In this document: positions 1 to 64,000 of the stretch, piece by piece
Position numbering within the stretch: the first letter of the stretch is position 1
Layout of the letters: every line of letters starts with the position of its first letter
The notes under the pieces: model-generated
Database searches by the model: none
Told to the model about the DNA's origin: nothing
Seen by the model: only the letters and a program-made list of their open reading frames with translations
Translations under genes and position numbers: made by a program
Source: Vicinamibacterales bacterium
Lineage (GTDB): Bacteria; Acidobacteriota; Vicinamibacteria; Vicinamibacterales; UBA8438
Length of the DNA: 64,000 bases
Reading direction: 5' to 3'
Assembly (NCBI GenBank): GCA_965216615.1
Contig: CBDCGH010000014.1
Span: 24,369-88,368, forward strand

Positions 1-371
1 TCCGCGTGATGCACGCCGGCGACATGTTCCCCGCGCAGATGGTGCCGATCATGGACGCGAACAACGGCGGGAGCGGTCTCAAATACGCGACGACGCTCTG
101 GAACGCGTACGCCGCCGTTCAAGACATCGACACCATCATCACCGGTCACGACGGCCTGATGACGAGGGAGGACCTCCGCCAGTACGCATCGTTCGTGGGC
201 GGCTTCGTGTCGGCGGCGCGCCAGGCGAAGCTGCGAGGCTGGTCCGCCGAGCAGTTCGCCACGACGTGGCAGGTTCCACCACGCTTCCGTGGCTACAACA
301 AGACGGACCCGTCTCGGGTCACCGCGTGGACGCAGGTGATCTTCGACGAGCTCGACAAAGAGGGCATGTAG
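1..371 (+). CDS. MBL-fold metallo-hydrolase, C-terminal fragment (gene begins upstream of window)
   Basis: The ORF is open to the window edge. Its residues DTIITGHDGLMTREDL and VIFDELDKE align by eye with the C-terminus (DTVIPGHGAIMTKSDV, ALFDELTT) of the complete MBL-fold protein at 45027-45935. Confidence 0.55.
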   Translation, partial: RVMHAGDMFPAQMVPIMDANNGGSGLKYATTLWNAYAAVQDIDTIITGHDGLMTREDLRQYASFVGGFVSAARQAKLRGWSAEQFATTWQVPPRFRGYNKTDPSRVTAWTQVIFDELDKEGM

Positions 372-434
372 TACGTCAGCGGATACAATGTGAAGAGCGA
401 CCCGGTGTCGCTGCGACCTGGGGGAGGGTCCATC

Positions 435-1250
435 ATGAGGATGTCAACTACAAGGCTGCTGACGATAGCCGTGTTTGCGTCGCTGCTAGCCACGCCGGCG
501 ATGGCCCAGCTCGCGGTACCGAACAACGCGGGTCTGACCTACGGGCACGTGCACCTGAACGTGTCCGATATCGAGCTCCACAAGCGCCTCTGGGTCGAGC
601 ACTTCGGCGGAGTCGTCGTCCAGAAGGGATCGCTGACTGCCGTGCGATTTCCCAATTTTCTAGTTGCGCTTTCCGAAAAGACACCCACGGGCGGCTCGCA
701 AGGATCGGTGATGAACCACTTCGGCTTCAAGGTCCGGAGTACGCCCGATTTTCTGGAAAAGTGGAAAGCCACGGGGCTGGAGGCGGGCGAAATCTTCATC
801 GGCGCTGAAGGACACCGGAACGCGTACGTCATGATGCCGGATGACGTGTGGGTCGAGCTCCAGGAAGATCAGGCCCTTCCGGTGGAGGTGTCGGGCTACC
901 ACATCCACTTCAACACCCCAGACTTCGAGGCCTTGCTAGAGTGGTACGTCGACGTGTTCTCGCTGGAGAAGCTGCCGCGAGGAAAAATCACCACCACGGC
1001 GAACGTGCCGGGCATGAACATGAGCTTCGGCAACGCCAATGACCCGACCGCCGCGACGAAGGGGCGGGCGATTGATCACATCGGCTTTGAGATCGACAAC
1101 CTCGAGGCCTTCTGCAAGATGCTCGAGGCCAAGGGCATTGAGTTCGACATCGGATATCGTGAAATCGACAGCCTCGAGCTCAAGATTGCGTTCCTCACCG
1201 ATCCCTCGGGTACCTATATCGAGCTGACAGAGGGCTACGACGGGTACTGA
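435..1250 (+). CDS. exported VOC (glyoxalase/bleomycin-resistance/dioxygenase) family protein with two VOC modules
   Basis: The ATG at 435 is preceded by GGGGGAGGG. There is a signal peptide (MRMSTTRLLTIAVFASLLATPAMAQ). Two VOC-like modules begin at YGHVHLNVSD and IDHIGFEIDN. Confidence 0.65.
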   Translation: MRMSTTRLLTIAVFASLLATPAMAQLAVPNNAGLTYGHVHLNVSDIELHKRLWVEHFGGVVVQKGSLTAVRFPNFLVALSEKTPTGGSQGSVMNHFGFKVRSTPDFLEKWKATGLEAGEIFIGAEGHRNAYVMMPDDVWVELQEDQALPVEVSGYHIHFNTPDFEALLEWYVDVFSLEKLPRGKITTTANVPGMNMSFGNANDPTAATKGRAIDHIGFEIDNLEAFCKMLEAKGIEFDIGYREIDSLELKIAFLTDPSGTYIELTEGYDGY

Positions 1251-1366
1251 CCGGTCTGGGGGAAGCCATTCCCGGACCTGACCTCGGGATGCGCCGGGCG
1301 GGCACAGTCTGAAGCGCCATCATCTCCGTCATGTGCGGCATCGGCATGGCTGGTGCGCTAGCCAAA

Positions 1367-3517
1367 ATGACGACGAGTTTCCGACCGGCCTTGGCCTTCG
1401 TCTGTGCGCTGGGAGTCGGGTGCGCCGACGGCGCAGGAAATATCGCTCCTCACGCTGACATGAAGCAAGACACCAATCCGCTCTTCACGGAGAGCCCGCT
1501 GCCGTTCGGATTTCCGCCTTTTGACCAGATCGACGAGACCGTCTTTCGTCCGGCGTTCGAGCGCGGGATGTTCGAGCATCTCGACGAGGTGCGCGCCATC
1601 GCGACGCGCGCCGAGGCTCCAACCTTCGAGAATACGCTCGTCGCGCTGGAACGAGCTGGACGCTTGCTCGAGCGCGTCCAGGTGGTCTTCTTCAACTTGG
1701 TGTCCGCCAACACCAGCGAGGCGCTGGACGAGATCCGTAGCGAGATGGCGCCTCGGCTCTCGGCGCACTTCGACGCGATTCTCCTGGACGACCAGCTGTT
1801 TGCCAGGGTGCAGGCGCTGTACGACAACCGGGCCACGCTGGAGCTCGACGACGAGTCACGCCGGTTGATCGAGGAGTACTACACTGACTTCGTCCGTGCT
1901 GGTGCGCTGCTTTCTGAGACGGACAAGGAGCGCATGCAGGCGATCAATGCCGAGCTGGCGGCGCTGGAGACGGCGTTCAGTCAGAACGTCCTTGGGGAGG
2001 TCAACGCCTCGGCGATCATCGTGGCGTCGCGGGACGAGCTCGCGGGGCTACCCGACGACCAGATCGCGGCTGCCGCGGAAGAGGCGAACGCGCGCGAGCT
2101 CGAGGGCCAGTACGTGCTGGCCCTGCGCAACACGAGCGGACAGCCGGCGCTGTCATCCCTCGATGACCGCGCGTTGCGGCAGCGCATCATGGAGGCGTCG
2201 CTCGTGCGTGGAGGTCAGGGCGGAGAGTTCGACAACCGTCGGACGGTGACCCAGATCGCGCGGCTCAGAGCCGAGCGAGCGGTGCTGTTGGGCTATCCCA
2301 CTCACGCGGCCTACGTACTCGAGCGCGAGACCGCGCAGGCCGTCGAGGCGGTAAACGAGCGCCTGGCAGGGTTGACGCCGCCGGCAGTGGCCAACGCGAC
2401 GCGGGAGCAGGCCGACCTTCAGAAGGTCGTTGACGCAGACGGTGGGCGTTTCGAATTGGCGGCGTGGGACTGGGCGTACTACACGGAAAGGGCTCGCGCC
2501 GAGCGGTTCGCGTTCGATGCATCCGAGCTCCGTCCGTATCTCGAGCTGGAGAATGTCCTGCAGCACGGCGTCTTCTTCGCGGCCACCCGCCTCTATGGTC
2601 TGACATTCAGCGAGCGAACCGACCTGCCCCTCTATCATTCAGACGTACGCGTGTTCGATGTGATCGACGCCGACGGCGAGCCCCTTGGTCTGTTCATCGG
2701 CGATTTCTATGCGAGGCCCTCGAAGCGAGGGGGCGCGTGGATGAACCAGTATGTGTCGCAGTCAACCCTGCTCGACCGGCAGCCGGTCGTGGCGAACCTC
2801 GTGAACATCCAAAAACCGCCGGCGGGTGAGCCGACACTGCTGACGTTCGACGAGGTGGAGACGCTGTTCCATGAGTTCGGGCATGCGCTCCACGGCTTGT
2901 TCTCCGCAGTGCGCTACCCGTACTTCTCGGGGACGCAGGTGCCTCGCGACTTCGTGGAGTACCCCTCGCAGGTCAACGAGATGTGGGCGACATGGCCGGG
3001 GGTCTTGACGAACTACGCTGTCCACTACGAGACGGGCGAGCCCATGTCGGCCGAGCTACTGGAGAAGGTTCGGGCCAGCGAGACCTTCAATCAGGGGTTC
3101 GCGACCACGGAGTACCTGGCCGCCACACTGCTCGACCAGGCGTGGCATCAGATCGCGCCGGCCGAGGTGCCGAAGGCCGAAGGGCTGGCCGCATTCGAGG
3201 CGGACGCGCTGGCGCAGGCTGGGGTCGCGCTTTCAGCAGTGCCGCCCCGTTATCGGAGCACGTATTTCTCCCACATCTTCAGTAGCGGGTACGCTGCGGG
3301 GTACTATTCGTACATCTGGAGCGAGGTGCTCGACGCCGACACCGTGGAATGGTTCAAGGAAAACGGCGGGCTCCGGCGCGAGAACGGCGACCACTTCCGG
3401 CGCACCCTGCTCTCGAAGGGCGGTAGCCGCGATGCGATGACGCTGTTTCGAGACTTTCGCGGGCGCGAGCCCGACATCGCTCCGCTGCTCGTTCGACGGG
3501 GCCTGACATCAAAATAG
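1367..3517 (+). CDS. dcp: M3-family peptidyl-dipeptidase (Dcp-like) with a lipoprotein-type signal
   Basis: Contains the HEFGHALHG zinc motif. The N-terminus NPLFTESPLPFGFPPFDQI resembles E. coli Dcp. The M at 1367 gives the signal plus lipobox MTTSFRPALAFVCALGVGC. The track ORF starts at 1331. Confidence 0.85.
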   Translation: MTTSFRPALAFVCALGVGCADGAGNIAPHADMKQDTNPLFTESPLPFGFPPFDQIDETVFRPAFERGMFEHLDEVRAIATRAEAPTFENTLVALERAGRLLERVQVVFFNLVSANTSEALDEIRSEMAPRLSAHFDAILLDDQLFARVQALYDNRATLELDDESRRLIEEYYTDFVRAGALLSETDKERMQAINAELAALETAFSQNVLGEVNASAIIVASRDELAGLPDDQIAAAAEEANARELEGQYVLALRNTSGQPALSSLDDRALRQRIMEASLVRGGQGGEFDNRRTVTQIARLRAERAVLLGYPTHAAYVLERETAQAVEAVNERLAGLTPPAVANATREQADLQKVVDADGGRFELAAWDWAYYTERARAERFAFDASELRPYLELENVLQHGVFFAATRLYGLTFSERTDLPLYHSDVRVFDVIDADGEPLGLFIGDFYARPSKRGGAWMNQYVSQSTLLDRQPVVANLVNIQKPPAGEPTLLTFDEVETLFHEFGHALHGLFSAVRYPYFSGTQVPRDFVEYPSQVNEMWATWPGVLTNYAVHYETGEPMSAELLEKVRASETFNQGFATTEYLAATLLDQAWHQIAPAEVPKAEGLAAFEADALAQAGVALSAVPPRYRSTYFSHIFSSGYAAGYYSYIWSEVLDADTVEWFKENGGLRRENGDHFRRTLLSKGGSRDAMTLFRDFRGREPDIAPLLVRRGLTSK

Positions 3518-3561
3518 CCGGGCCGACGCGACCGTCAGGCCCGCGTAGCAAGGAATACACA

Positions 3562-4389
3562 ATGAACGGTGAAAGCAATCTCGCCCTCTTTTGCGACTTC
3601 GAGAACATCGCGCTGGGCGTCCGCGACGCCAACTATGCGAAGCTTGATATCAAGCGCGTGCTCGAGCAGCTCTTGCTCAAGGGGAGCATTGTCGCGAAGA
3701 AGGCCTACTGCGACTGGGATCGTTACAAAAGCTTCAAGCCGACGATGCACGAGGCGGCGTTCGAGCTCATCGAGGTGCCGCACGTGAGGCAGTCGGGCAA
3801 GAACTCGGCTGACATCAGGATGGTCGTTGACGCACTCGACCTCTGCTACACGAAGGAGCACATCGACACGTTCGTGATCATTTCGGGCGACTCGGACTTT
3901 TCGCCGCTTGTCAGCAAGCTGCGCGAGAACGCCAAGTCAGTCGTCGGCGTGGGCGTGAAGAACTCAACGTCGGATCTACTCATCAGCAACTGTGACGAGT
4001 TCATCTTCTATGACGATTTGGTCCGCCGCGCGTCCGCGCGTCGCCCCCGGCGGGGCAAGGCCAAGACGACGAAAGAGGCAGCGGGCGGCAAGGCCAAGGC
4101 GGGGTCCTCATCCTCATCTGCACCGTCCGAGGATGACCCGGCGCAGGAGGCGGTGGACCTGGTGGTGGAGACGGCTGAAGCCCTCTACGGCGAACGCGGC
4201 GAGCGCGCCAAGCTCTGGGGATCGATGATCAAGCAAACCCTAAAGCGGCGGCGACCTGGATTCACGGAGTCATATCACGGCTTCAGCTCGTTCAACGACC
4301 TCCTTGAAGAGGCCCAGTCGCGCGGTCGGCTGACGCTCGAGTCAGACGAACGGTCGGGCGGATTCGTCGTGCGTCTGGCCGGCCGGTAG
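3562..4389 (+). CDS. NYN (LabA-like PIN-fold) domain protein with a C-terminal OST-HTH/LOTUS-like domain
   Basis: The N-terminus has LFCDFENI...[14 protein letters not shown]...[12 protein letters not shown], typical of NYN/LabA. This is followed by a low-complexity linker and a C-terminal ~70-aa module ([30 protein letters not shown]). Confidence 0.6.
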
Positions 4390-4391
4390 CG

Positions 4392-6221
4392 ATGACCGAG
4401 CATGCCCTCCCGACGTCGCCGCACCGGCGGCGGAACGTCGCCATCATTGCGCACGTGGACCACGGGAAAACGACGCTGGTCGACGCGATGCTGCATCAGA
4501 GCGGCGTCTTTCGCGCGAACGAGCAGGTTGCCGAGCGAGCGATGGACAACATCGACCTCGAGCGGGAGCGCGGCATCACGATCATGGCCAAGAACACGGC
4601 GGTCCGTTACGACGATACGGTCATCAACATCGTCGACACGCCCGGCCACGCCGACTTCGGTGGGGAGGTCGAGCGGACCCTGACGATGGTCGACGGCGTC
4701 ATCTTGCTCGTCGACGCATCGGAAGGTCCGCTTCCGCAGACGCGGTTCGTGCTGCGCAAGGCGTTAGAGCGCCGCCTGCCGCCGATTGTCGTCATCAATA
4801 AGATCGATCGGCGCGACGCGCGGCCCGCTGAGGTGCTCAACGAGCTCTACGACCTCTTTATCGATCTCGATGCCAGCGACAAGCAGATTGATTTTCCGGT
4901 CTTGTATGCCAATGCGAAGGCAGGTACGGTGACGCTCGATTCCGCCGAGGCGGGCGAGACGCTCCGCCCGCTGTTCGACAGCATCCTGGCCCACGTCCCG
5001 TCCCCGAGTGGAGATCCGGCGGCGCCGCTCCAATTGCTCGTGTCGAACCTCGATGCGAGTGATTACCTTGGCCGCATCGCCATCGGTCGGATCTTCAATG
5101 GCACGGTTCGCATTGGAGACGAGGTAGCCGTGTCGAAGCTCGATGGGGCCGTGCAATCGACCCGTGTGACCAAGCTGTATGTCTTCGATGGGCTCGATCG
5201 GGTGGACATCGACGAGGCCTCTGCCGGCGACATCGTGTGCCTGGCGGGGATCGCCGATATCTCGATTGGCGAGACGATCACCGACCCGGAGGAACGCGTG
5301 GCGATCCAGCCCGTCAACATCGACGAGCCAACGGTGTCGATGGTGTTCGGCGTGAACACGTCGCCGATGGCCGGGCTGGATGGTGCCTATGTGACGTCGC
5401 GCAAGCTACGCGAGCGTCTCGAGCGCGAGTTAGTCGGCAACGTCTCGATTCGGGTGGAACCCACCGAAACGGCGGAGCGGTTCAGGGTCGTCGGGCGCGG
5501 CGAGCTGCAGTTGTCGATTCTGATCGAGATGATGCGCCGAGAAGGGTACGAGCTCCAGGTCTCGCGCCCCGAAATCGTGACTCGGGATGCCGACGGGCAA
5601 ACCGAAGAGCCAGTAGAACAGCTCGTGATCGACGTTGCGGAGGAATATCAGGGTGTCGTGATCGCCCAGTTGGGGACCCGCCGCGCCACCATGACCAAGA
5701 TGGTCAATCACGGAAGCGGGCGTGTGCGTCTCGAGTTTCAGATTCCCACGCGCGGCCTGATTGGTTTCAGGTCGCAGTTCCTGACCGATACTCGAGGCAC
5801 CGGTATCATGAATCACCTGTTCTTCGGCTGGGAGATGTGGCACGGTCCGATTGCCGGCCGGCCCACTGGGGCGCTGGTGGCCGACCGCCGAGGACCGAGC
5901 ACGGCCTTCGCGATGAACAACCTCCAGGAGCGGGGCGAGTTGTTCATCGAGCCTGGAACCCAGGTTTACGAGGGGATGGTCATCGGCGAGAACGCCAGAC
6001 CGTCCGATATGGACGTCAACGTGACGAAAGAAAAGAAGCTGAACAACATGCGTTCCTCGACGGCCGAGGAAGCCATCCGACTCGTGCCGCCGCGGCGCCT
6101 CAACCTCGAGCAAGCGATCGAGTTCATCAACGTGGATGAGCTGGTCGAGGTGACGCCGAAGACGATTCGGTTACGGAAGCGAGTGCTGGCCGCTAGTCAG
6201 CGGCGGAGCGTGAAGGACTAG
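4392..6221 (+). CDS. typA: translational GTPase TypA/BipA
   Basis: Has G1 [17 protein letters not shown] and NKID motifs. Length is 609 aa with a full-length EF-G-like architecture. It starts 2 nt after the upstream stop. Confidence 0.95.
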
Positions 6222-6230
6222 CCGTCCCAG

Positions 6231-6557
6231 TCACTTGCGCGGGGCGAACGGGATCACACGGCTCGCCACGGATTCAGGCGGACGGGAATCGCCCTTGCGG
6301 CGGCGAGGGGAAGGCGCGTTCGGGATGAGCTTGTAGAGCGAGGCGCCATTTCGCAGCCCGAAGGTCGTGGCGATTCGGTCAAGGGCTCGCCATTGGGTTG
6401 GGGTGACGTCCTCGACCTGTGGACCACCGCGTTCGAGCGCCGAGATCACGGCGCGATTGATTCCGGCGGTCTTGGCGAGCGCTGTGGTCGTCAGCTCGTG
6501 CTCGTCGCGCAGCTTCCGAATGACGTCGCCCACGTGCCAGGGTTTCAGAACCATCAA
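6231..6557 (-). CDS. XRE-family helix-turn-helix regulator
   Basis: An HTH-like segment LTTTALAKTAGINRAVISALERG lies in a 108-aa protein. Confidence 0.55.
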   Translation of the reverse strand: MMVLKPWHVGDVIRKLRDEHELTTTALAKTAGINRAVISALERGGPQVEDVTPTQWRALDRIATTFGLRNGASLYKLIPNAPSPRRRKGDSRPPESVASRVIPFAPRK

Positions 6558-6668
6558 GCGTGTTTTCCGATGCAGTCCACTTCGTTAGGCGAGAGGCGCC
6601 ACGTGACGTAGACCAGTGGGCGACTGGCAGGTGGTCACTGTCTCTCGAGCGATTTATCGGGCCCGGTT

Positions 6669-6699
6669 TTGCGAGACTGCATCACGGCAGCGCTATAAT
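6669..6699 (+). promoter_or_regulatory. candidate sigma70-type promoter (TTGCGA-N19-TATAAT) giving a near-leaderless transcript for the 6709 gene
   Basis: A perfect TATAAT sits at 6694-6699, only 9 nt before the ATG at 6709. The -35-like TTGCGA is at 6669-6674, and the 19-nt spacing is long. Confidence 0.25.
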
Positions 6700-6708
6700 T
6701 TGCACGAT

Positions 6709-7953
6709 ATGACTTCAAAAATGGTGAAGAGTGTGTGCGGCGTTGCCGCCATGGTCCTCATGCTCGCGCCATCGTTGTCGCTCGGCCAGGATTGGCCGCA
6801 GTGGCGAGGCGTGAATCGAGACGGAGAGGCGAGCAGTTTTGAGAGTCCGTCGACATGGCCAGACGCTCTTGACAAGCAGTGGACCGTCGATGTGGGGCTT
6901 GGGTACGCGTCGCCACTCATTGTGGGCAATCGTGTGTACGCCTTCGCGCGTCAAGGCGACGACGAGGTGCTGATGGCCCTGCAGGCAGGGACCGGCGAGG
7001 AAATCTGGCGCACGGCATACCCGGCTCCTTTCACGATGAACCCTGCCACGGCTCCGCACCGCGAAGGCCCCAAGGCGACGCCCACCTACGCCGACGGGCG
7101 AATCTTCACGTTGGGGATCAGCGGCATTGTGACGGCGTTTGATGCGGAGGGCGGTCGACAGCTCTGGCAGTACCCGGCGTGGCCGGTGGAGCCGCTGTAC
7201 CATACGTCGATGTCACCCGTGGTCGATGGCGACATCATGATTCTGCACGTTGGGGGGCACGATGACGGGGCACTGACGGCCTTCGAGGTTGGGTCAGGCG
7301 ACATCCGATGGACCTGGGCGGGCGATGGGCCCGCGTACGGGTCGCCCATGATTGTCGAGTTCGAAGGTGAGCGGCAGGTAGTGACATTCACCCAGGAGAA
7401 TCTGGTGAGCGTGTCGGTCGCGACCGGTGAGCTGCTATGGCGTCGTCCCTTTACCACGCGATCCGTCACTACCTCTCAGACGCCCAACATCTTCGGCGAT
7501 TTGGTAATTCAGACGGGCCGGGGGAATGGGATCACGGCCTTCCGGGTTCTCCGCGAAGGGAATGCGTGGACGACCGAGGACGTGTGGCACACCGATGACG
7601 TGTCGCTGCACATGGCCAACGCGGTGGTGTCCGATGGCGTCATGTATGGCTTGTCGCATCTGAACAGTGGACAGTATTTTGGGCTGGATCTCACCACCGG
7701 GGCGGTGCTCTGGACAAGCGCGCCGAGGCAGGCCGCTCACGCCTCGCTGGTGCGCACCGGCGGTGCGATCCTCTCGCTCGAAGACGACGGGGAATTGGTC
7801 GTGCTCGAGCGCAGTCGAACGGCGTTTACCCCACTCAGACGGTACGACGTCGGCGGCAGCGACGACGTGGAAACGTGGACCCTGCCGACCGTCTCGGGCA
7901 ACCGACTGTTCGTGAAGGATGTGCGCACGCTTGCGCTCTGGACGGTGGACTGA
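6709..7953 (+). CDS. exported PQQ-like (BamB-type) beta-propeller repeat protein
   Basis: Signal peptide MTSKMVKSVCGVAAMVLMLAPSLSLGQ followed by DWPQWRG. Repeated ...G..lW motifs are typical of PQQ-like propellers. Confidence 0.65.
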   Translation: MTSKMVKSVCGVAAMVLMLAPSLSLGQDWPQWRGVNRDGEASSFESPSTWPDALDKQWTVDVGLGYASPLIVGNRVYAFARQGDDEVLMALQAGTGEEIWRTAYPAPFTMNPATAPHREGPKATPTYADGRIFTLGISGIVTAFDAEGGRQLWQYPAWPVEPLYHTSMSPVVDGDIMILHVGGHDDGALTAFEVGSGDIRWTWAGDGPAYGSPMIVEFEGERQVVTFTQENLVSVSVATGELLWRRPFTTRSVTTSQTPNIFGDLVIQTGRGNGITAFRVLREGNAWTTEDVWHTDDVSLHMANAVVSDGVMYGLSHLNSGQYFGLDLTTGAVLWTSAPRQAAHASLVRTGGAILSLEDDGELVVLERSRTAFTPLRRYDVGGSDDVETWTLPTVSGNRLFVKDVRTLALWTVD

Positions 7954-8030
7954 CGTCCGCGCCCCGCGTGCGCTAGGAGTACTGCTGGTAGATCTGGCGA
8001 GGCTTACCTACGACAGCCACCGTCGTCTGC

Positions 8031-8261
8031 CTAGGGATTTCCAGCCTGGTCACGCCCGGTCTGTTGGCCGATGTGCAGCAGCTGGTATCCGTGGGCTTCG
8101 ATGTAGTGACTCACCTGCGCGCCCACATCCTCGGGGTCGGAGAACAGAAACTCCGGTGAGTGCTCGGCACTGCACTCTTCGCACGACTTCCCAATGGCGC
8201 TCGACAGTTGAACGGTCTTCTGAATCTCGGTAAGGCCGGGGAGCTCGTCGGTCTTGGGCAT
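8031..8261 (-). CDS. hypothetical small protein
   Basis: This is the only ORF in the gap. It has no recognisable motif and no clear ribosome-binding (SD) site. Confidence 0.2.
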   Translation of the reverse strand: MPKTDELPGLTEIQKTVQLSSAIGKSCEECSAEHSPEFLFSDPEDVGAQVSHYIEAHGYQLLHIGQQTGRDQAGNP

Positions 8262-8402
8262 ACTCAAATGCGATATCGAGGGTTTGCCGATCTAGTCATG
8301 CAATCGGCAACGCGGGGGGACGACTTGACTGCTTTTACAACTTTTCTCCGTCTTGGGTACTCGGCTGGCGTGATGTAGTCTCTGGTGGACTGCGGAGGAG
8401 CG

Positions 8403-8907
8403 ATGCAACGCGGGATTCTGATAGTGACGATAGGTGTCGTGGTAGGCCTGGGTGCGGGCATCCTCACTGGCGGATGTGCTGCCGAACCGGAAGGTCCGCC
8501 GTTTGACTCGACTGCGACCGTCAGCGAGCTAATGGCGATGATGGTCGATCCGGCGGCCGATCTCGTGTGGGACGCGGTTGGCACCGTGATCACGGAAGAC
8601 GGAGCGGACCACTGGGAACCGGAGACCGACGCCGATTGGCTATCTGTCCAATACGGCGCGATGACCATCACCAGAGGCGGGCAACCTGCTCATGATGGAG
8701 CACCGAGCTCGAGACGAGGAAACCTGGATGCGCATGGCCCAAGGTCTTGTTGACGCGGGCCGCGTGGCCCTGGAGGCGGCCCAGGCACGGGACGCCGAAG
8801 CGGTGTTCGATGTCGGCGAAGTCGTGTACAACGCCTGTGACCGGTGTCACAACCTGTACTGGGTGGGCGATGCCGACCGCGGTCGCGCTGGAGTGGAAAG
8901 ACCGTAA
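8403..8907 (+). pseudogene. class II (cytochrome c'-like) c-type cytochrome lipoprotein, interrupted by a 1-nt frameshift near 8673
   Basis: Two ORFs (8385-8753 and 8692-8907) join into one protein if one base around 8670-8676 is ignored, giving ...AMTIT|EAGNLLMMEH... The total length of 505 nt equals 3n+1. There is a lipobox LTGGC and a C-terminal CDRCH. It is a paralog of the intact gene at 27425-27952 (AIALAEGANLI, CENCH). Confidence 0.6.
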
Positions 8908-8920
8908 CCTGTGCCGACCC

Positions 8921-10297
8921 TCAGCTCTTTGGTAGCGTGACGCGAAACACGCTGCCGCCCCCGTCCGCGTTCTCGTAGGTCAAGTCGCCGTAGTGTGCCT
9001 CGACCGCCCACTTCGCGAGCGCCAAACCCAGACCGGCGCCAGTGCTGGCCGCAGACTGGTCGGACGCGCCGCGCCAGAAGCGATCGAAAATCCGATGCTG
9101 CACGGCCTCGGGTATTCCCGGTCCGGTATCGCGCACCTCGACGACAACGTGCTCGGCATCCTCCGACACGTGCATCTGGATGCGCCCCCCCCTGGGCGTG
9201 TACTTGATGGCGTTATCGACGAGGTTGATGAGGGCCTGCCTCACCACGAGACGATCACCAACGCACCGGCAGGTCTCGACGCCATCGACGGTCAAGGACT
9301 GTTCTTTCTCCTCGGCCAGGACCGAGAGATGGACCGCCACCCCGCGGCTCAGCTCGACGAGGTCGATGGTCTGGGCTGAGAGCTTGATCTGCCCGGTGTC
9401 ACCCTTTGATAGGAGCAGCAGCCGCTCGACAAGGCCGCGGAGCTTGTCCGCATCTTCGAGCATGTTGCCGATGACGGCGCGGTAGGCGTCTTCGTCACGC
9501 GCTTCGCGCAAGCCGACTTCGCCGACGCTGCGGATCGCGGTCAGGGGGGTGCGAAGCTCGTGGGAGACATGGGCCGTGAAGCGTCGCATCTGCTCGAACG
9601 ACGATTCGAGTCGCGCGAGGGTCGTGTTGAACACTGACGCCAGTCTCCCCAACTCGTCTTTTGGGTTCTCCACCGGCAGGCGTTCACCCAGCCGCTCGGC
9701 GGTGATTGACCGGGCCCGCTCGGCCATGCGGTTGATTGGGTCGAGGGCATCGCGCGCAAGCCAGTACCCGCCGAGCCCGGCGACGGCCACGCTCAGCGGG
9801 AGACCGAGCACCAGGACCAAGAACAGCTCGCGAAGCTCCTGTTGCATGGCCGCTTCAGACCACCCAACCTGGATGACCAGCGGCCGATCGGAGATGGTCA
9901 CCTCGTCCGTGAGGATGCGGAACGGCTGGGTGGGGGTCGACACCGAGACGATCCGTCCGTCGGGACGTCGGGCCAGCCCTTCGCTGGCGGGGACGGGCAA
10001 CCGCGTGGCAAGGGTGGTGCGGAAGACCGACTCGCCCTCCTGACTCCAGACCTGCAGCCAAGGGCTGTCGAAGTTCTCATCCCCATCCCACCAGACAAGG
10101 GAGCCATCTGCTTGTTGCTGGGCCATCGACGTGGCCCAGCTGAAATCGCCGCGCAAGCGCGCGTCGAGCGCGTTGGAGACGTTGAACCGCACGAGTGTGT
10201 AGACGGCGGCCGCGTAGAGGACCAGCACGAGCAGCGTCGTCGCTACGTGCAGCAGGGTGAGCCGCGCGCGAACTGTACGAAGCTTGGTCCACCGCAT
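8921..10297 (-). CDS. sensor histidine kinase (TM-periplasmic-TM-HAMP-HisKA-HATPase; CusS/CopS-like architecture)
   Basis: H-box HELRTPLTAI. N/G boxes LVDNAIKYT, DTGPGI and GLGLALAK. Its start overlaps the response-regulator stop (TGATG). Confidence 0.85.
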   Translation of the reverse strand: MRWTKLRTVRARLTLLHVATTLLVLVLYAAAVYTLVRFNVSNALDARLRGDFSWATSMAQQQADGSLVWWDGDENFDSPWLQVWSQEGESVFRTTLATRLPVPASEGLARRPDGRIVSVSTPTQPFRILTDEVTISDRPLVIQVGWSEAAMQQELRELFLVLVLGLPLSVAVAGLGGYWLARDALDPINRMAERARSITAERLGERLPVENPKDELGRLASVFNTTLARLESSFEQMRRFTAHVSHELRTPLTAIRSVGEVGLREARDEDAYRAVIGNMLEDADKLRGLVERLLLLSKGDTGQIKLSAQTIDLVELSRGVAVHLSVLAEEKEQSLTVDGVETCRCVGDRLVVRQALINLVDNAIKYTPRGGRIQMHVSEDAEHVVVEVRDTGPGIPEAVQHRIFDRFWRGASDQSAASTGAGLGLALAKWAVEAHYGDLTYENADGGGSVFRVTLPKS

Positions 10298-11028
10298 CAG
10301 ACGGGGTTCCTCCGCAGGACAAATCCGACCCCTCGCACGGTGTGCAGCAGTTGGGGTCGCCCTTCCTGGCTGAGCTTGCGTCGGAGACGCGAGACGTGGA
10401 CGTCGATGACATTGTCCAGCGTCGTGCTGCGAGCCGATTCTTTCCAGACCTCACGCGCGAGCGCATCTCGCGAGACCACTTGTCCCTCTGAGCTGGCGAG
10501 GTATTCGAGGAGATCGAACTCCTTGGCGGTCAGGGGAATCTCGCGCCCGTCGTATTGGACGTGACGGGCCCCGGGGTCAAGGGTCAGGCCCCCAATTGAA
10601 ATGGGGCCGGTCGAGGAGGCCCGTCCTCGGCGAAGGATGGCTTTGACCCGTGCCAGCAGCTCGGTGAACGCGAAGGGTTTCGCGAGGTAGTCGTCCGCCC
10701 CGCCGTCGAGGCCCGCGACACGATCCACGACGGCGTCCCGTGCCGTGAGAATGATGATCGGCGTGACGTCCCCGCCTTGTCGAAGCGCGGTCATGATCTC
10801 GAGTCCGTCGCGCCCTGGGAGACCGAGGTCGAGCAGAATCAAGTCGAACGATTCGTGAGTGGCGCGAAAAAACGCCGATTCCCCGGATTCCTCGACCCGG
10901 ACGACGTAGCCTTCGCCTTCCAGGCCCTCCCGTAGCGCGGTGGCCACCTTGTGCTCGTCCTCGACGACGAGCACTCGGGTCGGTTCGGAGGAGTCCGCGG
11001 TGGCTCCCAGGGAGGTCTCAGTCACCAT
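10297..11028 (-). CDS. OmpR/PhoB-family response regulator
   Basis: Receiver motifs VLVVEDE and DLILLDLGLPGRDG, plus a winged-helix C-terminus (LTAKEFDLLEYL, VDVHVSRLRRKL). Confidence 0.9.
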   Translation of the reverse strand: MVTETSLGATADSSEPTRVLVVEDEHKVATALREGLEGEGYVVRVEESGESAFFRATHESFDLILLDLGLPGRDGLEIMTALRQGGDVTPIIILTARDAVVDRVAGLDGGADDYLAKPFAFTELLARVKAILRRGRASSTGPISIGGLTLDPGARHVQYDGREIPLTAKEFDLLEYLASSEGQVVSRDALAREVWKESARSTTLDNVIDVHVSRLRRKLSQEGRPQLLHTVRGVGFVLRRNPV

Positions 11029-11191
11029 CTCGCTCAGGGCTGCAGTCTCAGAAGCGTCTCGTCATCGTCAGTAGGCACCGGAAGGAGCCATGACGGAAGC
11101 CTGAAGGTCGAATTCAGGAACTCTTAAGGTGTCCACGGCACCTGTTTCAATCATAGTGAAATCCCCGGCGGACGGCCGAAAGGAGCGTTCT

Positions 11192-11599
11192 GTGACACGC
11201 AGGCAAGTCTTCTCGCTCATCGCGCTGGTCGTTGCGTGGATGACTCCCGTGGGGAGTCACCATGCGGTGTCCACGGTCTACGACGTTGGGCAGACGACCA
11301 CCATTCGCGGGGTCGTCGAACGCATCGTCATTCGCCGCCCTCATCCGATCGTCCACCTCGTCGTGGACCTGGATGGCGAAGTCCGACGCACTTGGGTGGT
11401 GGAGCTCGACGATCCTGACGCCCGCCGAGCGGAAACTGGGGCATTGGCGTTGCAGCCCGGCGATCAGGTGGCTGTTTGCGGGAATCCCGGTCGGGACCCC
11501 GGAGAGTTCAAGCTGCGGATGTTGTCGCTCAAGCGCCCGTCAGACGCCTTCGTGCTGCGTAGTGACGTCGGGACGGAGTCGGCGACGTGCCGAGGATGA
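11192..11599 (+). CDS. DUF6152-like small periplasmic protein (family name from memory)
   Basis: A GTG at 11192 lies 7 nt after AAGGAG. The signal peptide ends ...TPVGS and the mature N-terminus is HHAVSTVYD. It is a paralog of 22022-22462 (mature HHAFSAEFD). Confidence 0.55.
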   Translation: MTRRQVFSLIALVVAWMTPVGSHHAVSTVYDVGQTTTIRGVVERIVIRRPHPIVHLVVDLDGEVRRTWVVELDDPDARRAETGALALQPGDQVAVCGNPGRDPGEFKLRMLSLKRPSDAFVLRSDVGTESATCRG

Positions 11600-11635
11600 C
11601 CGGAACAGTTTGTTCGTGAGCGTGCGGAGGGAATT

Positions 11636-14134
11636 GTGGTGTTGAGCGCAAAAGCAACAGTACCGGTTGGCAGGAGCCCAGCGCAGTGGCTGACAGTGAT
11701 AGGGCTTGTCGTTATGCTCATCGGATCGATCAGCGCGGGTGTGGCCTCGGCGCAGTCCAGCGGGACGATTCAGGGAGTGATCGTGGACCAGCTCGGCGCA
11801 CCAATGCCGGCGATGGTGACGCTGATTCAGGATGGACAATCCGTCTCGGCGACCGAAACCGACGCGACCGGAGGCTTTCTTTTCTGCGAGCTCAGTACCG
11901 GTCGGTATCGGGTGGAGGCCATGGCACCCGGGTTTGCGACGCACCTGTCGGAGCCGATCTACGTTGGGTCGGGCGAGGTCAACATTGAACTTGCCTTGTC
12001 GGTTGGGCCGATCGCGCAGCACGTCGTGGTGACGGCTGAGGCTGCCGAGACCACGCAAGCGCGAGTCGGAGCCCCCGTGACGGTGGTGGACCGGACGGAT
12101 CTGGATGCGATCGGGAACCCCGACGTGCTCGGCGCGCTGCGGACAGTGCCGGGAGCCCAGGTGGTGCAAACTGGTCAACGGGGCGGCGCGACGGCGCTTT
12201 TCGTACGAGGCGGTGCGTCCGATTTCAATAAGGTCCTCATCGACGGCGTCCCGGCGAATGACATCGGCGGAGCCTTTGACTTCGGGGGGCTGTCGGCGGC
12301 CGGGGTCGATCGGGTCGAAGTGCTCCGGACGGCAAACAGTGTCCAGTATGGTGCTGACGCACTGAGCGGGGTGATCAACGTCACGACCCCTCGCGGCCAC
12401 ACGTCGACCCCAGAATTGTCGTACTCGATTGGCGGTGGCAATCTGGGGACGGTTCGCCAAGAGCTGTCCGTCGGAGGCGTCGTCGACCGGTTCGACTACT
12501 TTTTCAACGTCTCGCGTTTCGATACCGACAACGACCTGCCGAACAACGCATTCAAGAACGACACGTTCGCGGGCCGGTTCGGTGTGGCGATTGGCTCAGC
12601 GACCGATCTGAGCGTCACGGTACGGCGAATCGACAGCGCGCTGGGTCTGCCGGGGGCTGTACTCTTCAACGGGCTTGTCGACGACTCCTCGCAGAGCGCC
12701 GAGCTGACATTCGTCGGCGTGACAGCGACCTCGCAAGTCAACGATCGCCTCCAGACCACGGTGCGGTTTGCCTCGAATGACCAGACCTCGCGCTTCGTCA
12801 ACAGCCAGCCGACCGGAGAGCCGTTCGATCCGTTTGGTTTCGGCGCCAACTATCTTGGCGAGCCGGTGACGATTGCCGGTGCAAATGGCTTCTCCGCGAG
12901 CGGCCGCGCCATCATGGACTTCGGCGGCGTGTACCCATCCCTGTTCGACTCTGATACCTCACGGCGTTCGGTGGCGGGGCAAGCAGACTATCGCCTGACA
13001 GACGTCCTGGACGTCTCGGGCGGTGTGCGGCTCGAGCACGAGGAAGGCAGTCAAGACGGGTCGTTTGGGGGGTCGTCAACCCAGCGAACCAACTACGGCG
13101 GGTTCGTTGAGGCGAGAGCTAGCTTCGGGAATCGCACCTACCTCACGGCTGGCTCCGGGTTGGACGACAACGAGATCTTCGGCTTCGCAGCCACACCGCG
13201 GGTGTCGGCGGCGGTCTACGTGCGACAGCCCACGCCCGAACCGCGGATGTTCGGCGATACCAAGCTGACGTTCAATGCTGGCCGCGGCATCAAGGCCCCG
13301 GTGGTATTTGATGAGCTCAACTCGCTTTTCGTCCTGCTGGAGGCCGCGCCGGGCGGAGCGGACGTCATTACCAATGCCGGTATCGAGCCGATCGGACCGG
13401 AGCGGAGCCGCAGCATTGACTTCGGGGTCGAGCAGGGGCTCTGGAACAACCGGGCGCGCGCGCGCGTCGCGTTCTTTCACAATGACTTCCGCGATCTTAT
13501 TGAGTTTGTCAGCAACTTCGCGCTGCCGGAGCTCGGCGTCGCGCCAAGTGCCGCCTTCGCTGTGCCCTTCGGCGCGACCGTCAACGCCTCGTCGTATCGG
13601 GCGCGAGGGATCGAAACGTCGGGAGACGTGGCCATCGGTGATGACCTACGGATCGGTGGCGGGTACATGTTCCTGGACGCGACCGTCAATGAGTCGTTCT
13701 CCGGAAGCGCGCTCTTTCCCAGTGTCAACCCGGCGTTTCCTGGCGTTCAGATCGGGCAGTTTTCACCGCTGGTAGGCGCCCGGCCGTTCCGCCGGCCGAC
13801 CCACTCGGGTAATCTGTTCGTAACGTATGGGCGCGGCCCCGCGAACGCCGCGATCGTCGCGACCTTTGTGGGGAAGTCTGATGACAGCACGTTTCTTTCC
13901 GATGCGTTCTTCGGGTCGTCGCTGCTCTTGCCGAACCACGATCTCGTGGACGGGCATCAGAAAGTAGACCTGAGCCTGTCATACGATCTTCACCCGCGAG
14001 CGCGCTGGCATATGAGTATCGAGAACCTGCTCGATCAGCGTTACGTGGCTTCCCCGGGTTTTCTGGCGCTTCCCCTGACTTTCAGAACCGGCCTTACGCT
14101 CACCCTGGGAGGCGAGGCGACCGCGACCCGCTGA
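11636..14134 (+). CDS. TonB-dependent receptor with an N-terminal carboxypeptidase-regulatory-like domain
   Basis: Signal peptide, then GTIQGVIVD...TGRYRVEA (CarboxypepD_reg-like). Plug-like segments ALRTVPGAQVVQTG and LFVRGG..., followed by a long beta-barrel. Confidence 0.85.
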   Translation: MVLSAKATVPVGRSPAQWLTVIGLVVMLIGSISAGVASAQSSGTIQGVIVDQLGAPMPAMVTLIQDGQSVSATETDATGGFLFCELSTGRYRVEAMAPGFATHLSEPIYVGSGEVNIELALSVGPIAQHVVVTAEAAETTQARVGAPVTVVDRTDLDAIGNPDVLGALRTVPGAQVVQTGQRGGATALFVRGGASDFNKVLIDGVPANDIGGAFDFGGLSAAGVDRVEVLRTANSVQYGADALSGVINVTTPRGHTSTPELSYSIGGGNLGTVRQELSVGGVVDRFDYFFNVSRFDTDNDLPNNAFKNDTFAGRFGVAIGSATDLSVTVRRIDSALGLPGAVLFNGLVDDSSQSAELTFVGVTATSQVNDRLQTTVRFASNDQTSRFVNSQPTGEPFDPFGFGANYLGEPVTIAGANGFSASGRAIMDFGGVYPSLFDSDTSRRSVAGQADYRLTDVLDVSGGVRLEHEEGSQDGSFGGSSTQRTNYGGFVEARASFGNRTYLTAGSGLDDNEIFGFAATPRVSAAVYVRQPTPEPRMFGDTKLTFNAGRGIKAPVVFDELNSLFVLLEAAPGGADVITNAGIEPIGPERSRSIDFGVEQGLWNNRARARVAFFHNDFRDLIEFVSNFALPELGVAPSAAFAVPFGATVNASSYRARGIETSGDVAIGDDLRIGGGYMFLDATVNESFSGSALFPSVNPAFPGVQIGQFSPLVGARPFRRPTHSGNLFVTYGRGPANAAIVATFVGKSDDSTFLSDAFFGSSLLLPNHDLVDGHQKVDLSLSYDLHPRARWHMSIENLLDQRYVASPGFLALPLTFRTGLTLTLGGEATATR

Positions 14135-14135
14135 C

Positions 14136-14699
14136 GTGCTGAACTACGCGCTCGCGATGCTGTGCGCCCTGGGTTCGGCGACGTTTTCCACGGCCGCCGT
14201 CCTGCGGTGGTCGGTTCCAGTGGGGGTCGTCAGCTTCCTGGCGGCGAGCACGTGGCTGACGCCCGATCCGGCTTGGACCGGTGCAACAGCCGCGCTCGCG
14301 TCGGCACTGTTATTGGTACGCCCACAGTCTTCTCTTCCAGCGGCCGCGATCGCAGGATGCCTCGCCGGGCTCTGGATGACGTTGCTCGAAGCCCAGGGCG
14401 TTCCGATGGTGGGAGCACTGAGTTTGGCAGCGGCCGTTCCCGCGGCGTCCGGCTGGATGGCACGCACCCGTGACGAGTTTGCGCCGTCGGCTCTGCGCGA
14501 AGACGCGCTACTGGCGATCGGGGGATTGGGCCTGGTCGTGGCGATGGGACCGGACATCTTGGCCGGTTGGCAGTCGGCGGGCTCGATGAACCTCGAGCCG
14601 GGTGGTGGGCGACAGGCCGCGATCGAAGTCTGGCTGATGGTGGCGATCGGTACTGCGGCGGTGGGAGGGGGCGCTCACGCGCTCTGGAGTCGGCGATGA
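14136..14699 (+). CDS. polytopic membrane protein of unknown function
   Basis: A 187-aa Ala/Leu-rich protein with several hydrophobic spans. The GTG start is 1 nt after the receptor stop, and the stop overlaps the next ATG (ATGA). Confidence 0.5.
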   Translation: MLNYALAMLCALGSATFSTAAVLRWSVPVGVVSFLAASTWLTPDPAWTGATAALASALLLVRPQSSLPAAAIAGCLAGLWMTLLEAQGVPMVGALSLAAAVPAASGWMARTRDEFAPSALREDALLAIGGLGLVVAMGPDILAGWQSAGSMNLEPGGGRQAAIEVWLMVAIGTAAVGGGAHALWSRR

Positions 14700-15316
14700 G
14701 TGTGCTCGGAACATTGGAGAACGGTCTGTTTGCGTTGAGCCAGGTGCTGCGGTTCCCGGTGATCGCGCTGCTATGGGTATGCGTGGCGATGGCGGTCTTT
14801 ATGTCGGCGGGCTGCGTCGTAGAGTTCCTCGCTCGGCGTCGCGAGCGATCTGGCTTCGACCTGAAGGCGTGGGTTGAAGATGGTGCCTTGTTGAAGGCCG
14901 AGGAATCTCGGCGCGGGCGGCTGCCGACTGCACTACAGGCGCTCTTGAGCGATGTCACACAGACCGACAAAGCGTCGTTGGACAACGGCGGCCTCGAGCA
15001 CCTCGTGCTGGAGCGGGAGGAACACGCGCGCCGCACGCTGAGCGGCTCGCGTCTCTTGGTACGAGTCGGACCGAGTCTAGGGCTCCTGGGTACGCTGATT
15101 CCGATGGGAACTGCGCTGGCGTCGCTGACGGCCGGCAACCTCGAGGCGATGGCCGGGCAGATGGTGGTGGCGTTTACGACTACCATCGTTGGTCTGTCGG
15201 CTGGGACCGTGGCATACGTCATTCAGATGGTGCGCCACGGGTGGGTCCACGAAACGATTCGTGAGCAGCGTTTCCTCGCCGAGCGTATTGCCGGCGAGCT
15301 GGCACAGGGCGAGTAG
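14696..15316 (+). CDS. MotA/TolQ/ExbB proton-channel family protein
   Basis: The segment LLVRVGPSLGLLGTLIPMGTAL...TTIVGL is typical of the ExbB/TolQ C-terminal channel region. The ATG at 14696 overlaps the upstream stop. Confidence 0.75.
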   Translation: MSVLGTLENGLFALSQVLRFPVIALLWVCVAMAVFMSAGCVVEFLARRRERSGFDLKAWVEDGALLKAEESRRGRLPTALQALLSDVTQTDKASLDNGGLEHLVLEREEHARRTLSGSRLLVRVGPSLGLLGTLIPMGTALASLTAGNLEAMAGQMVVAFTTTIVGLSAGTVAYVIQMVRHGWVHETIREQRFLAERIAGELAQGE

Positions 15317-15330
15317 TCCTGGAGGGCGGC

Positions 15331-15663
15331 ATGACTCGATTTCTTCACCTTCCGGCACCCGACGAGGGGATTGACGAAGACCCGCTGGCCGGCGTCGCCA
15401 ACATCTTCGACGTCTCGGTGGTCTTCATCGTTGGGTTGATGATCACGCTCTTTTCGGTCTACCGAATCGGCGACCTCGTCGATCCCGAAAGCGAGGTCAC
15501 GCTGGTGAAGACTAACGCCGATGGGTTGAGTGAGATCATCGTGAAACGGGGCACGGAGATCTCGGCCTACGAGCTCACAGGCGAGACGCTGGGAGGCCAA
15601 GGGGAGCGGCTCGGCACGGCCTATCGGTTGGCCAACGGACAGGTCATTTACGTCCCGGATTGA
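15331..15663 (+). CDS. DUF2149-like small membrane protein (family name from memory)
   Basis: A 110-aa protein with DPLAGVANIFDVSVVFIVGLMITLF. This gene type classically accompanies ExbB-like and CobN-like genes. Confidence 0.5.
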   Translation: MTRFLHLPAPDEGIDEDPLAGVANIFDVSVVFIVGLMITLFSVYRIGDLVDPESEVTLVKTNADGLSEIIVKRGTEISAYELTGETLGGQGERLGTAYRLANGQVIYVPD

Positions 15664-15714
15664 GGGGTCCGTAGTCGGGAGCGTGAGGGGCCCTAGGTCG
15701 GAGGTCGGGTCTTT

Positions 15715-18700
15715 GTGATGACGAGCAGACTGAGGAGCGTGAGCTGCGTCGCGATCGCGACCCTCGCGTTGTGCCTGTTGGCGCAGCCGGGGTGGGCGCA
15801 GTCGACCCGTGTTGCCTATCTCTTCTCCGACGGCCACCTCCCGGGTGTGCTGCGCGCCTACAAAGCACTGCTCGACGAGCGTCCAGATCTGCGGGGTGAG
15901 ATCGCGATCGATTTTCTGACCGAGTCGCTCTTTGACCGGGCCGATCCCGAAACGATCACCGGCGCCGATGTCCTGGTGTTCGACATCATGAACCAACAGA
16001 TGCTCGAACGCTTCGACGCGACGCATGATGTCGATCTCATCCGCACGATCAGCGACCGTGGCATGGTGCTCGCCGTGGGTGAGGGCCTGATGCCCCAAGA
16101 GCAGTATGTCGAGCAGGGCGTCGTGTGGGATTCGCGGGCTCGCGCCTTCTGGACCAACTGGGGATTTGCGAATCAGCTTGGCCTCCTCAAGCAGTCGCTG
16201 AGCATTGCGGGCGTCCCGGATCTGACGGTGCCGGATCCGCAGCCAAGCCTCGATGCTGGCTACTACTACCCGGATGGGGAGACCGGACAGGTCTTCGCCA
16301 CGTGGAATGATTTCGACGCCTGGAGAGCGGAACACGGTAAGCGGCGCCCCGGCGCGACCCGTGTGGCAGTCGGGTTCTACAAGTCCACCTACTACGCCGG
16401 CGATACCGCGCTGCTTGACGCCGTGATCGAAGAGATCGAGCAGCAGGGCGCCGAGGCGATTCCGGTCTTTGGTTACCCCGGTGCCGTGGCTTTCGAGAAT
16501 CTACTGATCGACGAGGCTGGCCAGGCACGAGCGCACGTTGCGCTCGCCTTCCTGTTTCGGTTCGCGAACTTCGAGGCGTCCACCGCGCTCGCGAAGCTTG
16601 ACATTCCGGTGATCAGCTTGATCAGCCTCTACGGACGGAGCGAAGACGAGTGGCGGGCGTCCGACCAGGGCCTGTCGATGTTCGAGGGCACGTTCCAGGT
16701 CGCGGTGCCGGAGCTGGCGGGGGTCGTCGCACCGACGGTGGTCGGCAGCCAAGAGCAAATTGATGATCCCGAGACCGGACTATCAATCGTCGTACGGCGC
16801 CCGATCGCCGCTCGCGTGACGCTTGCTGTTCAGCGTGCGCTGCGCTACGGGGCATTGGCCGGCAAGCCGAACGCCGAGAAGCGTCTCGCCGTCGTCTTCT
16901 ACAACTATCCGCCCGGCAAGGCCGGCATCGGCGCAAGCTACCTGAACGTGGCGGAGTCGCTGGCGAACATCCTTGAGCGACTCCGACGCGAGGGGTACGA
17001 GGTGGGCGACGGCGATCTCTCGGGCGATGCGCTTCTGACGGAGCTCACCGCGAAAGCGCGCAATGTCGGCGGTTATGCACCGGGAGAGCTCGATGCGCTT
17101 CTCGCCGAGGGGGCGGCTGTTCGGGTCTCGATGGCCGAGTACCAAGGGTGGCTCGAAGGATACGCGCCGTCGCTCCAGGCGAAGATCGTGGAGGACTGGG
17201 GCGCACCCGAGGACGCCACGCTGATGGCGGCGGCCGGGGAGTTCGTCATCCCCGTGGTGCGGTACGGCAACGTCGTGGTCTTGCCTCAGCCTGCCCGGGG
17301 ATGGGGCGAGGATCTCGACCAGCTGTATCACGCGGACGACCTAGCTCCCCACCACCAGTACGTCGCAACCTATGCTTGGCTCCGACAGGCCTTCCGAGCC
17401 GATGCCGTGGTCCACCTCGGGACGCACGGGACGTTGGAGTGGCTTGACGGCAAGGACATCGGCCTGACGTCGGAGGACGCACCTGACGCGCTCATCGCCG
17501 ACCTTCCCAACCTGTACGTCTACAACGTCGACGTCGTGGGCGAGGGCCTCGTCGCGCGACGGCGAGGCATGGCGACCCTAATCGACCACATGGTGCCTCC
17601 GTTCCGCAAGGGGGGGCTGTTGCCGGAGCTGACCGCGCTCAGTGAGAGCGTCAACGACTACCACGGCAGCGTGCACAGCAATGCGGAGTTGGCCAATGCG
17701 TTTCTCGGGCAGATCCGCGACCAGGTCATCGAGCTCGGTATCGCCAAGGACCTCGACCTCGATCTGGTACGTGTCGAGAGCCTCGACCACGAGGCGCTGC
17801 ACGAGATTGAAGACTACATGGCCGAGCTGCGTGATCAGAACATCCCGTTCGGGCTGCACGCGTTCGGCCGCGTTCCCGAGGCGTCGCACCGCGCATCGAC
17901 CGTCGAGGCGATCGTCTCGACGGATCGCTCACTCATGCCCGACGCCGCGGAGGTGCTTGCAGAGGACATGGAGAGGCGAATCGTGGAGTCGGGTCCACGC
18001 GAGCTCGGCAGCCTGGTCCGTTCGTTGCGAGCCGGCTACGTGGCGGCTGGGGTCGGCGGCGAGCCTATCCGCAATCCGGATGCCTATCCAACCGGGAAGA
18101 ACTTCTACGGAATCGACCCCGACAAGGTGCCGAAGCCGGCGGCGTGGGATATCGGAGTCCGTCTAGCCGACCAAATGCTGGCTGGGCACCTCGAGACGAA
18201 CGGTGCGTACCCGCGAAAGGTCTCGTTCGTGATCTGGGGCGACGAAACGATGCGGCACCAAGGTGTGCTCGAGTCGCAGATCTTCCATCTACTCGGAACC
18301 CGGCCGGTGTGGGACGCCAGGGGAAAGGTCATCGATGTCGAGGTCGTGCCCAGCGCGCAGCTCGGCCGGCCGCGCGTCGACATCGTGATCGCGTCGGCGG
18401 CGGAGGGCATGTTCTCCAACGTGACGAGGCTGATGGACGAGGCGGTGCAGCGCGTCAAGGTGATCGAAGAGGCAAACAACTACGTCCGCCGACACTATCT
18501 CCGGACGCGATCGACGCTCATCAACCAAGGGTACGCGGAGGAGGATGCCGACCGTCGGGCGGGCGTTCGCATCTTCGATGAGGCGCCCGGCGTCTTCAAC
18601 CTCAACACCTCCGGGATCGTGACCGCCAGCGGTAGCTGGGACACCGACCGAGGGATGGCAGACGAATACCTGTCAAAGATGGGACACGCCTACGGGAACG

Positions 18701-19668
18701 GTTTCTGGGGCGAGCCGATGGAGGATGTGTTCCGGATGGCTCTGTCGGGAACTGAGAAGGTCGTGCATAGCAGCTCCACGATGCTCTATGGCGCGCTGGA
18801 TAACGACGACTTCTACATGTATATGGGCGGCCTGGCTACGGCCATCCGCAATATCGATGGCACGACGCCCGAGCTCGTGGTCACCAACACACGAGACCCG
18901 GGACGACCGGAGATGACGGCGATCGACAAGTTCGTTGGAACCGAGCTGCGGTCACGGTACGTCAATCCCACATGGATCGAGGGCATGCAGCGCGAGGGCT
19001 ATGCCGGGGCAGGGGAGATGCGCGCGTTTGTCGAGTACCTCTGGGGCTGGGACGCGACGGTGACCGATGTCGTCGATGACGCGATGTGGCAGGAGTCCTT
19101 CGCGGTCTACGTCGAGGACAAGCACGAGCTCGACATGAAGGCGTTCTTCGAAGCCGAGTCGCCGTTTGCCTACCAGGACATGACCGGTCGGATGATGGAG
19201 ACGATTCGAAAAGGGTATTGGGCAGCCGATCGCGAGACGCTGGACCGGTTGCTCACGGAGTACGTCGAGAGTGTGAACACTCACGGAGTCGGTTGCGCGG
19301 AGCACACCTGCGGGAATCCTCGCCTCCTGGAGTACGTGCTCGACCAAGCTCGCATTGCCGAGATTCCTGCTGTCGATCTCGAGGCGTTCGAGCAGGCGTT
19401 GGAGCAGGCCCTCGGGATCGATATCGAAACGGCAGCCCGGGCGGCTGAAGCATTCGTGCGCCGAAACGAGGCCGAGTCGATCATGTCCGAGAACCTCCAG
19501 GGCCTTCGCATGGAAGAGTCGGTGTCGGAGCTCGAGACCTCCCCCGCGGTGCCGGCGTCCGACAGCTTTGGGGATAGCGAACGCGCGGCGCTGTGGGTCG
19601 GAGTGCCCGTGCTGGGACTGCTGGTGGCGTGGCGGGTCTGGCAGCGTCGCGGGCGCGCGCGCCAATGA
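15715..19668 (+). CDS. CobN/Mg-chelatase large-subunit family protein (HmuS-like) with a signal peptide and a C-terminal TM anchor
   Basis: Length is 1317 aa. It carries the CobN-type motifs VFYNYPPGKAGIGASYLNV and VHLGTHGTLEWLDGK. N-terminus is MMTSRLRSVSCVAIATLALCLLAQPGWAQ. C-terminus is ALWVGVPVLGLLVAWRVWQRRGRARQ. Confidence 0.85.
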   Translation: MMTSRLRSVSCVAIATLALCLLAQPGWAQSTRVAYLFSDGHLPGVLRAYKALLDERPDLRGEIAIDFLTESLFDRADPETITGADVLVFDIMNQQMLERFDATHDVDLIRTISDRGMVLAVGEGLMPQEQYVEQGVVWDSRARAFWTNWGFANQLGLLKQSLSIAGVPDLTVPDPQPSLDAGYYYPDGETGQVFATWNDFDAWRAEHGKRRPGATRVAVGFYKSTYYAGDTALLDAVIEEIEQQGAEAIPVFGYPGAVAFENLLIDEAGQARAHVALAFLFRFANFEASTALAKLDIPVISLISLYGRSEDEWRASDQGLSMFEGTFQVAVPELAGVVAPTVVGSQEQIDDPETGLSIVVRRPIAARVTLAVQRALRYGALAGKPNAEKRLAVVFYNYPPGKAGIGASYLNVAESLANILERLRREGYEVGDGDLSGDALLTELTAKARNVGGYAPGELDALLAEGAAVRVSMAEYQGWLEGYAPSLQAKIVEDWGAPEDATLMAAAGEFVIPVVRYGNVVVLPQPARGWGEDLDQLYHADDLAPHHQYVATYAWLRQAFRADAVVHLGTHGTLEWLDGKDIGLTSEDAPDALIADLPNLYVYNVDVVGEGLVARRRGMATLIDHMVPPFRKGGLLPELTALSESVNDYHGSVHSNAELANAFLGQIRDQVIELGIAKDLDLDLVRVESLDHEALHEIEDYMAELRDQNIPFGLHAFGRVPEASHRASTVEAIVSTDRSLMPDAAEVLAEDMERRIVESGPRELGSLVRSLRAGYVAAGVGGEPIRNPDAYPTGKNFYGIDPDKVPKPAAWDIGVRLADQMLAGHLETNGAYPRKVSFVIWGDETMRHQGVLESQIFHLLGTRPVWDARGKVIDVEVVPSAQLGRPRVDIVIASAAEGMFSNVTRLMDEAVQRVKVIEEANNYVRRHYLRTRSTLINQGYAEEDADRRAGVRIFDEAPGVFNLNTSGIVTASGSWDTDRGMADEYLSKMGHAYGNGFWGEPMEDVFRMALSGTEKVVHSSSTMLYGALDNDDFYMYMGGLATAIRNIDGTTPELVVTNTRDPGRPEMTAIDKFVGTELRSRYVNPTWIEGMQREGYAGAGEMRAFVEYLWGWDATVTDVVDDAMWQESFAVYVEDKHELDMKAFFEAESPFAYQDMTGRMMETIRKGYWAADRETLDRLLTEYVESVNTHGVGCAEHTCGNPRLLEYVLDQARIAEIPAVDLEAFEQALEQALGIDIETAARAAEAFVRRNEAESIMSENLQGLRMEESVSELETSPAVPASDSFGDSERAALWVGVPVLGLLVAWRVWQRRGRARQ

Positions 19669-20855
19669 CCGAGATCGGTCGTGGCCCGGTCGTTTGGCTT
19701 GTCGCAGTGCTGCTTCTCGCAGGCGGCGCGTCCGGGCCCCGGCAGGTATCCCTGAGCGGCAAAGGCGCGTACGAAGCCAGCCTCCAAACGACCGAACGTG
19801 GATTTGTCGTGGCGTGGCATGACTACCGCGACGGTAACGCCGAGATCTACGCGCGCGTCCTGGATGTCGACGGACGAGCGGCCGGCCCGGAGGTCCGACT
19901 GACCCATAGCCCTGCACTCTCCTTCGAGGCCGATGTGGCAGTTGCGGGTGACGGCACGGACCTAATCGTCGCGTGGTACGAGCACCCACGTCACGAGCCC
20001 CTAGAGGCCTGGGTCGGTCGGTCGACGCAGACAGGTGAGAGTCTGTGGCAGCGGCAGCTGGCCACATCTGGGCGCCAGGGCAGGAATCCGCTCGTCCGCG
20101 TGATCGGCAACGCGCTGTTCTGCGCCTGGGTGGAAGAGAGCGACGGCGAGACGGCTGTGTGGGCTCAGTGGTTCAACATGGCTGGGGAATCGTTGGGGGA
20201 ACGGACGCGTCTCGGGCCAGCGGGCGAGACGACGTGGAATCTCAACGCGGTGCTACACGCCGACGGCAGAGTGTGGGTCGTCTACGATGCAATCGCCGGG
20301 ACGAAAGCGGAGGAGCTCTTCCTGGTGGAGGTCGACTGGCCAGACGCGAGTAGGTCCGCGAAGGTCACTCGAGTGAGGCTGACCGATGACGACGGCTTTG
20401 CGTCAAAGTATCCAGACATCGATATAGAGGTCGAGACGGGTCGAGTTGCGTTGGCGTGGTTCGACGAGCGCGACGGAAATCGCGAGGTTTATCTCGCCGT
20501 GGTCTCGCCACAGGCATTGATGTCGGGTCTGAGCGAGGCTCAGCAGGCGAGGGTGACGGATACGCCGGATGAGTCGATCGGTGCCTATCTGGCCTGGAAT
20601 GGTGACCGCCTTGGCCTCGCGTGGTCAGACGAGGTGAGGCGGCAGCACGAGATCTTCTTTGCGCTGTACGACTCCTCAGGACGCTCTCTTGGGACGCCGC
20701 GGCGTCTCACGGCCAATCCGACCGCGTCGTTGATTCCGGCGATTGCCCGTTCGGGCGACGGTTTCGCGTTGGTCTGGAACGAGGACGTCATCGAGGACCG
20801 GGGGACCCACGAGACTGGCGGCAACTCCGAGGTCGTCTTTTCTCTGATACACTGA
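19665..20855 (+). CDS. exported repeat protein (beta-propeller-like) of unknown function
   Basis: The ATG at 19665 overlaps the CobN-like stop (ATGA). There is an N-terminal hydrophobic segment and six or seven repeats of the type (V/L)AW.D.RDGN.E(I/V)Y. Confidence 0.55.
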   Translation: MTEIGRGPVVWLVAVLLLAGGASGPRQVSLSGKGAYEASLQTTERGFVVAWHDYRDGNAEIYARVLDVDGRAAGPEVRLTHSPALSFEADVAVAGDGTDLIVAWYEHPRHEPLEAWVGRSTQTGESLWQRQLATSGRQGRNPLVRVIGNALFCAWVEESDGETAVWAQWFNMAGESLGERTRLGPAGETTWNLNAVLHADGRVWVVYDAIAGTKAEELFLVEVDWPDASRSAKVTRVRLTDDDGFASKYPDIDIEVETGRVALAWFDERDGNREVYLAVVSPQALMSGLSEAQQARVTDTPDESIGAYLAWNGDRLGLAWSDEVRRQHEIFFALYDSSGRSLGTPRRLTANPTASLIPAIARSGDGFALVWNEDVIEDRGTHETGGNSEVVFSLIH

Positions 20856-20921
20856 GGTCGCCAGAACGGGCGACCGGTGGCCGGTCGCCTACGGCAGAAC
20901 GGCGTTCTTGTGAGTAGTCAC

Positions 20922-20951
20922 TTGACTTCTGAGCGCAGTCAGGCGTAAATA
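20922..20951 (+). promoter_or_regulatory. candidate sigma70-type promoter TTGACT-N18-TAAATA upstream of the 21009 gene
   Basis: The hexamers at 20922-20927 and 20946-20951 lie in the lower-GC intergenic region. GGAGGGGG precedes the ATG at 21009. Confidence 0.35.
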
Positions 20952-21008
20952 CTCACCGTAATTACTCGGTCTGACATTGAATCCGTCGGTTTGGAGGGGG
21001 ATCTCCTG

Positions 21009-21917
21009 ATGAAAGCTCGTGCACGCATACTTTTTCGAAATGGGCTGCTTGCCGTGGTCGCAGTCGCAGCCGCGTTCGCACTGTTCTCGACCGTAGCCGT
21101 TGAGCCAGTCGCCGGTCAGACCGGGGACTACGAGCCGATGAAGACGCCCGACGGCAATGCAGACATGAACGGGATCTGGCAGGCAATTGGTGCCCACCAC
21201 CATGACATCGAGCCGCACGCGGCGCGTATGGGCCCGGTGGTCGAACTAGCGGCCCTCGGCGCGGTTCCCGGCGGCTTGGGCATCGTGGAGGGTGGCGAGA
21301 TTCCGTACACGCCGGAAGCTCGAGCCGAGCAGCAAGAGAACTTGGAGTCTTGGGTCGACCGCGACCCGGCGGCGAAGTGCTACATGCCAGGGATTCCCCG
21401 GGCAACCTACATGCCCTATCCGTTTCAGATTGTTCAGACCTCCGAGTACATCTTGATCGCTTACGAGTTCGCGAGCTCGAGCCGAATCGTCTACATGAAC
21501 CGGCCCGATATGGAGGCTCCGGTGAATACGTGGATGGGTCACTCTCGCGGCCGCTGGGAGGGGAACACGCTCGTGATTGATGTCGCCGACCAGGTCCCGG
21601 AGACCTGGCTGGATCGGTCGGGTAACCATCACAGCGATCAGATTCACGTCGTCGAGCGCTACACGTTGATCAGCGAGAATCACATCGAGTACGAGGCGAC
21701 GATCGAAGATCCCGGGGTGTACACGCGGCCCTGGACGATCAAGTTGCCGCTCTACCGTCGGGTCGACGAGAACATGCAGCTGCTGGAATACAAGTGCGTC
21801 GAGTTCGCCGAAGAGCTCATGTATGGACACCTCCGCAAGGATCCGGATCTGACGCCGGCCTACCGCGCGAGTGGCCATGGGTCGAATCGCGACATGGTCC
21901 CGGAGCCGCCGCAGTAG
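21009..21917 (+). CDS. exported hypothetical protein
   Basis: Strong SD and a signal peptide (MKARARILFRNGLLAVVAVAAAFALFS). I recognise no named domain. Confidence 0.55.
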   Translation: MKARARILFRNGLLAVVAVAAAFALFSTVAVEPVAGQTGDYEPMKTPDGNADMNGIWQAIGAHHHDIEPHAARMGPVVELAALGAVPGGLGIVEGGEIPYTPEARAEQQENLESWVDRDPAAKCYMPGIPRATYMPYPFQIVQTSEYILIAYEFASSSRIVYMNRPDMEAPVNTWMGHSRGRWEGNTLVIDVADQVPETWLDRSGNHHSDQIHVVERYTLISENHIEYEATIEDPGVYTRPWTIKLPLYRRVDENMQLLEYKCVEFAEELMYGHLRKDPDLTPAYRASGHGSNRDMVPEPPQ

Positions 21918-22021
21918 CGGTTGCTAGACGGGTGTAAGTGGGCCAGGTCAGTTTAATTTGTTGTAAAATAGAGGAGAGTTTGATGCGAAGTAACTGCTTG
22001 CTTATGGAGGAGGCGAGACCG

Positions 22022-22462
22022 ATGCGAACAAGACTAACCGTCGCGGTCGCCGGCGTGGCACTGCTGGCAGCAGCATTCTCGGTGCCGGTAGTGGCACATC
22101 ATGCGTTCTCGGCGGAGTTTGATGCGAATGTCCCGCTCCACATGGAGGGCAAAGTCGTCAAGATGGAGTGGATTAATCCCCACGCCTGGGTTCATATTGA
22201 AGTGATGGCCGACGACGGCACCGCGACTGTGTGGATGGTCGAGGGGGGAACGCCAAACACCTTGTTCCGTCGCGGCTTCACCCAGGATTCGCTGGCGATC
22301 GGGACAGAGATCGTCGTTGACGGCTATCAGGCGAAGGACGGGTCGAACAAGATGAACGGTCGCGACCTGACCTTTACCGATGGTCGGAAGCTGTTCATGG
22401 GTTCGTCCGGCACGGGCGCGCCTCAGGACGGCCGCGATGCGACCGAGCCTGGCAACAACTAG
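22022..22462 (+). CDS. DUF6152-like small periplasmic protein
   Basis: GGAGGAGG precedes the ATG at 22022. The signal peptide is cleaved before HHAFSAEFDANVPL. It is a paralog of 11192-11599. Confidence 0.6.
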   Translation: MRTRLTVAVAGVALLAAAFSVPVVAHHAFSAEFDANVPLHMEGKVVKMEWINPHAWVHIEVMADDGTATVWMVEGGTPNTLFRRGFTQDSLAIGTEIVVDGYQAKDGSNKMNGRDLTFTDGRKLFMGSSGTGAPQDGRDATEPGNN

Positions 22463-22501
22463 GCCAGCGCCGTAAGCAACAATAAGCTTCGAGAACACAG
22501 A

Positions 22502-22545
22502 CCCCTTGGGAGCGCTGCTGAGGCGCCCCCAAGGGGTTTTCTTTA
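22502..22545 (+). terminator. intrinsic (originally bidirectional) terminator: 14-bp stem (13 pairs), 7-nt loop, TTTTCTTTA tract
   Basis: CCCCTTGGGAGCGC-TGCTGAG-GCGCCCCCAAGGGG is followed by TTTTCTTTA. The IS unit is inserted into the T-tract. Confidence 0.7.
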
Positions 22546-22568
22546 GGGAATCATATACGTAACTGGAC
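22538..22568. repeat. left TSD (TTTCTTTA, 22538-22545) plus left inverted repeat IRL (22546-22568) of the IS1595-family unit
   Basis: IRL is GGGAATCATATACGTAACTGGAC. It matches the reverse complement of 26138-26160 at 22 of 23 positions. Confidence 0.85.
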
Positions 22569-22592
22569 AATCTTGCCATGATTCGGTATAAT
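22564..22592 (+). promoter_or_regulatory. candidate transposase promoter TGGACA-N17-TATAAT, with the -35 inside IRL and a leaderless ATG
   Basis: TGGACA is at 22564-22569 and TATAAT at 22587-22592. The ATG at 22600 follows only 7 nt later. Confidence 0.45.
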
Positions 22593-22599
22593 ACTGGAC

Positions 22600-23577
22600 A
22601 TGGCACGAGCACATAAAGCCCCTGGAAAAGCCCACAGGACTGGACTCTCTCTCGATCAACTCTACGCCAAGTTCCCCACCGAATCTATTGCCCGGGTATG
22701 GTTTGAGCAGGTGCGCTGGCCGGATGGTCGGGCCTGCCCGCGCTGCGGCAACATGGAGACAACCGAGGCGAAGAACGGTGGCACGATGCCCTATCACTGT
22801 AGCCCCTGTCGCCGCTACTTCAGCGTCAAGACCGGGACCGTGATGCAGTCCAGCAAGCTCCCGATCCGAACCTGGATCATCGTCATGTATCTCATGTCCA
22901 CGAGCCTGAAAGGCGTCGCCAGCATGAAGCTTCACCGGGACCTCGGCATCACACAGAAGACGGCCTGGATGATGGCGCAGAAGATCCGCGAAGGGTGGAA
23001 GTCTGGTGCGAAGCTGTCTGGCATCGTCGAGATCGACGAAACCTACATCGGCGGGAAGGAACGGAACAAGCACCGCGCGAAGCGCCAGCACGATGGACGT
23101 GGGCCGGTCGGGAAGGTCGCGGTCGTGGGTGCCATCCAGCGAGGCGGGAAGGTCGTCGCCAAGCCGATCCCGAACACCGACGAAGCCACGCTGATGGGGT
23201 TTGTCGCTGAGACGGTGTCACCGCAGTCGACGATCTACACCGACGGGAGCGCGTCCTACACGGACGCCGACGGCACCTACATCCATCAAGCGGTCAGACA
23301 CAGCGTCGGCGAGTACGTCCGAGGGCAAGCCCACACGAACGAGATCGAGAGCTTCTGGAGTTTGCTGAAGCGGGCGCACATGGGCACGTTCCACAAGCTC
23401 AGCCCGAAGCACCTGCACCGCTACGTCACCGAGTTCGCCGGACGAAAGAACGTCCGGAACGAAGATACGATCACGCAGATGGCTTGCCTCGCCCGCGGCC
23501 TGGACGGGAAGCTGATGCCCTGGAAGCTGCTGACGGCTGGCCCCCGGGCCGCTGGCCCTGCCCCAAAGACTGCCTGA
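22600..23577 (+). CDS. IS1595-family (ISXO2-like DDE) transposase
   Basis: N-terminal zinc ribbon CPRCG...CSPCRRYFSVKTGT. Catalytic-region motifs EIDETYIGG, IYTDGSASY and HTNEIESFWSLLKR. The 325-aa ORF is uninterrupted. Confidence 0.9.
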   Translation: MARAHKAPGKAHRTGLSLDQLYAKFPTESIARVWFEQVRWPDGRACPRCGNMETTEAKNGGTMPYHCSPCRRYFSVKTGTVMQSSKLPIRTWIIVMYLMSTSLKGVASMKLHRDLGITQKTAWMMAQKIREGWKSGAKLSGIVEIDETYIGGKERNKHRAKRQHDGRGPVGKVAVVGAIQRGGKVVAKPIPNTDEATLMGFVAETVSPQSTIYTDGSASYTDADGTYIHQAVRHSVGEYVRGQAHTNEIESFWSLLKRAHMGTFHKLSPKHLHRYVTEFAGRKNVRNEDTITQMACLARGLDGKLMPWKLLTAGPRAAGPAPKTA

Positions 23578-23816
23578 TCGTCGCGTCCCTGCAAATCGCG
23601 GCGGCGATCTCTTTACCGGTGGCCGGGATCGTGTTCACGATCCGATTCGTCACGGGGCGGCCTGGTTTCTTCGTTATGGCGTCTCTCCGTTTCGTCCTGA
23701 CACGGCACTGAGTAGCCCTTCAAGTAAGCCTTCCACTCTGGCCAGACGTTCGCCGTGATCACGAACATGTGTGTCCATCCGCAACACCATCCCTGCGATG
23801 CCGATGCCGACCACTA

Positions 23817-24732
23817 AAGCGCTTTTCAAATAGGCCTTGTACTACCTGGGGCGGTTGTGGTACTTCTGCGCGCACCGATGCAGGAGGACTGATGCGTGCC
23901 TATTCGATGGATCTGCGAGAGCGGGCGCTACTCGACAGCGATGCCGGGATGAAGGCGGCCGATGTGGCGGCGAAGTACCGCGTGAGCGGGTCGTGGGTGC
24001 GGCTCTTGAAACAGCGGCGGCGCGACACGGGCGAGGTGGCGCCTCGCGTCCAGCGACAGGGACGGCGCGGCATGCTTGAGCCGCACCTACACACCTTGGC
24101 CGCGCTGATGGCGGCGCACCCGGATCGCACGCTGGCTGAGCTGAAGGACGCCCTCGCCACGCCCGCGCGTGTGCCGACGGTCTGGCGCGCCGTGCGGGCC
24201 CTCGGCCTGACCGTTAAAAAAACGGTCCGGCCGTCCGAACACGATCGGCCTGACGTCGCGGCCGCGCGGGTCGCGTGGCACGCGGCGGCGCCGACCTGGG
24301 ATGTCGCCCACCTCGTGTTTCTGGACGAAACCGGCATCACCACCAATCTGCTTCGGCGGTACGGCCGGGCACCGCGCGGCGCGCGCGTCCACGACCACGC
24401 CCCCTGCGGGCGCTGGCAGACCCGCACGTTTCTCGCCGCGTTGCGGGTCACGGGGCTGACCGCACCGGGGGTCTTCGACGGCGCGATCGATGGCGAGCGC
24501 TTCCGCGCCTCCATCGAACAGATCCTGGTGCCGACCCGACAGCCCGGACCTCAATCCCATCGAGCTCTGCTTCGCGAAGCTCAAGGCCCTCGTTCGCACC
24601 GCTCGCTGTCGCAGCACCGAGACGCTCTGGCCGTTCCTCGGCGAGTGCTTGGCGCACTTCAGCCCTGACGAATGCCGCAACTATTTTCGGCACTGCGGGT
24701 ACTCGGCCGCCACACGGTCATGAAAAGCGCTT
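23817..24732 (+). mobile_element. defective IS630-family element nested in the IS1595 unit
   Basis: 15-bp perfect IRs including the TA (CTAAAGCGCTTTTCA at 23814-23828 and its reverse complement at 24721-24735). TA dinucleotides flank both ends (23815-16 and 24733-34). The element is about 916 bp, short for the family. Confidence 0.75.
23892..24723 (+). pseudogene. IS630-family transposase with an internal deletion and frameshift
   Basis: Frame 1 reads MRAYSMDLRERAL...FLDETG...ILVPTRQPG. Frame 2 then continues PDLNPIELCFAKLKAL...CRNYFRHCGY. The segment expected between them (the ..DN..H.. region) is missing. Length is 832 nt (3n+1). Confidence 0.75.
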
Positions 24733-24755
24733 TAGCACGGTCCAAGCCTCTGGTG

Positions 24756-24935
24756 TCATGCGTCCCTCCGTGCAAGCTTACGCGTCGCCCACCGATCAAT
24801 CAACACGACGCACGCGACGCCGATGACGGCAATTCCAAATGGAATCCAAGCGCTGTGAGTCGCATCGGACAACAAAAAACGACTCCCATCCGACAAGAGA
24901 AAATCTGAACCGTCCGAGAGTTTGAAAACAGACAT
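24756..24935 (-). CDS. small single-pass membrane protein (59 aa, below the ORF-track cutoff)
   Basis: GAAAGGAG lies 7 nt upstream of the ATG at 24935. My translation is MSVFKLSDGSDFLLSDGSRFLLSDATHSAWIPFGIAVIGVACVVLIDRWATRKLARRDA. Its stop overlaps an ATG (ATGA) of a second small ORF that IS630 interrupts. Confidence 0.3.
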   Translation of the reverse strand: MSVFKLSDGSDFLLSDGSRFLLSDATHSAWIPFGIAVIGVACVVLIDRWATRKLARRDA

Positions 24936-25061
24936 ACCGGACTCCTTTCTGCCGTGAAAGGCAGAGGTTGACGAGCCCGACTGTTTGGGGAGATACTGAG
25001 GGAGTCTTCTTCTCCTTCAGCATCCCCGGTTCCAGCCGGCTATCGTCGGTTAACGAGTGAA

Positions 25062-25083
25062 CGCCCCGGTTGCTGCCGGGGCG
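25062..25083 (-). terminator. candidate hairpin terminator downstream of the 25116 pseudogene
   Basis: CGCCCCGG-TTGCTG-CCGGGGCG. On the minus strand it is followed by the moderately U-rich TTCACTCGTT. Confidence 0.3.
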
Positions 25084-25115
25084 GTTTCACGTACAGCCTC
25101 TATAGGCTACCGCAC

Positions 25116-25774
25116 TCAAAACCCGAACGATGAGCCGACCTGCAACCCTCCGTGGGTCGGCACGATGGTCATATCTCGCATCACCGGGACCGTGGACCAA
25201 AATCCAGCAATCGCAGCTCCAGCCACCACCAGCGCCGCGCCGCCGTACTTCATGGCTGGGCGTCGATCTTTGAATGGAATGAACGGCCTGAACTGCCCCG
25301 CGTAAATCGTGCGGTCGCCAGAGGTGGCGACCGTTAACGCCGCAGCCCCTCCGAAAACAAGTCCGCTTTCCACTCCAAGCGCCCAGTTGGCAATCGCCTG
25401 ATCAAGGCCACCAGGAATATTGGGGAAGTAACGAATTGATCCAGCGCTATCTTCTGCAACGAGCCTCAAAAATTCTGGCGACGTGACCAGACTCGCATAC
25501 TCCTGGATCAGTGCATCATCGGAGACCGTGCCGGGGAGACCGTGCCGGGTTGTGTTGGCTGTGTTGGCTGCTTCGGTTCAATCAACAGCATCGCCGCCCC
25601 GGCCCCGGCCATCACCAGTCCAAGTGCCACACGACCAGGTGAGCGCTTCACCTTAGTCATGTCCGACTGCGGCAAGGCGATCCCTTCAGCCGCTTTGAGC
25701 ACGGTTTCTTGGGCCATAGCCAACGATGGGATCGTGAGTATTCCAGTGAGCACCAACGTACAAAGTGTCCGCAT
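25116..25774 (-). pseudogene. exported protein with a beta-barrel-like C-terminus (...GSSFGF), split by a 14-bp tandem duplication
   Basis: ORFs 25508-25837 and 25116-25469 fuse in frame if one copy of the duplication is removed (659-14=645 nt). The fused product reads ...PTQPGTVSDDALIQEYASL... The signal peptide is MRTLCTLVLTGILTIPSLAMAQ. Confidence 0.6.
25521..25548. repeat. perfect 14-bp tandem duplication GGAGACCGTGCCGG x2
   Basis: Read directly from the sequence: 25521-25534 is identical to 25535-25548. Confidence 0.95.
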
Positions 25775-25954
25775 AGCGACGGTATCCCCTTCTTGGGATT
25801 GCCCGCGACCGGAAGTGGTCACCGGGCCAGTCGCCACAACAACCTCAAGCTGTGCGCCAGGGTTCCCGCCTATTCCCCCTGGAAGGGGTGTCGTATTCAG
25901 CAGGTGGCCCGATGTCGGACCAGCCTGAGATTGTCGTGGCGATGGAAGGGTAGA

Positions 25955-26137
25955 TCAGGATAGATAGACTATGGTTGGTGACAGCAGCCGAATTCGGTGC
26001 GCCTCGCTGTCGCCAACGAGCAGTCCACCGTCGGCCTGCGCGAAGACCCCGTGCGGGCGACTCAGCTTGCAGGCGAGTGGGTCCGGCTCCGGGCCGTCAC
26101 CCCGTTCGCCGGTCCCCAGGACCGTCATGATGACACC
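25955..26137 (-). pseudogene. 3' fragment of an NHL-repeat gene, truncated by the right IR (IRR) of the IS1595 unit
   Basis: The minus-strand frame reads (L)DGVIMTVLGTGERGDGPEPDPLACKLSRPHGVFAQADGGLLVGDSEAHRIRLLSPTIVYLS*. This is an intact terminal NHL blade with no upstream part. Confidence 0.6.
25974..26137. repeat. direct repeat copy 1 (inside the IS unit) of the NHL-gene 3' end
   Basis: A 64-nt block and a 50-nt block are identical to 26176-26289 and are separated by a 1-nt indel. The remaining sequence up to IRR aligns only with gaps. Confidence 0.85.
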
Positions 26138-26168
26138 GTCCAGTTACGTATATAATTCCCTTTCTTTA
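26138..26168. repeat. right inverted repeat IRR (26138-26160) plus right TSD (TTTCTTTA, 26161-26168) of the IS1595-family unit
   Basis: IRR is GTCCAGTTACGTATATAATTCCC. The TSD contains the stop codon (TAA on the minus strand, 26166-26168) of the resident NHL gene. Confidence 0.85.
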
Positions 26169-27296
26169 TCCAGACGTTGGTGACAGCAGCCGAATTCGGT
26201 GCGCCTCGCTGTCGCCAACGAGCAGTCCACCGTCGGCCTCGCGAAGACCCCGTGCGGGCGACTCAGCTTGCAGGCGAGTGGGTCCGGCTCGGGCCGTATC
26301 AGGACCGTCGACACCGGTGGCGTAGACTTCGCGTCGTGGTTCTCGGTATCGGCGGTAGAGTCGATCGCGGTAGGCGAGTCCTTTAGGGCCGGCGAGGGTG
26401 GCTTGCGTGGCCGCGCCGCCGTCCCCGGTGTAGCCCTGTTCGCCGGTGCCCGCAACATGGTGAATCGTCTCCGTGTCGAGGTCGATCCGGACGATCGCAT
26501 TCCCCTCCCGTAACGCCAGATATAGCCGCCCGGCTGGGTCGAATGCCATCGAGCGCGGACCGTTCAACGGCGTGCCCTCCAACGGAGCCCCGTCCGGTGT
26601 CGCCTCGCGGGTTCCCGTGCCTGCGAAGGTCTCGATCGTGCCGCTGGAGGGGTCGACCCGGCGGACGCGGTGGTTCCCGATGTCGCAGATCAGGAGTCGC
26701 CCAGAAGGATCGAACGCGATGCTGTGGGGGGTTCGCAGCAGAGCTGACGCCGCGGGGCCGCCGTCGCCGCTAAAGCCCGCCTGGCCTGTTCCTGCCACGG
26801 TCGAAATCACACCGGTCGCCATATCGACTTTCCGGACCACGTGGCTGTCTCGCTCGACGATGAAAAGGTCACCCTCGGCGTCGAAGAGGATCTCGTGCGG
26901 CATGTTGAGGCTGGCGTCTGTCGCCGGCCCACCATCGCCCTCGTATCCGCGTTCGCCGTTCCCGGCGATGGTCGTCGTCTGGCCGGTGCCGCGATCGAGC
27001 CGTCGGATCCGCTGGTTGTCGAGGTCGCAAAAATAGACGGCTCCATCCGGACCAACGACGACGCCGTATGGGTTGGCGACTTGTTGCTCGGAGAATCCGG
27101 GCTGTCCGGTCCCGATAACGGTCGAGACGACGGCAGACGGCGCGCCGTGACCGCTATACCGTGCCGTCGTGACCCCTGCCAGGCACACGAGGACTAAGGC
27201 GAGATGCGTGAAGGGGTGGTGCGCATACGTGCGGGCTACAGTCGATTCATGTCGGGTCACGACTCTGGATATACGCTCGCCTATCAAGCATGTCAA
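26166..27296 (-). CDS. NHL-repeat beta-propeller protein with frame-scrambled final blades
   Basis: Repeated G.G..G..GDGGPA....L..P..i..d..G.l...D..n.r(I/V)R... units are present. The start is uncertain (TTG at 27296 or a GTG near 27260). In the last ~45 codons the NHL consensus residues (ADTENH, PEPDPLACKLSRPHGVFA) are encoded in a different frame. Confidence 0.7.
   Translation of the reverse strand: MTCLIGERISRVVTRHESTVARTYAHHPFTHLALVLVCLAGVTTARYSGHGAPSAVVSTVIGTGQPGFSEQQVANPYGVVVGPDGAVYFCDLDNQRIRRLDRGTGQTTTIAGNGERGYEGDGGPATDASLNMPHEILFDAEGDLFIVERDSHVVRKVDMATGVISTVAGTGQAGFSGDGGPAASALLRTPHSIAFDPSGRLLICDIGNHRVRRVDPSSGTIETFAGTGTREATPDGAPLEGTPLNGPRSMAFDPAGRLYLALREGNAIVRIDLDTETIHHVAGTGEQGYTGDGGAATQATLAGPKGLAYRDRLYRRYREPRREVYATGVDGPDTARAGPTRLQAESPARGLREADGGLLVGDSEAHRIRLLSPTSG
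26176..26316. repeat. direct repeat copy 2 (resident NHL gene 3' end)
   Basis: See copy 1. Relative to copy 1 this copy lacks 1+1+17+5 = 24 nt. Confidence 0.85.
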
Positions 27297-27424
27297 GGTA
27301 CGCCTCGAGCGTTAGCCTGAGTTGCCTGACGCAGACGCCTGTTGTAGGCTAAGCTCCGCTTGAGAGCTGTTGGCGTGATGTAGATGCGCTCGCCGACGTT
27401 AAGGTAACGGGGAGGGAGTCAATA

Positions 27425-27952
27425 ATGCGGGTGTTCAACGTTGTTGTCGCGTTGCTTGTCGTCGCCGGAGTCGCACAGGCTCAGGCGCCGTCGCGCCAGC
27501 CCACCGGGACCTTAGCCCAAGTGATGCGGGGCATCTTCTTCCCCAACTCGAACATCATCTTCGATGTTCAGGCGCGCGACCCGGACGCACCGCCCGAAGA
27601 TACTGGCGGGGACTCCACGACCGCACGGTTTTCGAGCATCTACACCGGATGGCCGGTCGTCGAGAACGCCGCGATCGCGCTCGCCGAGGGTGCGAATCTG
27701 ATCACCGTCGTTGGCCGAGTCTGCGAGAACGGCCGGCGGGTTCCGCTGGCAGATGCTGAGTTCGTGAAGTATGCCGGCGAGATGGAAGCCGCCGGGCGCG
27801 CCGTCCTCGAGATCGCCAGGACCAAGGACCGCGAGGCGATGGTCGAGGCGACAAACACGCTTGCTGGGGCCTGCGAGAACTGCCACACCGTCTATCGTCG
27901 GTACCCTGAAGAGAACCGCTGCCAGCTACCGGTCCCGCCCCCTGAGCAGTAG
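27425..27952 (+). CDS. class II (cytochrome c'-like) c-type cytochrome, exported
   Basis: GGGAGGGAG SD, signal peptide MRVFNVVVALLVVAGVAQA, and a single C-terminal CENCH heme-binding motif. It is a paralog of 8403-8907. Confidence 0.6.
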   Translation: MRVFNVVVALLVVAGVAQAQAPSRQPTGTLAQVMRGIFFPNSNIIFDVQARDPDAPPEDTGGDSTTARFSSIYTGWPVVENAAIALAEGANLITVVGRVCENGRRVPLADAEFVKYAGEMEAAGRAVLEIARTKDREAMVEATNTLAGACENCHTVYRRYPEENRCQLPVPPPEQ

Positions 27953-27991
27953 CCGAGACGGCCGAACACGAGAACACGGAGCAAGGAGCGG

Positions 27992-28528
27992 ATGCCGGGA
28001 CGGAGTCTCTTTGAGTGGGTTGACGCGTGGCCCAGTAGCATCGCGCTTCGGGAGTCCCTGAACGCGTATCCGATCCTGCTGACCCTGCACGTCGTGAGCA
28101 TGGCGGTCTTTGCGGGTCTGATCATGCTCTGGGACATGCGGCTCGTTGGCATTTCGCTCAAGCCGGTCCCGGTCTCGCGGTTGGCGAAGTTCGATTTTCC
28201 CTTCTTCCCATGGTCAATCGTCGGGTTTGTCGTGAGTAGCGTCACGGGCTTACTGCTGGTCTACAGTCAGCCGATGCGCTACTTCGACAACTTCTACTTT
28301 TGGATCAAGATGGGTCTCTTGGGGCTGGCCGGCGTGAACGCGATGGTGTTCCACGTCACGACGATGCACAACGTCGAAGACTGGGAGAATAACTTCCCGA
28401 CGCCGCGCAATGCGCGCATCGCTGGAATCGCCTCGCTTGCGCTCTGGGCAGGTATCATCGCCACAGGAAGGCTGACCGCCTATAGCGGACTCGTTCCAGA
28501 TTGGTGGATCGCGATGAACGCGCAGTAG
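27992..28528 (+). CDS. integral membrane protein of unknown function (possibly DUF6644-like)
   Basis: Four or five hydrophobic spans. It shares ...YPILLTLHVVSMAVFAGLIMLWDMRLVG with its neighbour. Confidence 0.5.
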   Translation: MPGRSLFEWVDAWPSSIALRESLNAYPILLTLHVVSMAVFAGLIMLWDMRLVGISLKPVPVSRLAKFDFPFFPWSIVGFVVSSVTGLLLVYSQPMRYFDNFYFWIKMGLLGLAGVNAMVFHVTTMHNVEDWENNFPTPRNARIAGIASLALWAGIIATGRLTAYSGLVPDWWIAMNAQ

Positions 28529-28546
28529 AGGAAGGATCCGCACACC

Positions 28547-29029
28547 ATGTCAGCATTGCTGCCCTTCTTTCAGTGGATGGGAACGCATCCCATCAGCGTC
28601 TACTTTCTCGAGAACACCTGGGCGACGCCGATCATTCAATGTATTCATCTCGTGACGGTCGCGATCTTCGCCGGCGCGGTGCTGGTCGTCGACATGCGGA
28701 TGCTGGGCGGGGGATTGATCAAGACGCCGCTGTCGAAGTTGGCGCGTGACGTCGAGCCGTGGCTGATTTGGTCGTTCGTCGTACTGGCTGTGACCGGTAT
28801 CCCGCAGCTGATGTCGACTGCGCTCAAGCAGTACTACAGCCCCTTCTTCTGGTGGAAGATGGAAGCGATGCTGTTCGCGGTCATCTTGACCTTCACCGTC
28901 CGGCGCCGGATTACGCGAATGGATGATTCGGTGCTGGGCACCTTCTGGCCCAGAGTCGTGGCGCTGGTATCGCTGTCCCTTTGGACGGCGGTGACGATCG
29001 GCGCGCGATTGATCGGCCTCCTGTCCTAG
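28547..29029 (+). CDS. integral membrane protein, paralog of 27992-28528
   Basis: TPIIQCIHLVTVAIFAGAVLVVDMRMLG aligns with the upstream gene. Confidence 0.5.
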   Translation: MSALLPFFQWMGTHPISVYFLENTWATPIIQCIHLVTVAIFAGAVLVVDMRMLGGGLIKTPLSKLARDVEPWLIWSFVVLAVTGIPQLMSTALKQYYSPFFWWKMEAMLFAVILTFTVRRRITRMDDSVLGTFWPRVVALVSLSLWTAVTIGARLIGLLS

Positions 29030-29058
29030 TAGTAGACCCGTCGGTCAGCGGGCCGCAG

Positions 29059-30090
29059 CTATCCGCAGACGTCGCCGAGGAAGCCGCCGCCGCCGCAGTA
29101 GTTGGCGTCCTGAAGCTGGATGCTGATCCCGTCGGGATCGGTGAAGTACAGCTCGGGCGTGCCCCCGGGAGCCCCACCGCGATCCTCCATCCGCATCGCC
29201 ATATTTGATTGGAGCGGGCCGGCCGGGCCTGAGCCGTTGCCTCGCGGCGTAATTCCGAACTCCTCGAGCGTGGCGATGACACGGTCCAGCTCGAAGTTCT
29301 CGATTGTCAGGCAGGCGTGGTGAATCCGTGGTCCAGGCCCACTAGCACCACCGCCGGCCAGCGCAATGAACTGGTTAGGCGCCCCGGCAGACAGGAGCGG
29401 CATGGCCCCTTGGTAGATCTGGACCGGCATGCCGAACAGGGTCTGATAGAAACCGAACGATTGATCGGCATCTGAGACGAAGAGGGTGAAGTGGTTGTAC
29501 TCGCGAACCTTCAAGAGTCCGCTGGTCGGGGATGCCTCGACGGGCGAGCGGCACTCGCCCAGCACGCCCTCCCCGCCGCAGTAGGTCGCGTCTTGGAGCT
29601 GCACCACAATGCCGTCCGGGTCACTGAGATACAGCTCTGGCGTCCCCTCTGGCGCACCGCCGAAGTCGTCGCCGCGCATCCGGACGCGAACATTGAGCGG
29701 GCGGCCGTGGAGCCGTCCGGACTCGGGAGCGACAGACTGCAGGCCGTGCTCGTGAAGCTTCCGCACGAGCGCGTCAACGTCAAATCCTTCGACCATCAGA
29801 CAGAGGTGGTCGATGCGAGGCGTCGCGTTCCGCGCGCCGCCGCTCAAGGCGATGAACTGTGGGCCATCTCCGACGCGCAAGACGGGCGTCGACGCCTGCC
29901 ACGCCTGAATCGGCATACCGAAGAGTCCCTGATAGAACTCGAGGGAGCGCTGCACGTCCGAGACCGTGAGCGTCATGTGATTGATACCGACCACAGGGAT
30001 GGGCGGCGGCGTCGATTGGGCCAGGCCACGAGGGGCGGCGACATACGCGCTCATAGTGGTAAGAAAGGTCCGACGGGTAAGCGCAGACAT
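29059..30090 (-). CDS. Tat-exported tandem VOC (glyoxalase/dioxygenase) family protein
   Basis: Twin-arginine signal MSALTRRTFLTTMSAYVAAPRGLAQ. Two VOC modules start at GINHMTLTVSD and YNHFTLFVSD. Confidence 0.7.
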   Translation of the reverse strand: MSALTRRTFLTTMSAYVAAPRGLAQSTPPPIPVVGINHMTLTVSDVQRSLEFYQGLFGMPIQAWQASTPVLRVGDGPQFIALSGGARNATPRIDHLCLMVEGFDVDALVRKLHEHGLQSVAPESGRLHGRPLNVRVRMRGDDFGGAPEGTPELYLSDPDGIVVQLQDATYCGGEGVLGECRSPVEASPTSGLLKVREYNHFTLFVSDADQSFGFYQTLFGMPVQIYQGAMPLLSAGAPNQFIALAGGGASGPGPRIHHACLTIENFELDRVIATLEEFGITPRGNGSGPAGPLQSNMAMRMEDRGGAPGGTPELYFTDPDGISIQLQDANYCGGGGFLGDVCG

Positions 30091-30099
30091 CCGGGAGTC

Positions 30100-31467
30100 C
30101 TAGACGCCCGACAGTGGCGACATATCGAGTCGCTCGGTGCCGTCGCCGAGGGTCTCAGCCGAGACACCGGCCTTGTCTAGGACACTGAGCAGGAGATTGG
30201 CCATCGGTGTGTCCTTCTCCGTGTCGTAGGCCAGGTGGCGGTTGCCCTGGAGCCGGCCGCCCCCCCCACCCGCCACCAAGCAGGGCAGGTTGGTGTGCTC
30301 ATGGAGGTTCCCGTTCCCGATGCCACCGCCGTACACGATCATCGAGTGATCCAGCAGCGTCCCATCGCCATCGGGCGTCTGGCGCAATTTTTCCAGGAAG
30401 TACGCGAGCAATGAGACGTGGTATGTATCGATTTTCGCCTTCCGCGCCATGTAGTCCGGGTCGTTGCGATGGTGTGAGACGGTATGGTGCTGGTCGGCGA
30501 CACCGATTTGCGGATAGGTCCGCGGGCTGGCCTCTCGAGCCATCATCAGCGAGAAGACGCGCGTGATATCAGCCTGGTAGGCGAGGGCCTGCAGGTCAAA
30601 CATCAGCTTGGCATGCTCCCCGAAACTCTCGGGGATATCGATCGGTCGGTCCGGGAGCTCGACGAGCTCCTCGTCCCCGCGTGACTCAGCTCGCTGAATG
30701 CGTTGTTCGAGGTCACGCACCGAGTCGAGATACTCCGTGAGCTTGGTGCGGTCTTGGGGGCCGAGTGTGCGTTCCAGGCTAAGGACCTCCTGCGTGACGG
30801 AATCGAGAATGCTCCCGGTTTGACGGACCTGAGCGAGCCGATCGGAGGCGCTTCCCCCGTCGCCGAACAGACGCTCAAAGACGACACGAGGGTGTGGCTC
30901 CATGGGCAGGGGCGTCGTGGGGTTCAGCCAGGAGATCGTGTTCGAGTAGAAGCAGTCGCCGGTATCGCAGGCGATGGCCGTTGGGGCTTCCAACACGAGC
31001 TCGAGCGAGGGGAGAGGCGTCTCCCGTCCAAGCTCCCGAGCGGCGAGCTGGTCCGCCGTCGTTCCCAGCTTGATATCGGTTGGACCCTGTCGACCGCGTC
31101 GTTCCCACGCATGCACGCCGCTCAGCCATACGGCGGTGGCCCGCGGGTGATCCCCGTTTCCATCGCCAAACGAGTCGGCCTGGCGATGGGCGAGTCCGCT
31201 CAGTACGAGTAGCCTGTCACGAAATGACTCGAGCGGACTCAGGATTGGAGAGAGATCGAAGCCGCGACCGGTGGTAGGCGGCACCCATTGCGGCTGGATG
31301 ACGCCGTTTGGGACGTAGATGAACCCAAGGCGACGGATCGGGTTCGCTGCGGTCTTCGCCAGCGCCGAGGCGGCCGGTACCATCGCGTCCAGCAGGGGCA
31401 ACGCGAGGGTTGCCCCGATTCCGCGCAGGAACGTGCGTCGTGGAAGGGCCTTCTTGGTGATGATCAT
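30100..31467 (-). CDS. DUF1552 (HXXSHH) family protein with a Tat signal, copy A
   Basis: MIITKKALPRRTFLRGIGATLALPLLDAM and the HHTVSHH motif. Its ATG overlaps the upstream stop (ATGA). Confidence 0.8.
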   Translation of the reverse strand: MIITKKALPRRTFLRGIGATLALPLLDAMVPAASALAKTAANPIRRLGFIYVPNGVIQPQWVPPTTGRGFDLSPILSPLESFRDRLLVLSGLAHRQADSFGDGNGDHPRATAVWLSGVHAWERRGRQGPTDIKLGTTADQLAARELGRETPLPSLELVLEAPTAIACDTGDCFYSNTISWLNPTTPLPMEPHPRVVFERLFGDGGSASDRLAQVRQTGSILDSVTQEVLSLERTLGPQDRTKLTEYLDSVRDLEQRIQRAESRGDEELVELPDRPIDIPESFGEHAKLMFDLQALAYQADITRVFSLMMAREASPRTYPQIGVADQHHTVSHHRNDPDYMARKAKIDTYHVSLLAYFLEKLRQTPDGDGTLLDHSMIVYGGGIGNGNLHEHTNLPCLVAGGGGGRLQGNRHLAYDTEKDTPMANLLLSVLDKAGVSAETLGDGTERLDMSPLSGV

Positions 31468-33869
31468 GATTGGGACTGCCTCATCTGGAACGGTTGGCTG
31501 CGGACGATACCGAGCACAATCGAGGAAAAACGGTAGTCCTCCTGTGCGGCATCTCGCGCGATCGCCCGGACGGTAGGCGCGTCGAAGTGCTCGATTCCAC
31601 GGCCGAGCGCGTACATCAGGAGTTTCTCGGAAAGGGTGGCGACAAATCGATCGGGTTTATCGGCGATCGAGCGGAGAAGGGCGACTGGGCCATCGAGTTT
31701 CGTGCCATCAGGAAGCTCAGCCGACGCATCGATTGGTGCCCTCGAGCCGTCGGTCGTCCGCCATCGTCCGATCGCGTCATAATTCTCGAGCGCAAACCCC
31801 AGCGGATCCATGAGGCGGTGACAGCTCGCACAGGCTGGGTTGCTCCGGTGCAATTCCATCGCCTCACGCATGGACCGCGGCTCGCCGCTCTCGGTCCGCT
31901 CATCGAGCGATGGTACGTCCGGCGGCGGCGGCGGCGGCGGAGACGCAAGCAGGTTCTCGAGGATCCACTTGCCTCGCAGGACCGGGGATGTCCGCGTGGC
32001 GTACGACGTGAGGGTCAGGATACTCCCATGGCTGAGGAGTCCGCGGCGGGGCGTTTCGTGCATCGAGACCCGCCGGAAGTGACTGCCGTAGATGTGAGGT
32101 ACGCCGTAGTGCCTGGCCAGCCGCTCGTTGAGATACGTGTAGTCGGCGGTGAGCAGGTCGAGGACACTGCGGTCCTCGCGCAGCACGCTGGTGAGGAACA
32201 ACTCGGTCTCTCGCTGGAACGCCTGCCGCAGGTTCTCGTCGAAGCCGGGGTAGAACCCCGGGTCGGGTTCCTTCGCATCGACGTCGCGTAGAAACAGCCA
32301 CTGGGCGGCGAAGTTCTTGACGAGCGCCTCTGCCTTGGGATCGGCGAGCATCCGCCGAACTTGCCCGTTCAGGACGTCCGGCGCTTGCAGTCTGCCGTCA
32401 ATGGCGGCATCCAGGAGCTCGTCGTCAGGAATACTGCTCCAAAGGAAGAAGGACAGCCGCGACGCCAGCTCGAGGTCGGCGATGTCGTATGGCGAACCAG
32501 CTGCGATTCCGCCCGGCTCGCGTTCGATCCGGAAAAGAAACGCCGGGCTGACGAGGATTCGCTCGATCGCGCGCTGGATTCCGCGCTCGAAGCCTCCCTC
32601 GACGACGCCCTGTTCGTAAAAGGGCCGGAGTCGCTCGAGATCGCCATCTGTGATCGGACGTCGATACGCACGCCGGGCAAGCGTGGAGATGATCGTGGTC
32701 GCACACGCACCCGCGGTGACGGGTGACGCGTCGGCCCCTGGATCACACACGAAGATCCGCCGGCGGCTCGGTGTGTCACCGGATCCGTCGGCGCCGAACG
32801 GCCCGCTTACGACCACGCTGGATAGCGCGGGAAGGCCGCCACGGGTGCGCCGAGCGCGTCGAACCAGCCCTTCGGATTGAGCGCCACTCTTCGGGAGAAA
32901 CGCGACGGCGATCTCCCGCGGACCGGCTCGAAGTGGCACACGAACCTGAACATCGGGGTCCGAAGCGAAGGTGAACACGCCGCTGGCGAGGCGTTCGGGC
33001 GGGTTCTCGCCGACTGTGAAGGTCTCCATGCGCCGTCCATCGACGCTCAGCTCGAGTTCGTGGGGCTCTCGCGCCGCCCCGGCGAACCCGATGGTGACGA
33101 CGTACTCCCCATCCAGCGGGAGGTGGCTGCGAATGCGCATGCCTCCACGCGTGCCGAGGGGTAACCCATCAAGGTGGCCGTCTTGAACCAGCTCGTTGTC
33201 AAGCTGATACGTATCGACAATCGGCAGCATCGTGCGATCCCCAACCGCGAGACGGCTGATCTTGCGAGCTGCGCCCAGATACCGCTCCATCAAGGTGGGC
33301 GAGACGAACAGGAGGTCGGCCAGGTTATCGAATCCGCTTGTCGCGTTGTCGCCCGGCAGAAGTACCGAGATATCGAGCTCCCGCGGCAGATCGTTGAGCG
33401 CGAGGAGATCACGGATCGCGTTCTGATACTCCGTTCGGCTCAACCGGTGCAACGCTGGCTGACGCCCGGAATTCGGATTTGCGGCGGCTGCGCGGTCGAG
33501 CTTTGACTCCAGCCACGAGGCCACCAGATCATTCGTCGCGTCATCTGGCCGCGGCCGGCCGGCAGGCGGCATCGTGCCGTTCCGGAGCCGTTGGACGACG
33601 CGTTCCCATTCAGCGGGGTCTGCGCCGACGTCGTCCGGGTTGAGGCGATCGAGGGCCAGTCCGGTCGCTCGGATCTGGGCGACGAGCGGAGTCGGCGCTT
33701 GGCCGGCGCCGGCGACGACCTTCTCGCTATGGCAGGTGACGCAGTATTGATCGAGAAACGCGCGCGGCGAGTCCGACGAGGATCGTCGAGCCTGCTGAGC
33801 GTACGCAGACCCGGGGCCAAGAGGCGCCATCAGAAAGGCCACCGAGGCGTACCACACCCAGCGTGTCAT
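31464..33869 (-). CDS. DUF1592/DUF1595/DUF1587/DUF1588/DUF1585-type multidomain c-type cytochrome, copy A
   Basis: Signal peptide from the M at 33869. N-terminal DQYCVTCHS and C-terminal NPACASCHRLMDPLGFALENYDAIGRWR, typical of this planctomycete/acidobacterial family. Confidence 0.8.
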   Translation of the reverse strand: MTRWVWYASVAFLMAPLGPGSAYAQQARRSSSDSPRAFLDQYCVTCHSEKVVAGAGQAPTPLVAQIRATGLALDRLNPDDVGADPAEWERVVQRLRNGTMPPAGRPRPDDATNDLVASWLESKLDRAAAANPNSGRQPALHRLSRTEYQNAIRDLLALNDLPRELDISVLLPGDNATSGFDNLADLLFVSPTLMERYLGAARKISRLAVGDRTMLPIVDTYQLDNELVQDGHLDGLPLGTRGGMRIRSHLPLDGEYVVTIGFAGAAREPHELELSVDGRRMETFTVGENPPERLASGVFTFASDPDVQVRVPLRAGPREIAVAFLPKSGAQSEGLVRRARRTRGGLPALSSVVVSGPFGADGSGDTPSRRRIFVCDPGADASPVTAGACATTIISTLARRAYRRPITDGDLERLRPFYEQGVVEGGFERGIQRAIERILVSPAFLFRIEREPGGIAAGSPYDIADLELASRLSFFLWSSIPDDELLDAAIDGRLQAPDVLNGQVRRMLADPKAEALVKNFAAQWLFLRDVDAKEPDPGFYPGFDENLRQAFQRETELFLTSVLREDRSVLDLLTADYTYLNERLARHYGVPHIYGSHFRRVSMHETPRRGLLSHGSILTLTSYATRTSPVLRGKWILENLLASPPPPPPPDVPSLDERTESGEPRSMREAMELHRSNPACASCHRLMDPLGFALENYDAIGRWRTTDGSRAPIDASAELPDGTKLDGPVALLRSIADKPDRFVATLSEKLLMYALGRGIEHFDAPTVRAIARDAAQEDYRFSSIVLGIVRSQPFQMRQSQS

Positions 33870-33903
33870 TACCCAAACTGACTTGTACGCCGCATCTTCG
33901 GCG

Positions 33904-33932
33904 TTGTCAACCTCACGTCCACGGGGTAGCAT
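33904..33932 (+). promoter_or_regulatory. candidate promoter TTGTCA-N17-TAGCAT for ankyrin operon A, conserved with 41696-41724
   Basis: TTGTCAAC-N13-GGTAGCATT occurs at the equivalent place upstream of both ankyrin genes. The opposite strand of the same core reads TTGACA. Confidence 0.55.
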
Positions 33933-33958
33933 TTTCCGTGGTTGGAGACTGCCTGCCC

Positions 33959-35578
33959 ATGCGATCCCGCTTCCTGCTGCTCGCCTTCTTCCTCGGTCCG
34001 CTGGTCAGCGCGCTCGTCACACCCAGCTTGCTGACGGCTGCGCAGCCTGGCGAGGTTGCCGGGGGCGACCCACCGGTGATCGCGGCCGTTAGACGCGCTC
34101 AAGACGGCTCGGCCTCGGAAGCTGTCCGGAGCCTGCTGGATGCGGCCGCGGACGCTGACGCCGGCGGCGTTGCCAATGCGGCCAACGCCGCCCAGGCTGA
34201 TGGCACAACCGCGATGCACTGGGCCGCGCGCCACGATGACCTGGAGACGGTTCGGCTCCTAATCGACGCAGGCGCCGATGTCGGAGCCGTCAACCGCTAC
34301 GGCGTGACGCCGCTACACCTCGCCGCCACAAACGGTAGCGCGAGCGTTGTGGCCGCCCTGCTCGACGCGGGTGCTGATCCGAATACGGCGTCGCCCGGAG
34401 GCGACACCATACTGATGGTCGCGGCGCGGACCGGTCGAGTCGAGGTCCTCAGACGCCTGATTCGCGCGGGAGCTGAAGTTGATCGTCGCGAGAACTGGCG
34501 CAATCAAACCGCGCTGATGTGGGCGGCGGCGGAGGGGCATGCAGAAGCCGTCGACCTGCTGGTCGAAGCCGGCGCGGAAGTGGACGCACGATCGGACGGG
34601 AAATGGAGCCCCTTGCTGTTTGCGGTCCGGGAGGGGCAGTTGGACGCGGCTCGTGCGCTGCTCGCGTCTGGGGCGGACGTGAACGGCGCCGCTCCGGGCG
34701 GGTCGAGCCCGCTCGCGGTGGCTGTGATCAACGCGCACTACGAGCTAGCGCTCCAGCTGCTGGAGGCCGGCGCGGATCCAAACGCCGCGGATCCGAGAGG
34801 CGCCATCCTCCATGCGCTGGCGTGGATGCGACGTCCCGGATCGGGCAGTCCACCGTTGCCCACTGGTGGCGTGTCGAGTCTGGAGCTCGGGCGAGCTCTG
34901 CTCGAGCGGGGCGCGGATCCGAATCGGCGGGTCGATTGGGAGGAGATTCCGTTCGAGGTCGACTTGGGCGTCGTGAAGCTCCCGCCAGGCATCTCAGTCG
35001 GCAGAAATTTTCTGAGCTTCGTCGGGGCGACACCCTTCTATCTGGCGGCCAAACATGCCGATCTCGATCTCATGCGCTTGCTGATCGAGCACGGTGCGGA
35101 TCCCCTCACGTCGACCTCGCAGCACGTCACGCCGCTCATGGCGGCTTCCGGTGTCGGCTTCTGGGATGGTGAAAGCCCCGGACCGAACAATGGGACACCA
35201 GAGGCGGTGCGGCTCGAAGCCGTGCGGCTCGCGCTCGAGCTTGGCAACGATATTCATGCCGCCACCGAGTTCGGGGACACCGCGATCAAGGGGGGCGGCG
35301 TCGACCTGTTGAGGCGCCATCCTGTGAACCTCAGTGAGTTCGACCCTCAGCGAGACCGAGGTGACATGCGGTGGGGCGGGAGCACCGCCCTACACGGCGC
35401 GGCGATGATGGGAGCGAACGTCATCGTCGAGTTCCTGGTGGAGCACGGCGCGCGGCCGGACGAGACGAACGATCTCGGCTGGACGCCGTTGATGGTCGCC
35501 GAGGGTGTCTTCGTGGCGAACACCGAGAAAGCGTGGCCGGAGACGGCCGCTCTGATTCGCGATCTGATGCGGCAATAG
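33959..35578 (+). CDS. exported ankyrin-repeat protein, copy A
   Basis: Signal peptide MRSRFLLLAFFLGPLVSALV... and multiple G.T(A/P)LH.AA..G......LL..GA(D/E) repeats. Confidence 0.8.
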   Translation: MRSRFLLLAFFLGPLVSALVTPSLLTAAQPGEVAGGDPPVIAAVRRAQDGSASEAVRSLLDAAADADAGGVANAANAAQADGTTAMHWAARHDDLETVRLLIDAGADVGAVNRYGVTPLHLAATNGSASVVAALLDAGADPNTASPGGDTILMVAARTGRVEVLRRLIRAGAEVDRRENWRNQTALMWAAAEGHAEAVDLLVEAGAEVDARSDGKWSPLLFAVREGQLDAARALLASGADVNGAAPGGSSPLAVAVINAHYELALQLLEAGADPNAADPRGAILHALAWMRRPGSGSPPLPTGGVSSLELGRALLERGADPNRRVDWEEIPFEVDLGVVKLPPGISVGRNFLSFVGATPFYLAAKHADLDLMRLLIEHGADPLTSTSQHVTPLMAASGVGFWDGESPGPNNGTPEAVRLEAVRLALELGNDIHAATEFGDTAIKGGGVDLLRRHPVNLSEFDPQRDRGDMRWGGSTALHGAAMMGANVIVEFLVEHGARPDETNDLGWTPLMVAEGVFVANTEKAWPETAALIRDLMRQ

Positions 35579-35599
35579 GGTAAGAGACGGGAGATAACG

Positions 35600-37747
35600 A
35601 TGCGCCGAAGACTCGGACTCGCAGTCGTTAGTGCCAGCGCCATCGTGTGGCTCGTGGGAGCGCACGGACTGTTCGCGGCGCGACCCAATACCGGTGTGAT
35701 CACCGGGACAGTGACCAGCGCGAGTGGGGCAGAAGCCGGCGTATGGGTGATTGCCGAAACCGACGAGCTCGAGACCGTGTATCGCAAGATCGTTGTGACC
35801 GACGACGAGGGTCGGTTCTTGCTGCCGGATATGCCAGACGTGCGGTTCAACGTATGGGTACGCGGATACGGCTTAGTCGACTCGATCCCCGTTCCCGCGA
35901 GGCCCGAACAGGATATCGACCTCACCGCCACCGTGGCCCCGACGCCGCAAGCGGCCGCCGCCGTGTACCCGGCGAACTACTGGCTGTCGCTGATTGACCT
36001 CCCGGAGGCGCACGAGTTCCCCGGTACAGGAGAAGGCGGCAACGGGATCAACCCCGAGCTCAAGTCGCAAGGTGAGTGGATCAACAACCTGAAAGGGTGC
36101 CAACGGTGTCACCAGGTAGGCAGTCTGCGGACCCGCGACGTTCCGGACATTCAAAATTTCGACTCGACACTGGCCGCGTGGAATGATCGGGTTCAGCGTG
36201 GACAGAGAGGGGCGCTGATGAACAGTTTCATGACGCGCTTTGGCCGCCAGCGCGGCCTCGAGATGGTCTCCGACTGGACCGACCGGATTGCGGCAGGTGC
36301 CGTTCCCGAGGCGCCACCACGGCCGACAGGGATCGAGCGCAACGTCGTGTTGACGATGTGGAATTGGGGTGACAGCGTGGCCTTCGTCCACGACGAAATC
36401 GCGACCGATAAGCGGGACCCGACCATCAATGCGAACGGTCCGATCTACGGCGTCGACATCGGCAACGATTTCCTCCTGGTCACCGATCCTGGCGAGCATC
36501 ACTCGACGATGCTCAAGATCCCGCTGCGAGCGCCGCGGGACAGCGTCCAGTCGATGTTCACGACGGAGGGATTCAAGCCATGGCGCGACTTTGGTGAGCG
36601 CGCCGTGTGGAACGATCCCGCGAATCCGCACAACCCGATGCTGGACAGCGAGGGGCGGGTGTGGCTGACGACGCGCGTACGGGCGCCGGAGAACCCGGAC
36701 TGGTGTCGGGAGCAGTCCGACAACCCATTCGCGCAGTACTTCCCGATCGAGCGGGCCGGCCGCCACGCCGGCTACTTCGACCCGAGAGCGCAGAAATTTG
36801 TTCTGATCGACACCTGTTTCGGCACCCATCACCTGCAGTTTGCCGAGGATGAGCACGACACGCTGTACTTCAGCGGGGGCGGCTCGGCGATCGGGTGGAT
36901 CAACACGAGGATGTACGACGAGACCGGCGATGAGCGCGCATCGCAGGGCTGGTGCCCGACGGTTCTCGATACCAACGGCGACGGCACCATTACCCAACCG
37001 TGGAACGAGCCACCGCCCAGAGGCGCGACGGCACCAACGCCAGACCCGTCGCTCGATACCCGCGTGGTCGTCGGCGCGTACGGCGTCATTGTCAGTCCGG
37101 TTGATGACGCGGTGTGGGTCGCATCCGACCGCTATCCGGGAGAGCTCCTGCGCCTGGATCCCGGCGACCATCCTCCGGAAACATGTATCAGCGAGCTCTA
37201 CGTCGTGCCGGCAGAGCAGGGCTATCGTACGCGTGGTCTAGACGTCGACAGAAGCGGCGTGCTGTGGACGGCGCTCGCGGGCAGCAGCCATTTCGCGAGC
37301 TTTGATCGCACGAAGTGCGCCACGCTCGGAGGTCCGGCAAACCGGGATGGCCGTCAGTGTGACGAGGGTTGGACGTTTTATCCGATGCCCGGTCCAGCGT
37401 ATGCCGGCACCAACATCGGTGCCGACTTTCACTATTACAACTGGGTGGACCAGTTCAATACGCTCGGACTAGGGGAGAACATCCCGATCGCGAACGGCTC
37501 CAACTCCGATTCGCTATTGGCCTTGATACCGGAGACCGGCGAATGGGTCGTGCTGCGCGTGCCCTACCCGCAGGGCTTTCACAGCCGGGGACTCGATGGC
37601 CGGATCGATGATCCCGAGGCGGGGTGGAAGGGGCGCGGTATCTACGCGACATATGGCGCCGACGCCGCGTGGCACGTGGAAGGCGGTCCGGGTGAGCCAG
37701 GCAACCTCGTGAAGTTTCAGATCCGCCCGGATCCGCTGGCTGAGTGA
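35600..37747 (+). CDS. exported CarboxypepD_reg-like domain + single CxxCH + beta-propeller-like protein, copy A
   Basis: Signal peptide, GVITGTVTSASGAEAGVWVIAE...DDEGRFLLPDMP, and CQRCH at 36098-36112. The C-terminal region has ..RGLDVDRSGVLWTAL..-type blades. It is a paralog of 49136-51358. Confidence 0.65.
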   Translation: MRRRLGLAVVSASAIVWLVGAHGLFAARPNTGVITGTVTSASGAEAGVWVIAETDELETVYRKIVVTDDEGRFLLPDMPDVRFNVWVRGYGLVDSIPVPARPEQDIDLTATVAPTPQAAAAVYPANYWLSLIDLPEAHEFPGTGEGGNGINPELKSQGEWINNLKGCQRCHQVGSLRTRDVPDIQNFDSTLAAWNDRVQRGQRGALMNSFMTRFGRQRGLEMVSDWTDRIAAGAVPEAPPRPTGIERNVVLTMWNWGDSVAFVHDEIATDKRDPTINANGPIYGVDIGNDFLLVTDPGEHHSTMLKIPLRAPRDSVQSMFTTEGFKPWRDFGERAVWNDPANPHNPMLDSEGRVWLTTRVRAPENPDWCREQSDNPFAQYFPIERAGRHAGYFDPRAQKFVLIDTCFGTHHLQFAEDEHDTLYFSGGGSAIGWINTRMYDETGDERASQGWCPTVLDTNGDGTITQPWNEPPPRGATAPTPDPSLDTRVVVGAYGVIVSPVDDAVWVASDRYPGELLRLDPGDHPPETCISELYVVPAEQGYRTRGLDVDRSGVLWTALAGSSHFASFDRTKCATLGGPANRDGRQCDEGWTFYPMPGPAYAGTNIGADFHYYNWVDQFNTLGLGENIPIANGSNSDSLLALIPETGEWVVLRVPYPQGFHSRGLDGRIDDPEAGWKGRGIYATYGADAAWHVEGGPGEPGNLVKFQIRPDPLAE

Positions 37748-37778
37748 TCCGACTCGCCACCAGACGACAGGCGCCGCT

Positions 37779-39107
37779 CTACACGTCGGACAGCAGCTCG
37801 ATCGCGCCGGCCTGATTGCGCATCTGCTCGACCGGTGCACCCATCTTGTCGAGCAGCGTCATGAGTAGGTTGCTCGCCGCGCCATCCTCATAGCGAAGAT
37901 GACGTCCACCGGCGAAGAGACTGCTTCCGCCGACCATCAGGAGCGGAAGGCCCGTGCTTTGGTGCCGATTGCTATCAGACATGCCGGCGCCATAGAGCAA
38001 GACCATGTGGTCGAGCAAGGAGCCGTCTCCGTCCGGTGTGGCCTGGAGCTTGTCGAGATAGTACCCGAGCAGCGAGACGTGGAACTCGTTGATCTTCGTG
38101 ATTTTCTCGTAGAGCAGCGGGTTGTCGCGATGATGTGAGGTCGGATGGTGCGAGTCGGGTACGCCGATCTCGGCGTAGGTCCGTCCGCTGATCTCACGAC
38201 CGAGCATGAAGGTGATCACGCGCGTCAGGTCGGTCTGATACGCGAGCACTTGAAGGTCGAACATGAGCTTGGCGTGATCTTCGTAGACCCGCGGGATGCC
38301 AGCGGGCTGCGGTACCTCCGGGAGCTCGCGGTCGCTCTGTTCCTCCGCCTTCTGAATGCGCCGCTCGACGTCACGGACCGCCTCGAGGTACTGGTCAATC
38401 TTCTGGCGATCGCCCTCGCCGACCTGGCGGGTCAAGGTGGCCACCTTGTCTGTGACCGAATCTAAGATGCTCCGCTCGCGTTTGATCTGACCGAGCCGGG
38501 CAGCCTTGTCAGTGGTCCCGGCATCACCGAACAGGCGCTCAAAGACGGCGCGCGGATTGGGTTCCATCGGCAACGGGGTCGTCTTGTTACGCCAAGCGAT
38601 CGTGCTCGTGTACATGCAGCTGAAGCCAACATCACATGAACCGGAGACGTCCCGTGGATCGAGGGCCAATTCGAGTGATCCAAGCTGTGTGTCCTGGCTC
38701 GACTCTCGTGCGATGAGCTGGTCGACTGAGACGCCCGCGTTCAGGGTCGACTCGGAACGAGCCGGAGTGACACCGGTGAGAAACCGCGTCGCTGCGCTGG
38801 CATGGACGCCCGAGTTACTCGGCACCGCGTTGAGGCCGGTGAGGACCAGCATGCGATCTCGGTGCTGCGATAGTCCAGACAGAATGCGACTCGCCTCGAA
38901 GCCCGCGCCGGTGGTCGCGGGCGTCCAGTTCTTCATGGCCATTCCGTTCGGCACATAGACGACGCCGAAACGTCGTGCGGGCCGTGAGACCAGGTTGCGG
39001 GCAGACGCGAGGGCCGGAACCATCCCGTCGAGAAGCGGCAGCGCCAATGAGGCCCCGAGACCACGGAGGACGGTTCGGCGTGGAATGGATCGCTTCGTAA
39101 TGATCAT
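37779..39107 (-). CDS. DUF1552 (HXXSHH) family protein with a Tat signal, copy B
   Basis: MIITKRSIPRRTVLRGLGASLALPLLDGM and the HHPTSHH motif. It is collinear with copy A. Confidence 0.8.
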   Translation of the reverse strand: MIITKRSIPRRTVLRGLGASLALPLLDGMVPALASARNLVSRPARRFGVVYVPNGMAMKNWTPATTGAGFEASRILSGLSQHRDRMLVLTGLNAVPSNSGVHASAATRFLTGVTPARSESTLNAGVSVDQLIARESSQDTQLGSLELALDPRDVSGSCDVGFSCMYTSTIAWRNKTTPLPMEPNPRAVFERLFGDAGTTDKAARLGQIKRERSILDSVTDKVATLTRQVGEGDRQKIDQYLEAVRDVERRIQKAEEQSDRELPEVPQPAGIPRVYEDHAKLMFDLQVLAYQTDLTRVITFMLGREISGRTYAEIGVPDSHHPTSHHRDNPLLYEKITKINEFHVSLLGYYLDKLQATPDGDGSLLDHMVLLYGAGMSDSNRHQSTGLPLLMVGGSSLFAGGRHLRYEDGAASNLLMTLLDKMGAPVEQMRNQAGAIELLSDV

Positions 39108-41629
39108 CAGTGAGACCTCCGCATCTGGAACGGCGTGCTCTCTACGATTCCCATAATGATAGCCGACCAGCGATAGTCTTCGGGCGCAGCCTTTCGAACC
39201 ACCGTGCGTACGGTGGGGGCGTCGTAATACTCGAGTCCGCGCCCAAGCGCGTAGATGAGCATCTTTTCTGTCACTGTGCCCACGAAGTCATCCGGTCGGC
39301 TAAGGAGCAGATCACGGAGCCCGGTCGGGCCATCAAAGACGCGGCCGTCTGGAAGCGCTCCCGAGGCGTCGATTGTCTCCCCGGCGTAGGACGGACGCCA
39401 CGCTCCGATGGCATCGTAATTCTCGAGGGAGAAGCCGATCGGGTCCATGGGCGCATGGCACCCGCGACACGCGGGGTTTTCGCGATGCTGCACCATCGCC
39501 TCGCGCATCGTGAGCGTGCGCCCATCGCGCTTCTCCTCGAGTGTCGGCACGTTCGGCGGCGGCTCTGGCGGCGGTGCACCCACCAGATTCTCGAGAACGA
39601 ACTTGCCGCGCAGGACCGGAGACGTACGGTTCGGATACGAGGTCACGGTCATCAGACTGCCGTGTCCGAGCAGACCGCCGCGTCGGCCGTCGGTGAAGGC
39701 GATCTTCCGAAATCGGCTCCCGTTGATACCGGGGATGCCATAGTGCCTCGCGAGCCGTTCGTTGACGAACGCGTAATCGGCATTGAGGAGCTCGAGGACG
39801 CTGCGGTCTTCCTGCAGTTGATACCGCATGAACAGCTGGGTCTCGCGTTCAAAGGCCTCGCGAAGGTTTTCGTCGAATTCCGGAAACAAATGCGGGTCGG
39901 GGTAGACCGACCGCATATTTCGTAGAAAGAGCCACTGCCCGACGAAGTTGTCGACCAAAGCCTCGGACCTGGGGTCGGCGAGCATCCGGCCAACCTGCCT
40001 GCTTAGGACCTCGGGATCGCTCAGGCTCCCGTCTTCCACTCGGGAGAGAAGCGCGTCGTCCGGAATGCTGCTCCACAGAAAGAACGACAGGCGCGAGGCG
40101 AGCTCCGCCAGAGCGAGGGGATACGTGGATCCCGGCGACGCATCGATCGGGTGTCGCTCGATCCTGAACACGAAGTCGGGATCGGCGAGCAACCGCTCCA
40201 GCGCGAACTGAATACCGGTCTCGAACGTTCCACCGTCCCGACCCCTCTCGAAGAACTCGACGAGGGTGTCGATGTCGGTTGAGGTGAGCGATCGGCGGTA
40301 CGCAAGCCGGCCGAGGCGCGACAGAATCTCACGTGCGCAGTCGGTCTCGATCGCACGAGAGGCTCGCTTCGGATAGCAGCTGAAGATACGCTGACGGCTG
40401 GGTGTGTCTCCGGGTCCAGTGATGTCATATGGTCCGGTGATTTCAATGCTGCCGAGCCGTGGATAGGAGTCTGGCATCTCGTTGATCGCGAGGGCGAATC
40501 CGACCTGGCGCGGTTGGAGCACGCCTTCGTCTTCCCACGTCTCCCGTGGAAACGTGACCGCAATCAGTCGAGATCCGGCCTGGACCGGGAGGCGGATTTC
40601 AAGCCCGTCGTCCGCGTGAAGCATGTACTCTTCCCACTCGATGTCCCCCCGAACGTTCCCGGCATAGCTCAGTGGTGCCGGCATGCCCGGGGCTTCACCG
40701 CCGAAGGTGAACTCGGCGATACGGCGCCCGTCGAGACGAATCTCGAGTTCGTGCGCCTCGTCGATTCCGCGCACGTACCCGACGTAGTTCGTTTGCAACC
40801 GCACCCGGACCGAGTACTCCCCGTCGACGGGAAAGTTGTGACGAATCGCGCCGCCGCCCCGTGAGCCGAACGGGAGGTCCTCACTCAGCTGGTCATCCTG
40901 AATCAGGTTGAGCGGAATGTCGTAGGTGTCGACCACCGGGCCATGGGGCTTTGCGCCGACCGCAAGGCGGCTGATCTTCCGCGCGGTGGCCACGTATCGT
41001 TCGAGCAACGATGGCGAGATGGACAAGGCCCCGGCGTTGTTGTCGAAGCCATTCTGATCTGGGGCATCAGCCGGGAGGAACGCGGAAACGTCCACTTCAA
41101 GGTGAAGCAGATCGCGGACGGCATTGCCATATTCCGTACGGTTCAACCGATGGAACGCCTCCGTTCGACCCGGATCGGGCCGAGTCGCTGCCGCTCGGTC
41201 GAGCTCGTCCTCCAGATACCTCCGGAAGCGGTCATACGCGACTGGAACCGGGCGCGGCCTTGGGGGCGGCGGCATGGCGCCGACACGAAGTTTCCGGACG
41301 ACGCTCTCCCAGAGCTCCGGGTCGCCCGCGACGTTCGCGACGTCGGCGTCGTCGAGCGTCAATCCGAGATGCCGAAGCTGCACACTCAGGGCCGACGGGT
41401 CGTCGACGACCCCCGGAGACCCGCTCGTGCGGGCCTGGTTGTGGCACGTGACGCAGTACTGGTCGAGTAGGGTTCGATGAGCCGCGATCTCCGAGGAGGA
41501 CGCGTTTGACGTGCTGGACCCGCTCTGTTGGCCGGCCGAGGCCTGGAGATACGCGGCAGCCGTCGTGAGCGCGAACAACGCGAGTACCCAGCTGCCCTGG
41601 CGCAGACTCGGAATCACCCGCGACGTCAT
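39107..41629 (-). CDS. DUF1592-type multidomain c-type cytochrome, copy B
   Basis: Signal peptide from the M at 41629. DQYCVTCHN and NPACRGCHAPMDPIGFSLENYDAIGAWR. It is collinear with copy A. Confidence 0.8.
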   Translation of the reverse strand: MTSRVIPSLRQGSWVLALFALTTAAAYLQASAGQQSGSSTSNASSSEIAAHRTLLDQYCVTCHNQARTSGSPGVVDDPSALSVQLRHLGLTLDDADVANVAGDPELWESVVRKLRVGAMPPPPRPRPVPVAYDRFRRYLEDELDRAAATRPDPGRTEAFHRLNRTEYGNAVRDLLHLEVDVSAFLPADAPDQNGFDNNAGALSISPSLLERYVATARKISRLAVGAKPHGPVVDTYDIPLNLIQDDQLSEDLPFGSRGGGAIRHNFPVDGEYSVRVRLQTNYVGYVRGIDEAHELEIRLDGRRIAEFTFGGEAPGMPAPLSYAGNVRGDIEWEEYMLHADDGLEIRLPVQAGSRLIAVTFPRETWEDEGVLQPRQVGFALAINEMPDSYPRLGSIEITGPYDITGPGDTPSRQRIFSCYPKRASRAIETDCAREILSRLGRLAYRRSLTSTDIDTLVEFFERGRDGGTFETGIQFALERLLADPDFVFRIERHPIDASPGSTYPLALAELASRLSFFLWSSIPDDALLSRVEDGSLSDPEVLSRQVGRMLADPRSEALVDNFVGQWLFLRNMRSVYPDPHLFPEFDENLREAFERETQLFMRYQLQEDRSVLELLNADYAFVNERLARHYGIPGINGSRFRKIAFTDGRRGGLLGHGSLMTVTSYPNRTSPVLRGKFVLENLVGAPPPEPPPNVPTLEEKRDGRTLTMREAMVQHRENPACRGCHAPMDPIGFSLENYDAIGAWRPSYAGETIDASGALPDGRVFDGPTGLRDLLLSRPDDFVGTVTEKMLIYALGRGLEYYDAPTVRTVVRKAAPEDYRWSAIIMGIVESTPFQMRRSH

Positions 41630-41695
41630 GCCACGCTCAGGGTCGACCACAACTAAGTACCAGAAGAAACAATAGTTTGGCGTGATGTGAGTCTA

Positions 41696-41724
41696 TTGTC
41701 AACGTGGCTGAGCTGCGGTAGCAT
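41696..41724 (+). promoter_or_regulatory. candidate promoter TTGTCA-N17-TAGCAT for ankyrin operon B
   Basis: Same hexamers and spacing as 33904-33932. The ATG at 41739 follows 14 nt after the -10. Confidence 0.55.
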
Positions 41725-41738
41725 TGGGCGCAAGCCGT

Positions 41739-43298
41739 ATGCATGTGAACAGGGGAGTGTCCGCGTCCGGACTCATCGTTTTGGCGGTCTGTGTGTTCCT
41801 GATTGGGTTGCCGGCGGCGGAAGCACAGCGAGCCGGTGCCGACCATCAGCTGATCGAGGCTATCAAGGCGCAGGACCTCGTGTGGGCCCGCGAGCTCTTG
41901 GATGACGGGGCGGATGTGGATGAGACTCAGCCAGATGGGGCGACCGCCCTACACTGGGCCGCGCATCGAGAGGATCTGGCTGCAGTCGAGCTATTACTCG
42001 AAGCCGGAGCGAACGTGGCCGTGGCCAACGAGCTTGGCGCGACGCCACTGTGGGTCGCCAGCGTCAATGGGACCGCGCCGGTAATCGAGCGCCTGCTTCG
42101 GGCGGGGGCCAATCCTAGTATCAGGCTTCCGGAGGGCGAGACGCCCCTGCTGACAGCATCTCGCTCGGGCAACGTCGACGCCGTGAAGCTCCTTCTTGCG
42201 GGTGGAGCGAGTCCCAATGCCCGCGAGGAACGTCGTCATCAGACCGCGTTGATGTGGGCTGCAGCTCGGGGGCACACGGACATCGTTCGGGTGCTCATCG
42301 ATGCCGGGGCGGACGTCGGCGCGCGTTCGAAGGCGCGCGAGCGCCTGCTGTTCGCCGACAAGCGACAGGGCAACCAGTACGACCAGGGCGTCGAAGTCGC
42401 GAAGGGCGGATACACGCCACTGCTGTTTTGCGCCCGTCGAGGTCAACTGGAGGCCGCCCGCCTTCTGCTGGCCGCCGGAGCGGACGTTAACGATCAGGCT
42501 CCAGATGGCGCGAGCGCTCTGGTGGTTGCGGCGCATAGCGGCCACATTGGGCTCGTTGAACAGCTGCTCGAGTCTGGGGCTGAGCCCAATGCCATCGATG
42601 CCGGGTACGCGCCGCTTCACGCGGCGGTGCTGAGAGGAGAGATCGCGATGGTGCGCGCACTCTTGGCACATGGGGCCGACCCAAACCTCCGCCTCGAAAA
42701 GGGAACGGCGCTCAGGCGCGCAGGCATGGACTGGGCGTTGAGACCAGCGTTCGTGAGTGCGACACCGTACTGGCTGGCCGCCCAGTATCGCGAACCTGAA
42801 ATCATGCAGGTGCTGGCTGATGGGGGAGCTGACCCCTCGATCCGCACGCTGCCGCGCCCCGTGCCGGTCAAGGCGCGGGCAGGAGGTGTGGGCCCGCCAC
42901 GTATGGAAGGTGGATTCGAGACGCCTCTGCTGGCGGCGGTGAGAGGTCAAAACGACAGGGAGCGGCGGTTCTTGCTCGACGGTCGCTTTGTCGACCGCGC
43001 CGCTGAAGAACGCTTGGCGCTCCAGGCGGTTTCTATCGCAATCGACCATGGGGCGGACATCGATGCCCTCGACCGCGGCGGGAACACCGTGTTGCACGGC
43101 GCTGCCTCAAACAACTTCATTCCCCTCATAAGACTATTAGCGGAACGAGGGGCTCAACTCGAAATGAAGAACAAGGGCGGACGGACGCCGCTGGATGTGG
43201 CCAAGGCTGCTGAGGAGCGCCGAGGCCGTCGCTCCGATACCGTCGAGTCTGGACCGAGCGCCGCGGACGTGCTGCGTGAACTCGGCGCGACCCGATAG
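41739..43298 (+). CDS. exported ankyrin-repeat protein, copy B
   Basis: Signal peptide MHVNRGVSASGLIVLAVCVFLIGLPAAEAQ, with ANK repeats throughout. Confidence 0.8.
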   Translation: MHVNRGVSASGLIVLAVCVFLIGLPAAEAQRAGADHQLIEAIKAQDLVWARELLDDGADVDETQPDGATALHWAAHREDLAAVELLLEAGANVAVANELGATPLWVASVNGTAPVIERLLRAGANPSIRLPEGETPLLTASRSGNVDAVKLLLAGGASPNAREERRHQTALMWAAARGHTDIVRVLIDAGADVGARSKARERLLFADKRQGNQYDQGVEVAKGGYTPLLFCARRGQLEAARLLLAAGADVNDQAPDGASALVVAAHSGHIGLVEQLLESGAEPNAIDAGYAPLHAAVLRGEIAMVRALLAHGADPNLRLEKGTALRRAGMDWALRPAFVSATPYWLAAQYREPEIMQVLADGGADPSIRTLPRPVPVKARAGGVGPPRMEGGFETPLLAAVRGQNDRERRFLLDGRFVDRAAEERLALQAVSIAIDHGADIDALDRGGNTVLHGAASNNFIPLIRLLAERGAQLEMKNKGGRTPLDVAKAAEERRGRRSDTVESGPSAADVLRELGATR

Positions 43299-43336
43299 CT
43301 GCGGACAAACCCCGAAACGGGACCCCTGAGGATGCT

Positions 43337-45043
43337 ATGAAGAGTCGAGTAACGGTCTCAGCAGTGTGTGCGTGTGTCGTCGCGGTTTCGCTACTGTCGG
43401 CCCAGAACCGGGTCGACCCCTATCGACCGGTGACCGATGCGATGCTCCAGAACCCTGAGCCGTCGGAGTGGCTCAACTGGCGGCGCACGCTGGATGGGTG
43501 GGGCTACAGCCCGCTGGACCAGATCACGCGGGACAACGTGGGCGAGTTGCGCCTTGCGTGGAGCTGGGCCCTGGCCGAAGGCGCCCAGCAAACGACCCCA
43601 ATCGTGCACGACGGCGTCATGTTCATCGCGAATCCCGGTGCGATTGTGCAGGCACTGAACGCGGCGACCGGTGACCTCATTTGGGAGTACCGTCGGGCCA
43701 ACCTTGCGGAGCACCGAAATCTGGGCAGCGTCATCTCGGGCCGGGTGCATCGCAGTATCGCCATCTATGGCAACACGATCATTCTGAATACCCCCGATGG
43801 GTGGATCGTGGGAATCGACGCGCGCACGGGTGAAGAAGCCTGGGAAGCCGACGTTGGCGCATCTGGCGGATATCAGTTCTCGAGCGGCTCGATCGTCGCA
43901 GACGGAACGGTGGTGGCCGGCATGGCAGGCTGCAGCATCTATCGCGATGACACGTGCTACATCGTCGGGCTCGATGCGGAGACTGGTCGGGAGAAGTGGC
44001 GGACCTCAACGGTCGCGCGACCGGGCGAGCCTGGCGGCGACACCTGGGGCGATCTACCCGTGATGTTCCGTGCCGGGAGCGACGCCTGGATTCCGGGAAG
44101 CTACGACCCGTGGAGTCGGACCATCTTCATCGGCACCTCGCAAGCCAAGCCGTGGCATCGGCAGGCACGTGGCACCGACGGTGATGCGCTCTACACCAAT
44201 TCGACGCTCGCCCTCGATCCCGACACGGGAGAGCTCAAGTGGTACTACCAGCATCTCCCGGCCGAGACACACGATATGGACGAGACGTTCGAGCGGATCG
44301 TGATCGACGTCGACGGCCGGCCGTCGGTGTTTAGTATGGGGAAGATCGGCGTCCTTTGGCAGCTCGACTTGGCAACCGGCGCGTTTCAGGCCGCCCACGA
44401 CCTCGGGTACCAGACGTTGCTCGATATCGATCCGGCCTCCGGGGCGATTGCCTATCGCGAGGGGATGCTCAAAGACCTTGGTGAAGAGATCTTCTGGTGC
44501 CCGACCACGTCGGGCTTCAAGAGCTGGCGGGCGATGGCGTACCACCCGGACACGGAAGCGCTATACATTCCGATCATTCTGAATTGTGAGACCGCAACGT
44601 TCGGTCCGGTGGAGAAAGTGGTGGGCGGCGGCGGAACGGGACCGGTGCGTCGAACGAACCATTTCCATCCGAAGAGTCCCGACCACCTTGGAGAGTTCGC
44701 CGCCATGAACATCCGGACCGGCAAGGTGTTATGGAGCCATCGCTACCGGACCCCGATCAACAGCGCTGCGCTGACGACGGGGGGAGGGCTCGTGTTCGCA
44801 GGCGACTGGGATCGCCACATGCGTGCCTACGACGTGAGGGACGGCGAGGTGCTCTGGGAGACACGCCTCCCGCAATCAATCCAAGGATTCCCCATCACTT
44901 ACGCCGTAGATGGAACGCAGTACGTGGTCGTGCCGACGGGGACTGGTAGCGCGAGTTGGGGCACGATGCCAGCCGTGCTCACTCCGGAGAAGCATCGTCC
45001 TACGGGTGGGAACGGGATCTTCGTGTTCAAGGTGCCGTCGTAA
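43337..45043 (+). CDS. PQQ-dependent dehydrogenase (methanol/ethanol-family-like 8-bladed propeller), exported
   Basis: Signal peptide, then the N-terminal signature DAMLQNPEPSEWLNWRRTLDGWGYSPLDQITRDNVGELRLAWSW...TTPIVHDGVMF...ALNAATGDLIWEY. Confidence 0.8.
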   Translation: MKSRVTVSAVCACVVAVSLLSAQNRVDPYRPVTDAMLQNPEPSEWLNWRRTLDGWGYSPLDQITRDNVGELRLAWSWALAEGAQQTTPIVHDGVMFIANPGAIVQALNAATGDLIWEYRRANLAEHRNLGSVISGRVHRSIAIYGNTIILNTPDGWIVGIDARTGEEAWEADVGASGGYQFSSGSIVADGTVVAGMAGCSIYRDDTCYIVGLDAETGREKWRTSTVARPGEPGGDTWGDLPVMFRAGSDAWIPGSYDPWSRTIFIGTSQAKPWHRQARGTDGDALYTNSTLALDPDTGELKWYYQHLPAETHDMDETFERIVIDVDGRPSVFSMGKIGVLWQLDLATGAFQAAHDLGYQTLLDIDPASGAIAYREGMLKDLGEEIFWCPTTSGFKSWRAMAYHPDTEALYIPIILNCETATFGPVEKVVGGGGTGPVRRTNHFHPKSPDHLGEFAAMNIRTGKVLWSHRYRTPINSAALTTGGGLVFAGDWDRHMRAYDVRDGEVLWETRLPQSIQGFPITYAVDGTQYVVVPTGTGSASWGTMPAVLTPEKHRPTGGNGIFVFKVPS

Positions 45044-45935
45044 GCTCGTCAAAAAGCGCCTGCACGGCGGCCGGGCGGAACGGCCAGTTCAGGTCGTCGA
45101 TCTCCAGTTGGTCTGCGATTGCCTCGCGCGTGACCCCTGACTCGATTAGGTTGTGCATCCGGTCGAGGAGCGTCTGAAAGCGATGGCGGAAGGCGCGGAC
45201 ATCGCTCTTGGTCATGATCGCGCCGTGGCCGGGAATGACCGTGTCGAAGTCGAGCTCGAGCACGCGATCAAGCGTATCGACCCACTCCGAGCCGTCCCCG
45301 CCGTTTCCGTAGTCGATGAAGGGCGACAGCGTCGTGCCATCGAGACGCTCACCGAAGATGAAAAGGTCGCCGGTGTGGACCGTCTTGAGGTCTGAGAAGT
45401 AAATCACGGAGTCACCGTTCGTGTGACCACGGCCCACATGGTGAGCCTGCACTTCTACACCCCCAAGAAACACCGACGTGTGATTAGCAAAAACGACTTC
45501 CGCCGGGCCTGCAAGCTCGTTGCGGACCGTGTTCTTTCTGGCGTTCTGATGAGCGATGACGGTGGCCTCTGCCATGAAGTCGGCGTTGCTTCCCGCGTGG
45601 TCGGAATGGTGATGGGTGTTGAGGACGTATCGGATCGGCTGCGAGGTCACCTTCGCCACCTGGCGGTTCACCTCGGCATGGCTGTACTCGTACTTGTCGT
45701 CGACGATGAGCACGCCGTCACTCGTGACCCGGACGGCGACGTTACCGCCAGACATCGCGCCATCAAATCCGGGGATGACGTACAGACCCTCCTTGGATGC
45801 GACTGGCTGAATCTGCAGCCGCGCCATTTGCTCGGGGGTCAGGTCAGGCGGCTGCGCCTGACCGCCAGCCACCCGGATCGCGGCTACTCCGAGCACAATC
45901 GCCGACAGGACGGCGATAATCTTGATCTCGCGCAT
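45027..45935 (-). CDS. exported MBL-fold metallo-hydrolase
   Basis: Signal peptide and the HHHSDH (HxHxDH) motif. Its 3' end overlaps the convergent PQQ gene by 17 nt. Confidence 0.8.
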   Translation of the reverse strand: MREIKIIAVLSAIVLGVAAIRVAGGQAQPPDLTPEQMARLQIQPVASKEGLYVIPGFDGAMSGGNVAVRVTSDGVLIVDDKYEYSHAEVNRQVAKVTSQPIRYVLNTHHHSDHAGSNADFMAEATVIAHQNARKNTVRNELAGPAEVVFANHTSVFLGGVEVQAHHVGRGHTNGDSVIYFSDLKTVHTGDLFIFGERLDGTTLSPFIDYGNGGDGSEWVDTLDRVLELDFDTVIPGHGAIMTKSDVRAFRHRFQTLLDRMHNLIESGVTREAIADQLEIDDLNWPFRPAAVQALFDELTTAP

Positions 45936-45943
45936 GGGTGTGC

Positions 45944-47017
45944 CTAGTTCGGGATGACCGCGACACCCCAGGGACGCTCCCCGACGGACACGGTAGCCTC
46001 GACCGCCATGGTCTCGGTATTGACGACCGACACGTCGTTGGATGGACCGTTCGCAGCGTAGAGATAGCGGCCGTCCGGGCTGAGCGCGATACCCCAGGGG
46101 CGCTCACCGACCGTCGCCGTTGCGCGGACGCCACCGCGGAGCGCATCCATGGCGACGATGGTACGACCGCGTCCGGTCGAGATGTACACAGTGGCGCCGT
46201 CGGGGGAGACGGCCACGCCCATTGGACGCGACGGGTCGCCAGGCACCTCTACGGTGGCGATCACCGTGTGGGACGAGGTATCGACGATCGACACGGTTCC
46301 GGCGTTCTCGGACGTCACGAACGCGCGACTGCTGTCCGGCGAGAACGCCGATGCTCGTGGCCGCGCACCGACCTCGAACTGTTCGACGACCTCGTTCGAC
46401 GCGGTGTCGATGACCGAGACCTGGTTCTCGTCCTCCGACGTGACGTAGACGAAGCGGCCGTCTGGGCTGGTCGTCATGCCTTCGGGCTCGCCTCCCACCG
46501 ACAGGCTGGCCAGAATCTCCGTTGACTCGATGTCGATGACGCTGGCTGTCGCGGCATCCTCGTTCGCGACGTAGACCAAGGTGCCATCACCGCTAAGCGC
46601 CACTTGCTCCGGATCGGTTCCGCCCTTGAGCACCCTGAGCACCTCGCGACTCGCCACATCGACGATGCCGACACCGTCGGCGTCCCGATCGGGTGGCGGG
46701 AGCGTTGACTCGTCAGTTCCGGGAGGCGCGGGCGATGATCCGCTGAGCGCCACGAACAACAGACTACCGTCAGGGCTCGCCTTGATGCCGCGCGGCCGTT
46801 TGCCGAGAGGCACGGTCGCGACGACCTCGTGTGTGCCGCCGGCAATCACCGTGAGGTTACCGGAGGTTTCGTTGGTGACATACACGTAGTACGGCGGCGG
46901 TGGAGCCTCGGGCTCGACGGCAGCCGGCTCAGGCGGCGGGGGAGGAGGCTCGCCGCCGCACGCGGCAGCCAAGGCCACGATGACGGGAAGAATCAAAAGA
47001 GCGACACGTTTAGGCAT
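45944..47017 (-). CDS. YVTN-family beta-propeller repeat lipoprotein
   Basis: MPKRVALLILPVIVALAAACGG contains a lipobox. Repeats include YVTNETSGNLTVI, YVANEDAATASVIDI, YVTSEDENQVSVIDT and FVTSENAGTVSIVDT. Confidence 0.75.
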   Translation of the reverse strand: MPKRVALLILPVIVALAAACGGEPPPPPPEPAAVEPEAPPPPYYVYVTNETSGNLTVIAGGTHEVVATVPLGKRPRGIKASPDGSLLFVALSGSSPAPPGTDESTLPPPDRDADGVGIVDVASREVLRVLKGGTDPEQVALSGDGTLVYVANEDAATASVIDIESTEILASLSVGGEPEGMTTSPDGRFVYVTSEDENQVSVIDTASNEVVEQFEVGARPRASAFSPDSSRAFVTSENAGTVSIVDTSSHTVIATVEVPGDPSRPMGVAVSPDGATVYISTGRGRTIVAMDALRGGVRATATVGERPWGIALSPDGRYLYAANGPSNDVSVVNTETMAVEATVSVGERPWGVAVIPN

Positions 47018-47019
47018 AT

Positions 47020-49146
47020 TTAAGGTTCTACGAAGACTTGGCCCATGGCCCATGGATGATCTTCACAATGGTAGGTGTAGGTGCCAGGCTCGTCAAAGGG
47101 CACATAGCCAGACTGCGCCATCTTCAGCTGTCCGGCGGCCCAACTGCCGTCGACGGCGGTAATGGTATGGGTCAACCGGCCGCTGTTTGTGAACGTAACC
47201 GTCGTTCCGGCCGCGACTCGAATCTGTGACGGGTTGAACGCGTGCTCATCGACCGCATATCGCAGCCCAACGCCGCGTTCGGCACTCTGCACAAGTGTGG
47301 TGGTTTGCACCTGGTTGGTCTCACGACCCGTGGCGCGACGGCCGGTTGGCGGTGGCATGGCGTCGCGCTCGGGCTCGGTGCCGCCCAGTTTGAAAGCCCA
47401 GAGTTCCGGTCCCATGGCTACGGCGACATACTGCTCTCCGTTGACGGCGTAGGTCGCTGCGGGTCCGCGTGAACTCCGGACCCCGGTCTGAAACTGCCAC
47501 ACGCGCTCGCCCGAGGCTGCGTCGTAGGCCTCGAAGTGGCCATCCCCAGAACCGCGAAACATCAGCCCACCCGCGGTCGTGAGCGCACCGCTCGTACCGA
47601 GCACGCCAATTGGCACTTCGTGCCGCCAAACGATGCGATTGGTTCGGGAGTCAATGGCGGTGACGACACCAATCGGCGGCGGGATCGTCGAGTAGGTGCG
47701 TGCACCGCCGCGGAACCAAGGGTCGTCGGTAATGCGGCGGGCGCGTCCGATATGGGCGCGTCCCTGGGCGTAGAGATAGCCCGTCTGGGGACTGTAGGAC
47801 ATCGCGGCGACGCGGACCTGCGGAATCGGCGCCCCAGGAGCCACGACGTCGTGTCGGTCGACGTACGGAGGCGTAAAGCTGCTACAGCTAAGCACCCAAG
47901 GCTCGGGGATCTTGTCACGCCACCACTCGCAATCAGGGACGACCGAGTCACCGACGGGGAAGGGTTGGGTCGGAGCCGTGTTGTTGAACGGGTCCTGCGG
48001 CACCGGGCGCTCCTCGATCGGATGGATCGGCTCGCCGGTGGCCCGATCGAGCATGAAGATAAAACCGTCGGCGCGCAGGGCGGCCAGCGCTTTTCGAGTG
48101 CCGTTCGGGGTTTGGGCGTCGTACAGCAGCGGCGAAATGGCGATGTCGGCATCCCATAGATCGTGTCGAACCACCTGATAATGCCAGCGAAGCCCGCCCG
48201 TTCGCATGTCGAAGGCGAGGATCGACGCGGTGTACAGATTGTCGCCCTTTCGGGCCTCGCCCCCGAACATCGGCACGGCATTGCCTGTGACGAAGTAGAC
48301 GAGACCCAGTTCAGGATCGACGTTTCCGATGTGCCACACACCGGCGCCGCCTTGGGCCCAGACATCCCTGAACTCGCCTTCCTGGGGCCAGGTCTCGTGC
48401 CCGGGCTCTCCGGGTTCGGGAATCGTCCAGAAGTCCCAGAGCACGTCTCCAGTCTCGGCGTCGAGCGCGACCACCTTCCCGCGAAACGCCCAGTCGCCGT
48501 TGGCGAGACCCGTGAAGACGACACCGTTCGCGTAAATGGGCGCCCCTGAGACGGCCTGGCCGGTCTTGGGTGGCGTGAATCCGATCTGGGTCGTCCAGAG
48601 AAAGGCTCCGGTCTCTTGACTCACGCCCGCAACCCGGCCGTCCATCAGGCCGACGAAGACCTTGCCGCCCCCGAGTGCGACCCCCGGCGGTGACGGAATG
48701 GCTCGTCCGGCGTTCAGGATGTCACCGACACCGGCGGAATCGAGGTCAGCCGGGGCGTCCTGGTCAGGCCTGATCGTCCAGATGGCTTCGCCCGTGGCCG
48801 CATCAATCGCGTACAGGCGAGTGCCCGCACCGATGTACAGGATGCCGTCCTTGACGACGGGCGTGGCCCTCGTGCTGGCCCCTCCCTCGAATGGGAGACG
48901 CCAGACCGCACCCAAGTCGGCCACCGTCTCAGTGTTGATCTGGTCGAGCGTGGAGTACCGAGAATTCGCCCAGTCGCCGCCGATGAAGGGCCAGTCCTCG
49001 GCAGCGAACGTGGCGCCGTCGAGCGCCTCGTTCTGCACCGCCACCGCGACGGGCAGGCCGACGACAAGCGATAGGACCAGCGCGCCCCGCCACACTCTTC
49101 CGCCACGGAAGGCGCGCCGGCGCAGCTGACCAGGTCTAGCGAGCAA
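47020..49146 (-). CDS. PQQ-dependent dehydrogenase (glucose/quinate-family-like) fused to a C-terminal cupredoxin domain
   Basis: Propeller motifs include GDNLYTASILAFDMRTGGLRWHYQVVRHDLWDAD. The C-terminus has ..THTITAVDG..YTYHCEDHPWAM (a His...Cys-x2-His-x3-Met type-1 Cu pattern). The start is uncertain (TTG 49146 or GTG 49095). The track ORF start at 49482 lies inside the upstream gene. Confidence 0.75.
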   Translation of the reverse strand: MLARPGQLRRRAFRGGRVWRGALVLSLVVGLPVAVAVQNEALDGATFAAEDWPFIGGDWANSRYSTLDQINTETVADLGAVWRLPFEGGASTRATPVVKDGILYIGAGTRLYAIDAATGEAIWTIRPDQDAPADLDSAGVGDILNAGRAIPSPPGVALGGGKVFVGLMDGRVAGVSQETGAFLWTTQIGFTPPKTGQAVSGAPIYANGVVFTGLANGDWAFRGKVVALDAETGDVLWDFWTIPEPGEPGHETWPQEGEFRDVWAQGGAGVWHIGNVDPELGLVYFVTGNAVPMFGGEARKGDNLYTASILAFDMRTGGLRWHYQVVRHDLWDADIAISPLLYDAQTPNGTRKALAALRADGFIFMLDRATGEPIHPIEERPVPQDPFNNTAPTQPFPVGDSVVPDCEWWRDKIPEPWVLSCSSFTPPYVDRHDVVAPGAPIPQVRVAAMSYSPQTGYLYAQGRAHIGRARRITDDPWFRGGARTYSTIPPPIGVVTAIDSRTNRIVWRHEVPIGVLGTSGALTTAGGLMFRGSGDGHFEAYDAASGERVWQFQTGVRSSRGPAATYAVNGEQYVAVAMGPELWAFKLGGTEPERDAMPPPTGRRATGRETNQVQTTTLVQSAERGVGLRYAVDEHAFNPSQIRVAAGTTVTFTNSGRLTHTITAVDGSWAAGQLKMAQSGYVPFDEPGTYTYHCEDHPWAMGQVFVEP

Positions 49147-51358
49147 GCGGATCCGGGCGCAGCTGGAAGTGCACGATCTTGCTCTTCGTGCCTTTCCCGC
49201 CTTCCGTGTGCCAGATGTAGTTCGCACCGTAGTTGGCCCACAACCCGCGACCCTTCCATCCCGTATTTGGGTCGTCGATTCGACCGTCCAGACCGCGGGA
49301 GTAGAATGCCATCGGATACGGAACCCGGAGGACGACCCACTCCTTTGTCTTCGGGTCGAGGGCGAGCAGCGAGTCTGACGTCGAGCCGTTGGCGATCGGG
49401 ATGTTCGCACCCATCCCAAGGGTGTTGTATTGGTCGACCCAGCTGTAGTAGTGGAAATCGGCACCGACCGGCTCGTCGACATTCCGCATGCGCGGACCGG
49501 GAACGGGGTGCAGGGTCCAGCCCTCCGGGCAGTGCTGCCCGGTCGCAGTGGGACCGCTCTTCACCGAGCACTTGCTCCGGTCGAAGCTCGCCAGATGGCT
49601 GCTGCCAGACAGGGCGGCCCAGATGATGCCGTTACGATCGACATCGATGCCGCGCGGCGCGAAGCCCGTCTTCATCGGGTCGACGTTCGGGTTGTCGATC
49701 GAGGGTGGCTCGTAGACCTCCGCCATACACGTCTCGGGCGGGTTGTCACCGCGCGCTAACCGGACGAGACGGCCCGGGAAGGGCCCGGTTCTCGTGATCC
49801 AGATGGACTCGTCGATCGGGCTTGCGATGATGCCGTATCCGAAGCCGGCAATCCGGGTGTCGAGGCTCATGTCCGGTTCGCCGTCTTGTCCCGGCTCGTT
49901 CCACGGCTTAGTGATCGTGCCGTCGCCGTTGGTGTCGATGACGGTCGGGCACCAGCCCTGTGAGAACCGCTCGTCACCGGTCTCGTCGTAGACACGCGTG
50001 TTGAGCCAGCCGACCGCGTTGCTGTCACCGCTGAACCACAGTGTGTTGTCTGCGTCCTCACCGAACTGGAGATGGTGAGTGCCAAAGCAGGTGTCGATGA
50101 GCACGAAGCGCTGGCGTTCGGGATCCCAGTACGAGGCGTGCCGGCCGGTACGAGTTAACTCGAAATACTCCGCGTAGTCGTTGCCCGAGCCCTCCTTACA
50201 CCAGTCTGGGTTGGCGAACTGCCGCATCGTCGAGGTCATCCAGACACGGCCATCCTGGTCCATCATCGGGTTGTGGGGATCCGATCGCTCGTCGGGGTTG
50301 ATGCCCCACAGGAGCTCGTCACCCCAGTAGTAGGAGGGGTTGACTTGCGTCTGCGGGAATCGCGTCGGCATCGTTTCCGGGTCGGGTCGCACGGGAATGG
50401 TTACCTCAGTCGCCGCGTTGGCGACCGGGTCGACCCATGTGATCGTCCCGTGACCCGCGGATACGCCATAGACGGGCCCGTTCGCGTTGAGCGTCGGGTT
50501 CCGCTTGTCGGTCACGATCTCGTCGTGGATGAAGGAGGAGTCCTGCCCCCAATCCCACAGCGTCACGACGACGTTGCGTTCGCGTCCCGCGGGCCGCGGT
50601 GGCTGCTCAGGAATCTCGCCGGCCGCGATCCGGTCGGTCCAGTCAGCGAACATCTCGAGGCCGCGCTGTCGCCCGAATCGGCCCATGGCATTACTCATTT
50701 GATTGCCGCGCTGCCCAGTTGCGACCCGGTAGTCCCATGCGGCGACCGTCGAGTCGAACTCGTCGCGATGCTGCACGACCCGGGTCGCCTCGTTGCCCAG
50801 CTGGTGGCACAGCTGGCAATTCTGCTTCATGAGATCGATCCAGGCGTGCTGATTCCGAACGTTGGTCGAGATGCCGTTGCCTTCGTCGCCCGTACCCGGA
50901 AACTCGCTCTTGGCCGGAGGCTCGATGAGCGAGTACCAGTAGTTCCCCGGGTAGTACTGGGCCGCCGCCTGTGGGGTCGGCGCGATCACGGCTTCGAGCG
51001 CAACGCCTTCACGATCGGGTGACAACTTCACCTTCTCGGAGTCAACCAGACCATACCCCCTCACCCAGACGTCATAGGTCGCCCCGGGGAGCTGCGGAAG
51101 TACGAACTGCCCATCGTCATCGGTGACGACGATCTTGGCGAACTTCGTCTCGAGCTCCTCAGTTTCGGCGATAACCCACACGCCGGCCTCGGTCCCAGCG
51201 CTGCTGGTGACCACACCGCTGATGTACCCCTCGGGAAGCTCCGACTGCTGGGCGGAACTGGTCACCATCAAGGCAGCGATGACCGCGCTGAGGGCGACAC
51301 CCACGAGGGCCGGGCGCAGCAGCCTGCGAGCGTTTCGTGTGCGACTTACCGTACTCAT
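49136..51358 (-). CDS. exported CarboxypepD_reg-like domain + single CxxCH + beta-propeller-like protein, copy B
   Basis: The M at 51358 gives the signal MSTVSRTRNARRLLRPALVGVALSAVIAALMVTSSAQQ. It has GYISGVVTSSAGTEAGVWVIAE and CQLCH, and aligns with copy A along its whole length. Confidence 0.65.
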   Translation of the reverse strand: MSTVSRTRNARRLLRPALVGVALSAVIAALMVTSSAQQSELPEGYISGVVTSSAGTEAGVWVIAETEELETKFAKIVVTDDDGQFVLPQLPGATYDVWVRGYGLVDSEKVKLSPDREGVALEAVIAPTPQAAAQYYPGNYWYSLIEPPAKSEFPGTGDEGNGISTNVRNQHAWIDLMKQNCQLCHQLGNEATRVVQHRDEFDSTVAAWDYRVATGQRGNQMSNAMGRFGRQRGLEMFADWTDRIAAGEIPEQPPRPAGRERNVVVTLWDWGQDSSFIHDEIVTDKRNPTLNANGPVYGVSAGHGTITWVDPVANAATEVTIPVRPDPETMPTRFPQTQVNPSYYWGDELLWGINPDERSDPHNPMMDQDGRVWMTSTMRQFANPDWCKEGSGNDYAEYFELTRTGRHASYWDPERQRFVLIDTCFGTHHLQFGEDADNTLWFSGDSNAVGWLNTRVYDETGDERFSQGWCPTVIDTNGDGTITKPWNEPGQDGEPDMSLDTRIAGFGYGIIASPIDESIWITRTGPFPGRLVRLARGDNPPETCMAEVYEPPSIDNPNVDPMKTGFAPRGIDVDRNGIIWAALSGSSHLASFDRSKCSVKSGPTATGQHCPEGWTLHPVPGPRMRNVDEPVGADFHYYSWVDQYNTLGMGANIPIANGSTSDSLLALDPKTKEWVVLRVPYPMAFYSRGLDGRIDDPNTGWKGRGLWANYGANYIWHTEGGKGTKSKIVHFQLRPDPLAR

Positions 51359-51497
51359 GACGTCTTGTCTCCTTTTTGCGTGGGCCCCGTCGATACTGAC
51401 TACTGCTTCGACGAGGAATCTTACGATGTCCGCGGCCCAAACGGCTAGAAAAAGCTCGGCGAGCGCCAGAGACATCTCCAGCTCTGGGGCACGGATT

Positions 51498-53177
51498 CTA
51501 CCTGCGTGTCAACGGTTCAGGCTCTGGCCGGCCGGATTGAGCCTCGCCGGCGAGCTCGGGTTGCTCCGCGAGCGCGATTTCGCGCATTCGGTACTTCTGA
51601 ATCTTGCCGGTCACGGTCATCGGAAAACTGTCGACAAACTTCCAGTACCGAGGAATCTTGAAGGTCGCAATCTGACCTCGGCAGAATGCCGTCAACCCGT
51701 CCGCCCGTAGCCTTGCTCCGTCCTTCGGCTTGATCCAGGCCATGACTTCCTCGCCGTAGGTCTTCGAGGGCACGCCAATCACCTGCGCGTCTTCGACATC
51801 CGGATGGGTGTAGAGGAATTCCTCCACCTCCCGCGGATACACGTTCTCGCCGCCCCGAATGATCATGTCCTTGTTGCGGCCCACAATCGCGACGTAGCCC
51901 GCGTCGTCCATGATGGCGAGATCGCCGGTGTGCATCCATCGAGCTGAATCGATGGCGCCGGCGGTTGCGGCGGGGTTGTTCCAGTAGCCCTGCATGACGA
52001 GGTATCCGCGGGTGCACAGCTCGCCAGTCACACCGCGGGGAACAACCTGACCTGTCACGGGATCGATGACCTTGACCTCAACGTGGGGATGGACGCGGCC
52101 GACGCTCGACACCCGCTGCTCGATCGGATCGTCTACCCGCGTCTGGGTTGAAACAGGCGAGGTTTCGGTCATGCCGTAGCAGATCGTGACCTCCTGTATG
52201 TTCATGCGCTCTCTGACCTGCCGCATGACCTCGATGGGGCAGGGCGATCCGGCCATGACGCCGGTACGCAGACTCGAGAAATCGGTTGCAGCCAAGCGCG
52301 GATGGTTGAGCTGGCCGATGAACATCGTCGGCACGCCATAGAGCGATGTGCATCGTTCCGCTTCGATGCTGACGAGCGTGTCCTCCGGATCGAAGGCTTC
52401 GCCCGGCACGACGATACAGGCGCCGTGACTCGTGCACGCAAGGTTGCCGATTACCATGCCGAAGCAGTGATAGAACGGGACGGGTATACAGACCCGGTCG
52501 ATTTCGGAGTAGCCCAGGATCTCGCCGCAGAAGAAGCCGTTGTTCAGAATGTTGTGGTGGGTGAGGGTCGCCCCCTTCGGGGCGCCGGTCGTTCCGGACG
52601 TGTACTGGATGTTGATCGGATCGTCAAAGCTCAAATCAGCTTCGCGTTTACGTAGGGTGGCGTCGTCGACGCGAGACGCTTCTCGGAGCAGGGCGTGCCA
52701 GTCATCACTACCGTCATCGTCGTCGATGACCAGCGCCTCATCGAGCGCTGGACACGAGCTCCGAACCTCACGAAGAAGCGCGCCGTAGTCGGTCTGACGG
52801 AAGCCTCGGGAATGGAGCAGCAGACGAGTCTCTGACTGGTTTAACGCGTGGGCGAGCTCTCGAGCCTTATAGGCCGGATTGACGTTGACGAGGATCGCCC
52901 CGATTCGGGCCGTCGCGTACTGAATGATTACCCATTCGTAGCGGTTCGGCGCCCAGACACCCACGCGGTCGCCTTTCTGAATCCCGCGCGCCACGAGGGC
53001 CTTGGCGAGCGCGGTGGTTGTGTCCCACAGCTGTTGATACGACGCGCGGTAGCGTTGCGATCGCACGACGAGCGCCTCGCGCGCGGGCACTCGCTCGGCA
53101 GTTCGCCGCAGATTCTCGCCGATGGTCTCGCCCAGCAGCGGGATGTCGGTGGCGCCGTGGGCATAGGATGACAGCAT
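51498..53177 (-). CDS. AMP-dependent acyl-CoA synthetase/ligase
   Basis: AMP-binding motifs [17 protein letters not shown]-like (CYGMTETSP), TGDLAIMD and a C-terminal ...GKIQK. Confidence 0.85.
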
Positions 53178-54150
53178 GCTCTGGCGTTCGCGAGAGTATC
53201 ATGGGACGAGGCTGATCGTGCCCTACTGTCGCGCCATCGTCGGTCTCTCCGTCGTACTCGTCGTCCTGTCCTGGGCGACCGACTTGCCTGATGCCCAGGA
53301 GTTCCGCGCCGGGGTCGATCTCGTCCAGGTGACCGTGACGGTTCGCGACGAGACGGGGCGTCTCGTCGAGGACCTCCAGGCCAGCGAATTCGACGTGTTC
53401 GAAGACGGCCGACCGCAGACCGTCACCCAGTTTCAGCGCGGGCGGGTGCCGGTGAGCCTGGGCGTTCTACTCGACGTGAGCGAGAGTATGTACGGCCAGC
53501 GGATGACCGATGCCAGCGCGGCCCTCGATCGGTTCCTCGTGGACCTCCTGAGCGCGACCGACGAGGCCTTCCTCGTGGTGTTCAACCACGATCCATCTCT
53601 GCACGAGGGGTGGACGCTCAATCCGGCCACGCTGGGAGGGCGACTGGTGAACGTGCGTCCCTACGGCGCGACGGCGATCTACGACGCGATGACCTTGGCC
53701 ATGCCCTTGTTTCGGTCGCGGTCGCACCAGCGCGCCGCGGTCGTGTTGATTTCCGATGGCTCCGACACGGCGAGCGACGCGCACGCGCGCGAGGTCTTGA
53801 CGCAGGTACGTCAATCCGACGCCTTCGTCTATGCCGTCGCCATCGATGCCCCTGAATCCCGTCCGATCAACGACCGCGTGAACCTCCATACCCTCCGGGA
53901 AATCACCGACGAGAGCGGTGGGTATACGGAGGTGATTCACGATAGTCCCGACTTGGGCCCGGCAACGGAACGGATCGCCGAAGAGCTGAACCACCAGTAC
54001 ACGCTGGGGTACACACCGGACCATCCCCCCGATCGGCGATACCACAGGATTCGCGTGGCGGTGAAGAAGCCGGGCAAATACTCCGTACGGGCGCGGCGTG
54101 GCTATGTCGCGGACCCGGACGGATGGCGCCGCAGCGTCCCGGGACGTTAG
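53176..54150 (+). CDS. VWA-domain protein (acidobacterial VWFA-related type)
   Basis: [44 protein letters not shown] is followed by a VWA core ([28 protein letters not shown]). The start is uncertain (ATG 53176 or GTG 53218). Confidence 0.7.
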
Positions 54151-54163
54151 CGGCGGCCGCGTC

Positions 54164-54853
54164 GTGTATGGTGAGACGGTGACTGTCCTCGCAGCGACAG
54201 ACATCTACAAGAGCTATCGCCACGGCGGGCGAGCAGTCGAGGCGGTCCGTGGCGTCACGCTGACGCTCGCAGCCGGGGAGCACGTGTCCCTTGTGGGTCC
54301 CTCCGGGTGTGGCAAGTCGACGCTGCTCCACATTTGCGGCGCGATGGACCGTCCCACCCAGGGTGATGTCAGCCTCGAGGGACACTCGATGAGTGAGCTC
54401 GACGACGACGCCCTGACGCGTGTTCGGCGGCGTCGGATCGGATTTGTCTTCCAGTTCTTCAATCTCCTCCCGACCCTCACCGTGCGCCAGAACATCGGCC
54501 TACCGCTGTTGTTGGACGGTCAAGCGGACACGGATGCGGAGGGCCGCGCTGAGAGCTTGGCGGCGCGAGTCGGACTGTCGTCCCGCCTGGATCACTATCC
54601 CCAGCAGCTGTCTGGCGGTGAAGCGCAGCGCGCCGCGATGGCTCGGGCCGTGATTCATCGGCCGGCCGTGCTGATCGCTGACGAGCCCACGGGCAACCTC
54701 GATACCGAGAATGGTTCCCAGGTGCTCGACCTGTTGCTGGAGCTCAACGTCCAGTCAGATATGGCGATCTTGCTGGCCACCCATGACCCGGCAATAGCGG
54801 CCAAGGCATCTCGCATCGTGCGGATGCGGGACGGTATCGAGATCGGTTCGTGA
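54164..54853 (+). CDS. ABC transporter ATP-binding protein (LolD/MacB/AttE-like)
   Basis: Walker [10 protein letters not shown], signature LSGGEAQR, Walker B VLIADEPT. The start is GTG 54164 or 54179. The track ORF start at 54098 lies inside the VWA gene. Confidence 0.85.
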
Positions 54854-57435
54854 AGCTGTTTCGCTGGTTCATCCTCAGACCGCTGCGTCGCGAGCCGCTA
54901 CGAAGTGGACTGACGGTTGCCGGAATCGCGCTCGGCATTGCCGTTGTACTCGCGATCCGTCTGACCAATGAGTCCTCGGTCAGAGGCTTCGCGGTGGCCT
55001 TGGATGCTGTCTCGGGCCGCACCTCGCTGGAGATCGTCGGACCTGGGATCGGCGTCGACGAGGATCTCCTCAGCGAACTGGGCTGGCTGAGGGGATTCGG
55101 GCGGTTGAGTCCTGTCATCGATGGCGACGCTCTCGTCCGAGGTCTTGATGGGAAGAATGTCGGCCCGGAGCAAGTTAGGGTGCTCGGCGTCGACATCTTG
55201 CGGGACGAGGCCTTTCGTGAGTACTCGCTCGCCGACACCGGCTCGGCGCCGGTCGTCACGACTCAAGACTTTCTGACGCTCTTGACCGACCCGCGGGCGC
55301 TTGTCCTGACGAGCACGTTCGCATCCAGACACGGTCTTGCCGTCGGCGACGAGGTCGAGCTCGTGGCCGGCGGCGGAGCCGTCCGTCTGGTCGTCCGCGG
55401 GACGCTGGGCGACGATGGTCCGGCGAGCGCGCGTGACGGCAACATCGCGCTCATGGATATCGCTGCCGCGCAGATGGCGCTCGGGCGCCTCGGCGTAGTC
55501 GACCGCGTCGACGTGCAGCTCGAGGATCCGTCAGCGATCGAGGCCTCGGAGCTCGCAATCGCCGATCGACTGCCGCCCGGTTTGTCGGTCCAACGACCGG
55601 AGCGACGGGGGGCTCAGGTCGAGAAGATGCTCGCGGCCTTTCATTTCAACCTCTCGGCGCTGTCGTACATTGCCCTCCTCGTGGGCTTGTTTCTGGTCTA
55701 CAACACGGTGTCGGTGTCGGTCATCACTCGCCGCGATGAGATCGGCATGCTCCGGACCGTTGGAGCCGGCCGTCGCACGGTGCTTGCGCTGTTCCTGGGT
55801 GAAGCCGTGTGTCTTGCCTGTCTCGGTTGCGCGCTTGGCGCACCGCTCGGATGGGGTTTGGCGTACCTGACCGTAGGCTTGACGTCATCGACGGTGAGCC
55901 AGTTCTGGGTGGCTTCGGCGGCAACGGTCCCACCGTTGGAAGCGGCGGACATCGCGATTGGCTTTGCCTTCGGGCTGCCGTTGGCGGTTGTCGCCGCGTT
56001 GATGCCCGCGCTGGAGGCGGCCCGCATGACGCCAGTCGCGGTCGTTCGTGACGAGCGCAACCTCCTCGTGCGGGAACGCTTGCCGCGCCGCTATCTCGCC
56101 GGCACCGCCTGCCTGTTCGGTATCGGAGGGTGGTGTGCCACCCGGCCCCCGGTTGACGATCTGCCCCTATTTGGTCTGGCGGCAGCATTGTGCGTCGTGC
56201 TCGGCGCTGCGCTCATGACGCCGGTGGTGCTTCACGGTGTGCAGCGGTTAGGGAAGGACCGGAGGCTTGGCCTCGCGATCATGCTCGCACGCTCGAACAT
56301 GAGCGCGTCTATTCGACGGGTGTCGATCTCGGTGGCGGCGCTTGCCGTCAGTCTCGCGATGATGGTCGCCATCGCCGTCATGATCGGTAGCTTCCGATCA
56401 ACGGTCGTTTACTGGGTCGGCCAAACGCTCGAAGCCGATCTCTTCGTCGCGGGTGGTCGGGCTGGACCGTTAGCCGACCGTTCCGCCGTCTCGGCGGAGG
56501 TTGAGCAGATCATCGCCGCGCACCCGGCCACGGTGGCGATTGACGGCTTTCGTAGCATCGACGTCCCGTACGGCGATTCGCTGGTCATTGTCGGTTCCGG
56601 TCGCTTCCCGGTCATGCTCGAGCACGGCAACCTCCTATTCAAAGCGCCAGAGGACGGACCGGAGGCGATGACCTCCGCGATTGGGAACGACGCCGTCGTC
56701 GTCTCGGAGAGCTTCGCGCTGAGGCATGGGATGGGGGTTGGCGATCAGGTGTTTCTCCCTACTCGGGACGGTCCCTCGGACTTTCGCATAGCAGGGGTGT
56801 ATTTCGACTACTCGAGCGATCGGGGCCTCATCGTCATGGATGAACCGGTCTTTGATGCGCACTACGACGCGCGGCGTCCATCGGGTCTTACCGTCTACCT
56901 CGACGGCGGGTCCGAGCCAGGGCAAGTCCGATCGGAGATTCTCGCCAGCGTCGGCTCTCAGCAGCCGGTGTTTGTGGCGACCAACGCGTTATTGCGCGCG
57001 CAGGTGCTCGAAATCTTCGACAGTACCTTCGCGATTACCTATGCACTCGAAGGCATCGCGATCCTAGTATCGATGCTCGGAGTGGCGACGACGTTGTTGA
57101 CGCTCGTACTCGAACGGCGGCGGGATATCGCGATGTTGCGGCTGGTTGGGGCGGAGCGACGTCATGTTCGGCAGGTCATCATGGCGGAAGCGGGAATGCT
57201 CGGTCTCGTGAGCCTCGGGATCGGACTCGGAGTGGGCTTGGTCCTGTCGGTCATTCTGATCTTTGTCATCAACGTGCAAAGCTTCGGGTGGACGATCCAG
57301 TTCGATCTCCCGACCACGTTTCTCGTCCAGGCTGGGGTGGTGATCCTCGTGGCGACGGTCCTTGCCGGTTTGTATCCCGCGCGGCTAGCCGGCCGCATGA
57401 CACTGGCTGATCTCGCGGTCGAAGAGGCAGAGTAG
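54850..57435 (+). CDS. FtsX-like ABC permease (two FtsX modules, 861 aa)
   Basis: It starts with an ATGA overlap onto the ATPase gene. The TM/periplasmic/TM3 architecture is repeated twice. Confidence 0.85.
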
Positions 57436-57442
57436 GCCTGAC

Positions 57443-58561
57443 ATGCCGTCATCTCTTCTTCGTTTCCTTGCCCTCGGACTGGTCGCCACGACGGTGGCCG
57501 TTCCGGTCTCGCAGGAAGCGTCCGAATGGCGCCAGGCGACGTCGGGGCGGCCGTTGGTCTTTCCAGCCGATCACGCGAGCCATCCCGAGTATCGAGTCGA
57601 GTGGTGGTACTACACGGGCCATCTCGACACCAAGGACGGGCGCCGGTTCGGCTATCAGGTCACCTTTTTTCGGGTCGGCATTGATCGAGAACCAGAGAAC
57701 CCTTCACGGTGGGCCGTTCGTGATCTCTTCATGACCCACCTGGCGGTCACCGATGTCGACCGCGAGCGCCATTTCGTCGACGAGCGACTCAATCGAGCCG
57801 GGGTCGGGTGGGCCGGCGCTCGGACAGACCGCCTCGAGGTGTGGAACGAAGATTGGAAGCTTCAATCCGATGCGGACGCCCAGGTACTGAATCTCACTAG
57901 CCGTGATCGCAGCTTCGGTGTCTCGCTCCGATTGGGCGAAGACCGACGGCCGGTCCTCCATGGCCGAGACGGCTTTAGTCAGAAGGGCTCGGACACCGGC
58001 AACGCCTCGCATTACTACTCGCTGACCCGGATGCCGACGGAGGGACAGGTCACGATCGGGGGCGAGGTGCTGGACGTGAAGGGGCTTAGCTGGATGGATC
58101 ACGAGTTTGGCAGCAGCTTCCTGGAGCCGTCGCAGAGAGGGTGGGACTGGTTTTCGTTGCAGCTCGACGACGGCAGCGATCTGATGGTCTACGTGCTTCG
58201 GCAGGACGGTCGGGTTGCGCACCCCCAATCGAGCGGCACGTGGGTCACTCGTGACCTCGAAGTCTCCCACCTAGGGGTCGACGATTTCCGACTCGTGCCC
58301 GGGCGTGTCTGGACGTCGCCGTCGAGCGGTGGCCGCTATCCGGTGGAGTGGCGCGTTGACGTGCCGGGGATTGGACTCACGCTGGACGTTCGCGCCGTCG
58401 TCGACGAACAGGAGCTCGACACCGCCCGCTCGACCGGTGTGACCTACTGGGAAGGCGCGGTGGACGTCATCGGCACCCGAGACGGACGACCGCTGAAAGG
58501 GCGCGGCTATCTAGAGATGACCGGGTATGTCGGCCAACCGATGAGCGCCGTGCTACGGTAA
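57443..58561 (+). CDS. AttH/CrtC-like (hydroxyneurosporene-synthase fold, lipocalin-like) exported protein
   Basis: HPEYRVEWWYYTGHL...GYQVTFFR and ...WMDHEFGS are typical of the AttH/CrtC family. Confidence 0.65.
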   Translation: MPSSLLRFLALGLVATTVAVPVSQEASEWRQATSGRPLVFPADHASHPEYRVEWWYYTGHLDTKDGRRFGYQVTFFRVGIDREPENPSRWAVRDLFMTHLAVTDVDRERHFVDERLNRAGVGWAGARTDRLEVWNEDWKLQSDADAQVLNLTSRDRSFGVSLRLGEDRRPVLHGRDGFSQKGSDTGNASHYYSLTRMPTEGQVTIGGEVLDVKGLSWMDHEFGSSFLEPSQRGWDWFSLQLDDGSDLMVYVLRQDGRVAHPQSSGTWVTRDLEVSHLGVDDFRLVPGRVWTSPSSGGRYPVEWRVDVPGIGLTLDVRAVVDEQELDTARSTGVTYWEGAVDVIGTRDGRPLKGRGYLEMTGYVGQPMSAVLR

Positions 58562-58579
58562 AATATACGGGGAGTGCTT

Positions 58580-58948
58580 ATGTCTCGAACCTTTCGTGTC
58601 ACGTGCTGGGCGGGTGCTCTAGCGATGCTGTCGGTCGTCTCGGTGCTCGCGCACCTGGCGCCGACGAAGAGCCTGCCTGAGGCCGAGGCGGTGCTGACGG
58701 ATACTCCGGATCAAGTGCAGGTCTGGTTCACGCAGGAGCCGGATCCGGCCGTGAGTCGGCTCACCCTGGAGGGGCCCGCCGGTGGCATCGACATCGGCGA
58801 GACCACTGTTGCGAAGGACAAGTCACTGCGGGCTGACGTTTCTGTCCAGCTTGTTCCTGGCGGCTACACGCTGAAGTGGCGAACCGCTGGCGACGACGGG
58901 CACGTCAGGCGGGGCGACATCGCCTTCCGAGTACGTCCAGCTGACTAG
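58580..58948 (+). CDS. copC: CopC-domain copper-binding periplasmic protein
   Basis: The signal peptide ends ..SVLA, giving a mature N-terminus HLAPTKSLPEAEAVL. ...YTLKWRTAGDDGHVRRGDIAFRV is CopC-like. Confidence 0.75.
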   Translation: MSRTFRVTCWAGALAMLSVVSVLAHLAPTKSLPEAEAVLTDTPDQVQVWFTQEPDPAVSRLTLEGPAGGIDIGETTVAKDKSLRADVSVQLVPGGYTLKWRTAGDDGHVRRGDIAFRVRPAD

Positions 58949-59005
58949 TGGAGAGCGGCGGCGCTCCACGAGTCGCGCCATACGCCGCGGACTACCGCGT
59001 GCGCC

Positions 59006-59929
59006 ATGTCGGGTGAGACCCTAGCCCTCATCTATCTCTCGACCGCCAAGTTCATCACCTACCTCGGGCTTTTTGGTTTGACAGGTGCGACGGTTGCACG
59101 CCTGTTCGTCGTCGGCCAGGCTCTACGCCGTCGTGATCTCGAACAGCCCGAGGAGGCAGCACTCTGCCGACGGGCTCGGCAGGTCGCGCTGGTCTCAGCC
59201 AGCCTCCTCGCGACGGCGGTGCTGGCGCGCGTCTACGCGCAAACCTATTCGGCGTTCGGGGTCGACGAAGGGGTGACCTTCGAGCTGCTGCGCGTGGTTG
59301 CTTTCGAGAGCCGCTGGGGAAGTCGTTGGCTGCTCCAGCTGTGGGCCACGGTTCTGGCCGTTGCAGCAGCGGTGCTGCTGGTGCGGAGTCCTAAGCCGGG
59401 ATGGTGGCTGATCGCCATCGGGGTGGGTTCCGTCGCGGCAACGCTGCCGACCACGGGGCATGCGATGGCACATCAGGTCGGTATGCTGCTGCAGGTTGGC
59501 CACATCCTTGCGGGCGGGCTATGGCTTGGCACATTGGCGGTGCTCGTCTTCGCCGTTGTCTCGTCAGGGCAGTCGGCACGGGGTGCCAACTGTGGGATGA
59601 CGGCCACGTTGATCAATGCCTTCTCGCCTCTGGCAGTCGGCGCCGTCATAACGGTCGTCCTGACGGGTGTTGCTACGGCGGTGGTCTACCTCGAGCAGTG
59701 GAGCGACCTCTGGGAGACAGGCTACGGACAAGTCCTTGTCGGCAAGATCATGCTGATGCTCGCGACAGGGACGGTCGGGGCCTACAATTGGAGATTCCTC
59801 AGACCGCGGCTCGGCACGCCGGAGGCCGCCGGCCTATTAGTGCGGTCTAGCATCGTGGAGCTCACCCTCGCATGTATCGTCCTCATCGTGACAGCGGTTC
59901 TGGTTCATTTACCAATGCCAAGGGAGTAG
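59006..59929 (+). CDS. copD: CopD-family copper-resistance membrane protein
   Basis: About 8 TM spans, with His-containing motifs (TTGHAMAH, GHILAGGLWLG). It lies directly downstream of copC. Confidence 0.7.
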   Translation: MSGETLALIYLSTAKFITYLGLFGLTGATVARLFVVGQALRRRDLEQPEEAALCRRARQVALVSASLLATAVLARVYAQTYSAFGVDEGVTFELLRVVAFESRWGSRWLLQLWATVLAVAAAVLLVRSPKPGWWLIAIGVGSVAATLPTTGHAMAHQVGMLLQVGHILAGGLWLGTLAVLVFAVVSSGQSARGANCGMTATLINAFSPLAVGAVITVVLTGVATAVVYLEQWSDLWETGYGQVLVGKIMLMLATGTVGAYNWRFLRPRLGTPEAAGLLVRSSIVELTLACIVLIVTAVLVHLPMPRE

Positions 59930-59982
59930 TGGAAGCGGTCTGGCCGATCGCGGCGCGAGGAATGTCGAGGTAGCGCCGCGAG

Positions 59983-60360
59983 CTACGGGGCGGCTTCGGA
60001 CGCGTCAGATCCAGAGGCGGCGTCGGGTGCACCGCTGGCCTCAGCTTCGACGACTCCCACGACGTCATCCCAGTCGTGCATGTTGATCGCGTCGTAGTCG
60101 GCTGGACATCCGAAATCCCGCGGCTGCGGAGCCGTGGGGTTGCCCAGCGTGACGCAGAGGCCACAGCCGATGCACTTGTCGATACGAACGGCGCACACCC
60201 ACCGGTCGTTCGCGTCCTTTTCTTCGATGATGCAGTCCTCGACGGGGCAGGCGGCCTGACAGATAGAACACGCGAACGCACCGAAACAGCTCTCTGGATC
60301 GATGACCGCAATCCGTTTAGGCGCCCTCTTGCGAGGGTTGTTCATCATCTTGGTCCACAT
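59983..60360 (-). CDS. 4Fe-4S dicluster ferredoxin-domain protein with an acidic tail
   Basis: Cys clusters CSICQAACP and CIGCGLCV...CP. Confidence 0.7.
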   Translation of the reverse strand: MWTKMMNNPRKRAPKRIAVIDPESCFGAFACSICQAACPVEDCIIEEKDANDRWVCAVRIDKCIGCGLCVTLGNPTAPQPRDFGCPADYDAINMHDWDDVVGVVEAEASGAPDAASGSDASEAAP

Positions 60361-60371
60361 AATCCCGCCTA

Positions 60372-60872
60372 TTATACCTGGTCGCGCGGGCGCAGTCTGA
60401 CGAGCGGGTGTCCCGGCTCGACGAGCTCGCCCTCTCGGCAGGCGAGCTGCTCAACGACGCCGCTGACCGGTGCGATGAGCGGCAGCTCCATTTTCATCGC
60501 CTCCAACAGAACGAGCGGGTCACCTTCCTCCACGTCCTGACCGACCGACACGAGGATGCGGGCCACGGTGGCTGGCATGGGCGCCTGCAGCGGATCGGGC
60601 CGATGGACGGCGGCCGCTCGGCCGCGGCTCGCGGTGAGCCGTTCGATCTCGTAGACCTCACCGTCGACGAATGTCCAGAGGCGGCCATCCGTCTCCACTA
60701 CCGAGACGCGTGTGCTGGATCCGTCGGGCGGGTCTTGGTCCACGCGAAAGGTGAACCGATCGAGGCGCGTGACGTGGAGCGGGTTTCCGTGTCCGGCGAC
60801 CTCGCACAACCCGTCATCGCCGACCTCGATGGAGTGTCGAGTATCCCCGATCGCCAGATCGATCGTTCTCAC
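60372..60872 (-). CDS. biotin carboxyl carrier (biotinyl/lipoyl) domain protein, the detached C-terminal part of a carboxylase alpha subunit
   Basis: EAMKME biotinylation motif. The GTG start overlaps the stop of the biotin carboxylase ORF (GTGA). Confidence 0.75.
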   Translation of the reverse strand: MRTIDLAIGDTRHSIEVGDDGLCEVAGHGNPLHVTRLDRFTFRVDQDPPDGSSTRVSVVETDGRLWTFVDGEVYEIERLTASRGRAAAVHRPDPLQAPMPATVARILVSVGQDVEEGDPLVLLEAMKMELPLIAPVSGVVEQLACREGELVEPGHPLVRLRPRDQV

Positions 60873-62385
60873 AGGGTGTCCCAGGGATCGGGCCAGTCAG
60901 GCGCAGAGGACGTCGAGTATCTGTCCTGACCAGCGGCGGTCGTTTCAGCGAGCGCCGCGGCAGCGAGTGCTGTGTCGAGATGGGTACGCTGGGCGTCCGC
61001 TAGTCGGGACTGAATGTCTGATCGAGCCTCCTGAAGCAGTCCCGTGTCGATCTGGCCTGCGACGAACCGAGGGAGTTCGAGCACGTGGCGCAGAAAGGAC
61101 ACGTTGGTGCGTACGCCGAGTACGACGTAGCGCCGGAGAGCATCGATGGCGCGGCGCCGAGCCCACTCCCGCGTGTCGCCGTGGGTCGCGACCTTCGCGA
61201 GTAAGGGATCGTACTGAACGGGGACGACGCCACCCTCGTGCACGCCGCTATCCACGCGAATCCCTGGCCCGGTGGGCTCTCGATACAGCGCGATCGTGCC
61301 TGCCTGGGGCAGAAAGTCTGAACCCGGATCTTCCGCATACACCCGACATTCGATCGCATGACCGCGGGAGACGATTGCTGATTGCTCCCAGCGTAGCGGT
61401 GCGCCCGCGGCGATCTCGAACTGGGTTCGCACGAGATCGACGCCCGTGCACAGTTCGGTGATGGGATGTTCGACCTGCAGGCGGGTATTCATCTCCAGAA
61501 AGTAGAAGCGCGCGTCATCTCCATGGCCTTCGACGAGAAACTCGACGGTGCCGATGTTGTCGTACCCCGCAGCGCCCGCGACTTGGAGTGCCGCGCTGGC
61601 TACGGCGTCGCGCACGCCTGGCGACAGGATGAGCGAGGGGGTCTCTTCGATCACTTTTTGGTAGCGGCGCTGAACCGAACAGTCGCGCTCGAAGAAGTGG
61701 ACGAGGTTCCCGTGGTGGTCGCCGGCCACCTGGACTTCGACGTGACGGGGGTGATCGAGACGTCGCTCAACGTAGAGTGTCCCGTCAGTAAAGGCTGACT
61801 CAGCCTCGCGGCGAGCGGCGCCAACTTGCCGATTGACGTCTTCGGGCCCCTCGACGACTCGCATGCCCTTGCCGCCTCCACCGGCCGTCGGCTTGAGCAT
61901 GACCGGATAGCCGACCGCAGTAATCGCGTGGCGCAATCCCTCGAGCGATTGATCGGATGGCTCCTCACCCGGGACGACCGGGACACCGAGCGATTGCGCA
62001 AGCTGCCGGACCTCGATCTTGGACCCGGTTCTTGCGATCACGCCGGGCGAGGGGCCGACGAACACAAGTCCGGCATCTCGGCACGCGTTGGCAAAGTCCG
62101 GGTCTTCTGAGAGAAACCCGTAGCCGGGATGTACCGCATCGGCGCCATGTGCCCGCGCCGCATCGATGAGAGTCGGAATCGACAGATAACTTTCGGCGGG
62201 TGTTGTGCCGCCGATCGATGCGGTCTGATCGGCGAGCGCGAGATGTCGTGCGTGCGCATCGGTGTGCGAGTGGACGGCCACCGTTTCGATCCCAAGCGCG
62301 CGACAGGTGTGCATCACGCGCACCGCAACCTCGCCGCGGTTGGCGACGAGCACCCGTCGGATGGCCACCTGCTTCGGGACGGTAC

Positions 62386-62389
<4 letters not shown>
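60869..62389 (-). CDS. biotin carboxylase (acyl-CoA carboxylase alpha subunit, BC+BT part, no BCCP domain)
   Basis: ATP-grasp motifs [22 protein letters not shown] and [11 protein letters not shown]. Length is 506 aa. Confidence 0.9.
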
Positions 62390-63999
<1,610 letters not shown>

Positions 64000-64000
64000 T

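Follow-up and report, generated by a model that had tools for sequence, protein, structure and literature searches.

A Putative Envelope-Spanning Metal or Metallo-Tetrapyrrole Acquisition Module with an Exported CobN-like Protein in a Vicinamibacterales Bacterium

Organization of the Gene Array

The window, meaning the whole 64,000-nucleotide stretch that was analyzed, harbors a plus-strand gene array preceded by a divergent two-component system, with the following features:

8921..10297, minus strand: sensor histidine kinase with HAMP, HisKA and HATPase_c domains, CusS/CzcS/CopS type (Pfam, NCBIfam)
10297..11028, minus strand: OmpR-family response regulator, CusR/CzcR/CopR type (Pfam Response_reg and Trans_reg_C)
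11101..11128, plus strand: three half-sites, CTGAAG / TTCAGG / CTTAAG, with 11-bp phasing (motif scan)
11192..11599, plus strand: first DUF6152 protein, 135 aa, with signal peptide (Pfam PF19649, E 6e-12)
11636..14134, plus strand: TonB-dependent outer-membrane receptor, 832 aa (Pfam CarboxypepD_reg at the N-terminus, Plug and barrel)
14136..14699, plus strand: small polytopic inner-membrane protein, 187 aa from GTG 14136 or 180 aa from ATG 14157
14696..15316, plus strand: MotA/TolQ/ExbB-family proton-channel protein, 206 aa (Pfam PF01618, E 5e-11)
15331..15663, plus strand: DUF2149 protein, 110 aa (Pfam PF09919, E 5e-28)
15715..19668, plus strand: CobN/ChlH/HmuS-superfamily protein of the 'LDNDD' type, 1317 aa (Pfam CobN-Mg_chel, E 2.5e-303)
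19665..20855, plus strand: predicted periplasmic beta-propeller with PD40/TolB-like repeats, 396 aa (AlphaFold)
21009..21917, plus strand: secreted 302-aa protein, family not assigned (no Pfam family)
21983..22462, plus strand: second DUF6152 protein, 159 aa (Pfam, E 3e-31)
22501..22537, plus strand: GC-rich hairpin followed by a T run (sequence reading and terminator scan)

The six genes at 11636–20855 had been described as tightly coupled, with gaps of 1–51 nt or ATGA overlaps, and both the Pfam assignments and the reading of the junctions bear this out. The receptor and membrane-protein genes are separated by 1 nt or 22 nt, depending on whether the GTG or the ATG start is taken, the membrane-protein and ExbB-like genes overlap by ATGA, gaps of 14 nt and 51 nt precede the DUF2149 and CobN-like genes, respectively, and a further ATGA overlap joins the CobN-like and propeller genes. 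The true start of the ExbB-like gene is ATG 14696, which gives a protein of 206 aa and not the 249-aa ORF. The HMM search agreed with the family calls of the preliminary description (TonB_dep_Rec, MotA_ExbB, DUF2149 and CobN-Mg_chel), and the background was rightly called non-Bacteroidota, with Vicinamibacterales MAGs (Acidobacteriota) as the nearest genomes. DUF6152 genes are present at both ends, as had been claimed, though the second follows the gene of the 302-aa protein and not the propeller gene directly. The DUF6152 gene at 11192–11599 is likely the first gene of the transcription unit, and the 302-aa gene and the second DUF6152 gene are loosely tied to the array, possibly as a transcription unit of their own. 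The first strong terminator-like site 3′ of the array is the hairpin at 22501–22537, for which the terminator scan listed the full 15-pair hairpin on the minus strand and, on the plus strand, a 5-pair sub-stem (22525–22537) followed by TTTCTTT.

The reported lack of a ChlID/CobST AAA+ partner, TonB, ExbD and HmuY in the window agrees with the phmmer searches, in which the Trichlorobacter (Geobacter) lovleyi ExbB, ExbD and TonB queries (with limited sensitivity for TonB) and queries for a Ralstonia ChlID-type chelatase, HmuY and CobW matched none of the window ORFs. No cob, cbi or metal-permease genes were found among the ~20 window proteins screened.

Export, Motifs and Phylogeny of the CobN-like Protein

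The CobN-like protein carries an N-terminal signal peptide and a C-terminal transmembrane helix, as read from the sequence. An N-terminal signal peptide or transmembrane helix together with a C-terminal transmembrane helix was present in all DUF2149-linked CobN-like proteins examined (15/15) and in a Cupriavidus paralogue without a nearby DUF2149 gene, whereas none of the five cytoplasmic CobN-type comparators, four from cob-gene contexts and one a Cupriavidus paralogue, had either an export signal or a C-terminal helix. Judged by its sequence, the protein leaves the cytoplasm and its C-terminal helix anchors it in the inner membrane, so that it could not work with the cytoplasmic, ATP-driven CobST or ChlID.

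Its PDB matches are HmuS (499 bits), CobN (454 bits) and ChlH (390 bits), and it falls below every NCBIfam CobN/BchH cut-off, e.g., 817 vs 1248 bits. In the neighbor-joining tree of 19 sequences, a set that leaves out PA1923, ChlH and archaeal members, the cytoplasmic CobN-type clade splits off with 100% bootstrap support; the nearest neighbors of the window clade are T. lovleyi (40% identity) and Runella (35%), and HmuS forms the most distant exported branch. The protein therefore does not group with bona fide cobaltochelatases, a grouping that had been named beforehand as counting against an acquisition role.

The superfamily-wide catalytic His is kept (HLGTHG). At the HmuS His1209/Glu1212 motif the window protein reads LDNDDFYMY, and the alignment gives Asp for His1209 and Met for Glu1212 in it and in every Acidobacteriota member. 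The SLDHxxE site of HmuS is replaced by LDNDD in the window, all Acidobacteriota members, T. lovleyi, Runella and Cupriavidus_A; of these relatives with the acidic motif, that of T. lovleyi lies in a B12-riboswitch operon and that of Runella in a [NiFe]-hydrogenase maturation cluster, next to a Ni permease. The Met-rich insertion is absent, since residues 734–754 align against HmuS 698–925, and the residue aligned to HmuS His254 is a His that is not conserved within the clade.

Partner Proteins

The receptor carries a TonB-box-like HVVVTAE and reaches no NCBIfam specificity cut-off; the FRAP/NPNL motifs of haem receptors are missing, and its score against HmuR is only 30 bits. The small membrane protein belongs to no Pfam or NCBIfam family, and hhalign related it to none of DUF2162, HmuT and the Runella permease; other lineages have HmuT, DUF2162 or a UreH/NicO-like permease at its position. 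The ExbB-like protein weakly matched MotA/PomA entries of the PDB. The DUF2149 protein is modeled (pLDDT 83) as one transmembrane helix followed by a small all-beta periplasmic domain, and Asp27 within the helix is invariant in 54 diverse members. Because it resembles ExbD neither in sequence nor in fold, its presumed partnership with the MotA/ExbB-like protein as a stator draws only on topology and adjacency. The AlphaFold model of the propeller (pLDDT 92.4, pTM 0.90) gave propeller matches, one homologue matches the PD40 family, and a lipobox cysteine is found in most homologues, though not in the window copy. The mature N-terminus of the first DUF6152 protein starts with HHA, followed by a conserved NPH motif, while the second carries a conserved AHHAFSAEFD...NPH motif.

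Conservation and Regulation

The order membrane protein, ExbB-like, DUF2149 and CobN-like is colinear in 62 of the 67 evaluable loci from the genomes of other species, so the arrangement is not due to chance. In 37 of 64 loci the propeller gene comes directly after the CobN-like gene, and in 14 of 80 the 302-aa/DUF6152 gene pair is found again 2–4 kb downstream. A homologous response regulator/histidine kinase pair is located within 10 kb in 20 of the 80 related loci. Receptor orthologues (over 600 bits) were found in 15/80 loci, often with the repeat box 5′ of them, and a PepSY_TM protein is often encoded after the divergent receptor (25 loci). No receptor was present within 10 kb in 28/80 loci, 15 of those being full length, so that receptor and module are only loosely linked. 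Neither the receptor nor DUF6152 nor the two-component system belongs to the invariant unit; all three are neighbors that vary between loci. No cob genes occur near the CobN-like gene in the window or in relatives with called genes.

The repeat at 11101–11128, a candidate binding site for the response regulator, sits in the promoter region shared by the divergent response regulator and the operon. No other exact match to TTCAG-N5-CTTMAG occurs in the 64-kb window. Across 1.47 Mb of related loci, 172 sites with this motif or its complement were counted against ~1 expected, and they precede the module, the receptor, DUF6152 and the response regulator/histidine kinase genes. This 11-bp-phased direct repeat, a common mark of the operon, its receptor and the neighboring two-component system of heavy-metal type, is new here. 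The response regulator scored 218 bits against TIGR01387 (cut-off 279) and the histidine kinase 280 bits against TIGR01386 (cut-off 292.55), both from NCBIfam. The two-component system probably controls the operon through the candidate site, although systems of this type usually turn on efflux at metal excess, not uptake.

No riboswitch was found in the window. However, cobalamin riboswitches abut the module in the orthologous loci L003, L016, L033, L047 and L069, and in L038 the aptamer ends 30 nt 5′ of the start of the CobN-like gene; these placements, too, are new here. A B12 regulon had been expected, if anywhere, away from the module; in these loci the riboswitches lie right at it. A verified cobalamin riboswitch occurs within 10 kb in only 8 of ~85 orthologous loci, and most of these control a neighboring receptor or ABC importer, not the module itself. 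The receptor orthogroup that adjoins the module in 22/80 loci is riboswitch-controlled in three genomes.

Comparison with Known Systems

HmuS is a membrane-bound, periplasm-facing dechelatase (PMC12583661; PDB 9d26), and that of B. thetaiotaomicron removes the iron of haem, yielding protoporphyrin IX (PMC12583661). The window shares with hmuYRSTUV a TonB-dependent receptor, a periplasm-facing CobN-superfamily protein that has membrane segments at either end and conserves the catalytic His of HxGTHG, MotA/ExbB-family and DUF2149 proteins (HmuU and HmuV, respectively), a small polytopic membrane protein in the place of HmuT and the lack of an AAA+ partner. The Hmu-like core noted in the preliminary description therefore stands, but it is not peculiar to Bacteroidota. 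In contrast to hmuYRSTUV, the window operon lacks HmuY, its genes run T-U-V-S-like and not S-T-U-V, the His1209/Glu1212 pair and the Met-rich insertion are missing, the membrane protein does not detectably resemble HmuT, the receptor is no orthologue of HmuR, a beta-propeller gene is added, and the predicted control is by a two-component system, plus B12 riboswitches in orthologous loci. 'Hmu-like' operons without HmuY that are preceded by B12 riboswitches have been described in Bacteroides (PMC10100974).

The receptor/CobN-like/ExbB-like/DUF2149 core is already known outside Bacteroidota, from PA1922–1925 of Pseudomonas aeruginosa (PMC4542158, PMC9431628), and was also found in Trichlorobacter, Runella, Pseudoalteromonas and Azospirillum. 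The closest CobN-like protein outside the Acidobacteriota-type clade is that of T. lovleyi pGLOV01 (40% identity over 1205 aa), whose annotated, uncharacterized operon reads TBDR-DUF2162-MotA/ExbB-DUF2149-CobN-like-ExbB-ExbD-TonB-TBDR. The order from receptor through membrane protein, MotA-like and DUF2149 to CobN-like is identical to the window, as are the LDNDDF motif and the export and anchor topology. However, this operon lies within a cobamide biosynthesis cluster behind two tandem cobalamin riboswitches, its membrane protein is a recognizable DUF2162, it includes a canonical ExbB-ExbD-TonB set of its own as well as a second receptor, and it is without a propeller, DUF6152 or two-component system. 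In Runella, a TBDR, a NicO/UreH-like permease, MotA, DUF2149 and the CobN-like gene lie between hypABF and hypCDE.

PA1922–1925 is a Zur-regulated P. aeruginosa operon whose function is not established (PMC4542158), and is considered to acquire metal (Zn/Co) (PMC4542158, PMC9431628, PMC8531726). Compared by family content, it holds the same four families in one non-Bacteroidota operon, but in the order receptor, CobN-like, ExbB-like, DUF2149, with no small membrane protein or propeller reported and with Zur repression in place of a two-component-system link.

Against CobN, ChlH and BchH, the window protein is homologous over the full six-domain length, with 27–35% identity over the BLAST-aligned regions of the CobN comparators, 390–454 bits against PDB CobN and ChlH, and with HxGxHG and an acidic, D-x-D-D-like motif of domain V in common. 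Those chelatases, however, are cytoplasmic, work with the AAA+ motors CobST/ChlID and are encoded in biosynthetic clusters, whereas the window protein is predicted to be exported and membrane-tethered, forms a clade apart and has proton-channel-type proteins encoded alongside it.

Proposed Function and Alternative Explanations

The best reading of the locus is that of a metal or tetrapyrrole acquisition machine, as had been proposed, though probably not in the Hmu-like haem sense, for which the HmuS-specific residues are missing. From these comparisons it appears probable that the module serves the envelope-spanning acquisition of a chelated transition metal or metallo-tetrapyrrole, as a non-haem branch akin to Hmu and PA1922–1925. 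The receptor would bring a metal complex into the periplasm, with TonB encoded elsewhere; the tethered CobN-like protein would bind the complex and remove or exchange its metal; and the small membrane protein, or another permease, would hand the product inward, while the ExbB-like/DUF2149 pair might use the proton-motive force to energize the receptor or even the CobN-like protein. Cobalt or a corrinoid is, tentatively, the most likely metal economy served, and is favored over haem because riboswitches lie at the module in orthologous loci; Ni, Zn, Cu or Fe chelates may be the substrates instead. The pairing of a receptor with PepSY_TM is typical of ferric-siderophore systems, so the PepSY_TM protein after the divergent receptor makes iron a possible substrate.

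That the module is a true Hmu equivalent, with a receptor importing haem and a CobN-like protein releasing protoporphyrin IX by iron removal, is quite improbable. HmuS is the best PDB match, shares the topology and the MotA/ExbB-like and DUF2149 partners, and has an essential His538 whose equivalent is present, and the PepSY_TM reductase-like genes beside the co-regulated receptor in relatives suit an iron theme. However, the protein fails the HmuS tests at His1209, Glu1212, the Met-rich insertion and His254, so haem dechelation is not the default reading; moreover, HmuY was absent from the window ORFs, the receptor is not HmuR-like, HmuS is the farthest exported branch, and the links found are B12 riboswitches and a heavy-metal-type two-component system, none of them of iron or haem type (Fur boxes lay outside the search). 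An ordinary cobaltochelatase CobN of aerobic B12 biosynthesis, with CobS/CobT encoded elsewhere, might be read from the database name of close homologues ('cobaltochelatase subunit CobN'), the strong Pfam match, the resemblance of LDNDD to the CobN DSDD motif and the B12 riboswitch links, but this is effectively refuted by the export signals, the missed CobN equivalog cut-offs and the bootstrap separation, and the lack of cob genes nearby and the translational coupling to periplasmic and membrane proteins also speak against it.

An unlikely alternative, though a stronger one than haem, is the same architecture serving another metal with no B12 connection, either zinc scavenging, as proposed for PA1922–1925, or nickel or copper. 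The core gene set is identical to that of PA1922–1925, whose induction under Zn starvation is >100-fold (PMC4542158, PMC9431628), the cluster around the Runella relative serves the maturation of a Ni-dependent hydrogenase and includes a Ni permease, the adjacent regulators are of Cus/Czc/Cop type, the N-terminal His-His and NPH motif of the co-regulated DUF6152 resembles a periplasmic metal site, and the window itself holds no riboswitch. Against it, none of the regulators or boxes identified is of Zur, NikR or CueR type, the nearest outside relative is under B12-riboswitch control, and several orthologous loci have cobalamin riboswitches, one of them directly on the CobN-like gene.

Gene Organization and Conservation of the Locus

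The locus, which is carried by a genome of the Vicinamibacterales (Acidobacteriota), is a real operon and is strongly conserved. The ORF listing, together with Pfam and NCBIfam scans, gave the following array.

Genes of the locus in the window (coordinates, strand, product)
11192–11599, +, DUF6152 protein
11636–14134, +, TonB-dependent receptor (CarboxypepD_reg, Plug, barrel)
14136/14157–14699, +, polytopic protein of 180–187 aa, no family
14696–15316, +, MotA/ExbB-family protein, 206 aa from ATG
15331–15663, +, DUF2149 protein
15715–19668, +, CobN-Mg_chel protein, 1317 aa
19665–20855, +, repeat protein, 396 aa
21009–21917, +, secreted 302-aa protein (p302) without known family
21983–22462, +, second DUF6152 protein

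A 249-aa ORF for the MotA/ExbB-like gene was set aside as an over-extension, and the 206-aa product was preferred. The tight junctions reported in the preliminary description were confirmed on the sequence, being 1 nt, an ATGA overlap, 14 nt, 51 nt and a further ATGA overlap, and its absent partners (ExbD, TonB, ChlID-type chelatase and HmuY) were likewise not recovered, as phmmer queries with these and with canonical ExbB and CobW gave zero matches within the window. In the closest species genome (OZ244656.1), the CobN-like and DUF2149 proteins are 87% and 98% identical, respectively.

A degenerate-pattern scan covering one genome per species detected DUF2149 of the window type in 340 genomes, and the conservation counts rest on the best 80 loci of these 340, onto which the window proteins were mapped. 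All the loci retained are close relatives, a narrower DUF2149 alignment having been used, and loci from P. aeruginosa, archaea and further Bacteroidota genomes are not among them; comparators outside the related group were drawn from plasmid sequences. Nearly all of the 80 are from Acidobacteriota, chiefly Vicinamibacterales, with some from Bryobacteraceae, Thermoanaerobaculia and 'Ca. Multivorans', and a few are in bins labelled Steroidobacteraceae or other Proteobacteria. The order membrane protein, ExbB-like, DUF2149 and CobN-like is colinear in 62 of the 67 evaluable loci, and the propeller (repeat protein) gene lies directly 3′ of this module in 37 of 64. Any TonB-dependent receptor was found within 10 kb of the module in 52 of the 80 loci and none in 28, with an orthologue of the window receptor in 15 loci, the heavy-metal-type response regulator and histidine kinase pair (RR/HK) in 20, DUF6152 in 19 and the p302-DUF6152 pair in 14. 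Therefore, the invariant unit is the four-gene core, usually with the propeller, while its neighbourhood varies, often including the receptor, DUF6152 and the regulator.

The CobN-like Protein Is Not a Biosynthetic CobN

The CobN-like protein is not a biosynthetic cobaltochelatase. Its N-terminus, MTSRLRSVSCVAIATLALCLLAQPGWA/QS, reads as a typical signal peptide, and its C-terminus carries a hydrophobic helix, ALWVGVPVLGLLVAWRVW, followed by a basic tail. This predicted layout matches that of HmuS, the haem dechelatase of the Bacteroidota hmuYRSTUV locus, which has membrane segments at both ends and a periplasmic body. A signal peptide and a C-terminal helix were observed in every DUF2149-linked homologue examined (Acidobacteriota, T. 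lovleyi, Runella, B. finegoldii HmuS, Pseudoalteromonas and Azospirillum Sp7), and both features are missing in the cob-operon CobNs of Ralstonia, Nitratireductor, Azospirillum B510 and Haloferax and in one cytoplasmic Cupriavidus paralogue. In the neighbour-joining tree (19 sequences, 1132 columns, 100 bootstraps), these five cytoplasmic CobN-type proteins formed their own clade with 100% bootstrap, apart from all exported ones, so the window protein does not cluster with bona fide cobaltochelatases, the test proposed in the preliminary description. The protein also scored below all NCBIfam CobN/BchH cut-offs, the best CobN model reaching 817 bits against a cut-off of 1248.

The CobST/ChlID partners of class I chelatases are ATP-dependent. 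Whereas the aerobic cobaltochelatase CobN works in the cytoplasm with AAA+ CobS/CobT (ChlI/ChlD), the window protein bears putative export and anchor signals, and no ChlID-like ORF was detected in the window by phmmer; we infer that a periplasmic location rules out cooperation with these ATP-dependent partners. The annotation 'cobaltochelatase subunit CobN' is thus misleading for the clade and would inflate predicted aerobic B12 biosynthesis in Acidobacteriota.

Comparison with the HmuS Haem Dechelatase

The structure paper describes the HmuS family by a Met-rich insertion, the haem ligands Met79 and His254, the domain V motif LSLDHxxEFMGG (His1209, Glu1212), in which His1209 is the axial ligand or general acid, the superfamily-wide HFG(T/A)HG motif (His538, essential) and membrane segments at both ends (PMC12583661). 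At the domain V position, the window protein has GALDNDDFYMYMGG, with His replaced by Asp and Glu by Met, so that this second HmuS motif reads LDNDDFYMYMGG (Asp for His, Met for Glu). The Asp/Met substitution is common to all eight aligned Acidobacteriota-type members, B. finegoldii HmuS having SLDHVYEF. LDNDD is invariant in the Acidobacteriota clade and also occurs in T. lovleyi (LDNDDFFQY), Runella (LDNDDFFGF) and one exported Cupriavidus paralogue, and within the aligned set SxDHxxE of the HmuS type was found solely in B. finegoldii HmuS and the Azospirillum Sp7 protein. The Met-rich insertion of HmuS, about 120 aa in domain IV, is lacking in the window protein, as the HMMER alignment sets HmuS 698 to 925 against window 734 to 754 and the MAFFT alignment likewise has no insertion there. 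In the His254 column, the window His aligns pairwise but the other Acidobacteriota members have Asp, and Met79 is outside the aligned region. The window counterpart of HFG(T/A)HG is VVHLGTHGTLEW (HLGTHG), a motif kept in 19 of the 19 aligned sequences and hence not discriminating. In BLAST comparisons, the window protein shares 40% identity with that of T. lovleyi, 35% with that of Runella and about 33% with the other exported branches (over the aligned part for HmuS).

HmuU (MotA/ExbB family) and HmuV (DUF2149) of hmuYRSTUV both have family members in the window, and a small membrane protein is encoded at the position of HmuT, to which hhalign aligned it with a probability of 0.1. A phmmer query with B. 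finegoldii HmuY found no match in the window, HmuR scored 29.7 bits against the window receptor and this receptor contains no FRAP/NPNL motifs. Judged from its sequence, the window protein fails the tests for an HmuS haem dechelatase. The Hmu-like reading put forward earlier is only partly borne out.

Related Modules and Links to Cobalamin Riboswitches

The P. aeruginosa operon PA1922–1925 consists of genes for a receptor, a CobN-like protein, a MotA/ExbB-like protein and DUF2149, is Zur-regulated and is induced 44- to 147-fold on zinc starvation, its function being still unexplained (PMC4542158, PMC9431628, PMC8531726, PMC13083405). All four families are present in the window and tightly linked. 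Bacteroides Hmu-like operons without HmuY and with a cobalamin riboswitch in front have also been noted already (PMC10100974). The non-Bacteroidota background named in the preliminary description is thus no novelty by itself, with the core known from PA1922–1925 and the HmuS authors remarking on many unassigned homologues in distant taxa (PMC12583661).

Among the plasmid comparators, T. lovleyi pGLOV01 keeps the order of the window (receptor, DUF2162 membrane protein, MotA-like, DUF2149, CobN-like), continues with canonical ExbB-ExbD-TonB and a second receptor, and lies within a cobamide gene cluster, with two tandem cobalamin riboswitches immediately 5′ of the first receptor. In Runella pRUNSL01, a [NiFe]-hydrogenase cluster is interrupted between hypABF and hypCDE by genes for a receptor, a Ni permease of the NicO/UreH-like kind (HxxxxDH motif), MotA-like, DUF2149 and CobN-like proteins. 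In Pseudoalteromonas, the gene for a divergent receptor comes before ExbB-like, DUF2149 and CobN-like genes and that for a second receptor, and in Azospirillum Sp7 the CobN-like, MotA and DUF2149 genes precede a cobalamin riboswitch with an ABC importer. The exported CobN-like protein of A. brasilense Sp7 (plasmid p4, locus L093, 3491–8547) carries the HmuS-type SxDHxxE (LSTDHPFEY), and this alphaproteobacterial protein may be a proteobacterial HmuS-like dechelatase; the importer downstream of the riboswitch is of the iron/B12 type.

Cobalamin riboswitches were confirmed by Rfam in eight Acidobacteriota-type loci. The L003 riboswitch stands at the head of a BtuFCD-like ABC importer and a receptor, which diverge from the module and adjoin it directly, those of L016 and L033 precede the divergent receptor, and that of L047 separates the CobN-like gene from a receptor downstream. 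In L038, 30 nt separate the end of the aptamer (8712 to 8539, minus strand) from the GTG start codon (8509) of the CobN-like orthologue. This last locus, from Vicinamibacterales MAG CBDAUL010000002.1 (riboswitch score 91.8 bits), has the CobN-like gene at 4502–8509, followed by a receptor gene, in inverted orientation relative to the membrane protein, ExbB-like and DUF2149 genes. No riboswitch or other Rfam element was detected in the window. Relaxed-regex B12-box candidates in five loci (L024, L028, L035, L051 and L070) were false positives that Rfam did not confirm, nor did it confirm the exact-core candidate in L065. The riboswitch links argue moderately, although not conclusively, that the clade serves cobalt or corrinoid economy.

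The divergent receptor forms one orthogroup, found beside the module in 22 of the 80 loci and followed in many by a PepSY_TM protein; the window receptor is of another type. The arrangement of a module-divergent receptor and then a PepSY_TM protein was seen in L010 (5002–8561) and 24 other loci. The PepSY_TM family is associated with periplasm-facing ferric-siderophore reductases.

The ExbB-like/DUF2149 Pair and the Small Membrane Protein

The MotA/ExbB-like protein matched PF01618 (E 5e-11) over its C-terminal two-helix region, with weak matches to MotA/PomA in the PDB. The DUF2149 family is small (359 clusters at 50% identity), and its model has one transmembrane helix (residues 18–43), with an invariant Asp27 in it, and a six-stranded all-beta domain. 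This modelled topology parallels that of ExbD, TolR and MotB. For DUF2149 as an ExbD homologue, PDB profile search, hhalign and AlphaFold/Foldseek gave nothing significant: the profile search of the PDB recovered no ExbD/TolR, hhalign against T. lovleyi ExbD gave a probability of 0.2 and Foldseek of the AlphaFold model found no fold match for the all-beta domain. A TonB-like ORF, the third stator component, was not found in the window by phmmer.

The pair might be either a spare energiser of the receptor or a dedicated motor of the exported CobN-like protein. The dedicated-motor reading draws on the pair and the CobN-like gene being colinear in 62 of 67 loci, on the lack of a receptor within 10 kb in 28 of 80 loci, on the T. 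lovleyi operon, where the MotA-like/DUF2149 pair is accompanied by a complete canonical ExbB-ExbD-TonB set, and on the lack of similarity of DUF2149 to ExbD in sequence and fold. The strict colinearity, kept even where no receptor is nearby, and the T. lovleyi set suggest that the pair belongs with the CobN-like protein and not simply with a receptor. A proton-driven stator would then replace the AAA+ CobST/ChlID ATPase and would drive a class I chelatase homologue to insert or extract a metal in the periplasm, which lacks ATP, with coupling possibly through the C-terminal transmembrane helix of the CobN-like protein. The evidence mildly fits such a stator-driven chelatase, and we consider it rather unlikely that the pair is a dedicated motor of this kind and not a spare receptor energiser.

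The small membrane protein encoded in the second position differs from lineage to lineage, and similarity among these proteins was not detected. Identification of the 180-aa membrane protein with DUF2162 (T. lovleyi), HmuT (B. finegoldii) or the UreH/NicO-like permease (Runella) was not supported, as hhalign with a 21-sequence profile gave probabilities ≤0.1 and a Pfam scan of the 21 members at E up to 10 returned only noise, including one DUF2162 at E = 5; their equivalence is therefore by position only.

Regulatory Repeat and Two-Component System

Alignment of the upstream regions revealed direct repeats phased at 11 bp, TTCAG-N5-CTT(C/A)AG, often with three half-sites (CTGAAG-N5-CTGAAG on the opposite strand). 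Across 1.47 Mb of related loci, these two patterns were counted 172 times versus about once in shuffles, and sites were located upstream of the membrane-protein gene (operon start), the orthologous receptor where separately encoded, DUF6152 and the RR/HK genes. The repeat is the sole conserved upstream element found and is not Zur-like. The window has one exact site at 11113–11128 (11101–11128 with a third half-site), in the gap that separates the divergent response-regulator gene (start 11028) from DUF6152 (start 11192). OmpR/PhoB-family regulators bind 11-bp-phased direct repeats. The window pair scored just under the NCBIfam 'heavy metal' subfamily cut-offs (RR, 218 vs 279 bits; HK, 280 vs 292.55), and the periplasmic part of the kinase has no obvious His, Cys or Met cluster, so its signal is not readable from the sequence. 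The genes from the first DUF6152 through the propeller appear to form one unit controlled by this neighbouring two-component system. As the first strong terminator-like site is a hairpin at 22501–22537, the p302-DUF6152 pair may be co-transcribed with the operon or separate. Two to four copies of the repeat were also seen in the intergenic region between the divergent receptor and the module in related loci, and the first DUF6152 gene is often divergent from RR/HK with a repeat box in front.

Probable Role of the Locus

The locus belongs to a mechanistically obscure kind of system, the exported CobN-like modules, of which Hmu, BtuS and PA1922–1925 are examples. Most likely, it takes up a chelated metal in a TonB-dependent manner, and the tethered CobN-like protein then handles this metal in the periplasm. 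Cobalt or a corrinoid is the favoured substrate because of the riboswitch links in orthologues and the closest outside relative (T. lovleyi), while Zn, Ni, Cu and Fe are possible. To our knowledge, an activity has been demonstrated only for HmuS among exported CobN-like proteins, which make up a large and almost unstudied branch of the chelatase superfamily, the Pseudomonas Zur operon having been unexplained for a decade. Abundant soil Acidobacteriota carry a well-conserved member in hundreds of genomes, with a distinct active-site motif, its own accessory proteins and two readable regulatory handles, namely the two-component-system repeat box and the cobalamin riboswitches of orthologous loci. 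This raises the question of how a class I chelatase homologue is powered outside the cytoplasm, and it opens to testing the idea that TonB-dependent uptake with subsequent periplasmic demetallation is a general strategy for several metals (Fe, Co, Ni and Zn).

Accessory Proteins and Flanking Regions

For the substrate specificity of the window receptor, every NCBIfam model scored far below its cut-off, the best, TonB-B12, matching the plug domain only (118 bits vs 600). The repeat protein is confidently predicted to be a beta-propeller (pLDDT 92, pTM 0.90) with PD40/TolB-like repeats. Most propeller homologues carry a lipobox cysteine (e.g., ILASCAAG), which the window protein lacks (LLLAGGASG; 19665–19740); therefore, in this strain it may be signal-anchored or soluble and not lipid-anchored.

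In the DUF6152 proteins (window 11192–11599 and 21983–22462; loci L009–L083), the signal peptide ends just before a conserved His-His, in the context AHHAFSAEFD or SHHAVSTVYD, with a conserved NPH about 30 residues further on. The N-terminal His and the further conserved His would resemble a histidine brace or periplasmic metal site, and DUF6152 was not mentioned in the literature searched. Other Vicinamibacterales contain a contiguous plus-strand cluster of five genes, for a cytochrome c′-like protein, two DUF6644 proteins, p302 and DUF6152 (L044, 17091–20311, directly after a 520-aa protein that follows the module; L010, 17072–20270). In the window, the cytochrome c′-like and two DUF6644 genes lie at 27425–29029, about 5 kb from the p302-DUF6152 pair (21009–22462), the spacer holding transposase genes and a minus-strand gene for an NHL-repeat protein.

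Transposases of IS1595, DDE_3 and an IS3-type rve/HTH_Tnp_1 pair were observed immediately downstream of the locus (22600–24668), as well as at about 25856–27024 (L001 20142–21310), and a Transposase_mut gene lies upstream at about 7034–8311. In L002, a close relative, another element (DDE_Tnp_1) occupies the equivalent site, suggesting that the flanks of the locus are prone to rearrangement.

Follow-up and report, generated by a model that had tools for sequence, protein, structure and literature searches.

A PSCyt3/DUF1592-type protein, a DUF1552 protein and an exported ankyrin-repeat protein constitute a conserved three-gene unit, whose genes have been inherited, duplicated and rearranged together across three phyla. 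The window, by which we mean the whole 64,000-nt stretch of DNA analysed here, holds two anciently diverged paralogous copies of this unit, one A-type and one B-type. Their sequences predict a Sec-exported PSCyt3 protein of ~820–840 aa, a Tat-exported DUF1552 protein of ~445 aa and a Sec-exported ankyrin solenoid of ~520 aa. The conserved unit is this trio and not a four-gene module.

Copy A comprises minus-strand genes for DUF1552_A (30100–31467; 455 aa with a Tat signal; PF07586, E 2e-92) and PSCyt3_A (31464–33869; 801 aa when read from 33869, the ORF reaching 33932; two CxxCH motifs), and plus-strand genes for Ank_A (33959–35578; 539 aa; Pfam Ank families and a signal-like N-terminus) and CPDreg_A (35600–37747), an exported protein of 715 aa with a weak CarboxypepD_reg match and one CxxCH. 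Copy B presents the same series of DUF1552_B (37779–39107, minus strand; 442 aa with a Tat signal; Pfam E 4e-95), PSCyt3_B (39107–41629, minus strand; 840 aa with a signal peptide) and Ank_B (41739–43298, plus strand; 519 aa, from a large family conserved over its full length), and its fourth gene is PQQ_B (43337–45043, plus strand), a soluble PQQ-dependent dehydrogenase of the alcohol/sorbose type (Pfam PQQ, E 8e-55). All eight ORFs lie where an earlier note on this DNA had placed them, and database gene calls agree with its start codons for PSCyt3_B and Ank_B; the open frames in the Pfam scan extend over 31464–33932 and 39107–41650 for the PSCyt3-type genes and over 33863–35578 and 41724–43298 for the ankyrin genes. 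Copies A and B align over the full length of each shared protein, with 49% identity for DUF1552, 51% for PSCyt3 and 37% for the ankyrin; Ank_A is a divergent paralog that has insertions and deletions of its own. The two fourth genes are not related to each other. The motifs RRT[FV]LRG, HH..SHH, DQYCVTCH and NPAC..CH..MDP.GF.LENYDAIG.WR are seen in these alignments, and the PSCyt3 and DUF1552 genes overlap stop/start by 4 nt in copy A and by 1 nt in copy B. This correspondence in genes, domains, motifs and overlaps is far beyond chance. The earlier description of the eight genes is accurate in each of these respects, and the duplication it proposed is real, the three shared proteins being old full-length paralogs.

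The unity of the trio is evident from its neighbourhood in other genomes, which was tallied in one-genome-per-species loci for the 68 ankyrin homologs flanked on each side by 4.5 kb or more. A PSCyt3/DUF1552 pair adjoins the ankyrin gene in 66 of them (97%), in four gene orders: the genes run in one direction, PSCyt3>DUF1552>Ank, in 41 loci (median gap 40 bp), diverge in 19 and take each of the two other orders three times. The two exceptions are explained by their flanking genes, which are transposases in L036 and an upstream PQQ-cupredoxin gene in L056. A reciprocal scan from PSCyt3_A finds the ankyrin gene adjacent in 14/14 sub-family loci with enough flank and at neither of two distant pairs (L110 and L113), while three separately looked-up loci and look-ups seeded with HXXSHH agree with the linkage. 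The DUF1552 gene itself lies directly downstream of PSCyt3, on the same strand, in essentially all related loci. The proteins also diverge together, with Mantel r of 0.88 for PSCyt3–Ank and 0.80 for DUF1552–Ank, beside 0.91 for the known PSCyt3–DUF1552 pair. Where paralogous trios share a contig, the orthology of the partners agrees in 13 of 15 comparisons, and A-type ankyrin orthologs adjoin A-type pairs in L032, L044, L060, L064 and L085. The trio is found in Acidobacteriota, Gemmatimonadota and marine Gammaproteobacteria, in free-living lineages of soil, groundwater and the open ocean. Synteny of the ankyrin gene with the pair, on which the earlier note had staked its proposal, is thus borne out by adjacency, reciprocal scan and co-divergence; the divergent layout that it took as the rule is confined to a minority of loci, the co-directional order being the commonest.

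Both copies in the window have the divergent layout, and both carry the promoter-like element TTGTCA-N17-TAGCAT on the plus strand. In copy A it lies at 33904–33932 within an intergenic region of 89 bp, 27 bp upstream of the start codon of Ank_A, and in copy B at 41696–41724 within a 109-bp region, 15 bp upstream of that of Ank_B. The 64 kb contain these two matches and no other, against 0.06 expected; each lies upstream of an ankyrin gene, and a related motif occurs in 8/36 divergent intergenic regions of other loci.

Pfam assignment, proposed earlier as a check, returned the DUF1552, PSD/PSCyt3, Ank and PQQ matches. The two DUF1552 proteins match PF07586 (HXXSHH/DUF1552) over their full length, scoring 310 and 320 bits where the cut-off is 30. 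The best 120 database homologs listed for copy B are all at least 69% identical and all have a twin-arginine motif, with R10 and R11 invariant in one alignment and R11 invariant and R10 near-invariant in another; this motif in the N-terminal signal marks DUF1552 as a predicted Tat substrate. A Foldseek search with the DUF1552 model places all but one of the top 41 matches in the sulfatase/alkaline-phosphatase (AP) superfamily, at E ~0.01 and TM ~0.3. The AlphaFold models of DUF1552 (pLDDT 53) and of the PSCyt3 jelly-roll (pLDDT 56) are of low confidence because they were built on near-identical homologs only, and the fold matches of both are therefore weak; single-sequence and profile searches of PDB sequences found no relative. 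Read by eye, the motif order of DUF1552 matches the sulfatase core, and a near-invariant His falls at the position of the sulfatase formylglycine nucleophile in an alignment that was likewise read and not computed. Membership in the Sulfatase (S1) family is ruled out, since the C/S-x-P-x-R motif is absent, the corresponding stretch being GVHASAATRFLTG, and no Sulfatase or Phosphodiest Pfam match appears even at E<=10. The invariant cluster of H321, H325 and H382 suggests a metal centre instead and speaks against a sulfatase active site. DUF1552 is probably, as far as these weak matches indicate, a sulfatase-fold, His-rich and Tat-exported metalloprotein.

The PSCyt3-type proteins contain PSD3, PSD5, PSD4 (DUF1592), PSCyt3 (DUF1588) and PSD2 in this order, each above its Pfam gathering score in both copies. 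Precomputed annotation gives the same domains in 120/120 of the best homologs listed, and 117 of the best 120 have signal-like N-termini. PSCyt3_B runs from a signal peptide through a class-I-like cytochrome c domain, PSD3, a beta-sandwich, PSD5, PSD4 and the PSCyt3 domain, which holds the second CxxCH, to PSD2. The N-terminal Cytochrome_CBB3 match of the PSCyt3-type protein is sub-threshold (25.8 bits, cut-off 27). The CxxCH motifs of PSCyt3_A lie at residues 43 and 680, and C59/C62/H63, M119, C721/C724/H725 and M728 are invariant in the homolog alignment of the PSCyt3_B family. The N-terminal domain, in which a Met lies downstream of the invariant CxxCH, resembles a true cytochrome c of class I, for which haem attachment is predicted. 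The beta-sandwich, modelled at about residues 230–405 of PSCyt3_B, has weak CBM35/CBM6/C1q-like matches (E 0.002–0.1).

These features are consistent with a periplasmic complex of a cytochrome, a metalloprotein and an ankyrin scaffold or assembly factor, joined by lineage-specific redox accessories, a predicted function to which we give slightly better than even chances. DUF1552 would fold, and probably acquire its metal, in the cytoplasm before export, hence its use of Tat; its core would be sulfatase/AP-like, with a His at the nucleophile position and a metal centre of invariant His residues. The three proteins would assemble together in the periplasm, where the class-I-type cytochrome c domain of PSCyt3 would exchange electrons, its jelly-roll module would bind, and the ankyrin would serve its partners as a cognate scaffold or as a factor in their assembly, in the way AnkB serves the haem catalase KatB. 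Within the sub-clade of the window, CPDreg, a Tat glyoxalase-fold protein and cytochrome-less PQQ dehydrogenases would work with the trio. These exported accessories would be lineage-specific add-ons outside the core trio, plausibly giving electrons to the PSCyt3 cytochrome domain or receiving them from it. The electron-transfer or substrate-capture complex suggested earlier remains a plausible one. A more specific form of the proposal, a new periplasmic metalloenzyme complex with an obligate ankyrin subunit, in which an AP-fold DUF1552 with a His-ligated metal redox centre would be wired through the PSCyt3 cytochrome to dehydrogenases, is tentative and rather improbable. If true, it would give the PSCyt/DUF1552 "dark matter" families, which are very large, their first function, and it would be the first extracytoplasmic enzyme of bacteria with an ankyrin protein among its core subunits.

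The same folds allow a reading without electron transfer, which we regard as unlikely: DUF1552 would be an AP-superfamily hydrolase of an esterified periplasmic substrate, PSCyt3 chiefly a binder or receptor, with its jelly-roll binding and its CxxCH motifs structural or sensory, and the ankyrin an adaptor, the many paralogous trios of a genome each serving a substrate of its own in the manner of polysaccharide-utilisation loci. The sulfatase-like Foldseek matches and the CBM35/CBM6-like beta-sandwich favour it, as do the presence of several trios per genome (OZ219745.1 has four loci, L052, L060, L064 and L078, three of which hold more than one trio) and mixed neighbours that include TonB-type receptors. 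In the literature, CBM domains occur in some PSCyt proteins and sulfatase genes in their vicinity (PMC5615132), and Cellvibrio in a lignocellulose-degrading community is reported to secrete a CBM2-DUF1592 protein (PMC6004670). However, DUF1552 lacks both the sulfatase motif and any Sulfatase/Phosphodiest match, glycoside hydrolases and sulfatases are absent from the commonest immediate neighbours of trio loci, and the PSCyt3 N-terminus resembles a true class-I cytochrome c domain.

Within the proposed periplasmic complex, the role of the ankyrin can be read in two ways. Its copies match Ank_2 at 203 and 237 bits, with multiple repeats above threshold, and 117 of the best 120 homologs listed have a hydrophobic signal-like N-terminal segment, which upholds the earlier claim of export. 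The accompanying claim, that exported ankyrins are unusual in free-living bacteria, was overstated, since species-representative genomes yielded at least 597 such loci. The ankyrin diverges faster than its partners (mean p-distance 0.56 against 0.46–0.47). This would suit a transient periplasmic chaperone that matures PSCyt3 or DUF1552 and is absent from the mature complex, an improbable alternative built on strict analogy with AnkB, an ankyrin-like protein of the periplasm that the haem catalase KatB needs to be fully active (Howell et al. 2000, as cited in PMC12754779). Its own conserved promoter-like element in divergent layouts also favours a chaperone. Nevertheless, the closeness of the ankyrin gene to DUF1552 in most loci, at a median of 40 bp, suggests matched expression levels, and the paralog-specific co-divergence fits a stable cognate interface at least equally well. 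Furthermore, AnkB is much smaller, at ~180–190 aa, than the ~520-aa ankyrin of the trio.

In contrast to the ankyrin, the fourth genes are not fixed members of the unit. The earlier note saw a four-gene module, in which DUF1552<-DUF1592 diverges from an ankyrin followed by an obligate periplasmic oxidoreductase, a very improbable arrangement that the tallies largely refute. It is true that an exported redox-type gene follows both window ankyrin genes (CPDreg_A after 21 bp, PQQ_B after 38 bp), that Ank->PQQ recurs in L003 and L004, that a PQQ gene comes after Ank in L115–L117 and that the PQQ-cupredoxin gene of L056 lies directly upstream of Ank. Yet a PQQ dehydrogenase is the first non-trio gene at only 4/133 flanking positions (3/65 on the ankyrin side, 1/68 on the pair side), and the first neighbours are so heterogeneous, with over 60 Pfam families represented on each side, that the trio is not tied to a single pathway. 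The divergent layout is likewise a minority, and CPDreg is restricted to one sub-clade: it lies near the trio in 12/17 loci of the window's closest sub-clade against 2/55 others, which makes it a real accessory in that sub-clade only. The neighbourhood analysis thus sustained the pairing of DUF1592/DUF1552 with signal-peptide ankyrins and contradicted both the general divergence and the fixed pairing with oxidoreductases.

PQQ_B is accordingly a facultative neighbour. PQQ genes lie within ~10 kb of the trio in ~20–30% of loci, in close and distant relatives alike, a frequency that may partly reflect how common they are in these genomes; PQQ_B-like genes occur near trios in several loci and are rarely adjacent. 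PQQ_B is predicted to be a PQQ-dependent alcohol dehydrogenase-type propeller by its Pfam PQQ score of 187 bits and its PDB matches (22vi, 4cvb and 4mh1, E 1e-99 to 1e-105), while its TIGR03075 score of 335 is under the NCBIfam cut-off of 480. A quinohaemoprotein alcohol dehydrogenase is excluded, as PQQ_B has 568 aa and no CxxCH, and PQQ_C has a cupredoxin and no cytochrome domain. CPDreg_A has an N-terminal CarboxypepD_reg-like domain and one invariant CxxCH, and ~550 aa of it have no relative in Pfam or PDB. Outside the trio finding, a minus-strand pair at 47020–51475 places a third paralog, CPDreg_C (49136–51475, true start probably near 51358; 56% identical to CPDreg_A), upstream of PQQ_C (47020 to ~49113), a PQQ dehydrogenase that carries a fused cupredoxin at its C-terminus; no trio lies alongside, and CPDreg proteins therefore also pair with PQQ enzymes trio-free. 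A Tat-signal two-domain glyoxalase/VOC-fold protein (29059–30090, minus strand; MSALTRRTFLT...; Pfam Glyoxalase E 4e-16), encoded 9 bp downstream of DUF1552_A, is probably an accessory in the operon of copy A. Its homologs flank the trio in marine gammaproteobacterial loci and also in L118 and L077, and in the closest sub-clade glyoxalase-fold genes are near the trio in 6/17 loci and PQQ genes in 5/17. One marine cluster reads CPDreg>Glyox>PSCyt3>DUF1552>Ank>PQQ, all in one direction.

That the ankyrin is a "eukaryote-like" host-interaction effector lying beside the pair by chance or hitch-hiking, the usual reading of bacterial ankyrin-repeat proteins, is effectively refuted: its best NCBIfam matches are Legionella T4SS effectors, yet the best of them, at 121 bits against equivalog cut-offs of 450–1400, is far too low for that identity, and the ankyrin is 97% adjacent in three phyla and four gene orders, co-diverges with the pair, carries a Sec-type signal and belongs to free-living lineages.

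A comparison of the trio with known systems reveals several partial likenesses. The sulfatase/AP superfamily shares with DUF1552 weak but consistent fold matches and a similar order of core strands and metal motifs; it differs in that an invariant His-rich set replaces the canonical ligands, and Pfam, NCBIfam and PDB searches gave no sequence match. PQQ alcohol dehydrogenases may have a dedicated cytochrome c acceptor, as in ExaA/ExaB and XoxF/XoxG, or be quinohaemoproteins. The logic is similar here, where a cytochrome-less soluble propeller is encoded beside a protein whose cytochrome c domain is class-I-like, although the putative acceptor has 840 aa, multiple domains and two further partners, and the PQQ adjacency is facultative. 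Cbp2D of Cellvibrio japonicus is secreted and joins CBM2, X158 and cytochrome c domains to DUF1587/PSD3, and one of its cytochrome domains passes electrons to LPMOs in vitro (PMC8981238). It resembles PSCyt3 in being secreted and in combining PSD3 with c-type cytochrome domains, and differs in its overall architecture and in having no reported DUF1552 or ankyrin partner; the surroundings of the trio showed no LPMO genes. For a bacterial ankyrin that is not an effector, the katB-ankB operon offers the best precedent, with an exported ankyrin encoded in one operon with the exported haem protein that depends on it (in the trio, a putative haem protein). The partner of AnkB is a catalase in place of PSCyt3 and DUF1552; a katB-ankB type pair was rejected, as no catalase gene occurs in the window or in the 25 families found most often next to the trio on each side.

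Two gene pairs offer further parallels. The PSCyt2/PSD1 (DUF1549/DUF1553) and DUF1501 pair follows the same logic of a large CxxCH multidomain exported protein with a Tat-signal protein of ~450 aa, but belongs to other Pfam families and has no known ankyrin partner. DUF1501 and DUF1552 have a common order of core motifs, and hhalign aligns the DUF1552 C-terminal core weakly with a DUF1501 protein (E 0.0046 but probability 7.6%). A DUF1501 gene lies beside the trio in L005, as a separate system. The PSCyt3/PSD and DUF1552 pair is known in Planctomycetota and Verrucomicrobiota (He et al. 2017, PMC5615132; Studholme et al. 2004, as cited in later work), with the same PSD3-PSD5-PSD4-PSCyt3-PSD2 order, a translationally coupled DUF1552 and multiple paralogs per genome. 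The trio, in contrast, occurs in Acidobacteriota, Gemmatimonadota and Gammaproteobacteria, and its sub-family has a dedicated third gene, that of the exported ~520-aa ankyrin. An ankyrin partner is reported in none of the papers found to mention these DUFs. A gene pair that is widespread and of unassigned role thereby gains a previously unreported third partner, an exported ankyrin.

The eight open reading frames claimed in the earlier note are all present where it placed them, and Pfam assignment matches its domain calls. DUF1552 (HXXSHH) lies at 30100-31467 in copy A and at 37779-39107 in copy B. The PSCyt3/DUF1592-type protein, here PSCyt3, spans 31464-33932 and 39107-41650 with the domain order PSD3-PSD5-PSD4(DUF1592)-PSCyt3(DUF1588)-PSD2 and an N-terminal Cytochrome_CBB3 match slightly below threshold, and the ankyrin protein (Ank) spans 33863-35578 and 41724-43298. 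These three genes form the trio. Ank_A is followed by CPDreg_A (35600-37747, + strand), which has a weak Pfam CarboxypepD_reg match and one CxxCH, and Ank_B by a PQQ dehydrogenase, PQQ_B (43337-45043). The quoted motifs and stop/start overlaps are genuine, the copy B start codons equal the database gene calls, and the paralogy of the shared components is borne out by full-length BLASTP identities of 49% for DUF1552, 51% for PSCyt3 and 37% for the ankyrin. The two fourth genes are mutually unrelated by BLASTP.

Spacings in the window are operon-like, with 21 bp between Ank_A and CPDreg_A, 38 bp between Ank_B and PQQ_B, and 9 bp between DUF1552_A and a downstream gene that had been overlooked (29059-30090, - strand). 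This gene encodes a two-domain glyoxalase/extradiol-dioxygenase-fold protein whose twin-arginine (Tat) signal makes it presumably periplasmic, which is unusual for the glyoxalase fold. Also overlooked was CPDreg_C, a paralog of CPDreg_A with 56% identity (49136-51475), which adjoins a second, cupredoxin-fused PQQ dehydrogenase and has no trio alongside. Just upstream of copy A, at 27425-29029 (+ strand), a small protein weakly matching cytochrome c' precedes two DUF6644 membrane proteins in tandem, and these may form a further small unit of redox or membrane type. Scanning the window for Rfam families and tRNAs gave no matches.

The association of the ankyrin with the PSCyt3/DUF1552 pair extends far beyond this locus. 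The Ank_B family is large, with full-length homologs of ~520-540 aa that are >50% identical. Three Ank_B homologs were looked up in annotated contigs; each has DUF1552<-PSCyt3 beside the ankyrin gene, and two of these contigs (L003 and L004) are otherwise unrelated in their surroundings. A one-genome-per-species scan for ankyrin homologs returned at least 597 loci, the best 80 of which were analysed by scoring six-frame ORFs against the window proteins. Going by record titles, these 80 comprise 40 from Vicinamibacterales/Vicinamibacteria, 19 from unclassified Acidobacteria, 12 from Bryobacterales/Terriglobia, 8 from Gammaproteobacteria (Pseudohongiella, OM182 and others) and 1 from Longimicrobiales; GC3-based gene calling is unreliable for the lower-GC gammaproteobacterial loci. 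The proposed synteny holds in other genomes: PSCyt3/DUF1552 adjoins 66 of the 68 ankyrin genes flanked by 4.5 kb or more in each direction, and both partners lie within 4.5 kb in 64. The exceptions are L036, where transposases stand on both sides of the ankyrin gene, and L056, where a PQQ-cupredoxin gene precedes it.

Divergent transcription, part of the module described in the note, is a minority layout and is rejected as a defining feature. Forty-one loci carry the co-directional order PSCyt3>DUF1552>Ank (median gap 40 bp) versus 19 with the divergent, window-like order (178 bp), while Ank>PSCyt3>DUF1552 (54 bp) and convergent orders (21 bp) account for 3 loci each. In L085 the layout of copy A recurs (CPDreg<-Ank<->PSCyt3->DUF1552), and a B-type trio adjoins it. 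A reciprocal metagenome scan seeded with PSCyt3_A found an ankyrin gene adjacent in 14/14 sub-family loci with sufficient flank, and HXXSHH-seeded look-ups gave the same picture. No ankyrin was found in the flanks of two distant pairs (L110 and L113, 34-37% identity) from the reciprocal scan, which argues for a link confined to this sub-family; the collection scans yield closest matches, so that DUF1552 sampling is biased and these are the only distant pairs seen in a family of ~16,000 clusters at 50% identity.

The trio also diverges together. Pairwise distance matrices for 81 trios correlate with r = 0.91 for PSCyt3-DUF1552, 0.88 for PSCyt3-Ank and 0.80 for DUF1552-Ank (Mantel p <= 0.0005). 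Because shared species phylogeny inflates such correlations, contigs with two trios were taken as a control. Ankyrin-based and PSCyt3-based orthology agree in 13 of 15 pairs of these contigs, and both discordant pairs involve L018 with margins near zero. This indicates that the trio was duplicated and inherited as one unit. A-type and B-type trios, ~50% identical, stand adjacent in the window and in L032, L044, L060, L064 and L085 with varying relative orientations, so the tandem in the window is an old, retained arrangement. A recent local duplication is out, since the copies are 37-51% identical and both types have orthologs in other genomes. The adjacency may reflect functional coupling of the paralogs or just a tandem duplication that was kept. 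Four of the best 80 loci lie on one chromosome (OZ219745.1), and three of them have more than one trio.

The best 120 homologs include both Acidobacteria and marine Gammaproteobacteria, and conservation remains high down to the 120th-ranked, at 70% identity for DUF1552 and 65-68% for PSCyt3. Between the two groups both proteins are ~65-72% identical (L010-L015, L022, L115-L117). This is far above expectation for such phyla and suggests that the whole cluster was transferred horizontally. IS elements are common around these modules, L036, L118 and L119 among them. In L119 an IS-rich region holds a truncated PSCyt3 gene beside intact DUF1552 and Ank, in the syntenic contig L001 an ISL3 transposase splits the copy-A CPDreg gene (2465-6008), and in the window IS1595-family and DDE_3 transposase genes (22600-24668) lie ~6-8 kb upstream.

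The fixed pairing with a periplasmic oxidoreductase did not hold, as there is no fixed fourth gene. In addition to phmmer, Pfam was run on the gene immediately outside the trio at either end, because phmmer overlooks divergent PQQ genes such as the neighbour in L003. The 65 genes on the Ank side fall into 61 families (peptide deformylase 4, metallo-beta-lactamase 4, PQQ 3, and molybdopterin oxidoreductase, CarboxypepD_reg and cytochrome c 2 each), and the 68 on the pair side into 62 (CarboxypepD_reg 7, glyoxalase 2, PQQ 1). Binning trios by similarity to the window (HXXSHH phmmer score) gave CPDreg in 12, the glyoxalase fold in 6 and PQQ in 5 of the 17 closest loci (score >=640). The corresponding counts are 1, 0 and 4 of 15 at 540-640, and 1, 2 and 8 of 40 at 250-540. 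Both tallies reject PQQ dehydrogenase as a fixed partner; these enzymes are facultative neighbours whose frequency stays at about 20-30% across the bins. A widespread marine bacterium has a co-directional cluster of AraC regulator, CPDreg homolog, glyoxalase-fold protein, PSCyt3, DUF1552, Ank, PQQ dehydrogenase, HpcH/HpaI aldolase, SGL-type propeller and TonB receptor. Together with the binned counts, it identifies CPDreg, and less often the glyoxalase-fold protein, as a genuine accessory in the sub-clade of the window. The glyoxalase-fold gene recurs next to the trio in marine Gammaproteobacteria, L077 and L118.

CPDreg proteins form an exported, conserved family that begins with a CarboxypepD_reg-like domain at the N-terminus and has seven invariant sites or more, namely CxxCH and six other Cys, together with a DTNGDG calcium-loop-like motif; a stretch of ~550 residues has no relative in Pfam, NCBIfam or the PDB. 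Homologs occur in the window at 35600-37747 (+) and 49136-51475 (-) and in L007-L015, L022, L047, L057, L085 and L115, partnered by either the trio or the PQQ-cupredoxin enzyme. PQQ_B is a soluble quinoprotein of the alcohol/sorbose type that lacks a cytochrome domain. The PQQ dehydrogenase with a C-terminal cupredoxin occurs at 47020-49482 (-) in the window and in L001 (15373-17466) and L056 (6909-9479). In the window its long ORF runs into the upstream gene, with the true start probably around 49113. Its type-1 copper ligand pattern looks intact (H...C-E-D-H-P-W-A-M), and the cupredoxin would be a built-in blue-copper electron acceptor in place of the cytochrome c domain of quinohaemoproteins. 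Neither of the predicted PQQ enzymes at 43337-45043 and 47020-49482 has the vicinal Cys-Cys pair that characterises methanol/ethanol dehydrogenases, and both score moderately, far under the cut-off, against NCBIfam 'acido-empty-quinoprotein group A' (TIGR04528).

The sequence TTGTCA-N17-TAGCAT occurs twice in the 64 kb window versus 0.06 expected, at 33904-33932 and 41696-41724 (both +), each immediately upstream of an ankyrin start codon. The promoter-like hexamers are identical and the likeness extends to TTGTCAAC...GGTAGCAT. Of 36 divergent intergenic regions in other loci, 8 have a related motif, chiefly those of close relatives of copy B, and related loci share a conserved -10 region CTGCGGTA(C/G)(C/G)AT. 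This element may be a dedicated regulatory signal.

Export signals are conserved throughout the trio: 120/120 DUF1552 homologs carry a twin-arginine motif, and signal-like N-termini occur in 117/120 PSCyt3 and, as had been proposed, 117/120 ankyrin homologs. Among the invariant residues of PSCyt3 are C59xxC62H63 and M119, and likewise C721xxC724H725 and M728. The AlphaFold input alignments consisted of near-identical homologs (65-88% identity) and the window's own paralogs, and the models are of low confidence, so their fold matches are hints only. The PSCyt3 model (pLDDT 56) has a better-defined beta-sandwich at ~230-405 that weakly resembles CBM35, CBM6 and C1q jelly-rolls, fitting the CBM domains reported in some other PSCyt proteins (PMC5615132). 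With the poor DUF1552 model (pLDDT 53, pTM 0.60), all but one of the top 41 Foldseek matches are sulfatases, LtaS, YejM/PbgA or phosphonate monoester hydrolases. A diverse 79-sequence DUF1552 alignment has R11, G55, D129, Q130, D216, D233, H321, H325, H382 and G393 invariant and H102 and H326 near-invariant; in hhalign its C-terminal core matches a DUF1501 protein weakly but at sensible positions (E 0.0046), where a shallow alignment gave no match. By eye, GVH(102)ASAATRFLTG resembles the sulfatase C-x-P-S-R-x-x-x-L-T-G and would place a His at the nucleophile position. DUF1552 as a sulfatase is rejected, as the nucleophile motif is absent. Sequence and profile searches of the PDB with DUF1552, PSCyt3 and CPDreg gave no relatives, NCBIfam has no models for them, and Pfam at E<=10 gave no weak links.

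The record of PSCyt-domain proteins with DUF1552/DUF1501 partners goes back to 2004 (Studholme et al. 2004, as cited), and they occur in many copies per genome, as in R. baltica with 41 copies each of the PSCyt2 and PSD1 domains (PMC2754498). No ankyrin partner is mentioned in passages of the few publications on these DUFs. The PSCyt3/DUF1552 pair is already known and uncharacterised, and its dedicated, co-evolving ankyrin partner appears to be new.

The comparisons show a conserved, co-inherited trio of exported proteins with sub-clade-specific accessory genes. The three would form one periplasmic complex. In it DUF1552 would be a metalloprotein exported by Tat and built on an AP-superfamily-like core, PSCyt3 would contribute cytochrome c and binding domains, and neighbouring dehydrogenases may exchange electrons with PSCyt3. 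The chief rival reading, a hydrolytic substrate-capture system, has the sulfatase-type fold matches and jelly-roll likeness on its side and the missing sulfatase nucleophile against it. With the ankyrin gene beside the pair in nearly every locus and duplicated along with it, an effector or a hitch-hiker is rejected.

This ankyrin-linked sub-family gives an experimental handle on functionally dark families: a putative three-protein complex to purify, candidate electron donors for activity assays, and host strains from lineages with cultured members, such as Pseudohongiella and Vicinamibacteria. The closest relatives add a small defined accessory set of haem-motif CPDreg, Tat-exported glyoxalase-fold protein and PQQ dehydrogenases. 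In metagenomics, the ankyrin proteins of Acidobacteria and marine bacteria are routinely scored as 'eukaryote-like' symbiosis factors; the large family described here is tied instead to a periplasmic module of free-living organisms. The ankyrin would be a cognate scaffold or assembly factor, for which the closest precedent is AnkB, needed for the activity of the haem catalase KatB (Howell et al. 2000, cited in PMC12754779).

Follow-up and report, generated by a model that had tools for sequence, protein, structure and literature searches.

The locus

We analyzed a 64,000-nucleotide stretch of DNA (the window) from a Vicinamibacterales bacterium, with a focus on a minus-strand gene for a two-domain protein. 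The open reading frame at 47020-49146 is a single stop-free frame of 708 codons, and the encoded protein ends in ...LTHTITAVDG...YTYHCEDHPWAMGQVFVEP before the stop. It consists of an eight-bladed PQQ-type propeller, a linker of ~55 residues, and a C-terminal cupredoxin (Table 1). The AF2 model of the full-length protein has a pLDDT of 89.5 and a pTM of 0.88. The original prediction, which placed a PQQ propeller and a cupredoxin in one polypeptide, was correct, down to the C-terminus that it quoted: the frame is uninterrupted, and the two parts match PF01011 and PF00127.

We number residues by the 708-aa form (P0001), which starts from the TTG at 49146 and is the form used by gene callers. The true start is probably the GTG at 49095, which would give 691 amino acids; we prefer it because the N-termini of the orthologs begin there and because the overlap with the upstream gene disappears. 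From this GTG, the protein begins with a Sec-type signal (MWRGALVLSLVVGLPVAVAVQ), and the orthologs have equivalent short signal peptides. In the AF2 model, residues 18-42 form a helix. The signal peptide indicates a periplasmic protein, with predicted export via Sec. We also considered Tat export, which was suggested by an RRRAF stretch in the 708-aa form, and rejected it, as the orthologs start downstream with plain Sec-type signals.

Table 1. Features of the fusion gene and its surroundings. Positions are those of the window.
Feature	Positions	Strand	Basis or remark
PQQ-type propeller/cupredoxin fusion gene	47020..49095	-	Frame, ortholog N-termini, DNA around the start, Pfam and NCBIfam matches, AF2
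Sec-type signal peptide, MWRGALVLSLVVGLPVAVA/VQ	49039..49095	-	Sequence; slash marks the predicted cleavage site
Eight-bladed PQQ-type propeller, residues 52-574	47425..48993	-	PF01011, Foldseek, residue mapping
W-D-A-D motif codons, Asp332-Ala333-Asp334	48145..48153	-	Alignment to PedH and 1kb0, conservation
Linker, residues 575-630, partly beta-structured	47257..47424	-	AF2 secondary structure; pLDDT 72-96 there
Amicyanin-like cupredoxin, residues 631-708	47023..47256	-	Pfam, domain model, Foldseek, PDB profile search
His660 codon, putative first Cu ligand	47167..47169	-	46/46 homologs; aligns with amicyanin His53
Ligand loop Cys694-Glu-Asp-His697-Pro-Trp-Ala700-Met701	47044..47067	-	DNA read directly; ungapped register
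Exported 740-aa protein, one heme c motif, CarboxypepD_reg-like N-domain	49136..51358	-	ORF, signal peptide, motif conservation
YVTN beta-propeller lipoprotein, PedA2-like	45944..47017	-	TIGR03866, TIGR02276 repeats, lipobox MPKRVALLILPVIVALAAAC
Exported metallo-beta-lactamase-fold (MBL) hydrolase	45027..45935	-	PF00753, E 1.7e-17; 8-nt gap after the YVTN gene
Second PQQ-type propeller, no tail, 568 aa	43337..45043	+	PF01011 E 8e-55; TIGR03075 335 bits
CopC	58574-58948	opposite to operon	~9.5 kb away
CopD	59006-59929	opposite to operon	~9.5 kb away

The gene lies in a minus-strand operon with the composition and spacing that had been described: a CxxCH protein upstream, and the genes for a YVTN lipoprotein and an MBL hydrolase downstream. 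The YVTN gene begins with an ATG at 47017, 2 nt past the stop codon of the fusion. This operon is conserved.

The upstream gene encodes a 740-aa protein whose heme motif (C-x-x-C-H-Q-[LIV]-G-N-x-x-T-R) is kept in its orthologs, in 7 paralogs, and in one Rhodospirillaceae MAG. In the MAG, the family is again linked to PQQ-cupredoxin genes, and a class I cytochrome c is found there as well. Of the 17 Met-type loci, 12 have the gene for the 740-aa protein next to the fusion, as does locus L087. A comparison of the protein to PDB and NCBIfam gave no match. It is a candidate for the next electron acceptor or partner of the fusion protein. Its family has at least 8,000 clusters and far outnumbers the fusions, so it cannot be regarded as a partner specific to them.

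The YVTN lipoprotein is related to NCBIfam's family of propellers associated with PQQ-dependent catabolism (TIGR03866; 266 bits versus a cut-off of 287). PedA2 is described as a YVTN protein from the operon of the lanthanide ABC transporter (10.1101/670216). The MBL hydrolase weakly resembles the SoxH-related hydrolases of the "quinoprotein relay system" (TIGR04558; 68 bits versus a cut-off of 300). The gene for a second propeller is convergent with the operon and shares 17 nt with the end of the MBL gene, and ortholog locus L018 has the same layout.

CopC and CopD had been taken as part of a copper theme. Both genes exist, but they are encoded on the opposite strand, and a ~9.5-kb interval containing unrelated genes separates them from the fusion gene, so we rejected them as evidence of linkage.

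The propeller and its active site

The match to PF01011 covers residues 52-574 and the entire profile (positions 1-595 of 595; E 1.7e-86). When we compared the fold to PDB with Foldseek, the top match was 1kb0 (E 4e-43), and PedH (6zcw), 1kv9, and XoxF were also found (E 1e-39 to 1e-43 overall). The sequence match to 1kb0 has an E value of 3.5e-63. The fusion protein scores 327.7 bits against TIGR03075, which is below the curated cut-off of 480.05 bits.

To map the active site, we used HMMER alignments to 1kb0 and 6zcv, and we counted conservation over 46 homologs. The conserved candidates are Arg93, Asp218, Trp271, Asn289, Asp329, Asp332, Asp334, and Arg358. Trp271, Asn289, and Asp332 correspond to Trp245, Asn263, and Asp308 of 1kb0 and are all conserved; Trp271 is at the position that stacks on PQQ. 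The metal ligand Glu185 of 1kb0 is replaced by Asp218 (aspartate in 43/46 homologs), Arg93 takes the place of Glu70, and Lys335 aligns with Ala359, which has Arg358 beside it. We did not find the vicinal Cys-Cys in the propeller: Cys116-Cys117 of 1kb0 and the Cys-Cys of PedH both align with Val-Gly, in a loop that is gapped and variable across the fusion family. With these four changes, the active site is unlike that of every characterized enzyme.

The W-D-A-D motif of the fusion aligns with W-D-F-D in PedH, which is lanthanide-dependent, and with W-D-Y-T in 1kb0, which is calcium-dependent. Asp334 is present in all 46 homologs, while position 332 is aspartate in 25 of them and glutamate in 21. 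We consider Asp332 to be the putative catalytic base and a putative metal ligand, and Asp334 to be the putative extra aspartate of the lanthanide type. The fusion probably represents a separate subfamily, in which the vicinal Cys-Cys has been lost, the aspartate of the lanthanide type is present (W-D-A-D), and a cupredoxin is covalently attached.

The protein had been called a PQQ dehydrogenase. The propeller fold and the homology agree with this name. On the other hand, the Cys-Cys is absent, the metal-binding glutamate is an aspartate, the cut-off of TIGR03075 is missed, and neither pqqC nor pqqE was found in this 95%-complete genome (best matches of 42 bits versus a cut-off of 240 and 88 bits versus a cut-off of 381, respectively), so the name is one that we infer. 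PQQ would need to be scavenged or imported from outside, and both PQQ and a lanthanide are predicted to occupy the propeller.

Could the propeller instead be "empty," or hold some other cofactor? The cupredoxin would then have another redox or binding role, and the protein would not be a PQQ dehydrogenase. Besides the missing pqqC and pqqE genes and the missing Cys-Cys, this idea draws on the substitution of several residues that contact PQQ in 1kb0, on the sheer number of such propellers in this genome (~70), and on a strong sub-threshold match to TIGR04528, "acido-empty-quinoprotein group A" (291.3 bits). However, that score is far from the family's cut-off of 650 bits. Also, substitutions within the family are absent or rare at the stacking tryptophan, the asparagine, and the two aspartates of the metal/PQQ site, and the adjoining PedA2-like YVTN gene is typical of PQQ/lanthanide systems. 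Finally, scavenging of PQQ by organisms that do not make it is documented (PMC12124388). Overall, we think that an empty propeller is unlikely.

The cupredoxin and its copper ligands

The tail has the cupredoxin fold, as had been expected. It matches PF00127 (Copper-bind; residues 636-706, 27.8 bits, cut-off 21.2) and, at the cut-off, PF13473 (Cupredoxin_1; 27.0 bits, cut-off 27). A model of the isolated domain has a pLDDT of 94.6. With this model as the query, Foldseek found 5fc9 (the top match), 9cck (rmsd 1.3), amicyanins (rmsd 1.5-2.7), and plastocyanin, with a probability of 1.00. In a profile search of PDB with the tail, the best match was 9cck (1.2e-18), and amicyanin was found at 6.6e-12, with 2idq as the best-scoring amicyanin entry. 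The best NCBIfam match for a small domain was amicyanin (TIGR02657; 39.2 bits), which is below the equivalog cut-off of 110.2 bits. By these scores, the tail is amicyanin-like rather than an ortholog of amicyanin.

The predicted type-1 copper ligands (His...Cys-x2-His) are conserved: His660 and His697 are present in 46/46 homologs and Cys694 in 45/46, and Trp699 is also in 46/46. The same four residues are conserved at 78 loci in other genomes, nearly all of which encode a full-length propeller. Cys694 and His697 align with Cys92 and His95 of amicyanin. We infer from the conserved His/Cys/His that the tail binds copper.

The original prediction extended the pattern to Cys-x2-His-x3-Met, which is probably in the wrong register. 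Cys694-Glu707 has exactly the length and pattern of Cys92-Glu105 of amicyanin, and it also aligns without gaps to 9cck and 5fc9. In this register, Ala700 is at the position of the axial ligand Met98, and Met701 corresponds to a surface residue, Arg99. Across the family, position 700 is A, S, V, or T, and position 701 may be V, M, Y, I, K, L, F, R, or T. Although the H-x3-M spacing does occur in azurin, both the register and the variability of position 701 speak against Met701 as the axial ligand, which we judge to be unlikely. As the canonical axial methionine is absent, the copper site may differ from those of classical blue-copper proteins.

A proposed path for electrons

We think it likely that the fusion is a Sec-exported periplasmic dehydrogenase of the quinoprotein type (the methanol/ethanol dehydrogenase superfamily), with a tethered amicyanin-like cupredoxin that relays electrons. 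The substrate, probably an alcohol, an aldehyde, or a sugar, would be oxidized at the PQQ/metal site. The fused copper center (His660, Cys694, and His697) would then re-oxidize the resulting PQQH2 by taking up its two electrons one at a time, so that the tail is probably a built-in first electron acceptor. The axial position of the copper would most likely be empty or filled by water, because the residue at the canonical methionine position is Ala700. Electrons would leave the copper via an exposed patch (His697, Pro698, Trp699, and Met701) to a periplasmic c-type heme protein, which might be the 740-aa monoheme protein or a soluble cytochrome c, and from there would pass to the respiratory chain. 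In sister proteins, the accepting cytochrome c would be the fused third domain.

Both the acceptor and the direction in which electrons move are predictions. At least 10 database clusters contain triple fusions of the form PQQ-cupredoxin-cytochrome c, and so does the cultured bacterium Steroidobacter flavus (PQQ, 54-403+; cupredoxin, 637-709; cytochrome c, 738-812). Their domain order supports a path from PQQ to copper to heme, and it backs the earlier suggestion of a built-in electron exit. With PQQ/PQQH2 at about +90 mV and type-1 copper usually between +200 and +400 mV, transfer from PQQ to copper would be downhill. Amicyanin and azurin also accept electrons from quinoprotein dehydrogenases in nature.

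The open axial position raises another idea, which is that the copper site is catalytic. It would be three-coordinate, as in Nmar_1307 of Nitrosopumilus, and would react with a small molecule (NO or nitrite, for example), with the propeller as the electron donor. The best structural match of the tail is indeed this "purple cupredoxin" (5fc9), with which it shares the C-x2-H-P-W loop, and the canonical axial position is Ala, Ser, Val, or Thr across the family. Nmar_1307 is reactive toward NO, and its copper has water as the axial ligand. However, the M98A variant of amicyanin (2idq) remains an electron-transfer type-1 site with an axial water. Moreover, placing cytochrome c after the cupredoxin, as in the triple fusions, is the layout of a relay, and nitrogen-oxide genes are absent from the operon (by Pfam and NCBIfam). 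We consider a catalytic copper to be even less probable than an empty propeller.

Very improbably, electrons might flow in reverse, from the respiratory chain or an external donor into the cupredoxin, with the propeller reducing the substrate. The direction cannot be read from the sequence, and nothing specific favors this scenario; to our knowledge, all characterized eight-bladed PQQ enzymes are dehydrogenases that feed acceptors of higher potential, and the potentials of type-1 copper exceed that of PQQ.

Comparison with known systems

The best sequence and fold matches to the fusion are the type II quinohemoprotein alcohol dehydrogenases, namely qhEDH from Comamonas testosteroni (1KB0) and ADH IIB (1KV9) and ADH IIG (1YIQ) from Pseudomonas putida HK5, at just 27-29% identity. 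These enzymes are also periplasmic single chains, in which a linker joins an eight-bladed PQQ propeller to a one-electron acceptor at the C-terminus. As had been proposed, the cupredoxin lies where they carry a cytochrome c. We looked for CxxCH, PF00034, and PF13442 after the propeller of the fusion and found none; its tail has a type-1-like copper site instead. And where 1kb0 has the Cys-Cys, the metal-binding glutamate, and a threonine, the fusion has no Cys-Cys, an aspartate, and the lanthanide-type aspartate.

The fusion resembles a single-chain analog of the relay from methylamine dehydrogenase (MADH) to amicyanin to cytochrome c551i in Paracoccus denitrificans (1AAC and 1MDA). In both cases, a quinoprotein would reduce an amicyanin-type cupredoxin that would reduce a c-type cytochrome. 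Amicyanin and the tail share C-x2-H-P-[FW]-x-x-G-x-V-x-V-E at equal length, and the MADH system's order of quinone, copper, and heme is reproduced in the triple fusions. The MADH system has separate partners, TTQ, and axial Met98, whereas the fusion is covalent, has (putatively) PQQ in a propeller, and has an alanine at the axial position.

The lanthanide-dependent PQQ alcohol dehydrogenases (PedH, 6ZCW; XoxF, 6DAM/4MAE/6OC5) share the eight-bladed propeller and the extra aspartate (W-D-x-D) with the fusion, and a PedA2-like YVTN gene is found in such systems as well as adjacent to the fusion. In contrast to the fusion, with its appended cupredoxin, absent Cys-Cys, and aspartate for the metal-binding glutamate, these enzymes use separate cytochromes (XoxG or cytochrome c550).

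Other redox enzymes also have a cupredoxin or a cytochrome attached to them. Examples are the multicopper oxidase/NirK-like protein of Nitrosopumilus maritimus (9CCK) and NirK of Thermus scotoductus (6HBE). 9CCK has a small C-terminal cupredoxin with the same C-x2-H-P-W loop as the fusion's tail, which serves as an internal partner for electron transfer, but it retains the axial methionine (H-P-W-M), and its catalytic partner is a copper oxidoreductase instead of a quinoprotein. Nmar_1307 (5FC9) and amicyanin M98A (2IDQ) have a His2Cys site with a non-ligating axial residue, like the tail, but they are stand-alone proteins, and 2IDQ is engineered. The methionine-less site of the fusion is natural, conserved in the family, and tethered to a putative dehydrogenase.

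Distribution and origin of the fusion

Contigs from four runs in four independent studies cross the junction of the propeller and the cupredoxin without indels. The same fusion is found in 8 paralogs in this genome, in at least 190 database clusters, and at the 78 loci in other genomes, some of them on closed chromosomes or in isolates that are in culture. These independent contigs, paralogs, and loci show that the fusion is not an artifact; the merging of two genes by an assembly error or a frameshift, which has no support (a 1-nt deletion at 48681 in the low-depth contig X1 (3x) is inside the propeller and off the junction), is refuted by these data. In short, we looked for the absence of the fold, for unconserved ligands, and for a frameshift or assembly error, and found none of these. 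As for the frequency of the fusion, about which the original prediction had asked, it is common in Vicinamibacterales, not rare.

We also ran a profile search with the tail domain against 1.84 billion representatives. The top matches were tandem poly-cupredoxins, whose repeats sum their scores, so this search was uninformative as a count of fusions.

In a tree built from the propellers only, all 53 proteins with a cupredoxin fall into a single clade with a support of 100, to the exclusion of the 61 paralogs that have no tail. This implies that the propeller and the tail evolved together, and within the sampled set, the fusion has a single origin. Among the ~70 PQQ-type propellers in this genome, none has a cytochrome c tail, and cupredoxin is the only appended redox domain.

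Searching the literature outside of subscription journals, we found no paper on a PQQ-cupredoxin fusion, and what we found on lanthanide PQQ enzymes made no mention of copper domains. Thaumarchaeal PQQ dehydrogenases have been hypothesized to feed separate blue-copper proteins (PMC7300363). The fusion is a real variant of the tethered-acceptor quinoproteins, and we found no description of it in the searchable literature.

Significance

Quinoproteins are known to use separate cytochromes c or blue-copper proteins, or fused cytochrome domains. In the literature that could be searched, we found no natural enzyme described with a fused blue-copper domain. More speculatively, and with somewhat less confidence than not, we suggest a natural class of "quinocuproproteins," in which a lanthanide-type PQQ site without Cys-Cys is wired to a tethered, three-coordinate His2Cys copper that lacks the methionine. 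Residue 701 (Met, Val, Ile, Tyr, or Lys), which would lie on the docking patch, might set the specificity for the partner, which in this lineage might be a member of the 740-aa exported monoheme family, and the ~70 paralogs might run on scavenged PQQ and lanthanides.

If the mechanism that we propose is true, then the fusion would provide a one-chain model of electron transfer from a quinone to copper, a natural type-1-like site without an axial methionine in a defined functional setting, and a new scaffold for direct-electron-transfer enzymes in biosensors or biofuel cells. The mechanism could be tested in carriers that are in culture, among them Steroidobacter flavus, S. gossypii, and Peristeroidobacter agariperforans. 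The finding bears on the periplasmic oxidation of substrates by the Vicinamibacterales, which are abundant soil Acidobacteriota and may use lanthanides and scavenged PQQ for this purpose.

The fusion gene and its operon

Translation of window 47020-49146 (minus strand) gave the open frame of 708 residues quoted in the original prediction, ending in YTYHCEDHPWAMGQVFVEP before the stop codon. Pfam finds a complete propeller (PF01011, residues 52-574, E = 1.7e-86), followed by Copper-bind (PF00127, residues 636-706, 27.8 bits against a cut-off of 21.2) and Cupredoxin_1 (PF13473, 27.0 bits against a cut-off of 27). Amicyanin is the top small-domain match among NCBIfam families, at 39 bits, which falls short of the equivalog cut-off.

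The gene probably starts at GTG 49095 rather than at 49146, judging from ortholog N-termini, product length, and the spacing to the upstream gene. Orthologs start about 20 residues ahead of the AVAVQ cleavage region and have ordinary Sec signals. GTG 49095, with GGCGGAAGA before it, yields MWRGALVLSLVVGLPVAVAVQ and a 691-aa product (orthologs have 690-699 aa), and with this start the gene no longer overlaps the upstream gene, whose stop is at 49136. Residue numbers here follow the 708-aa form.

The operon also has the predicted layout, with a gene for a CxxCH protein, the fusion gene, and genes for a YVTN protein and an MBL-fold hydrolase. Against TIGR03866, the family that includes PedA2, the YVTN protein reaches 266 bits (cut-off 287). 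PedA2 is a propeller whose gene shares an operon with the lanthanide ABC transporter of P. putida (10.1101/670216). The MBL gene shares 17 nt (45027-45043) with a convergent PQQ gene at their 3' ends.

Locations of the genes and loci discussed (other members of the 740-aa family exist besides those listed; G000 is the genome that contains the window)
Feature	Location	Strand	Remark
Exported CxxCH protein (740-aa family)	window 49136-51358	-	operon neighbour, upstream of fusion gene
Fusion gene	window 47020-49146	-	probable start GTG 49095
YVTN protein	window, start ATG 47017	-	2 bases past fusion stop; lipobox
MBL-fold hydrolase	window 45027-45935	-	8 nt after YVTN gene
Convergent PQQ gene	window 43337-45043	+
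740-aa family member	window 35600-37747
740-aa family member	G000 C24:1283893-1286067
740-aa family member	G000 C23:497169-499391
Tailed paralog L003	G000 C23:226584-228647		internal TAG
PQQ gene of duplicate pair	G000 C19:218121-220112
PQQ gene of duplicate pair	G000 C23:334742-336733
L087, Rhodospirillaceae MAG array	JAIEMI010000042.1:37-11290
Steroidobacter flavus three-domain gene	L065:4165-6693

Integrity and distribution of the fusion

A frameshift or an assembly error could have joined the two domains, as the original prediction allowed. Instead, the fusion proved real: the junction is covered without an indel by contigs of four sequencing runs from four different studies, and the same architecture recurs in paralogs within the genome and at many loci elsewhere. 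A contig of one run (X2) has no differences across 46900-48234, and a contig of another (X4) extends over 46900-49190. One 3x contig of run X1 has a 1-nt deletion at window 48681. The three other runs do not share this deletion, which probably reflects misassembly of the X1 contig.

In the genome assembly (4.8 Mb, 24 contigs, 95% complete) there are eight full-length paralogs with a cupredoxin tail, a count that, like the other paralog counts for G000, may be slightly inflated. PQQ genes on contigs C17 and C18, and on C19 and C23, are identical or near-identical, which, together with an estimated contamination of 6%, suggests assembly redundancy or recent duplication. One tailed paralog, L003, is interrupted by a TAG, has an open frame of only 463 aa, and may be a pseudogene or a sequencing error.

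With residues 560-708 as the query, we found at least 190 clusters at E <= 1e-3 among word-sharing candidates; these proteins are mostly of 660-720 aa, and many lie on megabase contigs. A pattern scan of species-representative genomes yielded 78 loci, and in nearly all of them the tail is joined to a full-length propeller. Most carriers are MAGs of Vicinamibacterales, the nearest of which shares 93% identity in the tail; others are MAGs of other Acidobacteriota, of Rhodospirillales and of other Alphaproteobacteria, and the cultured Steroidobacter flavus, S. gossypii, and Peristeroidobacter agariperforans. When 301 Acidobacteriota genomes were sampled evenly, full-length-type matches were confined to the window's own family, where three genomes have 8, 4, and 2 copies, so the fusion is patchy yet multi-copy where present. 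The fusion is real and widespread in one soil order.

A profile search of 1.84 billion representatives was dominated by tandem cupredoxin proteins with 3-12 copies resembling this tail (P0122-P0271). For instance, P0122 has 10 repeats in 1154 aa and P0130 has 12 repeats in 3670 aa.

The predicted copper site

Structure prediction as well as the Pfam match confirmed that the C-terminal domain has a cupredoxin fold: residues 606-708, modelled with 34 homologs, reached a pLDDT of 94.6. The top PDB fold matches are the "purple cupredoxin" of Nitrosopumilus (5fc9), 9cck, amicyanins, and plastocyanins. The model superposes on 9cck, the C-terminal cupredoxin of a Nitrosopumilus copper oxidoreductase, with a TM-score of 0.77 and an rmsd of 1.3 Å, and on amicyanins with an rmsd of 1.5-2.7 Å. 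A profile search of PDB sequences with the tail gave 9cck (1.2e-18), amicyanin (6.6e-12), and 5fc9 (2e-11).

Conservation across the 46 full-length homologs indicates that the equatorial His-Cys-His set of a putative type-1 site is under selection: His660 and His697 are invariant and Cys694 is kept in 45. Trp699 is invariant as well. In P0091, a triple-fusion homolog of 829 aa represented by one cluster, the copper-ligand Cys is replaced by Asp (F-I-D-K-E-H-P-W), and both His and the cytochrome c domain are retained.

The original prediction read the ligands as Cys-x2-His-x3-Met. The His660/Cys694/His697 pattern stands; the assignment of Met701 as the axial ligand is probably in the wrong register. 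The segment from Cys694 to Glu707 (C-E-D-H-P-W-A-M-G-Q-V-F-V-E) has the same length and pattern as Cys92-Glu105 of amicyanin (C-T-P-H-P-F-M-R-G-K-V-V-V-E), and the loop also agrees with 9cck (C-T-L-H-P-W-M-K-G) and 5fc9 (C-S-F-H-P-W-R-V-G). In this ungapped register, Ala700 occupies the position of amicyanin's axial Met98, and Met701 corresponds to Arg99, a surface residue in the patch that docks methylamine dehydrogenase (MADH). Throughout the family, position 700 holds A, S, V, or T. Residue 701 varies, both in the 46 homologs (Y 18, M 14, I 5, V 4, T 2, K 2, R 1) and at the 78 loci (V 25, M 17, Y 17, I 9, K 7, L 1, F 1, R 1), and the seven other paralogs in the genome have I or V there. The highest-scoring amicyanin entry in the PDB profile search is the M98A mutant, 2idq. 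Because of this register, the variability of residue 701, and the match to 2idq, we think it likely that the copper site is of the His2Cys type, with its axial position empty or filled by water. Met701 may nevertheless ligate copper, as the H-x3-M spacing is found in azurin. The Lys and Arg found at this position suit a surface site and would be poor buried ligands.

The propeller and its predicted cofactor

The full-length model (pLDDT 89.5, pTM 0.88) places the propeller nearest to quinohaemoprotein ADH (1kb0) and to the lanthanide-dependent PedH (6zcw), at 27-29% identity. The fusion protein falls below the cut-offs of TIGR03075 (327 bits against 480) and of TIGR04528, the "acido-empty-quinoprotein" (291 bits against 650). 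The propeller belongs to a divergent subfamily with predicted cofactors.

Active-site positions of the propeller, mapped via HMMER alignments to 1kb0 and PedH, with conservation over 46 homologs
Role	1kb0	Fusion protein	Conservation
PQQ stacking	Trp245	Trp271	invariant
Metal ligand	Asn263	Asn289	invariant
Catalytic base / metal ligand	Asp308	Asp332	Asp 25, Glu 21
Lanthanide-type position	Thr310 (Asp in PedH, W-D-F-D)	Asp334	invariant
Metal ligand	Glu185	Asp218	43/46
PQQ contact	Glu70	Arg93	42/46
PQQ contact	Lys335	Ala359, beside Arg358 (45/46)	29/46
Vicinal disulfide	Cys116-Cys117	Val-Gly	loop variable, gapped

In an HMM census, 80 ORFs of the genome match the propeller at E <= 1e-10 and about 70 score at least 150 bits. 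Eight end in a cupredoxin and none in a CxxCH tail. The lanthanide-type W-D-x-D occurs in most of them, and Cys-Cys in the expected region is limited to five. Neither pqqC nor pqqE was found above cut-off in this 95%-complete genome, so PQQ would need to be imported; one study documents PQQ import by non-producers as widespread (PMC12124388). The genome would have a very large quinoprotein repertoire that apparently depends on scavenged PQQ.

We built a propeller-only tree with FastTree, using the genome's own paralogs as the only outgroups. All 53 cupredoxin-bearing sequences (45 two-domain and 8 three-domain proteins) form one clade (support 100, stem length 0.58) that stands apart from 61 untailed paralogs. 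Within the limit of these outgroups, the single clade suggests that the tail was gained once and co-evolved with the propeller. Inside the clade, a third domain, cytochrome c, underwent at least three state changes.

A monohaem protein at the Met-type loci

Met is found at residue 701 in 17 of the 78 loci. Sixteen of these share 68-89% full-length identity with the window protein, and the other is cut off at a contig edge; they are the window protein's own ortholog group. Their common operon runs from the 740-aa monohaem protein through the fusion and the YVTN lipoprotein to the MBL hydrolase. The monohaem gene is present at 12/17 Met-type loci but at only 1/61 other loci. The exception, L087, has the order fusion, 740-aa family, fusion, fusion, 740-aa family, and class I cytochrome c (202 aa).

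The 740-aa protein carries a signal peptide and a CarboxypepD_reg-like domain along with the haem motif C-x-x-C-H-Q-[LIV]-G-N-x-x-T-R, and it has no PDB or NCBIfam match. Homologs with as little as 42% identity retain the motif, as do seven paralogs in the genome. With at least 8000 clusters in the database, all named only "hypothetical", the family is not specific to the fusion. It recurrently adjoins PQQ-type genes, and one member on contig C24 lies directly behind three of them.

A proposed electron path

The most economical reading is that the fusion protein would be a self-wired periplasmic dehydrogenase. Substrate would be oxidized at the PQQ/(Ln or Ca) site of the propeller, and the tethered copper centre would re-oxidize PQQH2, one electron per step. 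Copper would then pass electrons through an exposed patch of His697, Pro, Trp699, and residue 701 to a c-type haem protein. PQQ has a potential near +90 mV and type-1 copper of +200 to +400 mV, so the thermodynamics fit transfer from PQQ to copper.

The strongest support for a self-wired dehydrogenase is that proteins with the layout PQQ-cupredoxin-cytochrome c exist, in at least 10 database clusters. In Steroidobacter flavus, PQQ spans residues 54-403+, cupredoxin 637-709, and cytochrome c 738-812; cultured Peristeroidobacter agariperforans (L068), likewise one of the Gammaproteobacteria, also has the three-domain form. This domain order mirrors the quinone, copper, and haem of MADH, amicyanin, and cytochrome c551i. 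The S. flavus gene adjoins genes for an aldo/keto reductase, a GFO/IDH/MocA oxidoreductase, and a second PQQ-cytochrome c enzyme. Loss of the Cys-Cys pair coincides with acquisition of the tail, and we speculate that this loss may reflect a different route of electron exit.

Type II quinohaemoprotein ADHs have the same layout, but with haem in the tail where copper is predicted here. The MADH-amicyanin relay has the same chemistry, but its partners are separate proteins. The 9cck-type copper oxidoreductases are also close, as they too have a tethered cupredoxin. We found no description of a PQQ-cupredoxin fusion in the literature that we searched; annotation pipelines do recognize both domains, as seen from automatic IMG names like "glucose dehydrogenase/plastocyanin". 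Cultured Steroidobacter makes the fusion testable. The fusion is an expected conceptual extension of the known logic of quinoprotein electron transfer.
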